Source: a virus (Duplodnaviria > Heunggongvirae > Uroviricota > Caudoviricetes). From it: a stretch of 30,275 nt of DNA. The notes under the pieces are model-generated. The model was not told the origin of the DNA, made no database searches, and saw only the letters and a list, made by a program, of their open reading frames with translations. Both the position numbers and the translations under genes were made by a program. Positions 1 to 30,275 of the stretch are shown here, piece after piece (the stretch's first letter is position 1; every line of letters starts with the position of its first letter). The stretch spans positions 1 through 30,275 of the IMG/VR virus record IMGVR_UViG_3300031994_000015. One strand, written 5' to 3'.

Positions 1-126
1 GGTAAGTACAATATGATAATGCAAATGTCAGAAGTACTTGTGGAAGCTGGAATTAATTATCATACATATATTGAAATAATTTCTAATTATAAAAAATATT
101 ACAATAAGTATGTTGGTTCAAACTAA
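1..126 (+). CDS. 3' end of hypothetical protein (partial)
   Basis: Frame 1 is open from base 1 to TAA at 124-126. Confidence 0.55.
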   Translation, partial: GKYNMIMQMSEVLVEAGINYHTYIEIISNYKKYYNKYVGSN

Positions 127-538
127 GACATTCTATAATGCGGTAATTGATGGTGATTTATTTTTCACTATTTATGATTACCTTCGTTTCAACCCATCAG
201 CAGCTTTGAATGATTATAAAATTCGGACTACTAACGATTTTGATAATCTTTCATTAGAAGATTGGGGAGATCTTGCTGAAGATGCAATTTTTTGGTTAGA
301 GCATTACCAATTACCTGAAGTAAAGATGCTTGATGATATTGCCCCTTCTATGGACACCTGGGGAACTCTTTATTATCAAACAGTAAATTATATAAGTATT
401 AAAGAGGTTGGGCAACCTACATTACACAGCCGCGACCTGAATGGCATTGTAAAGGCATGCATCAATTGTATTGAATATCTTAAGGAAAAAAGATTTGAGA
501 TTCGTGAAGTAACTGATGAAGATTTGAAAAATATATGA
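110..538 (+). CDS. hypothetical protein
   Basis: 142-aa ORF; ATGA overlap with next gene. Confidence 0.8.
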   Translation: MLVQTKTFYNAVIDGDLFFTIYDYLRFNPSAALNDYKIRTTNDFDNLSLEDWGDLAEDAIFWLEHYQLPEVKMLDDIAPSMDTWGTLYYQTVNYISIKEVGQPTLHSRDLNGIVKACINCIEYLKEKRFEIREVTDEDLKNI

Positions 539-858
539 TTCAATTTGAGTTAAAAGATTTAGAAACTGGTAAGGAATACATTGTTGCCTATCATAAAGGA
601 GAGCGATGGATTCCTTGTGTTGTTAAAGTAGTTAAGGAATATACTGTAAGATTTGTTCGTCCTAAAACCCAAACACATTCTCCTTTAGAGTTTGATAAGG
701 AATATTCTATTAAAGATTTTTATCATGAACATAGAGGAATAGATTTGTTTGGTAATAAATTTAGGATGTTAAATACATTTGAAACATTTGGTATTGCCCA
801 AGCTTGGTGTGATTTTGAAAAGGCTATTTGTGATTTTAAGGATGAAAACCCATTTTAA
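535..858 (+). CDS. hypothetical protein
   Basis: 107-aa ORF; C-terminal FETFGIAQAWCD resembles FDSVSECQDWCD of ORF 23012. Confidence 0.8.
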   Translation: MIQFELKDLETGKEYIVAYHKGERWIPCVVKVVKEYTVRFVRPKTQTHSPLEFDKEYSIKDFYHEHRGIDLFGNKFRMLNTFETFGIAQAWCDFEKAICDFKDENPF

Positions 859-860
859 AT

Positions 861-1697
861 ATGTGTAAATTTTGTGATTCTCTAAAAGAAAAATCATTAG
901 TTTCTTACAACAATCGTAAGAATATGGATATTTATTGTGGACAATATCAAGGAGTCAATGTATATGGTACAGTCTACATGAAAGGTAATATGCTATCTAT
1001 AGGATGCAGTGGTTCATATAGGTCACGTTTTGATTGTTATTATGAAGATGAAGGCCTTGAATGTGATAATGAAAATGCATATGATTCAAAGAATAGTTAT
1101 ATTCATATTCAATATTGTCCATTTTGTGGCCGAAAATTAGAAGACCATACTTATGAAAAGCAAAAGACAAATGATGATCTTAAAAAATTAAAAGAAAAAC
1201 TTAAATGGCTAGAACAAGATTTAAGGGATTATAGTCTTGTTGTTGTTTGTGATTGGTTTTGTAATAAAAGGATATTGCATAATGTGGAAATATGGCCAGG
1301 AAAATTGGGAGACAGAACGGAATATGATTATATTGAATATAAAAATGATTCACCTTTGACATTTAACCAAATTTCTGAAAAATTTCCTAAAGTATCTTTA
1401 AAAGTATATTATGGACGTCCACAAAAAGACTGGAATAAATATATTAGAGCAAAATTGCCATTATTTACATTTAATACAAAAATAAAGTCTAATGGATATT
1501 ATTCCGGTGAATATTCATCATGTGATTATGTATTAACTGATGAAATGTATTTTAAATTGGTTGAATTAGGATATATTAAACATAATAAAGAGAAATATGA
1601 TGATTTGAAAAAAGAACAAGAAATTATTACGAAAGATATAATAAATGTTAAAAAGAATATTAAAAAACTTGAACATTATTTGAAAACTCTTAAATAA
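861..1697 (+). CDS. hypothetical protein with Zn-binding N-terminal domain and coiled coils
   Basis: MCKFC...IQYCPFCGRKL CxxC pairs. Confidence 0.8.
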   Translation: MCKFCDSLKEKSLVSYNNRKNMDIYCGQYQGVNVYGTVYMKGNMLSIGCSGSYRSRFDCYYEDEGLECDNENAYDSKNSYIHIQYCPFCGRKLEDHTYEKQKTNDDLKKLKEKLKWLEQDLRDYSLVVVCDWFCNKRILHNVEIWPGKLGDRTEYDYIEYKNDSPLTFNQISEKFPKVSLKVYYGRPQKDWNKYIRAKLPLFTFNTKIKSNGYYSGEYSSCDYVLTDEMYFKLVELGYIKHNKEKYDDLKKEQEIITKDIINVKKNIKKLEHYLKTLK

Positions 1698-1744
1698 TAA
1701 TTAATTTTTTTCTATATTGTATTATTAAAATAAAAAAGATAATA

Positions 1745-2122
1745 ATGGAATTTATAAAGAAAAATTGGAAGATGATTCTCATTGCATTACTTGTTGTATT
1801 TAGTTTGAATAAATGCACAGTAGCATGCAACAGAGATACAAAGATTAATAAGCAACAAACTGAACTTGTACAAAAAGATTCTATTATCAAAGTACAAGCT
1901 GATTCGTTGAATATTTTAAAGATTCGTTGGGATGATGCACAAACTAATAAAAATGATTTGGTAGGTGTAGCATTAAATACTAAACAAGAACTTGTAAATC
2001 AAGTTAATCAATTGACTAATGATAACAATATCCTTTCACAAAAAGTTAATCAATTGACTTCTGAAGTAAATAATCTTAAAAAAGAAAATAAACGATTAAA
2101 GGAACAATTAAATAATAAGTAA
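1745..2122 (+). CDS. membrane-anchored coiled-coil protein
   Basis: Basic N-terminus, hydrophobic stretch, Cys residues, long heptad-rich C-terminus. Confidence 0.75.
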
Positions 2123-2340
2123 TGGCAAAACAAGGTTCAATAGAGCAATTTGGTATTATAACAGAAAATCTTTCTAATTCAATGTTTAGGGTTGAATTAG
2201 ATAATGGTATTGAAATATTGTGTCATATATCAGGGAAGATTCGTATTAATAATATTAGATTGATGACAGGTGATAAAGTAAAAGTTGAGATGAGTCCTTA
2301 TGATTTGAGTAAAGGAAGAATTGTTACAAGATTGAAATGA
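2122..2340 (+). CDS. infA: translation initiation factor IF-1
   Basis: 72 aa; [34 protein letters not shown]...[18 protein letters not shown] is the IF-1 signature. Confidence 0.95.
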
Positions 2341-3077
2341 TTGAGTTAAATAAGATATATAATCAAGATTGTATTTATGGAATGGAACAGATTGATGACC
2401 ATTCCATAGATTGTATATTAACTGACCCACCATATGCTACAACCAATTGCACATGGGAGACTGAAGTAGATTTAGATGCACTTTGGAGTAAATGGAAACG
2501 TATTCTTAAACCAAATGGTGTTGTTTTAATTTGTGGTTCAGAACCATTTTCATCAAAAGTCCGCCTATCTAATCTTGAGTGGTATAAATATGATTTGTAT
2601 TGGGTTAAAGAAAAACCAGTCAATTTTTTCCAACTTAAGAGACGTTTTGGGAAGACTACTGAGAATATAATGGTTTTTTATAAAGGACAACCAACATATA
2701 ACCCTCAAATGGTTAAGTATGATGGTAAGAAAGTTACAAACTCAACTAAAAAATCACATACATCAGTCACAACTGGTATTTCAAAATCTACTATAACACC
2801 ATATAATGATACTGGATATCGCTATCCTACAGACATATTACGTATAAATAGAGAAAAGCTTGGTTCAACAATACACGAAACCCAAAAACCATTAGGGTTA
2901 GCAAAGCTTCTTATAAATACTTTCACTAATGAAGGTGATATAGTATTAGATTGTTTTTCGGGAAGTGGAACTTTTGCATTGGCAAGTTCTATATTAAATA
3001 GAAATTATATAGCATTTGAAAGGGATAAAGAAATATTTGATAAATCAATTAAAAGAATAGAAGAATATGAAAGTTAA
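2337..3077 (+). CDS. DNA methyltransferase, N4-C/N6-A beta class
   Basis: ILTDPPY catalytic motif precedes HETQKP and [13 protein letters not shown]-binding motif. Confidence 0.92.
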
Positions 3078-3270
3078 AGATTTAATGGGATTAAATCCAG
3101 AAGCAGAAATTAGAGTTGGTTTTGTCAATACAGGTATGTTATACACTGGTAAAATTAGTTATGGGTGGGATGCCGGTGGAGATTGTGAGCCAGGAATAGA
3201 TACCAAAGCAACAGCTAAAGAAGTTTGCATATTTCTTGGTGATACATCTGAAAATATAGGAAAAGCATAA
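3067..3270 (+). CDS. hypothetical protein
   Basis: 67-aa ORF in operon. Confidence 0.7.
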   Translation: MKVKDLMGLNPEAEIRVGFVNTGMLYTGKISYGWDAGGDCEPGIDTKATAKEVCIFLGDTSENIGKA

Positions 3271-3272
3271 TT

Positions 3273-3398
3273 ATGGGAGAAATGCCGGATTTCCATTATC
3301 TTCAAGCTATAGAAGAATCCAATCGACGAATTGGTTTATATTATGATTATAGATTGAATAGATATGTCAAAAATAAAAATATATCCTTGGTAATATGA
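3273..3398 (+). CDS. small hypothetical protein (41 aa, MGEMPDFHYLQAIEESNRR...)
   Basis: Fills the intergenic gap; ATGA overlap with next gene; below ORF-track cutoff. Confidence 0.6.
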   Translation: MGEMPDFHYLQAIEESNRRIGLYYDYRLNRYVKNKNISLVI

Positions 3399-3604
3399 AA
3401 ATTGAATTAAAACCAATTGTTGACCAATTAACAGAAGCTATTGGACTTATGGAAGGTTATAAAGTTTCTGCAATGATTGATGATGATCATGATGATAAAC
3501 TTGTAGGTTGGATGATTGTTAAAGTATTAGAAGATGGTACTATATTACCTCAATCAACTGATAGATTTAGTAGTATTAAAGAATTAATTGAAGCATATAA
3601 ATGA
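3395..3604 (+). CDS. hypothetical protein
   Basis: 69-aa ORF, coupled at both ends. Confidence 0.75.
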   Translation: MKIELKPIVDQLTEAIGLMEGYKVSAMIDDDHDDKLVGWMIVKVLEDGTILPQSTDRFSSIKELIEAYK

Positions 3605-4539
3605 AAATAACAATTGATACAAAAAATGGTGAAGTAAAAGTAAATGGTAAGTTACTTAAAGAAGCACCTGAACATTATAAACAAATTGCTGAATATACTT
3701 TAAGGTTAGCATATCAAGATAATTATCCTCTTTCTGATTATGAAGAGGATTGTATGTGGATGTCATATAGATATTGTATTGGTAGACATACAATAGCTTC
3801 ACATATGCATGCTAATGAAATCTGGAAGAATTGTAAAGGTCGTATGTCTAAAGAACGTCAATTGTTTACAGCTTTTGATATCAATAGAGAAATTGAAAGC
3901 TCATTGATGTTTATGAAGCCATACTTTCATTTTCCATCAACTTCTCTTAATAAAATTTATACACCAGCTGTAGATATTGTTTGTCAGTTCTTGGAAGATT
4001 ATGATATTAAATCAATTGAAGATTTTATTAAATATCGTGATGTACATGTTATATTAACTGATAATGAAAGAGGTTACAAGTTTGAAACCGTAACTTGGGA
4101 AGAATGGCTTAGACCTAGACTTTTAAAATTAATGCAAAGATTTTATAATAATGATGCACTATCAGAAGATTATGCATGGAAACATTATCTATCTTGGGTT
4201 AATAATGAAGATGATTATGGGGCATTAGGGAATCAAATATCAGAATTAATAAAAGATATGCCAAGAGCTGACCATTATTATTTTCATGATTTTGAAGATT
4301 TGTTTGTTTGGAATGATTTAGTACATTGTTTTGATTATGAACATTATCATAAATCAATTCTTGTAGATGGATCAGAAGTTGAATGGTTCTGGGCTTGGAC
4401 TAATAATTTAGAAAAACACGATGATGGGTATTATTACAGATCTTTTGGTTATCACCAAATAAGAGTTCCTGTAAATGAATGGAATGGTAATTGTAATAAA
4501 TATATACCAAATGAATCTATTAAGAAAGATTTATATTAA
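3601..4539 (+). CDS. hypothetical protein
   Basis: 312-aa ORF. Confidence 0.85.
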   Translation: MKITIDTKNGEVKVNGKLLKEAPEHYKQIAEYTLRLAYQDNYPLSDYEEDCMWMSYRYCIGRHTIASHMHANEIWKNCKGRMSKERQLFTAFDINREIESSLMFMKPYFHFPSTSLNKIYTPAVDIVCQFLEDYDIKSIEDFIKYRDVHVILTDNERGYKFETVTWEEWLRPRLLKLMQRFYNNDALSEDYAWKHYLSWVNNEDDYGALGNQISELIKDMPRADHYYFHDFEDLFVWNDLVHCFDYEHYHKSILVDGSEVEWFWAWTNNLEKHDDGYYYRSFGYHQIRVPVNEWNGNCNKYIPNESIKKDLY

Positions 4540-4573
4540 TGAGAAATAAAAAGATACATAATCCATTTGCACG

Positions 4574-5035
4574 ATGATAAAATTTAGTGATTTAAAAGAC
4601 GGGAGTTATATTTGGGTAGTTTGGAATCTTAATTGGGATAAATCTGTACCTTCAGAATATAAATTTTATCCATGGGAATTTGAAATAAGAAAAAGTTTAG
4701 TTCTAAAAAACCAATTAAATGTACCTGAAACATATGATCGTGGTGATAGATGGGAATCAGATATTGTAACTATTTCTACAAATTATTTAACTATTTTCTT
4801 TAATAATATTGAATATAGAAGAAGTTATGATGAATTCTATAACAATAAAGGTCAAATGACTTTTACACCACCTTATAATAAAATTGGCCCACATATTGAA
4901 GTATTTACAGAAGAGCAAGATGCTAAAGATTATGTAATTGCTAGATGTGAAAGCCGAATGAAAAGTATAGAAGAGCAAATGAAAGAATTGGAATTTGAAA
5001 AAAGTTTATTAGAAAAATCTATAAATAAATTATAA
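4574..5035 (+). CDS. hypothetical protein
   Basis: 153-aa ORF with C-terminal coiled coil. Confidence 0.8.
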   Translation: MIKFSDLKDGSYIWVVWNLNWDKSVPSEYKFYPWEFEIRKSLVLKNQLNVPETYDRGDRWESDIVTISTNYLTIFFNNIEYRRSYDEFYNNKGQMTFTPPYNKIGPHIEVFTEEQDAKDYVIARCESRMKSIEEQMKELEFEKSLLEKSINKL

Positions 5036-5040
5036 AGAAT

Positions 5041-5346
5041 ATGGCAAAAGATGATATATTAGGAGGAATGGGAGTATCAAGAGGACCTATGGTTGATCCT
5101 ACAAAATATCCTCGTATTACTTGTGATAAATGTGGACATCATGTTTTTAGAAGTGCAGTAATTATATACAATATTCCTGGAATAGCAGTAGGTAATGGTA
5201 CTGAAGATATACCTTATCCTGTTCCGGTATATGTATGTGATAAATGTGGAGAAATTATCAAGACTGTTCGTGATGAACTTGATAAGATTGAAGCAGAAAA
5301 AGAAAAGAATAAAGAAGCAACTAAAGGTAGTTCATTAATACTTTAA
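5041..5346 (+). CDS. zinc-ribbon protein
   Basis: Two CDKCG motifs. Confidence 0.8.
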   Translation: MAKDDILGGMGVSRGPMVDPTKYPRITCDKCGHHVFRSAVIIYNIPGIAVGNGTEDIPYPVPVYVCDKCGEIIKTVRDELDKIEAEKEKNKEATKGSSLIL

Positions 5347-5347
5347 T

Positions 5348-5620
5348 ATGGAAATAAAATTATTTAATAGAGATGGTGCTAATTTAAGATTGGTATCAGA
5401 AGATGAAAAACTTTGGCAATTCAAAGTTGATTTGGATCATCAATATATATTTGATTATATGAGATATGAGTTTGCAGAAGATAATAAGACAATTCAAATG
5501 ATTGATCCTTCTGGTGGCCCATATTTAACTATAGGAACAAAGCTTAATAATGATTATGTTATTGATGCCTTTGTTGAAGTAGATGATATTTTATATATTC
5601 ATACTAACAAAATAGAATAA
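5348..5620 (+). CDS. hypothetical protein
   Basis: 90-aa ORF. Confidence 0.75.
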   Translation: MEIKLFNRDGANLRLVSEDEKLWQFKVDLDHQYIFDYMRYEFAEDNKTIQMIDPSGGPYLTIGTKLNNDYVIDAFVEVDDILYIHTNKIE

Positions 5621-5631
5621 TCATATTATAT

Positions 5632-5669
5632 TTGAAATTTTTCCAATAATTTCTATATTATATATGTAA
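5632..5669 (+). promoter_or_regulatory. repeated phage promoter motif
   Basis: TTGAAA-N14-TCTATATT-N5-TGTAA; six copies with identical spacing, each upstream of a gene start. Confidence 0.75.
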
Positions 5670-5683
5670 TAAATAACATAGAT

Positions 5684-5869
5684 ATGGGAATTATTGGATT
5701 TATTGGAATTATCTTTTTAGGAATTTTTGGATTTGTATTCTTTGGTATTCTTGGTTGGATAATCAAAATACTAGGATATGTATTTGAATTTCTATTAGAT
5801 GGATGTTTCCATTCTATGGGATGTTTAGTTGTCATTATATTTATAATTCTGTTAATGATGATTTTATAA
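5684..5869 (+). CDS. small membrane protein
   Basis: 61 aa, almost entirely hydrophobic; directly after promoter. Confidence 0.7.
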   Translation: MGIIGFIGIIFLGIFGFVFFGILGWIIKILGYVFEFLLDGCFHSMGCLVVIIFIILLMMIL

Positions 5870-5894
5870 TATTATTATATAAAATTAATTGAGT

Positions 5895-6653
5895 ATGAGA
5901 AAACGTATAGTGATTGGTGATCCTCATGGCCGATGGGGATTTGTCAAGCAGGCATATGATAAAGAGCAACCAGATGAAGTGATTATTTTGGGTGATTATT
6001 TTGATTCATTTCATATTCACCCAGAAGATCAAAGAGATTGTTATGATAATATAATTAATCTTCGTAAAGAGCATATTAAGAAAAAGAAAGGTAATAAGTT
6101 TATAATGCTTATTGGTAATCATGATATGCATTATATGGATGAGAATTTTGGCCGTTGTTCTGGTTGGAATGCTTATACTTGTTCTTTAGCAATGTTTAGG
6201 CTTTGTAGAGATTGGGATGCTGAAATTTTGAAAATGTGCTATGTTGATGAGCTTAATTCTACTATTTATTCTCATGCTGGTATTTCTCAAGCTTGGTTTG
6301 ATACTTGGTGTCAAAAGAGTTTAGGAAATATTAATACATTAGCAACTAAAGCATTTGTATTTACATACCGAGAAGGAGGTGATTCTTATGGGAGTTCTAT
6401 TTATAGTTCACCATTGTGGTTGCGTCCTGAAGGATTGAAAAAATCCCCATTAGTAGAATATGTAGACGATGATGGTGAAGTGTATTGTTGGAATCAAGTA
6501 TTTGGTCATACAGAACCTGATACTCCTATGAGGTGGGAACAAAATAATGGAATATTCTATGGAATTGATTGTATTTATAAGCATTATCTAGTTCAGGAAA
6601 TCGGAGATGATGGAATAATTACAAAAACATATCTTGGGAATATACAAGAATAA
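5895..6653 (+). CDS. calcineurin-like metallophosphoesterase
   Basis: GDPHG, GDYFD, GNHD, SHAG, FGHT motifs; ATG at 5895 preferred over TTG 5889. Confidence 0.9.
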   Translation: MRKRIVIGDPHGRWGFVKQAYDKEQPDEVIILGDYFDSFHIHPEDQRDCYDNIINLRKEHIKKKKGNKFIMLIGNHDMHYMDENFGRCSGWNAYTCSLAMFRLCRDWDAEILKMCYVDELNSTIYSHAGISQAWFDTWCQKSLGNINTLATKAFVFTYREGGDSYGSSIYSSPLWLRPEGLKKSPLVEYVDDDGEVYCWNQVFGHTEPDTPMRWEQNNGIFYGIDCIYKHYLVQEIGDDGIITKTYLGNIQE

Positions 6654-6654
6654 A

Positions 6655-6680
6655 AAATGGAGCTCTAAAGAGCTCCATTT
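6655..6680. terminator. bidirectional intrinsic terminator
   Basis: AAATGGAGCTC-TAAA-GAGCTCCATTT between convergent genes. Confidence 0.8.
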
Positions 6681-6706
6681 ATATTTTAAATCAAATTGCT
6701 TATCAA

Positions 6707-7867
6707 TTAAGCAAGTTTTACTCCAATTTCTAATGTATAGTTATTAGATGAAGATGGAGCTGTCTTTTCATACAAGCTTACTGTTGCTGTAACATTAGAT
6801 GATGAGTTTGCAGTAAATGCCTTAGAACCGCTTTGACCAGCAATTGTTAATGTACCATTATTAACTGTAGGCATAGCTGGTGCAACAGGTGTCTTAAATA
6901 CAACAGTACTTCCACCACCAGTTAACTTATAATAAGTATTATATTCTAATTGTGTACCACCACCTGTTGTAGTAGCATCTTTAGCTAATGATACACCATG
7001 TGGCATTGTCATAGTTCTGTTGGTAACAGTTATTTGACCATTAGTAGCTTGGGCAACTTGTGGAATTACAAATGTACTTTGACTTGATAATGTTGCATCA
7101 GCAGTAGGACCACCACTTGCAGCAGTATATTTTGGTGCAGCTGGCATGGTGAATATGAATGAAGTACCACCGGCATTCAATGCATATTTAGTTCCAAATG
7201 CTAATGTAAGTGCATTAGTACCAGTTGAAGTAGCAATTGTAGTTGTGTGAGTGTGGTTACCGGCAGCAGCTGTAGTAGCTGTAGTACCAATAGATGGTGC
7301 GAATGTAGATGGTTTACCACTAAGAGTTGACCATGTTGTAGCAGCAGGCATAGTCATTGTTCTATTTGTTACAGTTACTTGACCACCAGCAGCTTGTGAT
7401 ACTTGTGGAACAGTAAATGTACCACCATGTGTTAAAGTTGCATTAGCAGTAGGACCACCAGAAGCAGTAGTAAATTTAACAGCAACTGGTTTACCACCAC
7501 TGAAATAAACAGGATTAGTTGAACTACCTCCATTAGTTGTTAATGCAATAGCGGAATTAGCTGAATCACCATTGAATTTATTAAATAATGAGTCAAGTAC
7601 AGAATCTGCTAAACCATTATTATCTTGTCCAATTTTTGTTAATTCATTATAGATAGTTCCAACTTTGTGCATCATGCTTTGGAAACCTGTGTCAGCATAA
7701 GAGTTCAAATTATCCAAATCCCCAACAAGACCATCAAAATTATCTTGTAATTCTTGAATTGCTAAACGGGCAGTATCATCCCAAAGTTCATAAGTTTTAC
7801 TATTAACAGACAATTGTGATAATCTTGGATGTGCAGAATTTTTTAATTGATTAACGTTTATAGCCAT
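6707..7867 (-). CDS. putative tail fibre/virion fibre protein
   Basis: Coiled-coil N-terminus, Thr/Gly/Ala-rich beta C-terminus, ~43-aa internal repeat (ASGGPTA.ATL...PQV.QA..GQ.TVTNRTMTMP), fibre-like WSTLSGKPSTFAPS and AAGNHTH. Confidence 0.7.
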   Translation of the reverse strand: MAINVNQLKNSAHPRLSQLSVNSKTYELWDDTARLAIQELQDNFDGLVGDLDNLNSYADTGFQSMMHKVGTIYNELTKIGQDNNGLADSVLDSLFNKFNGDSANSAIALTTNGGSSTNPVYFSGGKPVAVKFTTASGGPTANATLTHGGTFTVPQVSQAAGGQVTVTNRTMTMPAATTWSTLSGKPSTFAPSIGTTATTAAAGNHTHTTTIATSTGTNALTLAFGTKYALNAGGTSFIFTMPAAPKYTAASGGPTADATLSSQSTFVIPQVAQATNGQITVTNRTMTMPHGVSLAKDATTTGGGTQLEYNTYYKLTGGGSTVVFKTPVAPAMPTVNNGTLTIAGQSGSKAFTANSSSNVTATVSLYEKTAPSSSNNYTLEIGVKLA

Positions 7868-7887
7868 AAATTATTAAATCAGTTTTT

Positions 7888-8211
7888 TTATTTTATTAAT
7901 AATGTATATGAAGATAAATAAGATATCTCATCATAATTATTTAATTGTAATTCTATATTATTTTGGTGTAAAATATTTTGCTCTAAATTTTCTATTCTAT
8001 TTGAATGATCCAATGTTTGGGTAGAAAGAGCATCTAATCTTGTATTTTGTGAATCATTAACAGTTTTTAAATTTTCAATATCCGTATCTATATTATTATT
8101 GATATGGTCACTAATTGCATTTAATTTAATAGAATGTGTTTTGTATTTTTTAGAGACCTTTTCAATAAATTCTTGTAAAATTAGAAAATGATTAGTTATT
8201 TGGTCATTCAT
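7888..8211 (-). CDS. coiled-coil hypothetical protein, probably virion-associated
   Basis: 107 aa, co-oriented immediately upstream of the fibre gene. Confidence 0.65.
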   Translation of the reverse strand: MNDQITNHFLILQEFIEKVSKKYKTHSIKLNAISDHINNNIDTDIENLKTVNDSQNTRLDALSTQTLDHSNRIENLEQNILHQNNIELQLNNYDEISYLSSYTLLIK

Positions 8212-8275
8212 ATTAAATTAATTCATATTTATATATAAAAATAAAATTATTTTTAATCAAAATACAACAATATTT

Positions 8276-8782
8276 ATGAACAAGAACATATTTGATTTAA
8301 TGGATTTTGGGAAATTATTTGAGAATTTAGATACATCAATGTTTAAACTCAATAATGAAGTTATTGATCTTGCTTCTAAAGAAGGTTTAGATAAGTTTAA
8401 TAAGAAACTTGATGAACTTGAAGAGAATGAGTTTGGTAAACTTTTCTTAGAGCATATTACTGGTAAAAAGATTTATGAACTTAGAGACTTAGCAAAGAAT
8501 TATTATGATATTAATAATCCTAAAGATGTTAAAGTTGATGAGTCATTAAAAGAAGTAAAGCAAGATTTAAAAGAACTTCCTAAAAAAGAATTCGATAGAC
8601 CATCAAAGCATATTGATATAAATGTTGGTTTACAAATTCATAAATTAGTTCAAGAATATATTGATACTAAAATCAAACCTTATGCAAAAGGTATTATGAG
8701 TGAAAAGTCAATTAATGATGCTTATGCTGGTTTATATGAATTTGCTTGTTGGATTTATAATAAACCATCAAATAAAAAATAA
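8276..8782 (+). CDS. hypothetical protein
   Basis: 168-aa ORF. Confidence 0.8.
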   Translation: MNKNIFDLMDFGKLFENLDTSMFKLNNEVIDLASKEGLDKFNKKLDELEENEFGKLFLEHITGKKIYELRDLAKNYYDINNPKDVKVDESLKEVKQDLKELPKKEFDRPSKHIDINVGLQIHKLVQEYIDTKIKPYAKGIMSEKSINDAYAGLYEFACWIYNKPSNKK

Positions 8783-8797
8783 GTATTATGGGATCTG

Positions 8798-9130
8798 ATG
8801 CTTAAAAAAGATGATTTACAAAAGAAATTAAAAGAAGCATTTTCTGGTATTATTCCTCAAGCAATAGAAACTTGCATGAAGAATAATCAAAAGACTAAAT
8901 CTAAAAAAGGTGATAAAGATGCTGAAGAATTTGCTAAATCTTTTGATGAAATAGTATCTGACCAATTAGCAACTGCAATTTCATCTGCTATTGATTATTA
9001 TATTAAGAATGCAGATATAACAGGGACTATCATTACAAATGGTGGTCCCACTACTCAAGTAGCCCAAATATCACCTCCACCTACACCTATAGTAGGTGGA
9101 AAAATTCCAAATACTTTTGGTATAAATTAA
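8798..9130 (+). CDS. hypothetical protein
   Basis: 110-aa ORF. Confidence 0.8.
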   Translation: MLKKDDLQKKLKEAFSGIIPQAIETCMKNNQKTKSKKGDKDAEEFAKSFDEIVSDQLATAISSAIDYYIKNADITGTIITNGGPTTQVAQISPPPTPIVGGKIPNTFGIN

Positions 9131-9266
9131 AGAAAAAATTTATTTTTAAATAGAAGATTTGAAATAACAACGTTTGACAATTCTATTTTAAATTAAATTA
9201 ACAGAAAGATTAAAATTGTTTAAAAACAATTTAATCACATTTGACAAAAATATTTTTACATTTATT

Positions 9267-10379
9267 ATGACAACAGAAAATGACATTTTAGGATTTGACC
9301 CACAAAGTTTGTCAGTATTTAATCAAGACGAAGCACCTAAATCACAAGGTAATTCATTAATTTACAAAACTAAACCAGCTGATTCTAGATCAGAAGATAA
9401 GGTTTATCGTGCTACTATTAAGGTAGTTTATAATCCATTCGATCCAAAGCATTCAATCCTTGATCAACAATCTTATGCACTTCAAGATTCTGAAGGTTGG
9501 CTTACTGTAGTTAGTTCATTGACTACTGGTGATACTTCTTGTCCTATTTTTAAGGCATGGAAGAAATGTCACTTTGCAGAAAAGAATTCTACTCTTTGGA
9601 AGCAAGCTGCATCTGCAGAAGATGGCGGTAAAGCATTATTTGATAAGAGATTTGCACGTTATTGTGTAGTTCAAATTTTGGAAGATAATAATCAACCTAA
9701 TTTGGTAGGCAAGTTTATGCTTTGGAAACTTCCTAAGTCTGTAATGGATATTATCATGGCTAAGATGAATCCTTCACCAGAATCTAAGAAACCAGCTATT
9801 CCTGTAATGGACTTCTTGTTTGGTCGTTCAATTGATATTGAAGTAACTCCGGGCCCAGGTAATCCAGGTGATGAGCGTTATGCCCGTGAAACTAAGTATA
9901 TGGCTGAACTTTCTGAAGATGTAGTAAGTTGTATAAATCCTGATGGAAGCCCACTTCTTAATGATGAAGAGCAAAAAATTCTTGACCATTATGTTGAAGC
10001 CATGAAGGAAGTTTGGAAGGAAAAGGATCCAGAAGTACGTGCTACAAAGAAAGCTGCTGTTGATAATGATCCTAATACTGCCGCACTTGGTAAGATTTAT
10101 AATAGTAAAGTAATTCCTACTATTAAGTCAGTATGTCCTAACCTTATTGAAGAACTTGGTTACAAGCCATGGTCAGATAATGTTAAAGCCCGTGTACAAA
10201 AGTGGATTGATATTGTATTAGCAGGTAATGATCCAAAGACTGTTGATGCTGCTCCTGCAGCTGCTGCAACTGTTGGAACAACTACAGAAACTCAAGCACA
10301 AGCTCCAGCTTCTACAGCTACCGTAACAACTGCTCCTACAGAATCAGAAGTAGATCCAACTAGTGATCTCCCATTCTAA
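9267..10379 (+). CDS. single-stranded DNA-binding protein, T4 gp32-like
   Basis: CPI...KR..Y..VQILED...P...GK.......K...D.I pattern as in gp32 core; Ala/Thr linker and acidic DLPF C-terminal tail; ATG at 9267 preferred. Confidence 0.75.
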   Translation: MTTENDILGFDPQSLSVFNQDEAPKSQGNSLIYKTKPADSRSEDKVYRATIKVVYNPFDPKHSILDQQSYALQDSEGWLTVVSSLTTGDTSCPIFKAWKKCHFAEKNSTLWKQAASAEDGGKALFDKRFARYCVVQILEDNNQPNLVGKFMLWKLPKSVMDIIMAKMNPSPESKKPAIPVMDFLFGRSIDIEVTPGPGNPGDERYARETKYMAELSEDVVSCINPDGSPLLNDEEQKILDHYVEAMKEVWKEKDPEVRATKKAAVDNDPNTAALGKIYNSKVIPTIKSVCPNLIEELGYKPWSDNVKARVQKWIDIVLAGNDPKTVDAAPAAAATVGTTTETQAQAPASTATVTTAPTESEVDPTSDLPF

Positions 10380-10403
10380 TTGTAGATAATTAATTTTTAA
10401 TAT

Positions 10404-10433
10404 AAAAGACAGTTCATTTGAACTGTCTTTTTT
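10404..10433 (+). terminator. intrinsic terminator
   Basis: AAAAGACAGTTCA-TT-TGAACTGTCTTTT followed by T run. Confidence 0.8.
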
Positions 10434-10470
10434 TATTTATCTATATTTATATAAAATTAACTTTAATAAT

Positions 10471-10815
10471 ATGGAAAGCAAAGTTAGTGAATATTTATGT
10501 CACAAAAATTTAAATGAACAAATAAATTTAGATAATTTTCTAATGGAAAATAAAGAAATGCGTACAGGTATGATTATGGATGCGGTTAATCAAACCGACA
10601 CTCAAAAGCAAGCTAAAGAAAATTTAGATGCCGCTGTTGGAGTAAAACAAGAGCAATTGTTAGAAGCTATGGCAAGATATAAAGCAGCTCATACACCTAA
10701 AATTAAGGAATATAAAATAGGTCGTAATGATCCTTGCCCTTGTGGCAGTGGAAAGAAGTATAAGAATTGCTGCTTATCATCAGGTAAATATGAAAATTAT
10801 AAGTTAGTTAAGTAA
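10471..10815 (+). CDS. SEC-C (SecA metal-binding motif) protein
   Basis: [20 protein letters not shown]; start may be 10543. Confidence 0.88.
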
Positions 10816-10816
10816 T

Positions 10817-11146
10817 ATGAAATACACATTTGACGTTACAACTCGTGAAAACGAGAATATAATTAAATTAGATGTTAGTTATGGTTCTTTATCTAATAAT
10901 GTTACTCGTACGGTTACATTTGTAGGTGGAGAAGATCATGATGATCCAGCTTTAGATGAACTTTTAACTAATTGCATAGATAATATGCGTTTAACTGTTA
11001 AAGAACGTGAAGAAGCAATCTATAATGCCGGAGTATTTAAATGGTATATTCAACAATATGGAATAAATACTCAAAAAAAGGAAACAGAAAATGTCATGAT
11101 TGTTGAAAATAATGACTCAAGTGTAATACCACAAGAATTAGTATAA
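10817..11146 (+). CDS. hypothetical protein
   Basis: 109-aa ORF. Confidence 0.8.
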   Translation: MKYTFDVTTRENENIIKLDVSYGSLSNNVTRTVTFVGGEDHDDPALDELLTNCIDNMRLTVKEREEAIYNAGVFKWYIQQYGINTQKKETENVMIVENNDSSVIPQELV

Positions 11147-11442
11147 TGTTAAGTTTATTTGAGCAATTAAAAGAATATCCTGAAGAATTCATCAAAGCAT
11201 TGGATATAGTCAAATACAAGAATTTCGAAATATTTTTTACTGATGCATTAAAACGATTTAATGTCGTTGAAGATTATAATAAAATGTCACCTGAAGAAAG
11301 AAATGGTGCTTATGAATTATTTAAAAGAGTATATGTCTATGGATTTTATAATGGTGTAAGTTTTACACTTAATCCAGATAAATATTTTGATGAAACAGTA
11401 AAAGATTATCCAAATGACACCGATCCTAGAAAAGACTTGTAA
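11146..11442 (+). CDS. hypothetical protein
   Basis: 98-aa ORF, TAATG overlap. Confidence 0.8.
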   Translation: MLSLFEQLKEYPEEFIKALDIVKYKNFEIFFTDALKRFNVVEDYNKMSPEERNGAYELFKRVYVYGFYNGVSFTLNPDKYFDETVKDYPNDTDPRKDL

Positions 11443-11617
11443 ATGCATTAAAGAATGTATATTTGATGGTTATGAATTTCATAAAGGAAGAGAATATCAA
11501 GTAGATATTTATCCATTATTTAATAAAATATATAATAATGGTGGGTGGGATGACTACATATTCTTTGAAGATAATAATGAAAATAAATTTAACGAATATT
11601 TCAAGTTAATAGAATGA
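11414..11617 (+). CDS. hypothetical protein
   Basis: 67-aa ORF. Confidence 0.65.
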   Translation: MTPILEKTCKCIKECIFDGYEFHKGREYQVDIYPLFNKIYNNGGWDDYIFFEDNNENKFNEYFKLIE

Positions 11618-11796
11618 TTAAAGATATTGAAGTATTAAATGAGATAAAGGCAATTAGGAAGAAAACTGAATTATTAGCTAATCCTTTATATAATGATTTT
11701 TGTGGTTCTCATTTTTGGGGAGATATCGATAAGAGATTAGAACAAATTGAAAACGATATTGAAAAAGATTTAAAAGCATTTAATTTTTTAAAATAA
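11614..11796 (+). CDS. hypothetical protein
   Basis: 60-aa ORF, ATGA overlap. Confidence 0.7.
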   Translation: MIKDIEVLNEIKAIRKKTELLANPLYNDFCGSHFWGDIDKRLEQIENDIEKDLKAFNFLK

Positions 11797-11821
11797 AAAT
11801 GGAGGTCTTAGACCTCCATTT
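11797..11821. terminator. bidirectional intrinsic terminator
   Basis: AAATGGAGGTC-TTA-GACCTCCATTT between convergent genes; same outer stem as the 6655 hairpin. Confidence 0.8.
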
Positions 11822-11823
11822 AT

Positions 11824-12999
11824 TTATTTCATTTTTTTCTTCATATCTTCAATCATTTTTTCAACTTCTTTACAATATTCATCTACATCATTAAATTTTT
11901 CTTTAGCAGATGATTTGTCAAAGTTCCATTTATCAAAGTCCTTTTCATCAAAATCTTCACCTTTATCTTTTGCTCTTTGTTTTGCTCTTTCAGTTGCTTT
12001 ATCACCTTTTGCTTTATATTTGAATGCATCATAGAATGATTCATAAGCATGTGAACAATAAGATAAAAGTCGACCAACATCAAAGTATTCATCCATATTT
12101 TCAGGATTAGACATAATCTTTTCCATTGTGGCAATAGCTTCAGCATGAACTTTATTGATTCTTTCCATCAATTGTTTTGGATCTCCTTCAAGTTTCTTTG
12201 CTTTCATTTCTTTTACCATTGCTTGATAACGGGCTTTTTGTTCTTTAAGCATCTTCTTAAGAGATTCTTCATCATAATTAATTATACCTTTTTGTGAAGC
12301 AATACGTGTGTCATGAAGTTTGGTGTATTCTGCTTTCATATTATCAGTAATTTGAAGTACATAAACATCTAAACCACTAATTACCGTCATTGCTTCCTCA
12401 AACTTAAGAGATCTTTCACCATATTTATATTTTGTTGCTGTTTTTTCTGTAACGGCATCTCTATTACCATATTTTGATTTGAATCCAAAAACTCTTACAT
12501 CACCAGGAGTATTTGAATATCCTTTAATGAACATTACTACATTTTGAGTACCTGGTTCGCAACAAATAAAATTAGCTTGGTTTTTCTTTGAATAGCAATC
12601 CTTAAGTATTTTACTAAAAGTTTTGTCATCGGCACTAACTGATTTATATAGTTCAAAATCATCATCTTTAATTTCATTCCATTTAAGACCTTGTAAACCA
12701 GTTTTTTGATCACCATAACGTTGATGGAGTGTTATTGGGCCAAATATTGATGCAAATGATTTTGCCGTTTTACTTGGAGTACCAGAATAACCGTTATCTT
12801 TATAATGTTGTTCTGTTTTTCTATCATGTTCAGCATTATCCTTTTCTGCATCTTGAATAGCTTTAGCAAGAGCTTTTAAAATAGAAGCTTTAAAACTTTC
12901 ATTAATTTGAAGAACTTCTTCTCCTTCAAGTATAGCATATTCTTCTAAGACTTGTTTCATATACACAGCCTTATTCAATGATTCATATAAACTTTGCAT
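11824..12999 (-). CDS. hypothetical protein, possibly capsid-internal
   Basis: 391 aa; N-terminal cluster of L/I-X-E motifs (LYE, LEE, ILE, INE). Confidence 0.8.
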   Translation of the reverse strand: MQSLYESLNKAVYMKQVLEEYAILEGEEVLQINESFKASILKALAKAIQDAEKDNAEHDRKTEQHYKDNGYSGTPSKTAKSFASIFGPITLHQRYGDQKTGLQGLKWNEIKDDDFELYKSVSADDKTFSKILKDCYSKKNQANFICCEPGTQNVVMFIKGYSNTPGDVRVFGFKSKYGNRDAVTEKTATKYKYGERSLKFEEAMTVISGLDVYVLQITDNMKAEYTKLHDTRIASQKGIINYDEESLKKMLKEQKARYQAMVKEMKAKKLEGDPKQLMERINKVHAEAIATMEKIMSNPENMDEYFDVGRLLSYCSHAYESFYDAFKYKAKGDKATERAKQRAKDKGEDFDEKDFDKWNFDKSSAKEKFNDVDEYCKEVEKMIEDMKKKMK

Positions 13000-13059
13000 A
13001 TTTATAAAAATTATATTTAATTTTATTTATTAAAAATAATTATTTTCAAAACAATAAAA

Positions 13060-13097
13060 TTGAATTTTTACATATAATTTCTATATTATATTTGTAA
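13060..13097 (+). promoter_or_regulatory. repeated phage promoter motif
   Basis: TTGAAT-N14-TCTATATT-N5-TGTAA. Confidence 0.75.
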
Positions 13098-13114
13098 AAA
13101 CAAAGAGTATAGAT

Positions 13115-13387
13115 ATGGCACAAATTTATCCTTATTATGTAGTAGCTCGTATTGATGCAGGTCAAATGGTAAAAATCTTTCATGATAAGAAGTTTAATTC
13201 TTACATGGCAGCTGTAGATGCTATGAATAGAAAATATGAGTCATTAAGAAAGGTTTATAACAGAAATCTAATGGAGGATTCTCAAATTGTTATTTTAGAA
13301 TATACTAAACAATATCAAGGAAAAATTTGTACAATATATAGCTTTAATAAACGAATTCAAATAAGTGATCCAGAGGAGGCAATATGA
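13115..13387 (+). CDS. hypothetical protein
   Basis: 90-aa ORF after promoter. Confidence 0.8.
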   Translation: MAQIYPYYVVARIDAGQMVKIFHDKKFNSYMAAVDAMNRKYESLRKVYNRNLMEDSQIVILEYTKQYQGKICTIYSFNKRIQISDPEEAI

Positions 13388-13581
13388 TAATTAAAACGGC
13401 ACATGGTAGACGTAGTGGAATCCATGCTAAAGAACATATAAAATATAAACCATTCGGGATTTATATTACTAGACCAGAAATTCCACCATTTGGTAGAGGT
13501 AAATATATGAAAGGAATTTATTATCTTAATTTTAGGTGGAAACTTAAGATATTTCAAATAATGTTTAATTTTAATAAATGA
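13384..13581 (+). CDS. small basic hypothetical protein
   Basis: 65-aa ORF, ATGA overlaps at both ends. Confidence 0.7.
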   Translation: MIIKTAHGRRSGIHAKEHIKYKPFGIYITRPEIPPFGRGKYMKGIYYLNFRWKLKIFQIMFNFNK

Positions 13582-14273
13582 ATAAGCCAATTAGAAATAT
13601 ACTTTGTTATTCTCATTATGATTTTGATAATATAATGAGAGATCACTGTTGGACAGATAAACTTCCTGAAGGGGTTTCTGCAATATCAATATGTTCTCCA
13701 AATGAGGGTGATCTAGCAGAACATTGGTTTAAGAAAGAGCATAAAGATGGATTAACTAGTTCAAGAGTATTTAATCTTGATATTGATGATTTAAGTCCAT
13801 TTTGGTTTGAAAATCATGAAAGTAAATGTTATGATGATGCTTTAGATTTATTTAATGATGGAAAAATTAAAGAGTCAAACAGATATTTCAACTATCTCTA
13901 TATATCTGGTCCAAACAGAGAATGGGTGGATATTGTACATGCTCTTGACTATGAAGAAGCATTTGACCTCGCAAAATGGATTGATTTTAGAATCAAACAT
14001 GATGAAACAATTTATATACACTGCGCAGTCGGGGCTTCAAGAAGTCAAGGTGTTGTAAGATATATTGTTGATACTTATAAATATGATTATGATATTAGAT
14101 TGAATCCAAACAATCCTAATAATACATATAATCCACATGTATTGATGATGTTGAAACGTGCATATATGAATAGTGATTTTTATTCTTGTATAACACGTGA
14201 TGATGAACATGATTATTTGAATTATACAGAACCAATGAAGTTTAATAAAGATATTAAAATCAATTTAGTATGA
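13578..14273 (+). CDS. protein-tyrosine/dual-specificity phosphatase-like protein
   Basis: IHCAVGASRS = HCX5R(S/T) P-loop. Confidence 0.85.
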   Translation: MNKPIRNILCYSHYDFDNIMRDHCWTDKLPEGVSAISICSPNEGDLAEHWFKKEHKDGLTSSRVFNLDIDDLSPFWFENHESKCYDDALDLFNDGKIKESNRYFNYLYISGPNREWVDIVHALDYEEAFDLAKWIDFRIKHDETIYIHCAVGASRSQGVVRYIVDTYKYDYDIRLNPNNPNNTYNPHVLMMLKRAYMNSDFYSCITRDDEHDYLNYTEPMKFNKDIKINLV

Positions 14274-14464
14274 CAGATATAAAAGCAATTGCAGAAGAAT
14301 TAGTTAATCTAACAGCACAAGAAGTAAATGAACTTGCTATGGTTATGAAACATGATATGGATATACCAGCAGTTCGTTATGAAGAACCCAAATATAGAGA
14401 TAATAAAAATCTTACACCAAAGCAATATGGTCAAATGAAAAATTATAAACACAATAAAAGATAA
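14270..14464 (+). CDS. ribosomal protein L7/L12 N-terminal (dimerisation) domain protein, lacking the C-terminal domain
   Basis: MTDIKAIAEELVNLTAQEVNELA resembles the Bacteroidetes bL12 N-terminus; followed by an unrelated basic tail. Confidence 0.8.
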   Translation: MTDIKAIAEELVNLTAQEVNELAMVMKHDMDIPAVRYEEPKYRDNKNLTPKQYGQMKNYKHNKR

Positions 14465-14468
14465 TAAT

Positions 14469-14621
14469 ATGACTAATAAAGAATTGATGATTGCCTATAA
14501 AGTTATTTCTAAAATGATGAAAGAAAATACAAGAGCAAGTTATAACAATTCATTTGTAACTGTAAAGAATTGTTTAGCTAATAAAATTTGTGAGCAATTA
14601 GAAGATGGCCAGCAATTTTAA
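14469..14621 (+). CDS. small hypothetical protein (50 aa, MTNKELMIAYKVISK...)
   Basis: Fills gap before terminator; below ORF-track cutoff. Confidence 0.6.
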   Translation: MTNKELMIAYKVISKMMKENTRASYNNSFVTVKNCLANKICEQLEDGQQF

Positions 14622-14666
14622 TAAGGAATAACTAATACGAAAATCCTAATTATATTAAAGTAGTCG

Positions 14667-14693
14667 AAAGAAGAGATTAATTTCTCTTCTTTT
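14667..14693 (+). terminator. intrinsic terminator
   Basis: AAAGAAGAGA-loop-TCTCTTCTTT hairpin. Confidence 0.7.
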
Positions 14694-14727
14694 GTTCTAT
14701 ATTATATTATAAATAAATATTTAGAAT

Positions 14728-15786
14728 ATGGAACAGAAAGATTATTTAATCATTTATCATAGAGAAGATAATGATGGTGTATTTTCTGCTGCTATTATAG
14801 AAGATTATATCATTAATTCTCTTGGTAAAAACCTCGAAGATTTAGTATTTTTAGGTGCAGATTATAATATGCTTAATGGTTTTATTAAGGATAGTTATAA
14901 TACTCCTGAGCAATTACATAAAGATTTTAAGCATATTGTCATGACTGACATTTCATTTAATGATACCAAGTTCATGAAGAAACTTTATAAAGAGTTTGGT
15001 TCTGATTTTATATGGATTGACCATCATGCACCTATAATTCAAGAATCTATTAAGATGAATTTTGATGAGATTCCTGGAGTACGTGATACACAACGTTCAG
15101 CTATTCTTAATGCTTGGAAATTTTTATATGATCCATTTGATGAAGCTTACAAAGAAAAGAAAGTACCTGAATTACTTCGAATTTTGTCAGGTTGGGATTC
15201 TTGGTCATATGAAAGAGAAGGTTACACTAATGATTATGTAAGAAATATTAATAAAGCTGTAACTATCAAGTATCATTTGTCATTAAGTGAAGCTCGTAAA
15301 ATTGTACATGATTTGGTTAATGTATATGTTAAGAATGAGCCTTCCGGTAATATGTCAGGAGTTTTTAAGGATGGACCACTTATTGAACAACTTCATGAAT
15401 ATGGAAAACAACTTAATGATTATGATGATATAACTAATAGAAGTATTATTGAAATATCAGGAGATAAATCTTGGGAATTAGTCATTCATGATAAAGATTT
15501 AGACGAGACAAAAGTTCGTAAGTGTTGTGCAATATTCCATCAAGGTGCTACCAATTCATTAATGTTCAAATCATTACGTAATACTGATATTAGAAATGGT
15601 ATAGTGTTTAAGCATAACCCAAGTGGTACATGGACAATATCATTATATAATATTAATGATGATGATTGGTTCCACTGTGGAGAATATTGTAAAGAAACTT
15701 ATGGTGGTGGAGGACATAAAGGAGCTGCTGGTTGTCAAGTTTCCGAATCACAATTTATTAAGATTCTTAAAGCTAAGAAGATATAA
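14728..15786 (+). CDS. DHH/DHHA1 family phosphoesterase
   Basis: YHREDNDG, TD, WIDHH, GGGGHKGAAG motifs. Confidence 0.9.
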   Translation: MEQKDYLIIYHREDNDGVFSAAIIEDYIINSLGKNLEDLVFLGADYNMLNGFIKDSYNTPEQLHKDFKHIVMTDISFNDTKFMKKLYKEFGSDFIWIDHHAPIIQESIKMNFDEIPGVRDTQRSAILNAWKFLYDPFDEAYKEKKVPELLRILSGWDSWSYEREGYTNDYVRNINKAVTIKYHLSLSEARKIVHDLVNVYVKNEPSGNMSGVFKDGPLIEQLHEYGKQLNDYDDITNRSIIEISGDKSWELVIHDKDLDETKVRKCCAIFHQGATNSLMFKSLRNTDIRNGIVFKHNPSGTWTISLYNINDDDWFHCGEYCKETYGGGGHKGAAGCQVSESQFIKILKAKKI

Positions 15787-15808
15787 GAATAATTAAAATA
15801 TGTTAAAT

Positions 15809-15836
15809 AAAGGTTGATTTCAAAGTCAACCTTTTT
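15809..15836 (+). terminator. intrinsic terminator
   Basis: AAAGGTTGATT-loop-AGTCAACCTTT plus T run. Confidence 0.75.
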
Positions 15837-16000
15837 CTATTTTAAATTGATTATCTAATCACAAAAATTTTAACAATTATTTACGAAATATTATTAAATT
15901 TTAATTAAATAATATATGGATTTAAAATCTATGTATTGAATATTTTTATATACTATCCTATTAAAATGATAGAATTTGACAAAAATATTAACGAATATGA

Positions 16001-18565
16001 ATGATTATAATTAAACGAGATGGTACTCCCCAAGAATATTCTTTCTTGAAAATCGCGGATGCCGTACATAAAGCGTTTGCTTCGGTAGACCAAGATGTTC
16101 CAGATAAGTTTCTTGAGCAAGTAAAAGATTCAGTAGAAAAGCTAATTATCAAGAACAATGGTAATGGTACAGGTATAGAAGAAATTCAAGATTGCATTCA
16201 AAATGAGCTTATTAAGCGTAATAAGTTTGAAGTTGTAGAATCATTTATTGCATATCGTAAAGAACGTGAACGTATTCGTTTGGAAAATACCGATTTGATT
16301 AAACAAATTGAAGAAAAGCTTTATGCAACAAATGTACAAAACCAAAATGCTAATTTAGATGAAGACTCTTTTGGTGGTCGTTTAGGAGAAACTTCAGGTG
16401 TTGTCGCTAAAGATAGAGCTCTTAAGAAGATGTCTAAAATTGGTCGTAAGAATCATGAAGGAAATATGGTTTATATCCATGACTTAGACCATTGGTTAGT
16501 AGGTGATCACAACTGCTTGTCATATCCATTTGATAGTAAACTTAAAGATGGTGTTGTTACAAGACAAACTGATGTTAGAACAGCCGGTTCAATTAATACT
16601 GCTATGCAACTTGTTGCTGTTAATTTCCAATTACAATCATTACAACAATTTGGTGGTGTTGCCGCTACACATATTGACTGGTCTATGGTACCTTACGTCC
16701 GTAAATCATATAGAAAACACTATATCTTTGATTGGATTAAGAAACAACCAGAATTTTCAGATCTTGATATTTTAGGTTTAACATATGAAGAGCTTAAACA
16801 CTGGGTTGAAAATATGATTACTAAGTTTTATTTAACTACAAAACTTAAGGATGAAGATTTTACATTTGCTAATAAGAATCTTGATAATCAATTACGTCAA
16901 GAATCATTATTAGATACAAAACAAGAAACATACCAAGCGGTTGAAGGTATGTATCATAATTTAAATACTCTTCAATCACGTTCAGGTAATCAACTTCCAT
17001 TTACTTCTATAAATTATGGTACTTGTACAGAATTAGAAGGACGTATGGTAACTAAAGCCCTTCTTGAAGTTTCTATAGAAGGACTTGGTAAACATGGTGT
17101 AACATCAATATTCCCTTGTGGAATTTTTCAAATTAAAAAAGGAGTTAATTTCAAACCAGGTGATCCGAACTATGATTTGAAGCGTCTTGCATTGAAATCA
17201 ACAACTATGCGTATTTATCCTAACTATGCTAATTGTGATTGGTCAAATCAAGTAAATTGGTTTAATGCTGATAGAAAACAAAAACAAGAATATATTGAGT
17301 CATTATCTGATCATGATTATGTACAATTGACAAGTGCTATTGAAGATGAACCAAAAATATGTTTTGATAAAGTTGGTTTATATGTTGATGATAGTAAACG
17401 AATTCGTGTAGATATGACAGAACGTCCTATTGAATATTTCTCTACAATGGGTTGTCGTACTGTAAATGGTCTTGATATTAATGCATTTGATAATTTCAAG
17501 AGAAACGTACAATGCATTATGGATGGTAGATATGATGATATAGATGATGTGTTCTCAAGTGTTATTAAAGATGGTCGTGGTAATATTTGTCCTACAACAA
17601 TTATTATGCCAACACTTGCAGCTATGACTCGTAAGAAACTTGAAAAGAAATGGGAAGATTCTGGTGCTGAATATGTTAAAGGACCTGAATATGAAGAAAT
17701 GATGTTCTCTGAATTTATGAAACTTCTCGACAAGAAGATTCATGAGGCTAAAGATATGTTACTTGAACGTTTCAATCATATTTGTTCACAATCACCAAAA
17801 TCTGCTCGTTATATGTATGAAAATCATACTATGGCTGGATATCATGAAGAAGAAGGAATTATTTCAGCTCTTAAGCATGGTACAATTGTTATTGGTCAAT
17901 TAGGTATGGCCGAAACTCTTCAACTTTTATTTGGTTATGATCATACTACAAATAAAGGAATGGAATATGCTAAGAAGATTGAACAATTATTCTTAGATAG
18001 AACCTCAGAATTCAAAAAAGAATATAAACTCAATTTTGGTGTTTATTATACTCCTGCTGAATCATTATGCCATACAGCTATGAAGAAATTCCGTAAAGCA
18101 TTCCCTCAATATTGTCTTGAAAATGTAACATATTACATTAAGAAAGATGGTGAAAAGAAAGAGAAAGAATATTTTACAAACTCTATTCATGTACCAGTTT
18201 ATTATGAATGTGATCCATTTAAGAAGATTGATATTGAAAGTCAATTGACAACTTATTCAAATGCCGGTTGTATTACTTATGTAGAGTTACCAAGTATATC
18301 ATTCAATAATATAGATGGTGTTGAAAAAATAGTTGATTATGCTATTGAACATGATATCCCTTATTTTGCATTGAATTTCCCTCTTAATAGATGTGCAAGA
18401 TGTGGTGAACCTATTTATGATTCTGATTTAGAAGAATGTCCAAAATGTGGTTGCAAGAAAATAATTAGATTAGGTCGTGTAACTGGTTATCTTTCTACAA
18501 CAGTTGAACATTTTAATAAAGGTAAACAAGATGAATTTTATGATAGAGTAAAACACATGAAATAA
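16001..18565 (+). CDS. nrdD: anaerobic (class III) ribonucleoside-triphosphate reductase
   Basis: N-terminal ATP cone (IIKRDG), YIHDLD, TMGCRT, YYTPAESL, C-terminal CxxC..CxxC and RVTGYL glycyl-radical motif. Confidence 0.96.
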   Translation: MIIIKRDGTPQEYSFLKIADAVHKAFASVDQDVPDKFLEQVKDSVEKLIIKNNGNGTGIEEIQDCIQNELIKRNKFEVVESFIAYRKERERIRLENTDLIKQIEEKLYATNVQNQNANLDEDSFGGRLGETSGVVAKDRALKKMSKIGRKNHEGNMVYIHDLDHWLVGDHNCLSYPFDSKLKDGVVTRQTDVRTAGSINTAMQLVAVNFQLQSLQQFGGVAATHIDWSMVPYVRKSYRKHYIFDWIKKQPEFSDLDILGLTYEELKHWVENMITKFYLTTKLKDEDFTFANKNLDNQLRQESLLDTKQETYQAVEGMYHNLNTLQSRSGNQLPFTSINYGTCTELEGRMVTKALLEVSIEGLGKHGVTSIFPCGIFQIKKGVNFKPGDPNYDLKRLALKSTTMRIYPNYANCDWSNQVNWFNADRKQKQEYIESLSDHDYVQLTSAIEDEPKICFDKVGLYVDDSKRIRVDMTERPIEYFSTMGCRTVNGLDINAFDNFKRNVQCIMDGRYDDIDDVFSSVIKDGRGNICPTTIIMPTLAAMTRKKLEKKWEDSGAEYVKGPEYEEMMFSEFMKLLDKKIHEAKDMLLERFNHICSQSPKSARYMYENHTMAGYHEEEGIISALKHGTIVIGQLGMAETLQLLFGYDHTTNKGMEYAKKIEQLFLDRTSEFKKEYKLNFGVYYTPAESLCHTAMKKFRKAFPQYCLENVTYYIKKDGEKKEKEYFTNSIHVPVYYECDPFKKIDIESQLTTYSNAGCITYVELPSISFNNIDGVEKIVDYAIEHDIPYFALNFPLNRCARCGEPIYDSDLEECPKCGCKKIIRLGRVTGYLSTTVEHFNKGKQDEFYDRVKHMK

Positions 18566-18583
18566 TTTATCTATTTTATATTT

Positions 18584-18865
18584 ATGAGTAGATCTATTGT
18601 TTCAAGAAGACATAAAAATGCTGTTATCATGAAATTATGGGGTGGAGACTCCGATAAAAAAGATAAACAAAAAGCAAATAGATCTTTTAGACGTCTATCT
18701 CGTATGGACGCTAAAAGATCTACTTTATTAGAAGAAGATGCATTTAAGTATTATGATATGAAAGAAATATCAGATACATGGTCATTTAGATCTGATGGTT
18801 TATCTCATTACTGGGATATATCGAATTATGATAAAGAAGAATTTAATAGGTTAAAAAGCAAATGA
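18584..18865 (+). CDS. basic hypothetical protein
   Basis: 93-aa Arg/Lys-rich ORF. Confidence 0.75.
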   Translation: MSRSIVSRRHKNAVIMKLWGGDSDKKDKQKANRSFRRLSRMDAKRSTLLEEDAFKYYDMKEISDTWSFRSDGLSHYWDISNYDKEEFNRLKSK

Positions 18866-19014
18866 TAGTATATAATAAGAAAACAAATAAACTTGAAGCT
18901 TCCGGTCCTGGAGGATATAATGGTTTACCATTTGATAATGGTTGCGGAGGTATAGTTATTTGTTTTATTTTACTAATTTTAATGTTGATAGGAATAAAAT
19001 ATAATTTAATTTAG
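18862..19014 (+). CDS. small membrane protein (50 aa)
   Basis: ATGA overlap with upstream gene; C-terminal hydrophobic helix; ends in TAG 1 nt before nrdG ATG. Confidence 0.6.
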   Translation: MIVYNKKTNKLEASGPGGYNGLPFDNGCGGIVICFILLILMLIGIKYNLI

Positions 19015-19015
19015 C

Positions 19016-19516
19016 ATGCTTAGAATAGTAGATATAACTGCACCAGATATAAATAATGGAAATGGATTAAGAGTAACTTTATGGGTTGCTGGATGTAATC
19101 ATAGATGTAAAGGATGTCATAATGCTTGGACATGGAAATATGAACAAGGTAGAGTTTTTTCTGAAGAGCAAAATAAGATATTTGAAGAACTATCAGAATG
19201 GTTAGATAGAGATTATATAGAAGGATTAACATTATCTGGTGGAGATCCGTTGGCTCAAGATAACGATGGTCTTTGTGAACTTTATTCAATCATTAAATGG
19301 TTTAAAGAAAAATACCCTACAAAAAATATTTGGCTTTATACTGGATATACTAAAGAAGAAATTGATAGTATGAATGATTATATCTTACATAAAATAGTTG
19401 ATTCTATCAATGTTTTAGTAGATGGTCCTTATATAGAAGAAAAAAGAGATATCGCCCATACTCCATTTAGAGGAAGTACTAATCAAAGGTTAATTTACAT
19501 AAATAATCAAAAATAA
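19016..19516 (+). CDS. nrdG: anaerobic ribonucleotide reductase activating protein (radical SAM)
   Basis: GCNHRCKGCHN CX3CX2C, LSGGDP, WLYTGY, DG.Y, FRGSTNQR. Confidence 0.96.
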   Translation: MLRIVDITAPDINNGNGLRVTLWVAGCNHRCKGCHNAWTWKYEQGRVFSEEQNKIFEELSEWLDRDYIEGLTLSGGDPLAQDNDGLCELYSIIKWFKEKYPTKNIWLYTGYTKEEIDSMNDYILHKIVDSINVLVDGPYIEEKRDIAHTPFRGSTNQRLIYINNQK

Positions 19517-19559
19517 TTTATTTTTAAATAGATAAATTGAATTATATTAAAAATATGTT

Positions 19560-20264
19560 ATGATTATTAAATCGAAAATTCCTATTTTTATAGTAGTAGA
19601 TACACATACACCAGAGATTAAGAAGTTGAATGTTGCATTATTACCTTATGCATTTTATTATGTAAAAATATTGCAAACTCTTGAAAGAGTTGTTATTATA
19701 GCAGAAGATGATGAGGTATTGGAATATGCGCAAAAATTAGGATTTAAGTATACTTATAAAACAAAGAACCAAAGTACTAAATATACTTTAAGATATACAG
19801 GTATATATAATCATATGATGGAATTTCCGACAGATTATGATTGGTTTATCGCTCTTAGATTAGACCAACCATTTAAATCTGAAAATCTTATTTTAGATGC
19901 TATTCGTGGAATAAAATGGGATTTGGATTTTATAGTATCTACTTCTAAAATGACTGATAGAGAAAGATTGTTTATTAATGAAGATAATAAATTTATACAA
20001 TTGATAAATAATTCTAATAGAAATTTTGAAGAATGTGTGGTTACTGATATGGTGGATCTTTCAGTACTTTGTATTAAAACTGAATTTTTTAAAAAGTGTG
20101 TAGAATCAAATGATTTCTATGGAACTCTTTGGACCGGTAAATTTGAAACAATTAAAAATGATTCAATGTTTATACAAATTTTAGGGCACCATCACACAGA
20201 AAGATTTGAGAAGGTACACGATATATTTATGGAGGTACAAAAACTCCCAAAATTTGGAGAATAA
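19560..20264 (+). CDS. divergent cytidylyltransferase-like (NeuA/KdsB fold) protein
   Basis: EDDEVLEYAQKLG and DWFIALRLDQPF..ENLILDAI resemble NeuA/KdsB segments; the N-terminal ARxxSK motif is absent. Confidence 0.45.
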   Translation: MIIKSKIPIFIVVDTHTPEIKKLNVALLPYAFYYVKILQTLERVVIIAEDDEVLEYAQKLGFKYTYKTKNQSTKYTLRYTGIYNHMMEFPTDYDWFIALRLDQPFKSENLILDAIRGIKWDLDFIVSTSKMTDRERLFINEDNKFIQLINNSNRNFEECVVTDMVDLSVLCIKTEFFKKCVESNDFYGTLWTGKFETIKNDSMFIQILGHHHTERFEKVHDIFMEVQKLPKFGE

Positions 20265-20285
20265 ATAATTTGATTATTATATCAT

Positions 20286-20317
20286 AAAGCCTTACATAAA
20301 TTTTATGTAAGGTTTTT
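20286..20317 (+). terminator. intrinsic terminator
   Basis: AAAGCCTTACATAA-loop-TTATGTAAGGTTTT hairpin. Confidence 0.75.
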
Positions 20318-20349
20318 CTATTTTAAAATTTAGATAAATTATATTAAAT

Positions 20350-21192
20350 ATGGAAAATATACATACAATTGTTATTCCGGATATACATGGCAGAAAATTC
20401 TGGAAAGATATATTAACAAAATATAATAAAGAAGATTACCAAAATTTACCAATTGTATTTTTGGGTGATTATGTTGACCCTTATGATTTTGAAGGAATTT
20501 CTAAAGAAGATGCCATAATTAATTTCCAAGAAATAATCGATGTGGCTAAAAATGATAATCGTATTCATTTGTTAATAGGTAATCATGATATGCATTATTG
20601 GTATGATGCCCAATATAAATGTAGAGTAGATACAAGAAATTATAATGAAATTAAAGATATGTTCTTGCAAAACTTTACTTTATTTAATGTGGCATATGAA
20701 GAAATAATTGATGGTGAAAAATTTCTTTATACTCATGCTGGTATGACTAAACAATGGTTAGACCATTTGCATCTTATTGGTAAAATATCTGTAGAAAATA
20801 ATAAGAAATTTAGAATTGATCACTTTGGTAATAAAGTAAAACAACTATCAGATGAACAATTACCATTTGCAAAGATGCTCAAATCAATGACACCTGATGC
20901 AGATAAATTAAACAAAATGAAAGATAATTTTCAAGGTCAAGCAAATCTTTGGATGGCATCATGGGCTCGTGGTGGAGAACATCAAATGGGTAGTTGTATT
21001 TGGGAAGATTTATCAGAATGGAAATTTGGCGGAACAGAAATTCCTGGTATTTGGCAAGTATTTGGCCATTCAAGATGGTCTAAACCTAATCCAGATGATG
21101 CTTATATAGATTTTGATAGAAAATTTGCATGTGTTGATACAGCTTCTGGATGGATTATTACAAATAACAAAGAATTTATTAAGATACAATAA
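20350..21192 (+). CDS. calcineurin-like metallophosphoesterase
   Basis: PDIHG, GDYVD, GNHD, THAG, FGHS motifs; paralogue of 5895..6653. Confidence 0.9.
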   Translation: MENIHTIVIPDIHGRKFWKDILTKYNKEDYQNLPIVFLGDYVDPYDFEGISKEDAIINFQEIIDVAKNDNRIHLLIGNHDMHYWYDAQYKCRVDTRNYNEIKDMFLQNFTLFNVAYEEIIDGEKFLYTHAGMTKQWLDHLHLIGKISVENNKKFRIDHFGNKVKQLSDEQLPFAKMLKSMTPDADKLNKMKDNFQGQANLWMASWARGGEHQMGSCIWEDLSEWKFGGTEIPGIWQVFGHSRWSKPNPDDAYIDFDRKFACVDTASGWIITNNKEFIKIQ

Positions 21193-21221
21193 TTAACAGA
21201 TTTTAACACTATTATATACAG

Positions 21222-21305
21222 AGAGCACACAGGTTAATTTAATTCAATATGATAATAAGATATTGATAATCTAAAAATAAATTAACCTGTGTGCTTTTAT
21301 TTTTT
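21222..21305 (+). terminator. long hairpin followed by T tract
   Basis: 20-bp inverted repeat 21222-21241/21278-21297 with an inner 7-bp stem. Confidence 0.65.
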
Positions 21306-21327
21306 TCTAAATTTTTTTATATAATAT

Positions 21328-21365
21328 TTGAAAAATTTTGATTTGTTTCTATATTATATATGTAA
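21328..21365 (+). promoter_or_regulatory. repeated phage promoter motif
   Basis: TTGAAA-N14-TCTATATT-N5-TGTAA. Confidence 0.75.
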
Positions 21366-21383
21366 AACAAATAAATATCAAAT

Positions 21384-21623
21384 ATGGTTAAGAATTTTTA
21401 TTACCGTTTCATTTTGGTTCTCACAATTGTTTTTGGAACTCTTTTTATTGGTAGCGTTCCTGAGATGATGAAGACTTCAAACTGGGTCACACTTGCCTTT
21501 GTTTTTTTTGGTCTTTATTTTCTTACTTACAAGGAGTTTGGCAAACTTTCCAATGAGCGTCGTAATGAAATCCTTTACTTGGATTTTTTCAAGAAGATTG
21601 GATGTGATTTTTCAAAGGAGTAA
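21384..21623 (+). CDS. small membrane protein (2 TM)
   Basis: Two hydrophobic segments. Confidence 0.75.
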   Translation: MVKNFYYRFILVLTIVFGTLFIGSVPEMMKTSNWVTLAFVFFGLYFLTYKEFGKLSNERRNEILYLDFFKKIGCDFSKE

Positions 21624-21646
21624 TTAACTTAATCATATAAATATCT

Positions 21647-21847
21647 ATGACTTACAATCCTAATAAAGTTTACATTGTTTTTGATGGTACCTCACATTAT
21701 GGAGTATGGGGATGTGATGTAGAGATGGAAATTGCATCCAATGATGTAGAGGTAGTTAAAGGTCCTTATTCCGATTGGGATGATTTTGTAGAAGACGAGA
21801 TTACAAAACTCAATGATGAGGCTTATGGAACCCACATGTATAGATAA
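21647..21847 (+). CDS. hypothetical protein
   Basis: 66-aa acidic ORF. Confidence 0.75.
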   Translation: MTYNPNKVYIVFDGTSHYGVWGCDVEMEIASNDVEVVKGPYSDWDDFVEDEITKLNDEAYGTHMYR

Positions 21848-21879
21848 TATAAAGTAAAATTATAATAAAGTAATAATAT

Positions 21880-22218
21880 ATGAATACAAAGAACAATCTT
21901 CGAGTTAGACTTTTCCACCCAGGAACAATTGGTTTTGAATTTTATTGTGCATTGTTCAGAACTTCTAAGGATTCTGATGGTCATGTAAGAATGTATTGCA
22001 ATTTCGATTGGGAGAAAGAAGATGGTCAAGGAGATTATGATCGTGAATTTGGTGCACCAGATGCAGTTAGGATGTTCCTTTTTCAGGTTAGAATGAACAA
22101 TGATGATGTTGAAAAGAGATTTAATTTTGATAAGCCTTATATTAAGGCCGGTCAGTTCTCTAAGAATGGTGTTTATATTGATAATATTGAAACTCTAAAT
22201 ATTGAAGTTACAAATTAA
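21880..22218 (+). CDS. hypothetical protein
   Basis: 112-aa ORF. Confidence 0.8.
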   Translation: MNTKNNLRVRLFHPGTIGFEFYCALFRTSKDSDGHVRMYCNFDWEKEDGQGDYDREFGAPDAVRMFLFQVRMNNDDVEKRFNFDKPYIKAGQFSKNGVYIDNIETLNIEVTN

Positions 22219-22219
22219 T

Positions 22220-22420
22220 ATGAAAAAGTGCGTAATTAGAAATTCTGGTGAAGGAAATAATAAGATTTATAAGGAATTGACTGATGAGCAATTTAATTTT
22301 CTTGATAGTCTTTTTGATGAAATCAATAATTCTCCATATGGTGAATGCTATGCACCTTATATAAGTATTTGGGAAGCAGAAAGTGATGAACTTAAAATGT
22401 TTGAGAACAATGACAATTAA
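22220..22420 (+). CDS. hypothetical protein
   Basis: ATG at 22220 follows upstream stop. Confidence 0.7.
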   Translation: MKKCVIRNSGEGNNKIYKELTDEQFNFLDSLFDEINNSPYGECYAPYISIWEAESDELKMFENNDN

Positions 22421-22799
22421 GCAAGCAATTTTGAATGAGAAGGAGTATAATAACATAACTCCTCGTATACTCCCAAGTGTAGAATTTCGCGCACCAGTTA
22501 GAAATTATAAAGAGTTTTATACTCAAGAGCAAATTGATTATCTTTGGGATCATGGAATGCTTGAGGAATATCAAAAGTGTGGTGCCACATGGGAACGTCC
22601 TTGGATGGGTGAGTATTGGGAGTTCACCGATAAAGGCAAACGTTGGAGAATCTGGTATACAACTGACTTATGGACTTTGATTAAGATTTATGTTCTTCGA
22701 GTATATTGGTTCAAATACAAGTGGCAGAAACTATGTATAAAGTTTGGTCATCATTATGATTGGCAAGATTATGAAGGAGTAAGTCTTGATGAAATTTAA
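22410..22799 (+). CDS. hypothetical protein
   Basis: Trp-rich ORF; ATG at 22410 preferred. Confidence 0.75.
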   Translation: MTIKQAILNEKEYNNITPRILPSVEFRAPVRNYKEFYTQEQIDYLWDHGMLEEYQKCGATWERPWMGEYWEFTDKGKRWRIWYTTDLWTLIKIYVLRVYWFKYKWQKLCIKFGHHYDWQDYEGVSLDEI

Positions 22800-22829
22800 T
22801 CATAATAGAGAAAATGATTAGCATTAAAT

Positions 22830-22946
22830 ATGAAGAAAATAAAGAATTGGTTTAAGAAGCTATTTGTTAAAGATATTACACAAAAGAATATTAATGATGA
22901 TATTCCTGATATCGATTTCGGAGAAGTATTTAAAATGAAATTTTAA
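22830..22946 (+). CDS. small hypothetical protein (38 aa, MKKIKNWFKKLF...)
   Basis: Fills gap; amphipathic N-terminus. Confidence 0.5.
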   Translation: MKKIKNWFKKLFVKDITQKNINDDIPDIDFGEVFKMKF

Positions 22947-22958
22947 TTTAATAATACA

Positions 22959-22996
22959 TTGAATTTTTTTAATAATATTCTATATTTATAATGTAA
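22959..22996 (+). promoter_or_regulatory. repeated phage promoter motif
   Basis: TTGAAT-N14-TCTATATT-N5-TGTAA. Confidence 0.7.
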
Positions 22997-23011
22997 CAAA
23001 ATTCAATTTAT

Positions 23012-23341
23012 ATGGAATACAAAAATATTAAAAAATTCAAGAATAACGAAAATGTTATATTAGCTTGGAAAGATGATGAAAATAAATTCTGGCCATATAA
23101 TGTAATAGTTATCAAGAATAACAATAAAGTTGAGTTTATAGACCCAGACGAAAGAACAAGTATTTCATATAAAGAATTTAAGCATACCAATGATGATGGA
23201 CTTTTTATGATGGTTTTTGATTCTGTTTCAGAATGCCAAGATTGGTGTGATAGACAGAATCTAAATGATTCTGAATATTTAGAAATAGATGGTTCTGATT
23301 CTAGGACAGGAGAAATGTGGAATAATATTTTTAATTTTTAA
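23012..23341 (+). CDS. hypothetical protein
   Basis: 109-aa ORF; resembles ORF 535..858 at the C-terminus. Confidence 0.8.
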   Translation: MEYKNIKKFKNNENVILAWKDDENKFWPYNVIVIKNNNKVEFIDPDERTSISYKEFKHTNDDGLFMMVFDSVSECQDWCDRQNLNDSEYLEIDGSDSRTGEMWNNIFNF

Positions 23342-23347
23342 TATAAT

Positions 23348-24049
23348 ATGTATAGAGAAAGTTTAAACATGATGGAGGCCTCAATTAAGGCTCGTATTAG
23401 TGAAAATATTAAAAAGTATGGTAAGAATTTTCCATGGAAGGCTTGGTTGCCTTCAAATGTAGAGAAAATCGAAAATGATGCTGAAGTAAAATATTATTGC
23501 AAAGGTGATCCGAAGACAGTATTCTCCGGTCGTTTCTGTGCGGTATCAGGTTTTATTTATGCAATTGTGAATGGCAAGTATTCTATTCTTGCTAATCTTC
23601 GTGGCCCTGGTACTCCTGATTATCAAGGATGTTGGAATGCTCCTTGTGGATTCCTTGAGTGTTTTGAAGATTCAAAGGAAGGTATTCAGCGAGAGATCTA
23701 TGAGGAGTGCAAGTTTATCGTTCGTAAGGAAGATTTAAAGGTTGTTCATGTTGAGACCAATCCAGCTGAATGTAATAATGGTAATGTGACAATTCGTCAT
23801 AAAGCATTCCTCGGTAAGATTGTTCCTATGTATCTTAAGTCTTCTGAAGGTGGAGAAGAGAATGAGGTAGATGGAATTAAGTGGATTCCTGTTGAGGAGT
23901 TTGATAATTATAAGTGGGCATTCAACCATGCTAAGACCACTAAGCTTTATGCACCAGGTAAGATTAAGCGCTGGTTAATTGAGTTCTGGTATAACAATTT
24001 CGGTAGTTATAACAAGAATTATACAGATGACATGTATATAAATGATTGA
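23348..24049 (+). CDS. Nudix hydrolase
   Basis: WNAPCGFLECFEDSKEGIQREIYEEC Nudix box; WAFNH as in ADP-ribose pyrophosphatase-like enzymes. Confidence 0.88.
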   Translation: MYRESLNMMEASIKARISENIKKYGKNFPWKAWLPSNVEKIENDAEVKYYCKGDPKTVFSGRFCAVSGFIYAIVNGKYSILANLRGPGTPDYQGCWNAPCGFLECFEDSKEGIQREIYEECKFIVRKEDLKVVHVETNPAECNNGNVTIRHKAFLGKIVPMYLKSSEGGEENEVDGIKWIPVEEFDNYKWAFNHAKTTKLYAPGKIKRWLIEFWYNNFGSYNKNYTDDMYIND

Positions 24050-24330
24050 TTATGGAAAGTACAAAAGGAGTTATTAGAGTAACTAAGTTGGCTGAACATT
24101 ATAATGGATATGATGAAATCTATTATTTTACTGATGTAGCAATTGATGTGGATTCTCATCTTATGGCTCGAATTTCAGGTAATGTTTTTGATGCCATGAA
24201 ATTTATTTGGAATACCCCAAATGAAGATGAACAGATGAGAATTAATTCATTGATAAATTTTGTTAAAACTTGTTTTAAGCCTTCAAAGAAATTTAAAATT
24301 GAATTTGTACCTTTGACAATTATTTATTAA
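24046..24330 (+). CDS. hypothetical protein
   Basis: 94-aa ORF. Confidence 0.75.
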   Translation: MIMESTKGVIRVTKLAEHYNGYDEIYYFTDVAIDVDSHLMARISGNVFDAMKFIWNTPNEDEQMRINSLINFVKTCFKPSKKFKIEFVPLTIIY

Positions 24331-24419
24331 ATATATAATCAAATGAATGTTACGATTGATAGATAATATTTTCGAATTTATTGGTTGTTTTATTTGGAAT
24401 ATAAGATATAGAATATTAC

Positions 24420-24722
24420 ATGAGTAAAACATATAATGACAAATATGATTTTCAGAAAATCATTGAGAATGAAGAGACAAATTATTGGGATGCCCATTTG
24501 TTAGCAACTCGGCATCCTAATAAAAGAAAACGTGCATCTTTGAATCGTGAATTTCATAAAGTTAACTTAGGATCTCCTGCTAAATGGAAAAATAGATATG
24601 GTGAAGTTTATGATAAATCATCACGTATGCATTTAGCAGCTTCAGAAATTGCTATGAAACGTAGAAGGAGATTAAATCATGATGCACAAGACGAAATTAA
24701 TAGAGAACTAAATAATATGTAA
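24420..24722 (+). CDS. basic hypothetical protein
   Basis: 100-aa ORF. Confidence 0.75.
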   Translation: MSKTYNDKYDFQKIIENEETNYWDAHLLATRHPNKRKRASLNREFHKVNLGSPAKWKNRYGEVYDKSSRMHLAASEIAMKRRRRLNHDAQDEINRELNNM

Positions 24723-24724
24723 AT

Positions 24725-24988
24725 ATGAGTCAATTGTCAATTAATTTTGCTTATAAGTCAGGAACTAATGGATATTGGAATTTAGATGGTTGTGATAAGA
24801 TAATTAAGTCTTTTAAAAAGAAAGATTATTCTTATCCGATTCCATCTGAACATAGTATAATTAAATTAAATGTAAATGATAAATGGAATCATTATTTAGT
24901 TACAGATGTTAATTATATTTATGGTGATGATAATGATGAGAAATGTGATAATGTTTATGTATATATATACTTAATATATCTACCATAA
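24725..24988 (+). CDS. hypothetical protein
   Basis: 87-aa ORF. Confidence 0.75.
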   Translation: MSQLSINFAYKSGTNGYWNLDGCDKIIKSFKKKDYSYPIPSEHSIIKLNVNDKWNHYLVTDVNYIYGDDNDEKCDNVYVYIYLIYLP

Positions 24989-24989
24989 T

Positions 24990-25343
24990 ATGAATAAGGT
25001 TTTTAAATTAGTATATAAGTCAGGTCCTCATGGTGATGAATGTTCATCTTATGAGGTGAAATTCTTTGGTCAACAAACATTACAAGATTTATTGAATGCA
25101 CTTGATGAACGTGAATGGGGTTTGGTAAAAGTTAGAATTCCTAATCCAGAAACATTTAATCTTCCTTATGCAACTGAAAGGGAGAAATATATGGATCTCA
25201 CAATTGAATATAAACATGGAAAAATAATTACACCAAGGGAGAAATATGCTTATTTATTGGATAAAGTAATTGACAATAATTATAGTAATTTTGCTAATGG
25301 TGGGTGGAGTCTCATGAATTATTGGATAAAAGTAAATATTTAA
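24990..25343 (+). CDS. hypothetical protein
   Basis: 117-aa ORF. Confidence 0.8.
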   Translation: MNKVFKLVYKSGPHGDECSSYEVKFFGQQTLQDLLNALDEREWGLVKVRIPNPETFNLPYATEREKYMDLTIEYKHGKIITPREKYAYLLDKVIDNNYSNFANGGWSLMNYWIKVNI

Positions 25344-25345
25344 TT

Positions 25346-25570
25346 ATGAAAAAAATTATATTTATAATTTTATTGTTTATATTTATAGGTTGTAATAATA
25401 CTAATTTAGATCCTAATTTAGTATATAGTGGTCATGACTGGGTTGTTAAAAAACTTAACGATACTGTAGTAATTTGTATTCCTACACAAGGTGATTTACT
25501 TGGGCGTCAACCAAATAAACCGTATGCAATTAATATTAAAGATTTTTCACAATCAGAATTTAGAAAATAA
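25346..25570 (+). CDS. putative lipoprotein
   Basis: MKKIIFIILLFIFIG-C signal peptide II pattern from ATG 25346. Confidence 0.7.
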   Translation: MKKIIFIILLFIFIGCNNTNLDPNLVYSGHDWVVKKLNDTVVICIPTQGDLLGRQPNKPYAINIKDFSQSEFRK

Positions 25571-25571
25571 T

Positions 25572-25799
25572 ATGAAATTATTTAAGAAAATTGTAACATT
25601 AGAACCTATTGATATTAATGAACTTGATAATGTTCTTATAAAAATAGCTGTACCAATTATAGAACGAAACAGAAACAATAATTGGGAAGATGACAACTTC
25701 GATGATATTCTAAACGCTTTTGAAGAAGAATATAAGTTAGAAGATGAAGAAAATGATTTTTTGTATAATAAAATTCGTAAACTAATTAAAACAATATAA
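25572..25799 (+). CDS. hypothetical protein
   Basis: ATG at 25572 follows upstream stop. Confidence 0.7.
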   Translation: MKLFKKIVTLEPIDINELDNVLIKIAVPIIERNRNNNWEDDNFDDILNAFEEEYKLEDEENDFLYNKIRKLIKTI

Positions 25800-25800
25800 T

Positions 25801-25941
25801 ATGAAAGCTAAAGATGCTGCTAAACTATTAACCACCCTTAGTGAGATTTATCCTGATTTAGATATTACATTTGCTAACAATAAGGTTCCAGTAAATGTAG
25901 TTCAATATGATGCAAAAAGTAATTCAATAAATATTAGATAA
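25801..25941 (+). CDS. small hypothetical protein (46 aa, MKAKDAAKLL...)
   Basis: Exactly fills the gap, with 1-nt spacers on both sides. Confidence 0.7.
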   Translation: MKAKDAAKLLTTLSEIYPDLDITFANNKVPVNVVQYDAKSNSINIR

Positions 25942-25942
25942 T

Positions 25943-26212
25943 ATGTTACCACTTGATGAATTATTTCATTTGAATAGCCGATTGACTAAAGATAGGCAAT
26001 TCTCAAAATGGCAATGGAAAGAGATTATCGATTTAGCTTTTACAGCTGGAAGAGATATGTGTTTTAATTGGGGTGTTGAACATTTTTATGTAGGTCTATT
26101 AGGTTTTGATTATGAAGATTGTGAAGATTTGGTAACAGATATTCAAAATGGTGACGGTAAAGCCATAGATAGATTTGTAATGGATATTGTAAACTATTTT
26201 AATAGCAAATAA
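25943..26212 (+). CDS. hypothetical protein
   Basis: 89-aa ORF. Confidence 0.75.
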   Translation: MLPLDELFHLNSRLTKDRQFSKWQWKEIIDLAFTAGRDMCFNWGVEHFYVGLLGFDYEDCEDLVTDIQNGDGKAIDRFVMDIVNYFNSK

Positions 26213-26214
26213 TA

Positions 26215-26856
26215 ATGAGTAGAGCAATTTTTCTCGGTAGTTTTAATCCTCCACATAAAGGACATGTTGATTGTATTCAGAGTGTTGTTGACTCTGGTAT
26301 AATGAAAGAATTGAATATTGATAAGATTCATGTAATACCTTGTTGGCAAAACCCAAACAAGAATAAATTTACTGTACCATTTATTAAGCGTTATCAAATG
26401 GTATGGTATATGTTTGGTGATTTGATTCGTGATGGTATTGTTTGTCCTGATGATATTGAAAATCATATTTACCCAAATTATACTTGTACATTGATTGATT
26501 ACTTTAATACTGGTAGAGATGCTTATATCAATAAGAATTTTGAAGGTTTTTGGTGGATTATAACTATTGAGACTATAAAAGAACTTATGGAACAGAAGTG
26601 GAAATGTTCTAAAGAGCTTTTATATGATAATAACTTTATTGTTGTTGGCAAAGATGAAGAAGAATGGAATAATTTACTTAATCAGTTTGTAGATTATAAA
26701 TCAATAATTTGTGCTAAATTTGTAAAATTAAATAGTACACATGATTTTCATTCAACCAAACTTCGTGAAAAAATAAAGAATGGTGAATCTATTGAAGATG
26801 AAACTTGTTTTTGGGTAAATGATTATATTAAAGAAATGAATTTATATAAAGAATAA
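26215..26856 (+). CDS. nadD: nicotinate/nicotinamide-nucleotide adenylyltransferase (NadD-like)
   Basis: GSFNPPHKGH (HxGH), P..QNP.K, YT, STKLRE motifs. Confidence 0.8.
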   Translation: MSRAIFLGSFNPPHKGHVDCIQSVVDSGIMKELNIDKIHVIPCWQNPNKNKFTVPFIKRYQMVWYMFGDLIRDGIVCPDDIENHIYPNYTCTLIDYFNTGRDAYINKNFEGFWWIITIETIKELMEQKWKCSKELLYDNNFIVVGKDEEEWNNLLNQFVDYKSIICAKFVKLNSTHDFHSTKLREKIKNGESIEDETCFWVNDYIKEMNLYKE

Positions 26857-26857
26857 T

Positions 26858-27391
26858 ATGGCTTGGTATTGTTGGATATATCTTTTTGTTATTTTAACAT
26901 TTTTTGGTTATCTTTATAATCGAATTATTTTTTGGATCGGTGCATTTATTTGGGAATGGTCATCAAATGTTATTTATGGTGATGGGTATTGGTTTGATGA
27001 AGGCACTACAATTAAATCTATAATAGAGGATATTAGATATAAAGATGGAGTGTTTCATACTTCATATTATCCAGAAGAAAATGATAGTTATGTTACAGTT
27101 TCACAAGTAAGATGGATAGCAGGAATCAATATATTAACTGCTTCAGTAGTATTTGTATTTAATATTATTGGTTTTTTAGTTGCATTAGCATGTATCTTTG
27201 GTAGATTTATAGGATTAATTATATGGGGTCAATGGATTTGTATAGGTCAATATATTTATAAATTTATAAAAATATGTATTAAATATATTGTATCATTCTT
27301 GGTAAAGATTAAAGTTGTTTCATTTTTAGTATCATTATATAAAGTTACAATAAACATTCGTGATAAAATACTTAATTTTGAAATTGCGTGA
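26858..27391 (+). CDS. membrane protein
   Basis: Multiple hydrophobic segments. Confidence 0.75.
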   Translation: MAWYCWIYLFVILTFFGYLYNRIIFWIGAFIWEWSSNVIYGDGYWFDEGTTIKSIIEDIRYKDGVFHTSYYPEENDSYVTVSQVRWIAGINILTASVVFVFNIIGFLVALACIFGRFIGLIIWGQWICIGQYIYKFIKICIKYIVSFLVKIKVVSFLVSLYKVTINIRDKILNFEIA

Positions 27392-27597
27392 TTATGGAAA
27401 ATATTTGGGGAATTTCTTATTTAGTTGCTGGATTTATTGTTGCAATATGGATTTGGTGTAAAGATTACAAACATGATTATAAATTGGCTAAAAGTCAAAA
27501 TGATGTTGAAGATGGAATGGCTGTTATCTTTATGATAATGTTATTTTTATTTTGGCCATTATTTTTAGTACATAAATTATTTAAAAAGATTTTTTAA
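27388..27597 (+). CDS. small membrane protein (2 TM)
   Basis: Two hydrophobic segments, FWP motif. Confidence 0.75.
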   Translation: MIMENIWGISYLVAGFIVAIWIWCKDYKHDYKLAKSQNDVEDGMAVIFMIMLFLFWPLFLVHKLFKKIF

Positions 27598-27630
27598 CTT
27601 TCTATATTTAATTATATTATTATTACATAT

Positions 27631-27702
27631 ATGAAGAATTACAATAACATATCAAGACGAAGAAACCGTAATATAACTATTATGGGTGATATGGAAGTGT
27701 AA
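27631..27702 (+). CDS. Arg-rich leader peptide MKNYNNISRRRNRNITIMGDMEV
   Basis: 23-aa ORF with AGA CGA AGA AAC CGT; preceded by TCTATATT promoter core at ~27601; followed by terminator. Confidence 0.7.
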   Translation: MKNYNNISRRRNRNITIMGDMEV

Positions 27703-27778
27703 AAAAGAAGCAAAACATAATTGATATAAATGTATGCTGGTAACATATCACTCAAGATATTTTACCAGTAATTTTTTT
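27683..27778 (+). promoter_or_regulatory. putative transcription attenuator (antiterminator/terminator)
   Basis: Terminator stem 27735-27749/27756-27770 plus T7 (27772-27778); mutually exclusive 11-bp helix TGGGTGATATG (27683-27693) with CATATCACTCA (27744-27754). Confidence 0.7.
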
Positions 27779-27798
27779 GAATTTTTTATAAGAGATCT

Positions 27799-27836
27799 TT
27801 GAAATATTTTAATTATTTTCTATATTATATTTGTAA
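27799..27836 (+). promoter_or_regulatory. repeated phage promoter motif
   Basis: TTGAAA-N14-TCTATATT-N5-TGTAA. Confidence 0.75.
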
Positions 27837-27850
27837 AATAAACATAAATT

Positions 27851-28126
27851 ATGGGAATAAATAGAAAAATCAAACGAGGAACTTTAGGTCACCGAGATGA
27901 TCCTTTGGTTATAGAATACCAGAATAAGTATAAGATTGGTAAAGGTCTTGTATTTGCCGCTTTAAGAGCTTTTGGTGATTCTAAATATACTCATGAGTTT
28001 TGTGAATTTATTGTTGAATGGCAAAAAACAAATAAAACTTCCGGTATCAGTTTTACCTATCTTGTAGAAGAGTTTGAAGGAACTGGTCATGGAGTAGTTA
28101 TTGAAAATAAATTGAATGCTGAATAA
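27851..28126 (+). CDS. hypothetical protein
   Basis: 91-aa ORF after promoter. Confidence 0.75.
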   Translation: MGINRKIKRGTLGHRDDPLVIEYQNKYKIGKGLVFAALRAFGDSKYTHEFCEFIVEWQKTNKTSGISFTYLVEEFEGTGHGVVIENKLNAE

Positions 28127-28170
28127 CGTTTTACTATATAATATTATGTTTTACCTTTGAATAGTAAAAT

Positions 28171-28242
28171 GCCCCGGTAGTTCAACGGATAGAACAGGAG
28201 TCTTCTAAACTTCTGATTTGGGTTCGATTCCCAACTGGGGTA
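28171..28242 (+). tRNA. tRNA-Arg(UCU)
   Basis: Cloverleaf; anticodon arm GGAGT-CT TCT AA-ACTTC; T loop TTCGATT; no encoded CCA. Confidence 0.9.
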
Positions 28243-28265
28243 CAATTTGATAAACTAACACATTT

Positions 28266-28339
28266 GGCCCAGTAGCTCAATGGATTAGAGCACTTGTCTA
28301 CGAAGCATGGGGTTGTAGGTTCGAGTCCTACCTGGGTCA
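28266..28339 (+). tRNA. tRNA-Arg(ACG)
   Basis: Cloverleaf; anticodon arm CTTGT-CT ACG AA-GCATG (one mismatch); T loop TTCGAGT. Confidence 0.85.
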
Positions 28340-28340
28340 C

Positions 28341-28520
28341 AAATAGTTGGGATGTAGGCTTGGAAGCAGCCATCATCTAAGGAACAAAAAGATATGATTA
28401 AAGTAAGTGGTTTAATAAACTCCGATGGTATGAATTTGGAAACGCGTCACCTTAATTGGGAACTGTCGGAAACGATTTTATCAATGAAATAACATTTGCG
28501 TAACAGCGCACCAACTATTT
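28341..28520 (+). ncRNA. 23S rRNA L11-binding domain (H43-H44, GTPase-associated centre) mimic with 112-nt insert
   Basis: GGATGTAGGCTTGGAAGCAGCCATCATCTAAGGAA...TGCGTAACAGCGCAC aligns to 23S nt ~1055-1104; closed by perfect 10-bp stem AAATAGTTGG/CCAACTATTT. Confidence 0.85.
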
Positions 28521-28523
28521 AAT

Positions 28524-28595
28524 GCCCCGCTAGTTCAATGGATAGAATAAGTGACTACGGATCATTTGATGAGCGTTCGAATCGTTCGTGGGGTA
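28524..28595 (+). tRNA. tRNA-Arg(ACG)
   Basis: Cloverleaf; anticodon arm AGTGA-CT ACG GA-TCATT; T loop TTCGAAT. Confidence 0.9.
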
Positions 28596-28615
28596 CAAAT
28601 TGAGAATGCCAAAAT

Positions 28616-28689
28616 ATTCTTGTAGTTTAATGGTAAAACGCTTGGGATCGATCATTGAAGAAATACGAGTTCGAATCTCGCGCAGGATA
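28616..28689 (+). other. degenerate tRNA-like element (possible TCG anticodon) nested in a larger stem
   Basis: Good D arm (GTTT-AATGGT-AAAAC) and T arm (CGAG-TTCGAAT-CTCG); imperfect acceptor and anticodon arms. Confidence 0.55.
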
Positions 28690-28834
28690 AAGTAGGTTAC
28701 TTGCAAGGTTCTCAATACTCCCATTGGAATAGTAAGTGTACAATTTCTATCTAATGGCCAAGTTAAATGGTTGTATGTATTGGGGTTGGTGCATACGTAA
28801 AATTAATTGATGTAAATCATACAGCAACCACCAT

Positions 28835-28909
28835 GGCCGTGTGGCTCGAAATGAATTAGGCACCTCTCTTCTAAAGAGGATGATGCGGGTTTGAATCCTG
28901 TCACGGTCA
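28835..28909 (+). tRNA. tRNA-Arg(UCU)
   Basis: Anticodon arm CCTCT-CT TCT AA-AGAGG; acceptor GGCCGTG/CACGGTC; atypical D loop and TTTGAAT T loop. Confidence 0.85.
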
Positions 28910-28912
28910 CAA

Positions 28913-29039
28913 AAACTAATACCTTAGTACGATCAATAAATTGGAATACTACGTAGTTAGCTAATCTTATAACGATACATAATAAAGAGTATTAAGCGGA
29001 GTATTTTGGGTGAAGAATCGGAATTCCCAATATTAGTTT
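28913..29039 (+). ncRNA. putative structured RNA with AGUA/GAA (sarcin-ricin/loop E-type) motif
   Basis: 9-bp closing stem AAACTAATA/TATTAGTTT fills the whole inter-tRNA gap; AGTA-CGAT...ATCG-GAA. Confidence 0.45.
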
Positions 29040-29045
29040 ATTTAT

Positions 29046-29228
29046 GGGGATGTAGCTCAGAACTTGGACAGAGCGCGATAAAACGAATGTCGTGGTGGAA
29101 AATGTCTTGAAGGAGAAATCCAGGAGTTAAGTTTGCGGAAGCACCGAAAATGATAGGAATATTAAGTAGGGAAGCGCGTTTTATGTACCACCTTAAACAT
29201 AGCGTGGGTTCGAATCCCATCATCCCTA
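29046..29228 (+). ncRNA. tRNA-like RNA with anticodon arm replaced by a ~130-nt domain
   Basis: Acceptor GGGGATG/CATCCCT, D arm GCTC/GAGC, T arm GTGGG-TTCGAAT-CCCAT; 129 nt between D and T arms. Confidence 0.75.
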
Positions 29229-29233
29229 CATAT

Positions 29234-29305
29234 GCTCTCATAGTTCAAAGGAAAGAATACGAGTTTCCTAAACTTGAGATGTAGGTTCGAATCCTACTGG
29301 GAGTA
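29234..29305 (+). tRNA. tRNA-Arg(CCU)
   Basis: Cloverleaf; anticodon arm CGAGT-TT CCT AA-ACTTG; T arm GTAGG-TTCGAAT-CCTAC. Confidence 0.9.
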
Positions 29306-29335
29306 CTGATTTATTAACTTAAAATTTGATAATAT

Positions 29336-29602
29336 ATGTCTGATAAAGATTTTTGGACTGAAGTTTATTTGCATGCTGTAAAAGAATGTATCACTAAACA
29401 TTGTGGAGATATAGATACATTAGAAAAATTTGAAGCTCAAAATGTAGATATTGATGAACATTTCGAATGTCATTGTGGATATCTTGCAGATATGGCATTA
29501 GAACATTTTAAAGAAAAAATGAAAGAATTTGCAGAAGATTCTAAAAAAGATATAAAGAAAAAGGAAGAAACTAAGAAAAGAAATAAAGAATCATTCAGAT
29601 AA
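29336..29602 (+). CDS. hypothetical protein
   Basis: 88-aa ORF. Confidence 0.75.
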   Translation: MSDKDFWTEVYLHAVKECITKHCGDIDTLEKFEAQNVDIDEHFECHCGYLADMALEHFKEKMKEFAEDSKKDIKKKEETKKRNKESFR

Positions 29603-29632
29603 GAAGTGGCAGAAATGCCACTTTTATTTTTT
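29603..29632 (+). terminator. intrinsic terminator closing the tRNA operon
   Basis: AAGTGGCA-GAAA-TGCCACTT plus T tract. Confidence 0.85.
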
Positions 29633-29652
29633 TAAATATTTCTATATAATAT

Positions 29653-29690
29653 TTGAAAAAATGAAATTATTTTCTATATTATATATGTAA
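29653..29690 (+). promoter_or_regulatory. repeated phage promoter motif
   Basis: TTGAAA-N14-TCTATATT-N5-TGTAA. Confidence 0.75.
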
Positions 29691-29703
29691 ATTAAATATA
29701 ATA

Positions 29704-30216
29704 ATGATGGTTACTTACGAAAAAACTTACAACGGTACAATAATGACCAAGAAAGATGGCTCACAGATTCAGAAGTATTTTAAGTTTCTTCCTGAAGATG
29801 TTGATAAGTTTATTGTCATCAAATGGAAGTATGAAGAGCACATGTTTTGGGGAAATATCCTAGGAACTAGACTTCGTGTTGGTAATCATGATCTGAATCC
29901 TATGAGTGATGATGAACTCTATGGAGTATATAAAATTGAATGGCATTCTGATTGGCAGAAGAATGAAAACAATATGAGATACAAGGTCAAACTTACTCCA
30001 GTAGGTGATTTTGGAGCATGGTGCCCTAATCGTTCTTGGTATACTTCAGATATGGAAAGCCATATCAATAAGACTTACAATCTATTTGAAGAGACTCCTA
30101 TGTTCGATAAATTTCAGGAAGCTGTAGAGTTTGCTATTAAAAAGAATGAAGAACTTTATCCTGATACTCGTTCGGATTTCAAAAAAATGTTTGATAAAAT
30201 TTTCAATAATAAGTAA
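29704..30216 (+). CDS. hypothetical protein
   Basis: 170-aa ORF after promoter. Confidence 0.8.
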   Translation: MMVTYEKTYNGTIMTKKDGSQIQKYFKFLPEDVDKFIVIKWKYEEHMFWGNILGTRLRVGNHDLNPMSDDELYGVYKIEWHSDWQKNENNMRYKVKLTPVGDFGAWCPNRSWYTSDMESHINKTYNLFEETPMFDKFQEAVEFAIKKNEELYPDTRSDFKKMFDKIFNNK

Positions 30217-30217
30217 T

Positions 30218-30275
30218 ATGAGCAAGACGGTAAAATTTGAAATTAAAGGAGTTGATATTACAAATATCCAGATTG
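30218..30275 (+). CDS. 5' end of hypothetical protein (partial)
   Basis: ATG 1 nt after upstream stop; open to window end. Confidence 0.55.
   Translation, partial: MSKTVKFEIKGVDITNIQI

Follow-up and report, generated by a model that had tools for sequence, protein, structure and literature searches.

Look-alikes of the ribosomal stalk base on the RNA side and the protein side in a large phage of the sheep rumen

Introduction

The GTPase-associated centre (GAC) of bacterial 23S rRNA, formed by helices H42 to H44 (E. coli positions 1051-1108), is the 58-nt domain that binds uL11 and thiostrepton, and the irregular lower part of H42 is used in the binding of uL10. The part of the sarcin-ricin loop (SRL; H95 of 23S rRNA) that contacts GTPases is its GAGA loop, and bL12 is an easily exchanged ribosomal protein. 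The translation genes known in phages comprise tRNAs, IF-1, bS21 and bL12 C-terminal domains, and huge phages are said to carry IF-1 among other translation genes; copies of the stalk base itself lie, to our knowledge, outside this picture. Viral bL12 as known so far is a domain that includes the contact residues for uL11, EF-G and EF-Tu and often lies within larger proteins (Mizuno et al. 2019, PMC6375957).

The window analyzed here is a stretch of 30,275 nucleotides from the 158-kb record of a sheep-rumen phage, whose host is probably a Prevotella species or another member of the Bacteroidales. This large phage encodes tmRNA, tRNAs and IF-1. A preliminary description of the window had tentatively joined an RNA mimic of the L11-binding domain, a bL12 N-terminal-domain protein, a possible SRL-like RNA, IF-1 and tRNA-like RNAs into one candidate multi-part system directed at the stalk and factor-binding centre. 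This one phage does imitate the stalk base from both sides, with an RNA replica of the uL11 site in the GAC (H42-H44) and a bL12 reduced to its anchoring N-terminal domain.

A GAC-mimic RNA within a tRNA-Arg array

The RNA genes of the array are as follows.

28171-28243, plus strand: tRNA-Arg(UCU)
28266-28340, plus strand: tRNA-Arg(ACG)
28341-28520, plus strand: GAC-mimic RNA, look-alike of 23S rRNA H42-H44 (uL11 site), from alignment and closing stem
28524-28596, plus strand: tRNA-Arg(ACG), second copy
28600-28717, plus strand: tRNA-like element inside a 7-bp outer stem (Rfam tRNA), conserved in the relative L040
28718-28834, plus strand: structured segment of 117 nt, absent from relatives (missing in L040)
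28835-28910, plus strand: tRNA-Arg(UCU), second copy
28913-29039, plus strand: stem-closed inter-tRNA RNA, called SRL-like for a candidate bulged-G motif only
29047-29232, plus strand: tRNA-like RNA whose MFE fold shows acceptor, D, anticodon-like and T arms plus a further domain of ~105 nt
29234-29306, plus strand: tRNA-Arg(CCU)

The proposed L11-domain mimic has its own closing stem and segments alignable to 23S rRNA. The stem consists of 10 bp (28341-28350 with 28511-28520); the H43 side (28351-28383) corresponds without gaps to E. coli 23S 1056-1088, the H44 side (28498-28511) corresponds without gaps to 1091-1104, and an insert of 114 nt (28384-28497) follows A1088. Matches to Prevotella 23S rRNA in blastn are limited to these two pieces, the longer of 24 nt (E 1e-5), the shorter of 11 nt. 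In contrast to the GAC of bacterial 23S rRNA, this RNA is free-standing and sits in a tRNA array, with tRNA genes as its flanks and no rRNA alongside, and its own closing helix, a plain Watson-Crick helix without the irregular lower part, replaces H42. Compensatory changes relative to L010, its nearest GAC relative, are found in an insert helix (28422-28429 with 28462-28469) and in the closing stem, where one G-C pair has become C-G. The nucleotides that presumably make the tertiary contacts of the domain (U1060, A1088, G1071, C1072, G1091-C1100 and C1092-G1099) are preserved, part of the conservation being by construction because the search pattern fixed most positions. The RNA may bind uL11 and take the GAC tertiary fold, as the preserved contact nucleotides and the covariation of 1082:1086 across the family indirectly suggest. 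It shares G1067 with Prevotella 23S rRNA but is not a copy of the GAC of the putative host, which has an extra nucleotide, and position 1101 is G, compared with A in most of the family and U in 23S rRNA.

The same architecture was found in 27 of 28 pattern matches in IMG/VR, with a common layout of closing stem, H43, insert and H44 and with adjoining tRNA genes. The handle is constant, whereas the inserts (84-313 nt in 18 other distinct elements) are hypervariable in length and sequence. Closing stems differ in sequence across the family but keep their pairing, and the tertiary pair 1082:1086 covaries (U:A, n=13; C:G, n=5; C:A, n=1) in the same way as in rRNA. Members are present in the cultured phages GAP32, pf16, XacN1 and Aeromonas 4_4572, and the more distant family members found in cultured phages show compensatory changes in the H43 stem. 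The window element and L010 form a subtype with the insert junction AC...AUUU and a U-G pair before H44, where the rest of the family has GU...CUUUG and G-A. No entry for the family was found in Rfam 15 and no account of it in the searchable literature, and it appears to be undescribed. Other matches of the query, to Paenibacillus phage Pd_22F and to a number of short "phage" records, are real 23S rRNA and were rejected as mimics.

Two other RNAs of the array are tRNA-like in outline, in agreement with the preliminary description: the Rfam tRNA model matches 28616-28689 with 28.9 bits, slightly below the cut-off, and the RNA at 29047-29232, conserved in L010 and L040, is a cloverleaf carrying the ~105-nt insert. 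At permissive Rfam thresholds, the inter-tRNA elements matched only tRNAs. RNA-library contigs of three runs skip the 117-nt segment at 28718-28834.

The RNA at 28913-29039 is a real stem-closed element that is kept in L040, but the suggestion that it imitates the SRL is not supported. It resembles the SRL in the 5' string UAGUACGA and may form an AGUA/GAA bulged-G arrangement (AGUA-CGAU with AUCG-GAA), and it lacks the GAGA tetraloop that in the SRL is closed by a C-G pair on the bulged-G motif. Furthermore, it has no significant alignment to the SRL region of the host, the 158-kb record nowhere contains the exact SRL string, the 8-mer common to the element and the SRL occurs at the frequency expected by chance, and a viral scan for similar elements found none. 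An exact SRL does lie inside the GAC insert of another family member, L024, and the family is therefore able to imitate more of the factor site; among 26 records with a GAC RNA, just 1 has an exact SRL, and SRL-like strings in GAC inserts are barely above expectation (2 versus 0.34 in shuffled sequences). The window element could be read as a true SRL in split form, whose bulged-G module has ~83 nt where the tetraloop would be, so that the array would encode both factor-site rRNA halves as two RNAs. Its conservation in L040, the ability of 28925-28932 to pair with 29017-29023 in the SRL register, the inclusion of that 4-bp helix in the MFE fold, and flanks (UUAGUAC...GGAAUA) identical to those of the exact SRL in L024 would fit such a module. 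We nevertheless consider it highly improbable, given the missing loop, the rarity of exact SRLs in the family, a fold z-score of -0.09, a competing 10-bp helix that takes up the GGAAUACU stretch, and the lack of covariation between the two sequences at hand.

A bL12 N-domain protein with a basic tail

The protein-side element, here termed L12N, is encoded directly behind a longer open reading frame.

13578-14273, plus strand: 231-aa open reading frame with a weak phosphatase-like signal, its stop overlapping the start of L12N
14270-14464, plus strand: L12N, bL12 N-terminal dimerization and uL10-docking domain (residues 1-33), linker and tail, from profile, alignment and model

The identification of this gene as a bL12 reduced to its N-terminal domain is upheld by matches to Prevotella bL12 (23 of 32 residues identical over residues 1-32, 72%, E 2e-13; 69-72% identity to host-type bL12) and to PF16320. 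The latter is the sole Pfam match; neither the C-terminal factor-binding domain (PF00542) nor the Ala/Gly-rich hinge was found in L12N. All 20 of the family members tested match PF16320 (best E 3e-7), although the window protein taken alone scores 17.1 bits, under the curated 25-bit cut-off. L12N ends at residue 64 and, where the aligned full-length bL12 has its hinge and C-terminal domain, carries a tail with a conserved (S/T)P(K/R)xYG motif followed by a basic C-terminal helix. Because it lacks the hinge and C-terminal domain, L12N represents a derived N-domain-only family and not a bL12 orthologue. The N-domain is kept together with the tail motif in ~29 representative clusters at 31-95% identity, and in alignment A3 (38 sequences, including members only ~32-48% identical to the window protein), E9, L11 and V19 of the N-domain are invariant and six more residues nearly so. 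Like virus-encoded bL12 (Mizuno et al. 2019, PMC6375957), L12N is a phage gene derived from the stalk protein, but it keeps the opposite, N-terminal half and adds a new basic tail.

The AlphaFold2 model of L12N (pLDDT 77.7) consists of helices at residues 4-12, 16-29, 41-45 and 50-63. In VIA-align, the best low-rmsd rows are the bL12 N-domains 1rqt (rank 1, Z 2.8) and 1dd3 (rank 3, Z 2.7), their Z values being tied with those of unrelated helices. Foldseek with the model against the PDB and phmmer with the sequence against PDB sequences gave no match, and the profile search recovered bL12 only at E 0.4-2. Profile and fold matches liken residues 1-33 to the Thermotoga maritima bL12 N-domain bound to helix alpha-8 of uL10 (1ZAV; free forms 1DD3 and 1RQT), from which L12N differs in having no Ala-rich hinge or C-terminal domain; its docking on uL10 is putative. 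A complex prediction with Prevotella uL10 residues 110-172 and two L12N chains scored 0.09 and is counted neither for nor against binding, and an ESM Atlas search with the tail gave no usable lead.

In viral contigs, six L12N loci were found with the broad alignment A3 and none with the narrow A1. Cellular bL12 dominated the scans of metagenomes and genomes, in which only two loci, L128 and L129, were of the phage type; neither has a GAC RNA or tRNA within 10 kb. The upstream 231-aa open reading frame (Pfam DSPc E 2e-4, below the cut-off; phrog_5614 E 1e-11) also precedes L12N in the close relatives L031, L039, L040 and L042, though not in the distant L223.

Distribution of the two look-alikes and models of their function

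Linkage of these elements into a multi-part system is contradicted by their distributions, which are patchy and independent; outside this phage the GAC RNA and L12N were never seen together. The L12N profile, which detected its own genome at E 7e-39 as a positive control, found nothing in 25 other GAC-RNA-bearing virus records, many of them fragments (5-78% complete) and the contig of L010 not among them; PF16320 likewise matched 0 of 25. In the converse test, which included three positive controls, the GAC motif was found in none of six L12N-bearing records; four of these records are 98-100% complete, and fragments are numerous in this test also. The close relative L040 has a syntenic tRNA-Arg array without the GAC RNA, and L040 and L041 both contain L12N, IF-1 and the same array while lacking that RNA. 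By raw count, IF-1 accompanies L12N in four of the six records and in L040 to L042. Since the GAC RNA and L12N were never found together in other phages, they look like separate tools for one ribosomal site, and we lean slightly towards viewing the window as several translation-directed modules that were separately acquired and separately inherited, not as one co-evolving system.

From these observed likenesses, family memberships and distributions we infer a course of processing, partner binding and effect on translation. The GAC RNA would be transcribed within the tRNA-Arg array and could be released by RNase P and RNase Z acting at the flanking tRNAs. Folded like H42-H44 but off the ribosome, it would serve as a decoy, most likely binding host uL11 or another recognizer of H42-H44, and its variable insert may have a lineage-specific function. 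The N-domain of L12N, nearly identical to that of the host, would form either homodimers or dimers with host bL12 and dock on helix alpha-8 of uL10. Because bL12 exchanges readily on ribosomes, L12N could give the stalk its basic helix where the GTPase-recruiting C-terminal domain would otherwise be, thereby altering factor recruitment, and a protein reduced to the N-domain and fitted with a new tail would be a simple means to re-equip or disable the stalk. The phage IF-1 would supplement initiation.

In a truly cooperating system, the GAC RNA would recruit uL11 and uL10 of the host, L12N dimers would occupy the uL10 helix, and the resulting off-ribosome pseudo-stalk would titrate stalk proteins or capture translational GTPases or RelA. 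The two elements imitate adjacent parts of the same ribosomal site, their operons stand behind the same promoter-like motif (see below), and the exact SRL in the L024 insert is in keeping with the idea; cooperation in this phage is also still compatible with the lack of co-occurrence elsewhere because the L12N clade is small. We consider it quite improbable all the same, as the co-occurrence counts are 0 of 25 and 0 of 6, the GAC RNA is missing from L040 although L12N, IF-1 and the array are retained there, the closing stem has none of the irregular lower H42, and no uL10, uL11 or GTPase genes were found in the 158-kb record. Very little credence is given to the version in which the basic tails of L12N replace the factor-recruiting domains of a pseudo-stalk built with the GAC RNA and host uL11 and uL10, a particle that would sequester stalk proteins or serve as a trap for a translational GTPase, for RelA or for a defence toxin directed at the ribosome.

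Two further readings each detach one element from the stalk. The GAC fold might be only a stable, protein-protected handle for a payload insert, with L12N as an independent dominant-negative stalk subunit for host shut-off. Hypervariable inserts on a constant handle suit this, and the tRNA-like RNA at 29047-29232 is likewise a known scaffold with an extra domain; yet near-rRNA identity at exposed nucleotides such as A1095, which we take to be a factor-contact position, would be superfluous for a mere handle, as would covariation of 1082:1086 exactly as in rRNA (the conservation being partly due to the search pattern), and we hold this reading to be unlikely. L12N could instead act off the ribosome, its N-domain co-opted solely as the dimerization module of a basic-helix nucleic-acid-binding protein, as the tail motif and basic helix are the family-specific part. 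That the N-domain still shares 69-72% identity with host-type bL12, and that its invariant and near-invariant residues would exceed the needs of a generic dimerizer, makes this distinctly unlikely. Under the preferred reading of separate modules, no phage stalk protein is needed by the GAC RNA, and since the two are not a system, each is to be studied by itself: the GAC RNA family is testable because it has members in cultured phages (GAP32, pf16 and XacN1), and L12N offers a concrete, testable model for phage control of translation in Bacteroidales.

IF-1 and transcription units

Three further features bear on the expression of these genes.

2122-2340, plus strand: IF-1 homologue, 72 aa (PF01176, E 2.3e-25)
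27818-27830, plus strand: promoter-like phage motif upstream of open reading frame 27851-28126 and the RNA array
29602-29625, plus strand: intrinsic-terminator-like hairpin ending the array transcription unit, after open reading frame 29336-29602

The IF-1 assignment is secure, at 88.5 bits against a PF01176 cut-off of 30.2 bits. With IF-1, tRNAs and tmRNA, this phage resembles the huge phages reportedly described by Al-Shayeb et al. 2020, and its IF-1 is nothing unusual. IF-1 (~2.1 kb), L12N (14.3 kb) and the array (28.2 kb) are non-adjacent and lie in separate units. The promoter-like motif ahead of the array also precedes the IF-1 operon (at 1710) and the L12N operon (at 13079), and it has 11 matches in the window compared with 0.86 expected; this arrangement is compatible with coexpression of the three operons, and eight other sites carry the motif too. 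The depth of RNA-library contigs in the array bin was 34-48 in three of four runs and 8 in the fourth, compared with 0-12 (mostly 1-10) in surrounding bins, and in two runs of these sheep-rumen metatranscriptomes contigs are identical to the L12N gene. The signal is weak, since it comes from contigs, includes a contribution from relatives and may include carried-over DNA.

The GAC RNA, L12N, and IF-1 are independently distributed modules

The preliminary description had proposed that an RNA resembling the 23S rRNA GTPase-associated center (GAC), a protein consisting of the bL12 N-terminal domain (L12N), a sarcin-ricin loop (SRL)-like RNA, IF-1, and tRNA-like RNAs may form one linked system directed at the ribosomal stalk. 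Its observations were confirmed in part, since the GAC mimic, the bL12 N-domain protein, IF-1, and the tRNA-like RNAs are all present and the SRL-like RNA was not confirmed as an SRL mimic; its interpretation is likewise supported only in part, because the parts are real and the linkage between them fails the co-occurrence test that the description had named. The features concerned are as follows.

2122-2340, IF-1 gene (unambiguous, 88.5 bits)
14270-14464, L12N gene (64 residues)
27735-27778, terminator-like hairpin and T-run, 3' of a short Arg-rich ORF and 5' of the promoter-like motif of the tRNA array
28171-29306, five tRNA-Arg genes
28341-28350 and 28511-28520, perfect 10-bp closing stem of the GAC RNA, which sits between two tRNA-Arg(ACG) genes
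28600-28717, weak tRNA match within an outer stem, kept in L010 (from a 435-kb contig) and/or L040 (a related locus)
28718-28834, structured segment of 117 nt, an indel-like extra module of the array that is missing in L040 and bypassed by RNA-library contigs of three runs
28913-29039, SRL-like element with a 9-bp closing stem, about 92% conserved in L040
29047-29232, cloverleaf-like RNA extended by an additional domain of about 105 nt, kept in L010 and/or L040

Co-occurrence was examined in both directions. Neither the L12N profile nor PF16320, the Pfam family of the bL12 N-domain, matched any of the 25 other GAC-bearing virus records (4 complete), and the same L12N profile recovered its own genome with an E value of 7e-39. 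Of the six IMG/VR records with an L12N gene, four are 98 to 100% complete and 112 to 376 kb in size; the GAC motif was found in none of the six and in all three positive controls. The related loci L040 and L041 have L12N, IF-1 3 kb downstream, and then a tRNA array with the same five Arg tRNAs, SRL-like element, and long tRNA-like RNA as the window. The GAC RNA is absent from this array, where only 21 nt separate the two tRNA-Arg(ACG) genes. Within the window, IF-1, L12N, and the array lie 12 to 14 kb apart as separate units, each behind the same promoter-like motif. The GAC RNA, L12N, and IF-1 are thus independently distributed modules, linked only by their coincidence in this lineage and perhaps by shared timing. 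By raw count, IF-1 accompanies L12N (4 of 6 records, and L040 to L042) more often than it does the GAC RNA (5 of 26 records, about three lineages). Genes for uL10, uL11, or an EF-Tu-type GTPase were not found in the 158-kb record.

In L040 (10001-15030), L041, and L042, of a related phage lineage, L12N, IF-1, and a tRNA array with additional tRNA-Gln and tRNA-Leu genes fall within 5 kb, and 25 nt separate the end of IF-1 from the first tRNA.

The GAC mimic and its relatives

Inside the closing stem, two segments align without gaps to Escherichia coli 23S rRNA positions 1056-1088 and 1091-1104, with an insert of 114 nt splitting the mimic immediately 3' of A1088. Every nucleotide that we take to make tertiary contacts in the 58-nt domain (U1060, A1088, G1071, C1072, and the pairs G1091-C1100 and C1092-G1099) is present. 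Compared with a Prevotella rRNA operon, the 1.25-kb array matched only in the two GAC pieces (24 nt, E value of 1e-5, and 11 nt), and the mimic and Prevotella 23S rRNA have G1067 in common. A copy of the Prevotella GAC was ruled out, as that sequence has an extra nucleotide near 1078-1083. Window position 28356 is an A at 1061, as in the U1061A variant that stabilizes the tertiary fold of the 58-nt domain, and 28362 is a G at 1067, a state that should lower thiostrepton binding. In the near relative in L010, a G-C pair of the closing stem is replaced by C-G and a U-A pair of the insert helix (28429/28462) by C-G.

A degenerate pattern matched 28 IMG/VR contigs, of which only L028 was real rRNA; the remaining 27 represent 18 distinct elements in addition to that of the window. 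All 27 share a closing stem of their own, an H43 segment, an insert of 84 to 313 nt, and an H44 segment, and the closing stems vary in sequence yet remain paired. Position 1101 is A or G where rRNA has U, and three states were seen for the tertiary pair 1082:1086, namely U:A (13 elements), C:G (5), and C:A (1); most other positions were fixed by the search pattern, so that their constancy is by construction. Members in cultured phages, recovered by blastn and free of this bias, have H43 stems with compensatory changes. These members, all unannotated, are as follows.

L216, Cronobacter phage GAP32 (289.5 kb)
L217, Pseudomonas phage pf16, within its tRNA array
L219, Xanthomonas phage XacN1, adjoining a 2'-5' RNA ligase gene
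L220, Aeromonas phage 4_4572

The family has no match in Rfam 15, and no description of it was found in the literature searched; the four cultured phages are usable experimental models for this RNA.

The SRL-like element

No GAGA loop is present at 28913-29039, and in the GTPase-relevant sense this element does not mimic the SRL. Comparison with the host SRL gave no significant match, shuffled sequences fold equally well (z of -0.09), and the 8-mer common to the element and the SRL occurs as often as expected by chance. A bulged-G module is a possible reading of its sequence, because pairing of AGUA-CGAU with AUCG-GAA would fit the SRL register, the helix is present in the minimum free energy fold, and the flanks UUAGUAC...GGAAUA are identical to those of the single exact SRL found, in the GAC insert of L024. 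The GAC RNA of L024 (2049-2408, minus strand) has a 313-nt insert in which a 7-bp stem bears the exact loop UAGUACGAGAGGA. No other record among the 26 with a GAC RNA has such a loop, and SRL-like strings in the GAC inserts are hardly above shuffles.

An N-domain-only bL12 family

Over residues 1-32, L12N and Prevotella bL12 have 72% identity (E value of 2e-13), and in L12N the hinge and C-terminal domain are replaced by a 16-residue linker and a tail modeled as a helix at residues 50-63 (AlphaFold2, pLDDT of 77.7). Close homologs (n = 30) are 61 to 73 aa long, and roughly 29 representative clusters, defined at 50% identity, span the full length, sharing a nearly invariant N-domain, the tail motif (S/T)P(K/R)xYG, and a K/R-rich end. 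A mere truncation was rejected, since homologs matching over the entire length of L12N share both N-domain and tail motif and so constitute a family. PF16320 matched all 20 members tested (best E value of 3e-7), the window's own protein scoring under the curated cutoff. Viral bL12 genes described previously carry the domain with the residues contacting uL11, EF-G, and EF-Tu (PMC6375957); L12N therefore has the reverse arrangement. In close relatives, an ORF of 225 to 232 aa precedes the L12N gene, and in the window its stop overlaps the L12N start; a distant member, L223, lacks this neighbor. The novelty lies mainly in this family and in the coincidence of two mimics.

Possible modes of action

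Since tRNAs flank the GAC RNA within 0 to 3 nt, RNase P and RNase Z, in maturing these tRNAs, should also free the GAC RNA as a particle of about 180 nt with a closing stem of its own. Given that the surface contacting uL11 is retained, the simplest action of this particle would be to bind uL11, or another reader of that domain, off the ribosome. Because L12N is nearly identical to the host N-domain, homo- or heterodimers that dock on helix alpha-8 of uL10 are predicted. Among ribosomal proteins, bL12 is known to exchange most readily, and L12N could thus replace the factor-recruiting arms with basic helices, so that factor recruitment would be damped or redirected. We lean toward separate modules acting in these ways. 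Cooperation of the GAC RNA and L12N as a pseudo-stalk we regard as quite improbable, and other rival readings likewise carry less weight than the separate modules.

Expression, host, and codon use

The motif TTCTATATTATAT occurs 11 times in the window (0.86 expected), 10 times on the plus strand, at 5651, 21347, and other positions and, at several sites, immediately 5' of gene clusters (e.g., 1710, 13079, 14695, 27818, and 29672); a phage promoter element is its probable identity. Four sheep-rumen metatranscriptome runs have contigs across the region, two with an exact L12N gene match, and one contig from a relative connects a GAC RNA with the long tRNA-like RNA at a depth of 36. For the array bin, three runs had a summed depth of 34 to 48 and the remaining run one of 8, and surrounding bins had 0 to 12 (mostly 1 to 10); because these depths are those of contigs, include relatives, and may include DNA carry-over, they only weakly suggest transcription. 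A contig of run X6 runs from the 3' end of the GAC RNA straight into the 5' end of the same RNA (28513 to 28339, back 175); a relative with a tandem copy, a circular RNA, or an assembly artifact could each account for this.

The IMG/VR record, of which the window makes up the opening 30 kb, has 158 kb and 29% G+C and is rated 56% complete by CheckV, and the full phage genome is therefore probably about 280 kb. Near-identical DNA is present in sheep, goat, and bovine gut metagenomes, and the nearest cellular relatives of the bL12-like domain are from Prevotella and other Bacteroidales, so that a ruminant-gut Bacteroidales host is likely. The only tRNAs of the record are the five tRNA-Arg (two UCU, two ACG, and one CCU); AGA makes up 54% and CGT 33% of Arg codons in the phage ORFs, with AGA at 15% in a small Prevotella sample, and codon supply alone may explain the set. 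A tmRNA, another translation-related RNA of this phage, is encoded at genome positions 35690-36080 (L208:5690-6080), 5.4 kb past the window end (Rfam RF00023, 80 bits), with the tag peptide ANDELVDEAWLDSWEYRMAA according to ARAGORN.

Follow-up and report, generated by a model that had tools for sequence, protein, structure and literature searches.

Archaeal and eukaryotic P1/P2 proteins (aP1) combine an N-terminal dimerisation and uL10-docking domain with a flexible linker and a short, conserved C-terminal binding peptide. It is also known from older biochemistry that N-terminal fragments of L7/L12 bind cores without supporting factor-dependent GTPase activity. In E. coli, the N-terminal domain (NTD) of bL12 (residues 1–37) dimerises as a helical hairpin and the C-terminal domain (CTD) binds translational GTPases; uL10 takes up the bL12 dimers at neighbouring sites close to its C-terminus, and the loss of one dimer slows both IF2-dependent subunit joining and EF-G steps (PMC3299993). 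Ribosomal proteins encoded by viruses are mostly exchangeable ones, bL12 among these, that can enter ribosomes, and the viral proteins described by Mizuno et al. in 2019 carry a Ribosomal_L12 CTD with the residues that contact uL11, EF-G, and EF-Tu (PMC6375957).

We used host bL12 as a tblastn query against 50,697 phage records. Phages of 595–735 kb gave full-length copies; the CTD-only pieces came from Streptomyces phages and a crAss-like phage, and there were bacterial contaminants as well. No match to the NTD alone was detected in these records, and a full-text search of the literature returned no description of an NTD-only form. The sole record labelled as phage that matched the NTD (MT836236.1, "Bacteriophage sp.", L001 in our set) looks like a misclassified Prevotella-like bacterial contig, with rplA-rplJ-rplL-rpoB and a full-length bL12.

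The window analysed here, 30,275 nucleotides long, is the start of a linear viral record of 158 kb (29% GC; CheckV completeness 56%). It encodes a 64-aa protein, which we call L12N, that resembles bL12 only in the NTD. Phage homologues of ribosomal proteins are already known; what is new here, to judge from the sequence, is the combination of an NTD-only bL12 docking foot with a phage-specific peptide. L12N is the opposite of the stalk pieces reported so far, which carry the factor-binding head. The features of the locus are as follows.

13578–14273, + strand: Cys-based phosphatase of the DSP/PTP fold, 231 aa (DSPc match, invariant HCAVGASRSQG loop, structural matches)
14270–14464, + strand: L12N, whole coding sequence from ATG to TAA, 64 aa; the family comprises 30 clusters of 61–73 aa
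14270–14365, + strand: L12N residues 1–32, predicted bL12 dimerisation and uL10-docking NTD (PF16320, hhalign, AF2 helices, nucleotide identity to rplL)
14366–14461, + strand: L12N residues 33–64, family-specific basic Tyr/Lys tail (invariant positions, dN/dS, tail-profile search)
14469–14621, + strand: downstream 50-aa ORF, last gene of the unit (homologues in L009, L014, and L097)
14665–14694, + strand: terminator-like hairpin of 12 pairs with a T-run, closing the phosphatase-L12N-ORF50 unit
2140–2331, + strand: IF-1 (TIGR00008, 100.8 bits; PF01176, 87.6 bits; both above cut-off)

Residues 1–32 are a genuine bL12 NTD, with a resemblance that far exceeds chance. As a single sequence, L12N matched the Pfam model Ribosomal_L12_N (PF16320) over residues 4–34 with an E-value of 0.0045; its 17.1 bits fall short of the gathering score of 25 bits. 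All 30 of 30 family members matched the same model (best E-value 3.1e-7), and alignment of the family with 23 Bacteroidota bL12 sequences using hhalign gave a probability of 98%, an E-value of 3.1e-13, and 75% identity over exactly residues 1–32 of both. The first 15 residues are identical to those of some cellular bL12 proteins of 125–126 aa, one of which is encoded in a canonical tuf-nusG-rplKAJL-rpoBC operon. Sequence-profile searches of the PDB returned only weak matches, to NTD chains of T. maritima L12 (E-value about 0.7).

Aligned with cellular bL12, the family retains the whole hydrophobic pattern of the two-helix NTD (I4, I7, A8, L11, V12, L14, V19, L22, A23, V25, M/L26, M/I/F30, and I32 in L12N). 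An AF2 monomer model, of moderate confidence (pLDDT 69), places helices at residues 4–12 and 16–29, as expected for the NTD hairpin; a Foldseek search of the PDB with the 64-aa model gave no match, as expected at such a small size. The NTD has a net charge of -5.4. Relative to host bL12, the latter half of helix 2 carries systematic substitutions (T24M, D28H, Y30M/I, and G31D), which could alter partner specificity.

The sequence of the NTD also points to a host. Among 80 Bacteroidota rplL loci, the form D-I/V-K-A-I-A-E-E-L was almost confined to records with Prevotella, Prevotellaceae, Paraprevotella, or Bacteroidaceae in the title, apart from a few bins labelled otherwise, and every record titled Flavobacterium or Chryseobacterium has F-A-E-Q-L or L-A-E-T-L instead. 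The IAEEL signature is therefore the Prevotellaceae form, in agreement with a Prevotella host. It should also be noted that five bins labelled Bifidobacteriaceae, Clostridia, Oscillospiraceae, or Rhizobium (L016, L022, L047, L051, and L084) carry a Prevotella- or Bacteroidota-like rplJ-rplL, probably through contamination or mislabelling. At the nucleotide level, L12N and host rplL are identical at 54 of the first 69 positions (78%) and at 14 of the following 27 (52%), a drop that marks the fusion point. The GC content of the gene is phage-like and fully ameliorated (28% vs 53% for host rplL). Taken together, the comparisons indicate that residues 1–32 derive from a Prevotellaceae bL12, and the gene looks like an old capture of the first 70–95 nt or so of rplL joined to other sequence.

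Homology ends at residue 32 and the protein itself at residue 64, and no match to the factor-binding CTD (PF00542) was found in L12N. The Ala/Gly-rich hinge segment of cellular bL12, EPAAAAVAVAAGPAA, is likewise absent from the alignment, with PAVRYEEPKY... in its place. Lacking two defining features of bL12, hinge and CTD, L12N is on sequence grounds best described as a homologue of the bL12 NTD rather than as a bL12. The first-pass annotation, made from the DNA letters and their translations, had read residues 1 to about 32 as bL12-like, had seen neither an Ala-rich hinge nor a CTD, and had proposed a search with the Ribosomal_L12_N model; the family alignment and the Pfam results above bear out all of this, with the reservation that the single-sequence match lies below the gathering score.

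In place of the hinge and CTD, L12N carries a tail of 32 residues (33–64) with a charge of +6. The tail contains the motif Y-E-E-P-K-Y...[ST]-P-K-[QE]-Y-G-Q followed by a basic end, and the AF2 model predicts a helix at residues 50–63 with Tyr, Met, and Tyr on one face. Across the 30 clusters, Y37, N45, K51, Y53, and G54 are invariant, and P33, Y42, P50, and Q55 are nearly so. The family is intact in frame in about 30 clusters, down to 61% identity, with conserved length and stop position. Pooled pairwise dN/dS (Nei-Gojobori) over seven distinct, related coding sequences gave rough values of 0.21 for the NTD, 0.29 for residues 33–55, and 0.27 for the end. Both halves of L12N are clearly under purifying selection.

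The source of the tail was sought at several levels. When 1.84 billion representative proteins were searched with a tail-only profile, six matched, all of them members of the L12N family (62–68 aa) with the tail in the same position. No similarity to the tail was detected in any frame of the host rplKAJL-rpoB locus, nor elsewhere in the 158-kb phage contig, where the tail motif occurs in L12N only. In five fetched loci of a branch of the family that we call clade B, an ORF of 83–84 aa encoding a helical protein begins inside the Y-G-Q codons of L12N. The dual-coding overlap is 38 nt, or 31 nt in L012. The ORFs of this type are:

L004:805–1059, 84-aa-type ORF, clade B
L005:5152–5406, 84-aa-type ORF, clade B
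L010:2390–2641, 84-aa-type ORF, clade B
L012:1271–1507, 84-aa-type ORF, clade B, 78 aa, overlap 31 nt
L095:3512–3766, 84-aa-type ORF, clade B

The 84-aa protein ends in ...E-H-P-E-W-F-E-T-T-S-P-K-E-Y-G-M-K-L-M-K-x-K-K-Y-R-K. Comparison of this C-terminus with the tail of L12N by hhalign gave a short alignment of 17 columns (P 3e-4, probability 40%). The core common to both, E-x-P-x-[YW]...[ST]-P-K-[QE]-Y-G, lies at the same distance from the stop codon in two adjacent genes, and we take it to be a portable C-terminal peptide module, which is probable but not proven. If the module is portable, the N-terminal parts of L12N and of the 84-aa protein would be targeting domains. Two other accounts of this region were rejected. 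The overlapping gene does not explain the conservation of the tail, as the overlap is found only in clade B, whereas clade A preserves the YGQ core too. Read-through of a TAG stop codon in clade B was dismissed because a relative has TAA at the same position.

The ATG of L12N overlaps the TGA of the upstream 231-aa ORF as ATGA. The upstream protein matched Pfam DSPc with an E-value of 1.9e-4, below the cut-off, and a structural model of it (pLDDT 78) gave top VIA-align matches that are all Cys-based PTP/DSP folds, with modest Z-scores of 5–6.6; Foldseek returned nothing for the model at E<=0.001. The protein is best called a DSP-fold Cys-phosphatase. A phosphatase of 225–234 aa lies upstream of L12N in 12 of the 12 fetched loci that carry L12N, with either the 4-nt overlap or an ORF of 35–49 aa between the two genes. 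However, the phosphatase family comprises more than 245 clusters, in Lak-like phages, compared with about 30 for L12N, and it occurs without L12N in L096, L097, and published Lak genomes, so the pairing is one-sided. A frameshift fusion of phosphatase and L12N can be rejected because, in the frame of L12N, a TAA precedes the ATG by five codons and because relatives have an intervening ORF. No family match was found for the 50-aa ORF downstream of L12N. The search for terminator-like hairpins found two, compared with 0.5 expected in shuffled sequences.

These observations also bear on what had been said of the gene before any comparison was made. Its start and stop codons were described as intact, and the ATG, the TAA, and the 64-aa translation are present as quoted. 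The argument that it is not a pseudogene holds, and a pseudogene is now excluded, given 30 clusters and a pooled dN/dS of roughly 0.2–0.3 in both halves, and the conservation and selection of the tail, which had been put forward as things to check, are now apparent. The proposed coupling to the phosphatase stands only in part: the gene pair is conserved, but the ATGA overlap is not universal, since several relatives have the small ORF in between. The role proposed for the protein, a dominant-negative or adaptor subunit of the stalk, is plausible from homology.

At the DNA level, the record resembles only Prevotella Lak megaphages, to which parts of the DHH gene are about 67% identical. The same protein is encoded on contigs of up to 213 kb, and a close relative on a 465-kb contig. 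A search for related loci among viral contigs confirmed no relative. Among published Lak-A/B/C genomes, no match to L12N was found at E<=1 by tblastn of the phage collection; these genomes carry a shorter phosphatase homologue that is 30–33% identical and, in Lak-A1, is followed by a ClpP-like ORF. Since Lak-A/B/C have a distant phosphatase homologue but no L12N, this phage represents a divergent lineage related to Lak. The 158-kb contig shows no sign of TAG recoding; code 11 already gives it a coding density of about 0.9.

Within the window, neighbouring genes encode IF-1, a DNA methylase, two metallophosphoesterases, a gp32-like protein, a DHH/DHHA1 phosphoesterase, NrdD, a radical-SAM activase, a Nudix protein, and a cytidylyltransferase-like protein, and the tRNA array is all-arginine. 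These functions indicate an early or metabolic region rather than a structural one. The DHH/DHHA1 phosphoesterase (14728–15786) is followed by NrdD and the radical-SAM activase (16001–19516), and the same order is seen in relatives. In related phages (L005:5838–8289; also L006, L007, L010, and L095), genes for an Ocnus/Janus-like protein (PF05005, 26.7 bits), a 573-aa TROVE/Ro60 and vWA protein, and IF-1 lie 1–3 kb downstream of L12N.

The tRNA array has features of its own. Five tRNA genes lie at 28171–29306, all for arginine (TCT twice, ACG twice, and CCT), and a sixth tRNA-like match at 28616–28689 falls just below the Rfam cut-off. A weak match to YrlA, a Y-RNA-like family in Rfam, was found at 28214–28291 (26 bits vs a cut-off of 69). 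Outside the window, at 35690–36078 of the phage contig, ARAGORN predicted a tmRNA gene with the tag ANDELVDEAWLDSWEYRMAA. Between the tRNA genes, the RNA at 28341–28520 shares a 24-nt match (96%) and a collinear 11-nt match with the 23S gene of Prevotella histicola, in the H43/44 (uL11-binding) region; the two matches lie about 112 nt apart in the phage RNA. No match to this RNA was found in Rfam. The resemblance to 23S H43/44 would fit a stalk-directed theme.

On balance, we lean towards L12N being a phage mimic of the docking end of bL12 that docks on host uL10 and re-tunes the factor-recruiting stalk. As L12N copies only the docking end and swaps the factor-recruiting part for a basic peptide, it probably alters the factor-binding stalk of the host ribosome. 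The presence of IF-1 and of the RNA with 23S H43/44 matches in the same window is in keeping with this reading. The NTD would form homodimers, or heterodimers with host bL12, and occupy bL12 sites on helix alpha-8 of host uL10. Each incorporated copy would leave one CTD fewer to recruit IF2, EF-Tu, EF-G, or RF3, and would place the basic tail next to the GTPase-associated centre in its stead. Because an incorporated L12N puts the tail where the CTD was, the tail would be the effector part. It may add affinity through contacts with rRNA or an acidic stalk protein; alternatively, it may be put on display as a peptide for a partner from phage or host, or for the phage RNA at 28341–28520. The overall result, during infection, would be that factor recruitment by the stalk is re-tuned or throttled. 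A complex prediction with residues 100–172 of host uL10 and two copies of L12N scored 0.09 against a mark of 0.32, in a run made without controls, and speaks neither for nor against binding. One point against docking is that a phage would be weakening translation that it needs itself.

A bolder version seems to us unlikely. Here, L12N would be one component of a phage programme for rebuilding the GTPase-associated centre, turning the stalk into a P-stalk-like platform for peptide display. The module that L12N shares with the 84-aa protein would bind a specific phage partner or RNA (e.g. that at 28341–28520), and ribosomes would be biased towards phage translation rather than simply inhibited.

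The same homology of the NTD that argues for docking is also consistent with L12N acting off the ribosome. In E. coli, the uL10-bL12 complex autoregulates translation of rplJL. L12N might pair with freshly synthesised host bL12 or capture uL10 that is still free, and thereby block stalk assembly or alter uL10-bL12 autoregulation. Dimerisation of bL12 is strong both on the ribosome and in solution (PMC3299993), and the systematic changes at residues 24–31 could favour particular pairings. However, a bare NTD would suffice for sequestration, and the strongly conserved basic tail would be left unexplained; we therefore regard this account as unlikely. We find it similarly improbable that the NTD has been exapted to do no more than dimerise the tail, with a target away from the ribosome such as a nucleic acid, a phage protein, or the adjacent phosphatase. 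Since an unrelated helical protein of 84 aa bears the tail motif too, the motif can work without an L12 NTD, the bipolar charge of the protein (-5.4 in the NTD vs +6 in the tail) would suit such a role, and the pairing with a Cys-phosphatase is conserved. Yet the NTD is still 75% identical to the host protein and keeps a Prevotellaceae-specific signature, which is more than a generic dimeriser would need and hints that it is still being matched to host uL10 or bL12, and the phosphatase is widespread without L12N.

The phosphatase enters differently if L12N, once docked on the stalk, uses its tail to keep the co-translated DSP-fold enzyme near the factor-binding site, for example to dephosphorylate translation factors. 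Fixed gene order in all of the fetched loci, with the overlap or a single small ORF between the genes, and an invariant active-site loop would fit a tether of this kind. Its appeal is limited by the excess of phosphatase clusters over L12N clusters and by the phosphatases that occur without L12N in L096, L097, and published Lak, and gene adjacency alone is weak evidence; we rate it as quite unlikely. Finally, the confinement of the rplL resemblance to the first 96 nt or so might suggest that the gene is a non-functional remnant of a captured rplL 5' end. This is effectively refuted, and very improbable in our estimate, because the frame is intact in about 30 clusters to 61% identity, with purifying selection in both halves, conserved length and stop, and fully ameliorated GC content.

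If L12N docks on uL10, as we favour, selection would have produced a natural tool with which the stalk can be edited in copy number and composition, and one that could readily serve to attach peptides to bacterial ribosomes. At 64 aa and with a clear host partner, it offers a testable entry to translation takeover by megaphages of a dominant gut and rumen genus.

Compared with Prevotellaceae bL12, L12N is 75% identical over residues 1–32 and would share the two-helix, dimerising, uL10-docking NTD, but it is 64 aa long rather than about 125, has a basic tail in place of the hinge and the PF00542 CTD, and is encoded in an early-type phage region rather than an rplJL operon. Like the virus-encoded proteins with bL12 domains (Mizuno et al. 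2019, PMC6375957; Al-Shayeb et al. 2020, PMC7162821), it is a phage-encoded piece of the stalk, and those proteins have been proposed to replace or supplement host copies; unlike L12N, which is the reverse, they match the CTD or are full-length. A functional likeness is to E. coli ribosomes with a single bL12 dimer (strain JE105, PMC3299993), in which fewer CTDs lower the rates of IF2- and EF-G-dependent steps. Both these ribosomes and the N-terminal fragments of L7/L12 made in the laboratory are artificial and add no peptide, whereas L12N is a natural gene with a selected tail. The layout of L12N, with a docking dimer, a linker, and a short conserved C-terminal peptide, is analogous to that of P1/P2 (aP1). 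This is an analogy only: the two have no sequence relationship, and the P tail is acidic and hydrophobic, whereas that of L12N is basic and aromatic.

What the first reader, a model, noticed from the sequence alone, without database searches (positions are those of the whole stretch)
27599..27778. Arginine-sensing leader-peptide attenuator upstream of an all-Arg tRNA array
Seen: a promoter core (TCTATATT, ~27601) precedes a 23-aa ORF (27631-27702) with Arg codons AGA-CGA-AGA-(AAC)-CGT at 27655-27669. Downstream is an intrinsic terminator (27735-27770 plus T7). The distal leader sequence TGGGTGATATG (27683-27693) can form an 11-bp helix with the terminator 5' arm and loop (27744-27754). Established: this is the geometry of trp/his-type ribosome-mediated attenuation. 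A ribosome stalled on the control codons leaves 27683-27693 free to antiterminate, whereas one reaching the stop codon masks it and the terminator forms. The control codons are those read by the downstream UCU and ACG (ICG) tRNAs. Inference: the phage senses shortage or destruction of charged tRNA-Arg and induces its own tRNA-Arg/ncRNA operon, a feedback loop on tRNA supply rather than on amino-acid biosynthesis. Caveat: a second promoter (27799) and a 91-aa ORF lie between attenuator and tRNAs.
Basis: partly seen in the sequence, partly recalled or inferred. Interest (0 to 1): 0.88.

Follow-up and report, generated by a model that had tools for sequence, protein, structure and literature searches.

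The report
Arginine-codon attenuator before phage tRNA-Arg operon
A giant gut or rumen phage carries a tiny translated "test" gene holding three or four arginine codons, wired to a switchable transcription stop just upstream of its arginine-tRNA operon, so it probably lets extra transcription into that operon when arginine codons are read slowly; I found no paper describing this kind of control for tRNA genes.

Summary
The 23-codon ORF (27631-27702), its Arg codons AGA-CGA-AGA-(AAC)-CGT, the hairpin+T7 terminator (27735-27778) and the 11-bp alternative helix (27683-93/27744-54) are all present.

They are not chance. Four diverged lineages keep the same module: the window clade, clade B (L013), a 376-kb phage (L046) and L228. 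Each has a 22-24-codon ORF with an AGA/CGA cluster at codons 9-13. The ORF spans a two-helix leader hairpin. The 3' side of that hairpin can instead pair with the terminator's 5' arm. That antiterminator is significant in every lineage (p 0.004-0.006) although its sequence differs. Among 25 terminator-like hairpins in this genome, only this intergenic one has such a partner.

In the near-complete 376-kb relative, a 60-tRNA cluster lacks only Arg. All Arg tRNAs sit in a separate array in the operon that follows this module.

Two corrections apply. The "promoter" at 27601 is not a member of the phage's 25-copy promoter family and is not conserved. A full-consensus promoter (27795-27842) lies between the terminator and the tRNAs in every lineage, so read-through can only add to promoter-driven expression.

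Best reading: a ribosome-mediated, Arg-tRNA-sensing attenuator (about 0.6). This scan has noted the same design in other phage genomes. I found no paper describing it.

The parts
27394..27597 (+). Last gene of the upstream operon (67-69 aa, hydrophobic). Its stop lies 33 nt before the leader ATG.
   Evidence: ORF list. Homologues at 88-90% identity sit in the same position in L038-L042. No promoter-family site lies between it and the leader.
27601..27608 (+). It is not a member of the phage promoter family.
   Evidence: PWM score -7.9 bits against 19.5-52 for the 25 members. Not conserved in clades B, C or D.
27631..27702 (+). Leader ORF, 23 codons, MKNYNNISRRRNRNITIMGDMEV, stop TAA.
   Evidence: It is the only frame open from the conserved ATG in all four lineages (22, 23, 23 and 24 codons). 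The chance of such an ORF with 3 or more Arg in 5 codons is 0.1-0.2% per lineage in shuffles.
27655..27669 (+). Control codons AGA CGA AGA (AAC) CGT.
   Evidence: AGA-CGA-AGA is identical in clades A, B and C. Lineage D has AGA-CGA-AAT-AGA-CGA. CGA makes up only 9% of Arg codons in the phage's genes.
27648..27693 (+). Leader (anti-antiterminator) hairpin. Outer helix P1 is 27648-54/27687-93. Inner helix P2 is 27666-73/27678-85. The Arg codons lie in the 5' internal loop.
   Evidence: MFE and centroid fold. The same architecture folds at -9 to -11 kcal/mol in A, B, C and D, with four different P2 sequences.
27683..27693 (+). Region 2, the 5' strand of the antiterminator (UGGGUGAUAUG). It lies within the last 7 codons of the leader ORF.
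   Evidence: Pairs with 27744-27754. Duplex -16.4 kcal/mol, p 0.004. It is the MFE partner of the terminator's 5' arm in transcripts that lack the 3' arm.
27735..27778 (+). Intrinsic terminator: hairpin 27735-27770 (5' arm and loop contain region 3, 27744-27754) plus T7 at 27772-27778.
   Evidence: -14 to -15 kcal/mol. In L042 a T-to-G change turns the internal C/U mismatch into a C-G pair.
27795..27842 (+). Consensus phage promoter of the tRNA-Arg operon (TTTGAAA ... TTCTATATTATATTTGTAAAA).
   Evidence: 51.0 bits. It is one of 25 + strand and 0 - strand copies in 158 kb. A promoter sits after the terminator in clades B, C and D too.
27851..28126 (+). ORF91, first gene of the downstream operon. 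It is a conserved small helical protein with a basic N-terminus, and it is followed by Arg tRNAs in the window, clade B, L018 and L046.
   Evidence: Seven homologues at 55-93% identity. Arg tRNAs follow it in the window, L013-L016, L018 and L046. No Pfam hit and no fold match.
28171..29306 (+). tRNA-Arg array: UCU 28171-28243, ACG 28266-28340, ACG 28524-28596, UCU 28835-28910, CCU 29234-29306, with tRNA-like spacers between them.
   Evidence: ARAGORN and Rfam. These are the only tRNAs in the 158 kb held.
29602..29635 (+). Terminator that closes the tRNA-Arg operon. The next consensus promoter lies around 29649-29696 (TCTATATT at 29673).

Best explanation
This is a ribosome-mediated (leader-peptide) transcription attenuator keyed to arginine codons. 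It sits at the junction between an upstream operon (NUDIX, NMN-adenylyltransferase-like and small membrane proteins) and the operon that carries ORF91 and the phage's arginine tRNAs.

Proposed mechanism:
1. RNA polymerase coming from the upstream operon transcribes a 22-24-codon ORF. This ORF spans a two-helix leader hairpin (P1/P2).
2. If decoding is fast, the ribosome runs to the stop codon, which lies at or just past the 3' arm of P1. There it covers region 2. The terminator hairpin plus U-run then forms and transcription ends.
3. If AGA or CGA is read slowly because charged tRNA-Arg(UCU) or tRNA-Arg(ICG) is scarce, the ribosome stalls in the 5' internal loop. It holds the 5' arms of P1 and P2 apart.
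4. Region 2 is then free to pair with the terminator's 5' arm as that arm emerges. The terminator cannot form, and the polymerase reads on into the tRNA-Arg operon. This adds to transcription from that operon's own promoter.

The simplest purpose is to match the supply of tRNA-Arg to a 29%-GC phage whose genes use AGA for half of their Arg codons.

Shown here: the sequence elements, their conservation and covariation, their uniqueness in the genome, and their link to a segregated Arg-tRNA array. Inferred: translation of the ORF, stalling, regulated read-through, and its physiological weight.
For: 1. All elements are present.

2. Four lineages keep the module between diverged genes:
- Window clade: MKNYNNISRRRNRN... 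(23 codons).
- Clade B, L013/14/15/32: MKQINNISRRRTHN... (22 codons).
- L046, from a 376-kb phage: MKQIISHINRRRIQ... (23 codons).
- L228: MTKVIFIIRRNRRQ... (24 codons).
The upstream genes of A and B share only 32-54% amino-acid identity, with third codon positions about 50-60% identical. Leader blocks of 19-21 nt are nevertheless 100% identical.

3. Signs of coding:
- Only the ATG frame is open in all four lineages.
- The ATG-to-Arg spacing is 18, 18, 21 and 21 nt, so the indels are in frame.
- A 1-nt indel between A and B changes the C-terminal peptide, yet the stop stays within 2 nt of the same place.
- Within clades, indels fall only in the spacer after the stop. Three of the four substitutions in codons 3-6 are synonymous.
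- An ORF of this size holding 3 or more Arg in 5 codons arises in 0.1-0.2% of shuffles per lineage.
- Lineage D rearranges the block to AGA-CGA-AAT-AGA-CGA. What is kept is therefore Arg codons, not one RNA motif.

4. The switch:
- Antiterminator duplex energies are -16.4, -15.4, -14.3 and -15.1 kcal/mol. The terminators are -14.0, -15.2, -11.8 and -12.1.
- Each duplex is significant, with p 0.004-0.006.
- The pairing sequences are unrelated between lineages: GGUGAUAUG/CAUAUCAC in A and B, UCUGGG/CCCAGA in C, CCCUGA/UCAGGG in D.
- P2 has four different sequences at the same place.
- In nascent transcripts that lack the 3' arm, the MFE structure pairs region 2 with the terminator's 5' arm in all four lineages.

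5. Specificity:
- This is the only intergenic one of 25 terminator-like hairpins in the genome with such a partner.
- The junction before the relative's 60-tRNA cluster is a plain terminator plus promoter.

6. Link to Arg tRNAs:
- The downstream operon carries Arg tRNAs in A, B and C, and they also follow the ORF91 homologue in L018.
- In the 98%-complete 376-kb relative, the 60-tRNA cluster lacks only Arg. All Arg tRNAs are 235 kb away in this operon.

7. Precedent: in the Salmonella his-leader assay, AGA, CGA and AGG cause strong de-attenuation, and pairs containing CGA are the strongest (PMC4046918).
Against: - A full-consensus promoter lies between the terminator and the operon in every lineage. 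The tRNAs do not need read-through, and its contribution may be small.
- No dedicated promoter precedes the leader, which is unlike the classical attenuators.
- With the full-length RNA at equilibrium, the terminator wins in clades B and C and only ties in A. The model therefore depends on co-transcriptional kinetics.
- AGACGAAGAA is identical at the nucleotide level in three lineages. Only lineage D separates 'codons' from 'RNA motif'.
- In clade B the array shows only an intron-bearing UCU tRNA and a CCU tRNA, with no ACG tRNA to read CGA.
- The contig of lineage D ends at the promoter, so its downstream genes are unknown.
- This phage uses no Shine-Dalgarno sequence, so no ribosome-binding site can vouch for translation.
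- There are no expression or ribosome-profiling data.
Confidence: 0.6

Rival explanations
1. An RNA switch that does not rely on the ribosome. The leader hairpin, antiterminator and terminator are real. They are flipped by a protein or RNA that binds the conserved purine-rich internal loop (AGACGAAGAA), for example a phage protein such as ORF91 or a tRNA. The ORF is incidental.
For: The loop sequence is identical in three lineages, so it may be selected as an RNA motif. The C-terminal half of the peptide is not conserved. The alternative structures are supported independently of any ORF.
Against: The ATG, the open frame, the in-frame indels and the stop position at the 3' edge of the hairpin are kept in four lineages. 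Lineage D changes the loop sequence but keeps four Arg codons in frame. No Rfam family, T-box included, matches even at E up to 5. There is no T-box-style UGGN bulge or Stem I platform.
Confidence: 0.17
2. An ordinary terminator of the upstream operon next to the next operon's promoter. The small ORF, Arg run and alternative helix are by-products of AT-rich, repeat-prone sequence.
For: Terminator-then-promoter junctions are the rule in this genome. The downstream promoter makes a regulated terminator seem unnecessary. At equilibrium the terminator is the favoured fold in clades B and C.
Against: The leader is better conserved than the flanking genes. The ORF with its Arg cluster is retained in four lineages. 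The antiterminator is significant in each lineage with different sequences. None of the genome's other intergenic terminators has such a partner.
Confidence: 0.08
3. A true small-protein gene: a 22-24-aa arginine-rich peptide with a function of its own, for instance RNA binding. It merely lies before the terminator.
For: Conserved start, length and basic cluster. Synonymous changes occur in codons 3-6.
Against: The C-terminal half is read in a different frame in clade B and is unrelated in C and D. This is what one expects when only the act of translation matters. It does not explain the conserved antiterminator.
Confidence: 0.05
4. A ribosome-mediated attenuator that reports general translation capacity or transcription-translation coupling rather than Arg-tRNA specifically, as in the drug-sensing leaders of bmrCD or msrD. 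Its main output would be the small proteins of the downstream operon, not the tRNAs.
For: The downstream operon begins with one to six small protein genes before the tRNAs. Such leaders are known (PMC4191407, abstract listed).
Against: The one feature kept in all four peptides is the Arg-codon cluster, built from slow AGA and CGA codons. Arg tRNAs are the one constant cargo of the operon, and in the relative they are set apart from all other tRNAs.
Confidence: 0.1

Closest known systems
Leader-peptide transcription attenuators of amino-acid operons (Salmonella hisL, PMC4046918; E. coli pheL, PMC3082878; trpL, leuL, thrL and ilvL from my own knowledge)
   Same: A short ORF with a cluster of cognate codons. 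Hairpins of the 1:2, 2:3 and 3:4 type. An intrinsic terminator. A ribosome at the stop codon masks region 2, while a ribosome stalled on the control codons frees it. The distances from codons to terminator (about 110 nt) are comparable.
   Different: The downstream cargo is tRNA genes, not biosynthetic enzymes. The amino acid is arginine, for which I know no classical leader. It lies in a phage. It has no promoter of its own and sits at the end of an upstream operon. A strong promoter lies between the terminator and the regulated genes. The host type uses no Shine-Dalgarno sequence.
pheM leader of the pheST operon
   Same: A leader-peptide attenuator that uses cognate codons to regulate a component of the translation apparatus. 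This is a feedback loop on decoding capacity rather than on amino-acid synthesis.
   Different: It controls an aminoacyl-tRNA synthetase, not tRNA genes. It is bacterial and has its own promoter.
T-box riboswitches (Rfam RF00230)
   Same: They sense the state of a specific tRNA and choose between a terminator and an antiterminator upstream of translation-apparatus genes.
   Different: A T-box binds the tRNA directly through a Stem I specifier codon and a UGGN bulge, and needs no ORF. Here there is no Rfam match at E up to 5, no such bulge, and a conserved ORF instead. This element is not a member.
Ribosome-mediated attenuation of bmrCD by the BmrB leader in Bacillus subtilis (PMC4191407; abstract only)
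   Same: Translation of a short leader decides between terminator and antiterminator.
   Different: It responds to ribosome-targeting drugs, not to a codon class. It has no link to tRNA genes.
Earlier notes of this scan on other phage genomes (e1-5666186, e1-5666197, e1-5408148 and others; unpublished AI notes)
   Same: Leader ORFs written in the codons of the tRNA genes downstream, each wired to a terminator. Two of them are Arg-only cases in gut or rumen jumbo phages.
   Different: They are on other DNA, which I did not examine. They are leads, not evidence.

Membership tests
Ribosome-mediated (leader-peptide) transcription attenuator | A short ORF with a start codon upstream of the terminator, conserved as an open frame | tested here: met
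   22-24 codons in four lineages. Only the ATG frame is open.
Ribosome-mediated (leader-peptide) transcription attenuator | A cluster of regulatory codons for one amino acid inside the ORF | tested here: met
   RRR(N)R, RRR, RRR and RRNRR at codons 9-13, written in AGA and CGA codons plus one CGT in the window. Shuffles reach this in 0.1-0.2% of trials. RRR occurs in 4 of 1479 small ORFs genome-wide.
Ribosome-mediated (leader-peptide) transcription attenuator | An intrinsic terminator (hairpin plus U-run) downstream of the ORF | tested here: met
   -11.8 to -15.2 kcal/mol hairpins with U-runs in all four lineages.
Ribosome-mediated (leader-peptide) transcription attenuator | An antiterminator helix that is mutually exclusive with the terminator | tested here: met
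   -14.3 to -16.4 kcal/mol, p 0.004-0.006 in each lineage. The sequences covary. It is the only such case among the genome's intergenic terminator-like hairpins.
Ribosome-mediated (leader-peptide) transcription attenuator | An anti-antiterminator (1:2) pairing that holds region 2 and includes or abuts the control codons | tested here: met
   The P1/P2 leader hairpin has the Arg codons in its 5' internal loop in all four lineages.
Ribosome-mediated (leader-peptide) transcription attenuator | Geometry: a ribosome at the stop masks region 2, and a ribosome stalled on the control codons frees it | tested here: inconclusive
   Positions fit a footprint of -15 to +11 nt, and nascent-transcript folds choose the antiterminator. 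At full-length equilibrium, however, the terminator wins in clades B and C. Kinetics cannot be computed here.
Ribosome-mediated (leader-peptide) transcription attenuator | A promoter directly upstream, with the regulated genes directly downstream and no other promoter between | tested here: not met
   No family promoter lies before the leader (the 27601 site scores -7.9 bits). A 51-bit promoter lies after the terminator. This is typical of classical cases but is not a mechanistic requirement.
Ribosome-mediated (leader-peptide) transcription attenuator | Translation of the leader, and read-through that responds to charged cognate tRNA | not testable with these tools
   Needs reporter assays, Term-seq or Ribo-seq.
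T-box riboswitch | Stem I with a specifier loop and distal platform, plus the conserved T-box sequence with a UGGN bulge in the antiterminator | tested here: not met
   No RF00230 match at E up to 5 on 27560-29400. The antiterminator helices have no such bulge.

The most novel reading that the evidence does not exclude
The module is an on-demand repair circuit in a phage-host conflict over tRNA-Arg. The phage keeps its Arg tRNAs, some of them with unusual anticodon stems or introns, apart from its other roughly 60 tRNAs. It places them with ORF91 behind a sensor that fires when host factors cleave, deplete or fail to charge tRNA-Arg, for example an anticodon nuclease or arginine depletion. Replacement tRNAs and a possible protective protein are then induced exactly when Arg decoding collapses.
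Probability: 0.2. Interest if true: 0.9.

Novelty: new variant of a known kind. Interest (0 to 1): 0.78.

Why it matters
Leader-peptide attenuation is textbook for amino-acid biosynthesis. I found no paper describing it for tRNA genes or for arginine, or describing a phage-encoded case.

If it works as read, a virus measures decoding speed at AGA and CGA with a 23-codon test gene and feeds the result back onto its own tRNA-Arg operon. That would bear on why large phages carry tRNAs, how those tRNAs are regulated, and why Arg tRNAs are kept apart from the other 60 tRNAs in a 376-kb relative.

It also suggests that tRNA-Arg may be a point of phage-host conflict. The hypothesis can be tested directly with small reporter constructs in Bacteroidota.

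This scan has noted the same design in other phage genomes, which suggests a general and so far undescribed principle. Those notes are unverified.

Tried and rejected
Searches that found nothing useful:
- An exact 18-mer from the leader found only unrelated GC-richer phages in IMG/VR. A 30-mer from tRNA-Arg found nothing.
- Single-protein locus scans in IMG/VR with ORF91 and the NMNAT-like gene found nothing.
- The pattern ATGAAG-N18-21-AGACGAAGAA gave more than 120 chance hits and no relatives among those fetched.
- The three-block pattern found only the 376-kb record in IMG/VR and nothing related in GTDB genomes.
- The 19-mer scan of JGI metagenomes gave one more clade-B copy (L032) and 18 chance hits.

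Anchors that failed:
- I used the 63-aa gene after the relative's promoter as an anchor. The family is large, but the copies I fetched lie in other contexts with no leader and no tRNAs.
- One contig look-up was never sent.

Other negative results:
- ORF91: no Pfam hit. The AlphaFold model is four helices (pLDDT 71). Foldseek against the PDB gave nothing with E below 3.
- Rfam found no family on the leader.
- MAFFT misaligned the divergent lineages. I therefore built no covariance model and compared the helices lineage by lineage in scripts.
I re-ran it by reference.

Readings rejected:
- The 27601 site as a promoter.
- An antisense small gene. The minus-strand ORFs 27639-27755 and L046 5938-6045 read the conserved block in different frames.
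- T-box membership.
- A plain terminator.
Full report
**What is there.** The window is the first 30 kb of a 158-kb IMG/VR virus record. It has 29% G+C and an estimated 56% completeness.
- A 23-codon ORF at 27631-27702, MKNYNNISRRRNRNITIMGDMEV.
- Arg codons AGA CGA AGA (AAC) CGT at 27655-27669.
- A hairpin at 27735-27770 followed by T7.
- An 11-bp alternative helix between 27683-27693 and 27744-27754.

The leader forms its own hairpin, with an outer helix P1 (27648-54 with 27687-93) around an inner helix P2 (27666-73 with 27678-85). The Arg codons lie in the 5' internal loop. The region folds with z = -3.6. The five tRNA-Arg genes (UCU, ACG, ACG, UCU, CCU; 28171-29306) are the only tRNAs in the 158 kb held.

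**Promoters.** The genome has a very clear promoter family, with consensus ATTTGAAwTTTT-N9-TTCTATATTATATwTGTAAAACAAA. There are 25 copies, all on the + strand, and they often lie right after terminators.
It scores -7.9 bits, against 19.5-52 for members, and is not conserved in relatives.
- No family promoter lies between the upstream gene and the leader in any lineage. The leader is therefore most likely transcribed as the tail of the upstream operon, whose promoter is near 22979.

The phage uses no Shine-Dalgarno sequence. SD-like strings upstream of 196 starts are at background frequency, and A is enriched at -3 and at -12 to -16. This matches what is reported for Bacteroidetes mRNAs (PMC7366714) and points to a Bacteroidota host. 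It also means that no ribosome-binding site can be used to judge whether the ORF is translated.

**Relatives.** ORF91 (27851-28126) has seven homologues at 55-93% identity. The contigs behind these and behind neighbouring genes gave four lineages that carry the module:
- Clade A: the window plus L038-L042, which are nearly identical to it.
- Clade B: L013, L014, L015 and L032.
- Lineage C: L046, part of a 376-kb, 98%-complete IMG/VR phage.
- Lineage D: L228.

Between clades A and B the upstream genes share only 32-54% amino-acid identity, and third codon positions are about 50-60% identical. Leader blocks of 19-21 nt are nevertheless 100% identical. The element is therefore under selection.

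**The ORF is conserved as an ORF.** The peptides are:
- A: MKNYNNISRRRNRNITIMGDMEV
- B: MKQINNISRRRTHNYNYVVICR
- C: MKQIISHINRRRIQIIISGYTEI
- D: MTKVIFIIRRNRRQVKKLALSCYE

Several observations point to coding constraint:
- In all four lineages only the frame of the ATG stays open for 22-24 codons. The other two frames are full of stops.
- The spacing from the ATG to the first Arg codon is 18, 18, 21 and 21 nt, so the indels are in frame.
- A 1-nt indel between A and B changes the reading frame of the C-terminal half, yet the stop falls within 2 nt of the same place.
- Within clades, indels occur only in the spacer after the stop. Three of the four substitutions in codons 3-6 are synonymous.
- From a fixed ATG, an ORF of 18-30 codons with at least 3 Arg in 5 codons arises in 0.1-0.2% of dinucleotide shuffles of each leader.
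- In the window's genome, RRR occurs in 4 of 1479 six-frame small ORFs, and in only this one of 210 intergenic + strand ORFs.
- The Arg codons are AGA and CGA throughout, plus one CGT in the window. CGA is only 9% of Arg codons in the phage's genes.
- Lineage D rearranges the block to AGA-CGA-AAT-AGA-CGA. What is conserved is therefore an in-frame cluster of Arg codons, not a single RNA word.
- The antisense ORFs that overlap the region read the conserved block in different frames in A and C. I rejected them.

**The switch is conserved and covaries.** In each lineage the ORF spans a P1/P2 leader hairpin of -9 to -11 kcal/mol, and P2 has four different sequences at the same place. In each lineage the 3' side of that hairpin (region 2) is complementary to the 5' arm and loop of the terminator.

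| Lineage | Antiterminator duplex (kcal/mol) | Terminator hairpin (kcal/mol) | Pairing sequences |
|---|---|---|---|
| A | -16.4 | -14.0 | GGUGAUAUG / CAUAUCAC |
| B | -15.4 | -15.2 | GGUGAUAUG / CAUAUCAC type |
| C | -14.3 | -11.8 | UCUGGG / CCCAGA |
| D | -15.1 | -12.1 | CCCUGA / UCAGGG |

- Shuffled leaders give about -7 to -9 +/- 2 kcal/mol, so p is 0.004-0.006 for each lineage. The pairing sequences in A/B, C and D are unrelated.
- In transcripts cut just before the terminator's 3' arm, the minimum-energy structure pairs region 2 with the terminator's 5' arm in all four lineages.
- As a genomic control I examined 25 terminator-like hairpins on the + strand. The 27735-27770 hairpin has the strongest upstream partner (z -3.7). 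The only other with a significant one, 27516-27560 (z -2.75), lies inside the ORF69 coding region. The remaining 23 range from -1.1 to +1.9.
- The junction before the relative's large tRNA cluster is a plain terminator plus promoter with no leader ORF.

**Geometry.** I assumed a ribosome footprint of about -15 to +11 nt around the A site.
- A ribosome stalled on the Arg codons covers the 5' arms of P1 and P2 and leaves region 2 free.
- The stop codon lies at or just after the 3' arm of P1 in all four lineages. A ribosome that finishes the ORF therefore covers region 2 while the terminator is being made.
- The weak point is equilibrium folding. With the complete RNA the terminator wins in B and C and only ties in A. 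Like classical attenuators, the model depends on the order of synthesis.

**Link to arginine tRNAs.** The operon after the module carries Arg tRNAs in clades A, B and C, and they also follow the ORF91 homologue in L018:
- Window: UCU, ACG, ACG, UCU, CCU.
- L046: ACG, UCU, UCU and CCU, plus one Thr and one more weak ACG.
- L018: ACG, UCU, and a UCU with an intron of about 228 nt.
- Clade B: a UCU with a 221-nt intron, and CCU.

In the 376-kb relative, a cluster of 60 tRNAs at 328-347 kb covers every amino acid except arginine and adds a CUA suppressor. All Arg tRNAs sit 235 kb away, in the operon that follows the leader module. This segregation argues that Arg tRNAs are expressed under a regime of their own.

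There is experimental precedent for the codon choice. In the Salmonella his-leader assay, AGA, CGA and AGG give strong de-attenuation, and pairs containing CGA give the strongest (PMC4046918).

**What remains open.**
- A consensus promoter follows the terminator in every lineage. Read-through can only add to promoter-driven transcription, and its size is unknown.
- The downstream operon starts with one to six small protein genes (ORF91 and others), which could be the main target.
- Clade B lacks an ACG tRNA.
- Lineage D's contig ends at the promoter.
- Three lineages share the identical AGACGAAGAA, so the case for "codons, not motif" rests on lineage D and on the frame evidence.
- Nothing here shows translation, stalling or regulated termination directly.

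**Comparison and novelty.**
- The element meets the structural criteria of a leader-peptide attenuator: an ORF, a codon cluster, a terminator, an antiterminator and an anti-antiterminator.
- It differs from the classical cases in four ways: its place at the end of one operon, the promoter that follows it, its cargo (tRNA genes), and its owner (a phage).
- It is not a T-box. There is no Rfam hit at E up to 5.
- Five full-text searches found no description of an arginine leader, of attenuator control of tRNA genes, or of a phage-encoded case.
- This scan has already noted the same design in other phage genomes, including two Arg-only cases in gut or rumen jumbo phages. Those are unverified AI notes and I did not count them as evidence.

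**Verdict.** My odds:
- Arg-sensing ribosome-mediated attenuator: about 0.6.
- RNA switch not driven by the ribosome: about 0.17.
- Translation-capacity sensor aimed mainly at the small proteins: about 0.1.
- Plain terminator: about 0.08.
- Small protein gene: about 0.05.

Noticed in passing
window 5652, 13080, 21348, 22979, 27819, 29673 and 19 more sites across G000: A 25-copy, strictly + strand promoter family with consensus ATTTGAAwTTTT-N9-TTCTATATTATATwTGTAAAACAAA. It also occurs in the 376-kb relative. TTTG-N19-TAnnTT resembles the Bacteroidota -33/-7 promoter type (from memory). Several copies have the previous operon's terminator hairpin overlapping the -35 element (G000 38297, 83683, 106097).
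   Followed up: partly
G001 (L047 = 327400-347390; L048 = 84000-100000): The 376-kb relative has a 60-tRNA cluster covering every amino acid except Arg, plus a CUA (amber suppressor) tRNA and two odd tRNAs. All of its Arg tRNAs and one Thr(CGU) are in a separate array 235 kb away. The suppressor hints at TAG recoding.
   Followed up: partly
L013 4617-4910; L018 747-1047: ARAGORN with the intron option calls a tRNA-Arg(UCU) interrupted after the anticodon by an insert of 221-228 nt, directly after the ORF91 homologue. This may be an intron-bearing phage tRNA.
   Followed up: no
window 28616-28689 and 29046-29229: Degenerate tRNA-like elements lie between the Arg tRNAs. One scores 28.9 bits in Rfam tRNA, just under the cut-off. 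ARAGORN calls the other a tRNA with a 90-nt insert.
   Followed up: no
window 27851-28126 (ORF91): A conserved 91-aa protein with a basic N-terminal tail (NRKIKRGTLGH) and an invariant GDSKY motif. The model is four helices (pLDDT 71). It has no Pfam hit and no PDB fold match. Arg tRNAs follow it in the window, clade B, L018 and L046, but not in more distant homologues (L017, L043, L044).
   Followed up: partly
G000 35690-36078 (outside the window): ARAGORN calls a tmRNA-like gene with tag peptide ANDELVDEAWLDSWEYRMAA. I did not verify it.
   Followed up: no
window 16001-18565, 23348-24049, 26215-26856: Nucleotide and NAD-related genes lie in the upstream operons: a class III ribonucleotide reductase NrdD (best phage hit Thomasclavelia phage TR-TP1, 54%), a NUDIX hydrolase, and a cytidylyltransferase-like (NMN adenylyltransferase-type) protein.
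   Followed up: no
L046 6139-6330 and 78 homologues: The 63-aa protein after the relative's promoter belongs to a large family (55-100% identity, many gut and rumen contigs). The family recurs in several unrelated contexts in these AT-rich phages. Its function is unknown.
   Followed up: partly

Follow-up and report, generated by a model that had tools for sequence, protein, structure and literature searches.

What is encoded in the space between two neighboring arginine tRNA genes of a very large, uncultured tailed phage? The phage (Caudoviricetes) is represented by IMG/VR record IMGVR_UViG_3300031994_000015, a sequence of 158 kb that is 56% complete according to CheckV and has a G+C content of 29%. 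The first 30 kb of this record, 30,275 nt in full and hereafter called the window, were analyzed, and the initial annotation of the window proposed that the locus produces an RNA imitating the part of 23S rRNA to which ribosomal protein uL11 binds and where translation factors dock, the GTPase-associated center (GAC). Translation factors, tRNAs, and some ribosomal proteins are all known from phage genomes; if the proposal is true, viruses would in addition act on the translation machinery in a new way, through an independent copy of a functional domain of rRNA. Is the likeness to rRNA genuine? Is it shared by other phages? And what could such an RNA be good for?

Anatomy of the Element

Sequence comparison indicates that positions 28341-28520 of the window are the gene for a stand-alone structured noncoding RNA of ∼180 nt that copies the GAC fold. 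The gene, which like its parts and the two tRNAs beside it is on the plus strand, takes up the entire gap between two tRNA-Arg(ACG) genes recognized by ARAGORN: the first, at 28266-28340 (Rfam tRNA, 62.5 bits), touches it with 0 nt to spare, and the second, at 28524-28596 (Rfam tRNA, 51.1 bits), follows after 3 nt. The two ends of the element, 28341-28350 and 28511-28520, form a closing stem of 10 bp, AAATAGTTGG being the exact reverse complement of CCAACTATTT, and within this stem are found GTTGGGATGTAGGCTTGGAAGCAGCCATCATCTAAGGAA(C) and (T)GCGTAACAGCGCACCAAC. The inner half of the stem is equivalent to the top of helix 42 (H42): 28346-28350 correspond to positions 1051-1055 of 23S rRNA (E. 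coli numbering is used throughout), and 28511-28515 to 1104-1108.

Enclosed by the stem are the equivalents of H43, including the 1067 loop (1057-1081; 28352-28376, from a gapless alignment to E. coli rrlH), of the 1082-1086 turn (28377-28381), whose tertiary pair, assigned from the family counts, is here C1082-G1086, and of the 5′ strand at the base of H44, i.e., G1087, A1088, A1089, and C1090 (28382-28385, from the pair counts in the family). There follows an insert of 112 nt, peculiar to a subtype of the family and ending in UUU (28386-28497, delimited by the alignments), after which the H44 hairpin and its 3′ strand are resumed (1091-1103; 28498-28510, from the rrlH alignment), with A1095 at 28502. 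In this arrangement, G1087 pairs with C1102 (28509) and C1090 (28385) with G1101 (28508), while U1060, A1061, and G1067 fall at 28355, 28356, and 28362, respectively.

Two hairpins can be drawn in the insert. Hairpin 2 (28421-28470), taken from the centroid fold, consists of a 9-bp stem, UCCGAUGGU/ACUGUCGGA (28421-28429/28462-28470), with an inner AAUU/AAUU, GG/CC helix. Hairpin 1 (28397-28416), with arms AUUAAA and UUUAAU and a loop of 8 nt, was recognized by eye and is absent from the predicted folds; both arms are identical in all three copies of the subtype, so that covariation has no bearing on it. The folding energy of the element as a whole is modestly unusual (z = −2.5). The 3′ strand of the subtype, GCGCA, also permits a shifted H44 register (G1091-C1102, C1092-G1101), which is the one preferred by RNAalifold; this register would compete with the native GAC fold, and homology backs the native one.

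Likeness to the GTPase-Associated Center

The sequence of rrlH from E. coli K-12 was fetched and compared with both halves of the element. Positions 28346-28384 together with 28497/8-28515 align to 1051-1108 with no gaps, and 44 of the 58 positions are identical. The uL11-binding determinants, namely, 1082-1086, U1060-A1088, and the base-triple residues G1071 and C1072, are all present. Everything that the initial annotation had listed is found in the sequence where it was said to be: the perfect closing stem, the gapless match to 1051-1108, the basal helix re-paired as GUUGG/CCAAC, C-G at 1082-1086 with A at 1061 and G at 1067, and the 9-bp stem in the insert.

With the GAC of bacterial 23S rRNA (top of H42, H43, and H44; the 58-nt uL11/thiostrepton fragment, 1051-1108), the element shares the helices and the tertiary pair 1082-1086, and its family has in common with the GAC the invariant U1060-A1088, G1071, C1072, A1077, G1093/A1098, and A1095. 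It differs from the ribosomal GAC in that it is free-standing in a tRNA array, with a closing stem of its own and no continuation into H42, and in having a 112-nt domain after 1090, a Watson-Crick pair at 1090-1101, and G at 1067. A1067 matters for the contacts with factors and with thiostrepton and is not needed for uL11 binding; the G found in this copy therefore makes faithful docking of factors doubtful. There is no rRNA sequence beside the element, the flanks being tRNA genes, and the bacterial large-subunit model RF02541 has no match anywhere in the 158-kb record.

A Family Spread over Many Phage Lineages

Is this a peculiarity of one phage? A first scan of IMG/VR with an exact pattern from the window's own 5′ half gave one near-identical copy, L002, in a 435-kb contig. 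Looser scans of the same database with GAAGCAGCCATCATYTAARGAGT and TTTRGCGTAAYAGCACACC gave 51 and at least 118 contigs, respectively, and a script located both halves in at least 139 places, corresponding to at least 113 distinct elements and at least 111 distinct cores. A third member of the window's subtype, L261, resides in a 376-kb contig that is 98% complete. When one genome per prokaryote species was scanned, 34 hits were obtained, of which ∼27 are real members; these are mostly in MAG contigs (Bacillota, Bacteroidota, Pseudomonadota, and other phyla) and in a few isolate assemblies, e.g., Flintibacter muris. A hit in Citrobacter freundii (L299) was discarded as a chance match within a coding region. 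The relatives thus number more than 110 distinct ones in viral contigs of IMG/VR and ∼27 in MAG or isolate contigs. So wide a distribution, over phages and contigs belonging to many phyla of bacteria, fits a universal target.

Cultured phages have it too. With a typical member as the query, blastn revealed unannotated intergenic copies in Serratia phage BF (L306, 1494-1743), Cronobacter phage GAP32 (L308, 1490-1739), the Erwinia pEa_SNUABM phages, Xanthomonas XbC2 and XacN1, Pectobacterium CBB, and Pseudomonas phage pf16 (KU873925; L307, 1494-1688, between tRNA-Asn and tRNA-Pro), among others. For the subtype discussed here, the region of the tRNA array matched cultured phages in blastn through its tRNAs only. 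One 8.3-kb MAG contig (L282) carries two members, at 3999-4346 and 5207-5388, ∼860 nt apart and with inserts of 286 and 120 nt.

Membership was assessed with a covariance model built from 43 members, from which the window, L002, and L261 had been left out. Over its full length (positions 1-174 of 174), the model matches the window at exactly 28341-28520, with a score far beyond chance (82.7 bits, E = 3e-25), and finds no second copy in the 158-kb record; L002 and L261 score ∼77 bits; pf16, GAP32, and BF score 83-97 bits; and the genuine E. coli 23S rRNA (1046-1113) scores 51.3 bits. Sequence comparison thereby places the element in an atypical subtype of three members (window, L002, and L261) of a family found in many phage lineages. 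The typical members (L064, L017, and L193, as well as those of pf16, GAP32, and BF) agree with it in core, closing stem, and insertion site, and also in tRNA context and strand. The subtype departs from them in the core by A1089, by the C1090-G1101 pair, and by the lack of a purine before G1091.

Covariation and Conservation

Statistics on the core refer to 111 distinct cores among the matches listed, which could be aligned without any gap. The pairs 1051-1108, 1052-1107, and 1053-1106 each occur in all four Watson-Crick combinations. At 1057-1081 there are 93 A-U and 15 C-G pairs, at 1058-1080 there are 66 U-A, 21 A-U, 17 G-C, and 4 C-G pairs, and the tertiary pair 1082-1086 is U-A in 48, C-G in 44, and A-U in 9 cores (21, 16, and 4, respectively, in the alignment of 46 members described below). 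The covarying positions are outside the fixed letters of the search patterns or at degenerate pattern positions.

Other positions do not move at all. U1060-A1088, G1071, C1072, A1077, G1093, U1094, A1095, and A1098 are unchanged in the 111 listed cores, the pairs G1091-C1100 and C1092-G1099 are invariant, and 1087-1102 is G-C in every one of the 111, an invariance that is partly inflated, since the exact patterns used to collect the members are themselves parts of the core. In the 1093-1098 loop, no change was seen at 1093-1095 or at 1098, although the search tolerated two mismatches. Position 1067 is freer, being A in 84, G in 24, and C in 3 of the listed cores.

The initial annotation had asked whether homologues would display compensatory changes or random decay. 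A set of 46 members was aligned with MAFFT and scored against the stated structure, with 500 shuffles and slid partners as controls. Paired cells amount to 89.5%, versus 66.9% in the shuffles, and the covariation score is 0.555, versus 0.142 in the shuffles (none of the 500 reaches it) and 0.11-0.16 with slid partners. Double-sided changes occur in 20 of the 26 pairs, including all ten of the closing stem. Covariation is seen in all three helices (H42, H43, and H44), at the tertiary pair 1082-1086, and where the insert begins and ends. As had been supposed, the element reproduces the pairing of the GAC, tertiary as well as secondary. Even within the small subtype two compensatory changes can be recognized: G28346-C28515 of the closing stem and U28429-A28462 of the 9-bp insert stem are both replaced by C-G in L002 and L261.

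The Insert

Where exactly does the insert enter the GAC fold, and does it stay there? In 109 of the 111 listed cores, the 5′ half ends in GAGU, position 1101 is A, and the 3′ end of the insert is UUU plus a purine, while in this subtype the 5′ half ends in GAAC and 1101 is G. The U1090-A1101 pair of those 109 cores and the C1090-G1101 pair of the subtype are compensatory, which sets the insert between 1090 and 1091, i.e., at 28386-28497. The initial annotation had given its length correctly, 112 nt; its placement of the insert between 1089 and 1090 is to be moved by one position. Insertion site and terminal UUU are common to subtype and family.

In typical members, the first four bases of the insert pair with the four before the UUU linker, and they do so with covariation: in the 46-member alignment the first pair of this basal helix is G-C in 21, A-U in 14, and U-A in 7 members. 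Both the helix and the purine after the linker are missing in the subtype. A covarying helix at the insert base and a conserved linker suggest a retained branch rather than an intron, and splicing of the insert appears unlikely; neither the window nor the loci of eight other members match any of the intron families (group I/II) of Rfam.

Inserts vary from 37 to 370 nt among the listed members, with a median of 135 nt, and some of them have recurrent modules, GUGCGAAAUG...UGAUGUGCC and GUCACCCC-hairpin-GGUAAGGA. The insert of the window lacks the former and bears merely a loose likeness to the latter. A different kind of content is found in four members (L048, L146, L179, and L279), whose inserts measure 312-315 nt in three cases and 121 nt in the fourth: these contain GUACGAGAGGA, the sequence of the sarcin-ricin loop, and such RNAs accordingly join both rRNA elements of the factor-binding site. 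The element of the window has no sarcin-ricin loop in its insert. Beyond that loop, a blastn-short comparison of all inserts with E. coli 23S rRNA gave scattered 9-16-mers with E values of ∼0.01 to 1. One of them, GGAAACGAU of this insert versus 23S 1025-1033 (E = 0.9), was taken as chance. A likeness of hairpin 2 to 5S rRNA (CCGAUGGUA ... GGGAACUG) was likewise set aside: the two strands pair with each other and change in step, and there is no match to the 5S family of Rfam.

The insert also contains, wholly within it, an ATG open reading frame of 32 codons (28394-28492), open in all three members of the subtype. Between the three copies there are ∼1 synonymous and ∼6 nonsynonymous differences, and the ATG lacks a Shine-Dalgarno sequence in front of it; the frame is therefore probably not coding.

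The tRNA Neighborhood

The association with tRNA genes is a trait of the family. tRNA genes are present in the fetched loci of 78 of the 113 listed members and within 100 nt of the element in 52 of them; in 24 cases a tRNA is at most 10 nt upstream, and in 20 at most 10 nt downstream. All 611 tRNAs in these loci are on the strand of the element and 0 on the opposite one. Since tRNAs of various specificities are found next to the element in the family, arginine is peculiar to this phage, whose record has no tRNA genes other than five for tRNA-Arg (UCU twice, ACG twice, and CCU; window 28171-29306). Such an all-arginine array could supply codons, or could counter a nuclease attacking tRNA-Arg. 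Outside the tRNA genes, no terminator-like sites were found in 28126-29602.

Does any protein travel with the element? Within 5 kb on either side of ∼110 loci, no recurrent neighbor was detected, the best cluster being present in 6 loci. Genes for uL11 and uL10 were found neither in the 158-kb record nor in the relative of 376 kb (98% complete), and a protein partner would thus have to be supplied by the host or by some other part of the phage genome.

The array has further curiosities. A sixth, degenerate tRNA-like sequence is at 28616-28689 (28.9 bits, for a cutoff of 29). Another, at 29043-29233, has an insert of ∼130 nt between the D and T arms, and it is conserved, with 93% identity over 191 nt in L002 (1772-1961). 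Between tRNAs, at 28913-29039, a further RNA can be drawn whose ends form a stem of 9 bp and which has a bulged-G-like motif, AGUA/GAA (CCUUAGUACGAUC ... GAUCGGAA); with no GAGA tetraloop, a fold that does not surpass those of shuffled sequences (z = 0.17), and a sequence not conserved in L002 or L261, it is a weak candidate for a sarcin-ricin mimic.

What Might the RNA Do?

The reading that we prefer, and to which we give slightly better than even chances, is that the element yields a free mimic of the GAC, processed together with its tRNA neighbors, that captures host uL11 and/or factors recognizing the same site. Expression, processing, uL11 binding, and an effect on the host are what we infer here from fold, family membership, conservation, and tRNA context. 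The RNA would probably be cotranscribed with the all-arginine array and then released by the host enzymes responsible for maturation of the tRNAs on either side, namely, RNase P together with RNase Z or exonucleases. Because the 3′ end of the upstream tRNA abuts the element, processing of that end would set the 5′ end of the RNA; the downstream tRNA being 3 nt away, the RNase P cut at its 5′ end would set the 3′ end. Release of this kind had been suggested at the outset, and the location, with gaps of 0 and 3 nt, fits it. The two ends would then fold as a GAC copy, with the top of H42, H43, H44, and the tertiary contacts, and the 112-nt subtype-specific domain would branch off H44 after 1090. 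Off the ribosome, the uL11-binding surface of such a molecule may capture host uL11 and/or the factors that recognize the uL11-RNA site. A partner common to all hosts is suggested by the wide range of these hosts and by the absence of a linked protein gene, and uL11 is the obvious candidate.

Would the RNA instead protect the ribosomes? Bare or bound to uL11, it might soak up agents that attack the GAC, such as thiopeptides or the toxins of defense or competition systems, and so keep host ribosomes available to phage translation. A parallel would be the tRNA arrays of phages, believed to make good the loss of tRNAs to nucleases of the host, and the element sits within such an array. Moreover, a toxin acting at exactly this site exists, namely, the bacterial Tre23, which ADP-ribosylates H44 around 1095-1098 (PMC8661411), and this makes a protective decoy a live rival, although in our estimation an unlikely one. 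The absence of change at 1093-1095 and 1098 in a search that tolerated two mismatches speaks in its favor, as does the copying of the sarcin-ricin loop, a classic toxin target, in four members. On the other hand, this copy has no such loop in its insert, no linked gene points to a particular threat, and the RNA would have to compete with thousands of ribosomes; we know of no antiphage system directed against the GAC. If the RNA is a decoy, unknown host defenses against the base of the ribosomal stalk, or viral control of uL11-dependent signaling, would come into view.

Or, is the target uL11 itself? As a sponge, the RNA would strip uL11 from ribosomes or withhold it from them, with weaker activation of RelA and a weaker stringent response as the result. 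The initial annotation had also thought of ribosomal protein operons, which might be derepressed. The requirement of uL11 for RelA activation suits this idea, as do a uL11-binding fold conserved down to its tertiary pairs, the freedom of A1067, which is dispensable for uL11 binding, to vary, and the failure to find a uL11 gene in the phage. We nevertheless regard it as rather improbable: uL11 is mostly bound to ribosomes, with a small free pool; ribosomes without it translate more slowly, which would harm the phage too; and the strict conservation of the 1095 loop, together with the sarcin-ricin copies elsewhere in the family, would be superfluous for such a role.

A more elaborate possibility, which must be called speculative, is that the RNA and host uL11, perhaps with uL10-bL12, make up a free "mini-stalk" that traps, misactivates, or redirects translational GTPases, RelA, or toxins. 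Were this true, one RNA molecule would suffice to reconstitute the entire cleft in which factors dock, in those relatives that also bear the sarcin-ricin loop.

Improbable, too, and more so than the readings above, is that the insert is the working part, through a binding site for some partner or through the ORF at 28394-28492, and that the GAC fold is a stable scaffold coated with protein. The insert is variable and lineage-specific, from 37 to 370 nt, modules recur in it, and the ORF is open in all three members of the subtype. Set against this are the changes in the ORF, unlike those expected from purifying selection, the want of a Shine-Dalgarno sequence ahead of its ATG, and the consideration that a scaffold alone needs no near-identity to rRNA in the exposed loops. 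Finally, a captured and decaying piece of host 23S rRNA, or an intron-interrupted one, with no function of its own, is scarcely credible in spite of the high identity to rRNA, as such a relic, which the initial annotation had already dismissed, appears contradicted by the covariation and breadth of the family: the ends are re-paired through a covarying stem, variation preserves the structure through more than 110 members, there is neither flanking rRNA nor a match to RF02541 or to intron families, and the element is always on the strand of the tRNA genes.

Relation to Known RNAs

Has this RNA been seen before? With Rfam 15, whether the gathering thresholds or E values up to 10 were applied, tRNAs and noise were all that the element itself gave, and eight member loci gave tRNAs only. 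A description of this RNA, or of any phage copy of an rRNA domain, was not found by full-text searches of the literature, and the papers on virus-encoded ribosomal proteins make no mention of such an RNA; the ncRNAs from the Grad-seq of ΦKZ are different RNAs (PMC8545117). Within these searches, neither an Rfam family nor a paper describing it came to light, which supports the novelty that had been claimed for the element.

Two groups of known RNAs invite comparison. The rplJ (L10) leader (RF00557) and the other autoregulatory mRNAs of ribosomal proteins likewise imitate an rRNA site of the stalk region and bind a ribosomal protein off the ribosome. However, these leaders are cis-acting in bacterial ribosomal protein operons and only loosely rRNA-like, whereas the element is a near-exact copy placed between tRNA genes, has no ribosomal protein gene downstream, and does not match Rfam at E values up to 10. 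Phage tRNA arrays, with their spare tRNAs against anticodon nucleases, and ToxI-like pseudo-antitoxin RNAs (PMC3475682) are likewise copies produced by phages, either of RNAs of host translation or of regulatory RNAs, and are thought to counter host attack; unlike spare tRNAs and decoys of the ToxI kind, the element copies an rRNA domain, for which no such phage copy was found described.

The family is widespread and strongly constrained, and since phages in culture that infect Pseudomonas, Cronobacter, Serratia, Erwinia, or Xanthomonas have it, its role is directly testable. For structural work, the element offers itself as a natural, compact, and stabilized GAC construct.

Other Features of the Phage Genome

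Given the link between uL11 and RF1, recoding of stop codons was considered and rejected: reading TAG or TGA as sense changes the ORF coverage from 0.65 to 0.66 and 0.69, respectively. The window encodes an NrdD-like anaerobic ribonucleotide reductase (16001-18565), which suggests an anaerobic host, and a phage IF-1 (2122-2340; Pfam PF01176, E = 2e-25). A 64-aa ORF at 14270-14464 has a subthreshold likeness to the N-terminal dimerization domain of bL12 (17.1 bits by hmmscan and 16.6 in the genome search, for a cutoff of 25), and a similar short ORF, also below threshold at 19.6 bits, is found in the 376-kb relative (G001 126087-126161; L309); docking of such a product on uL10, if it takes place, would be of interest. 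Outside the window, at 35690-36078 of the record, ARAGORN recognizes a tmRNA gene with the tag peptide ANDELVDEAWLDSWEYRMAA.
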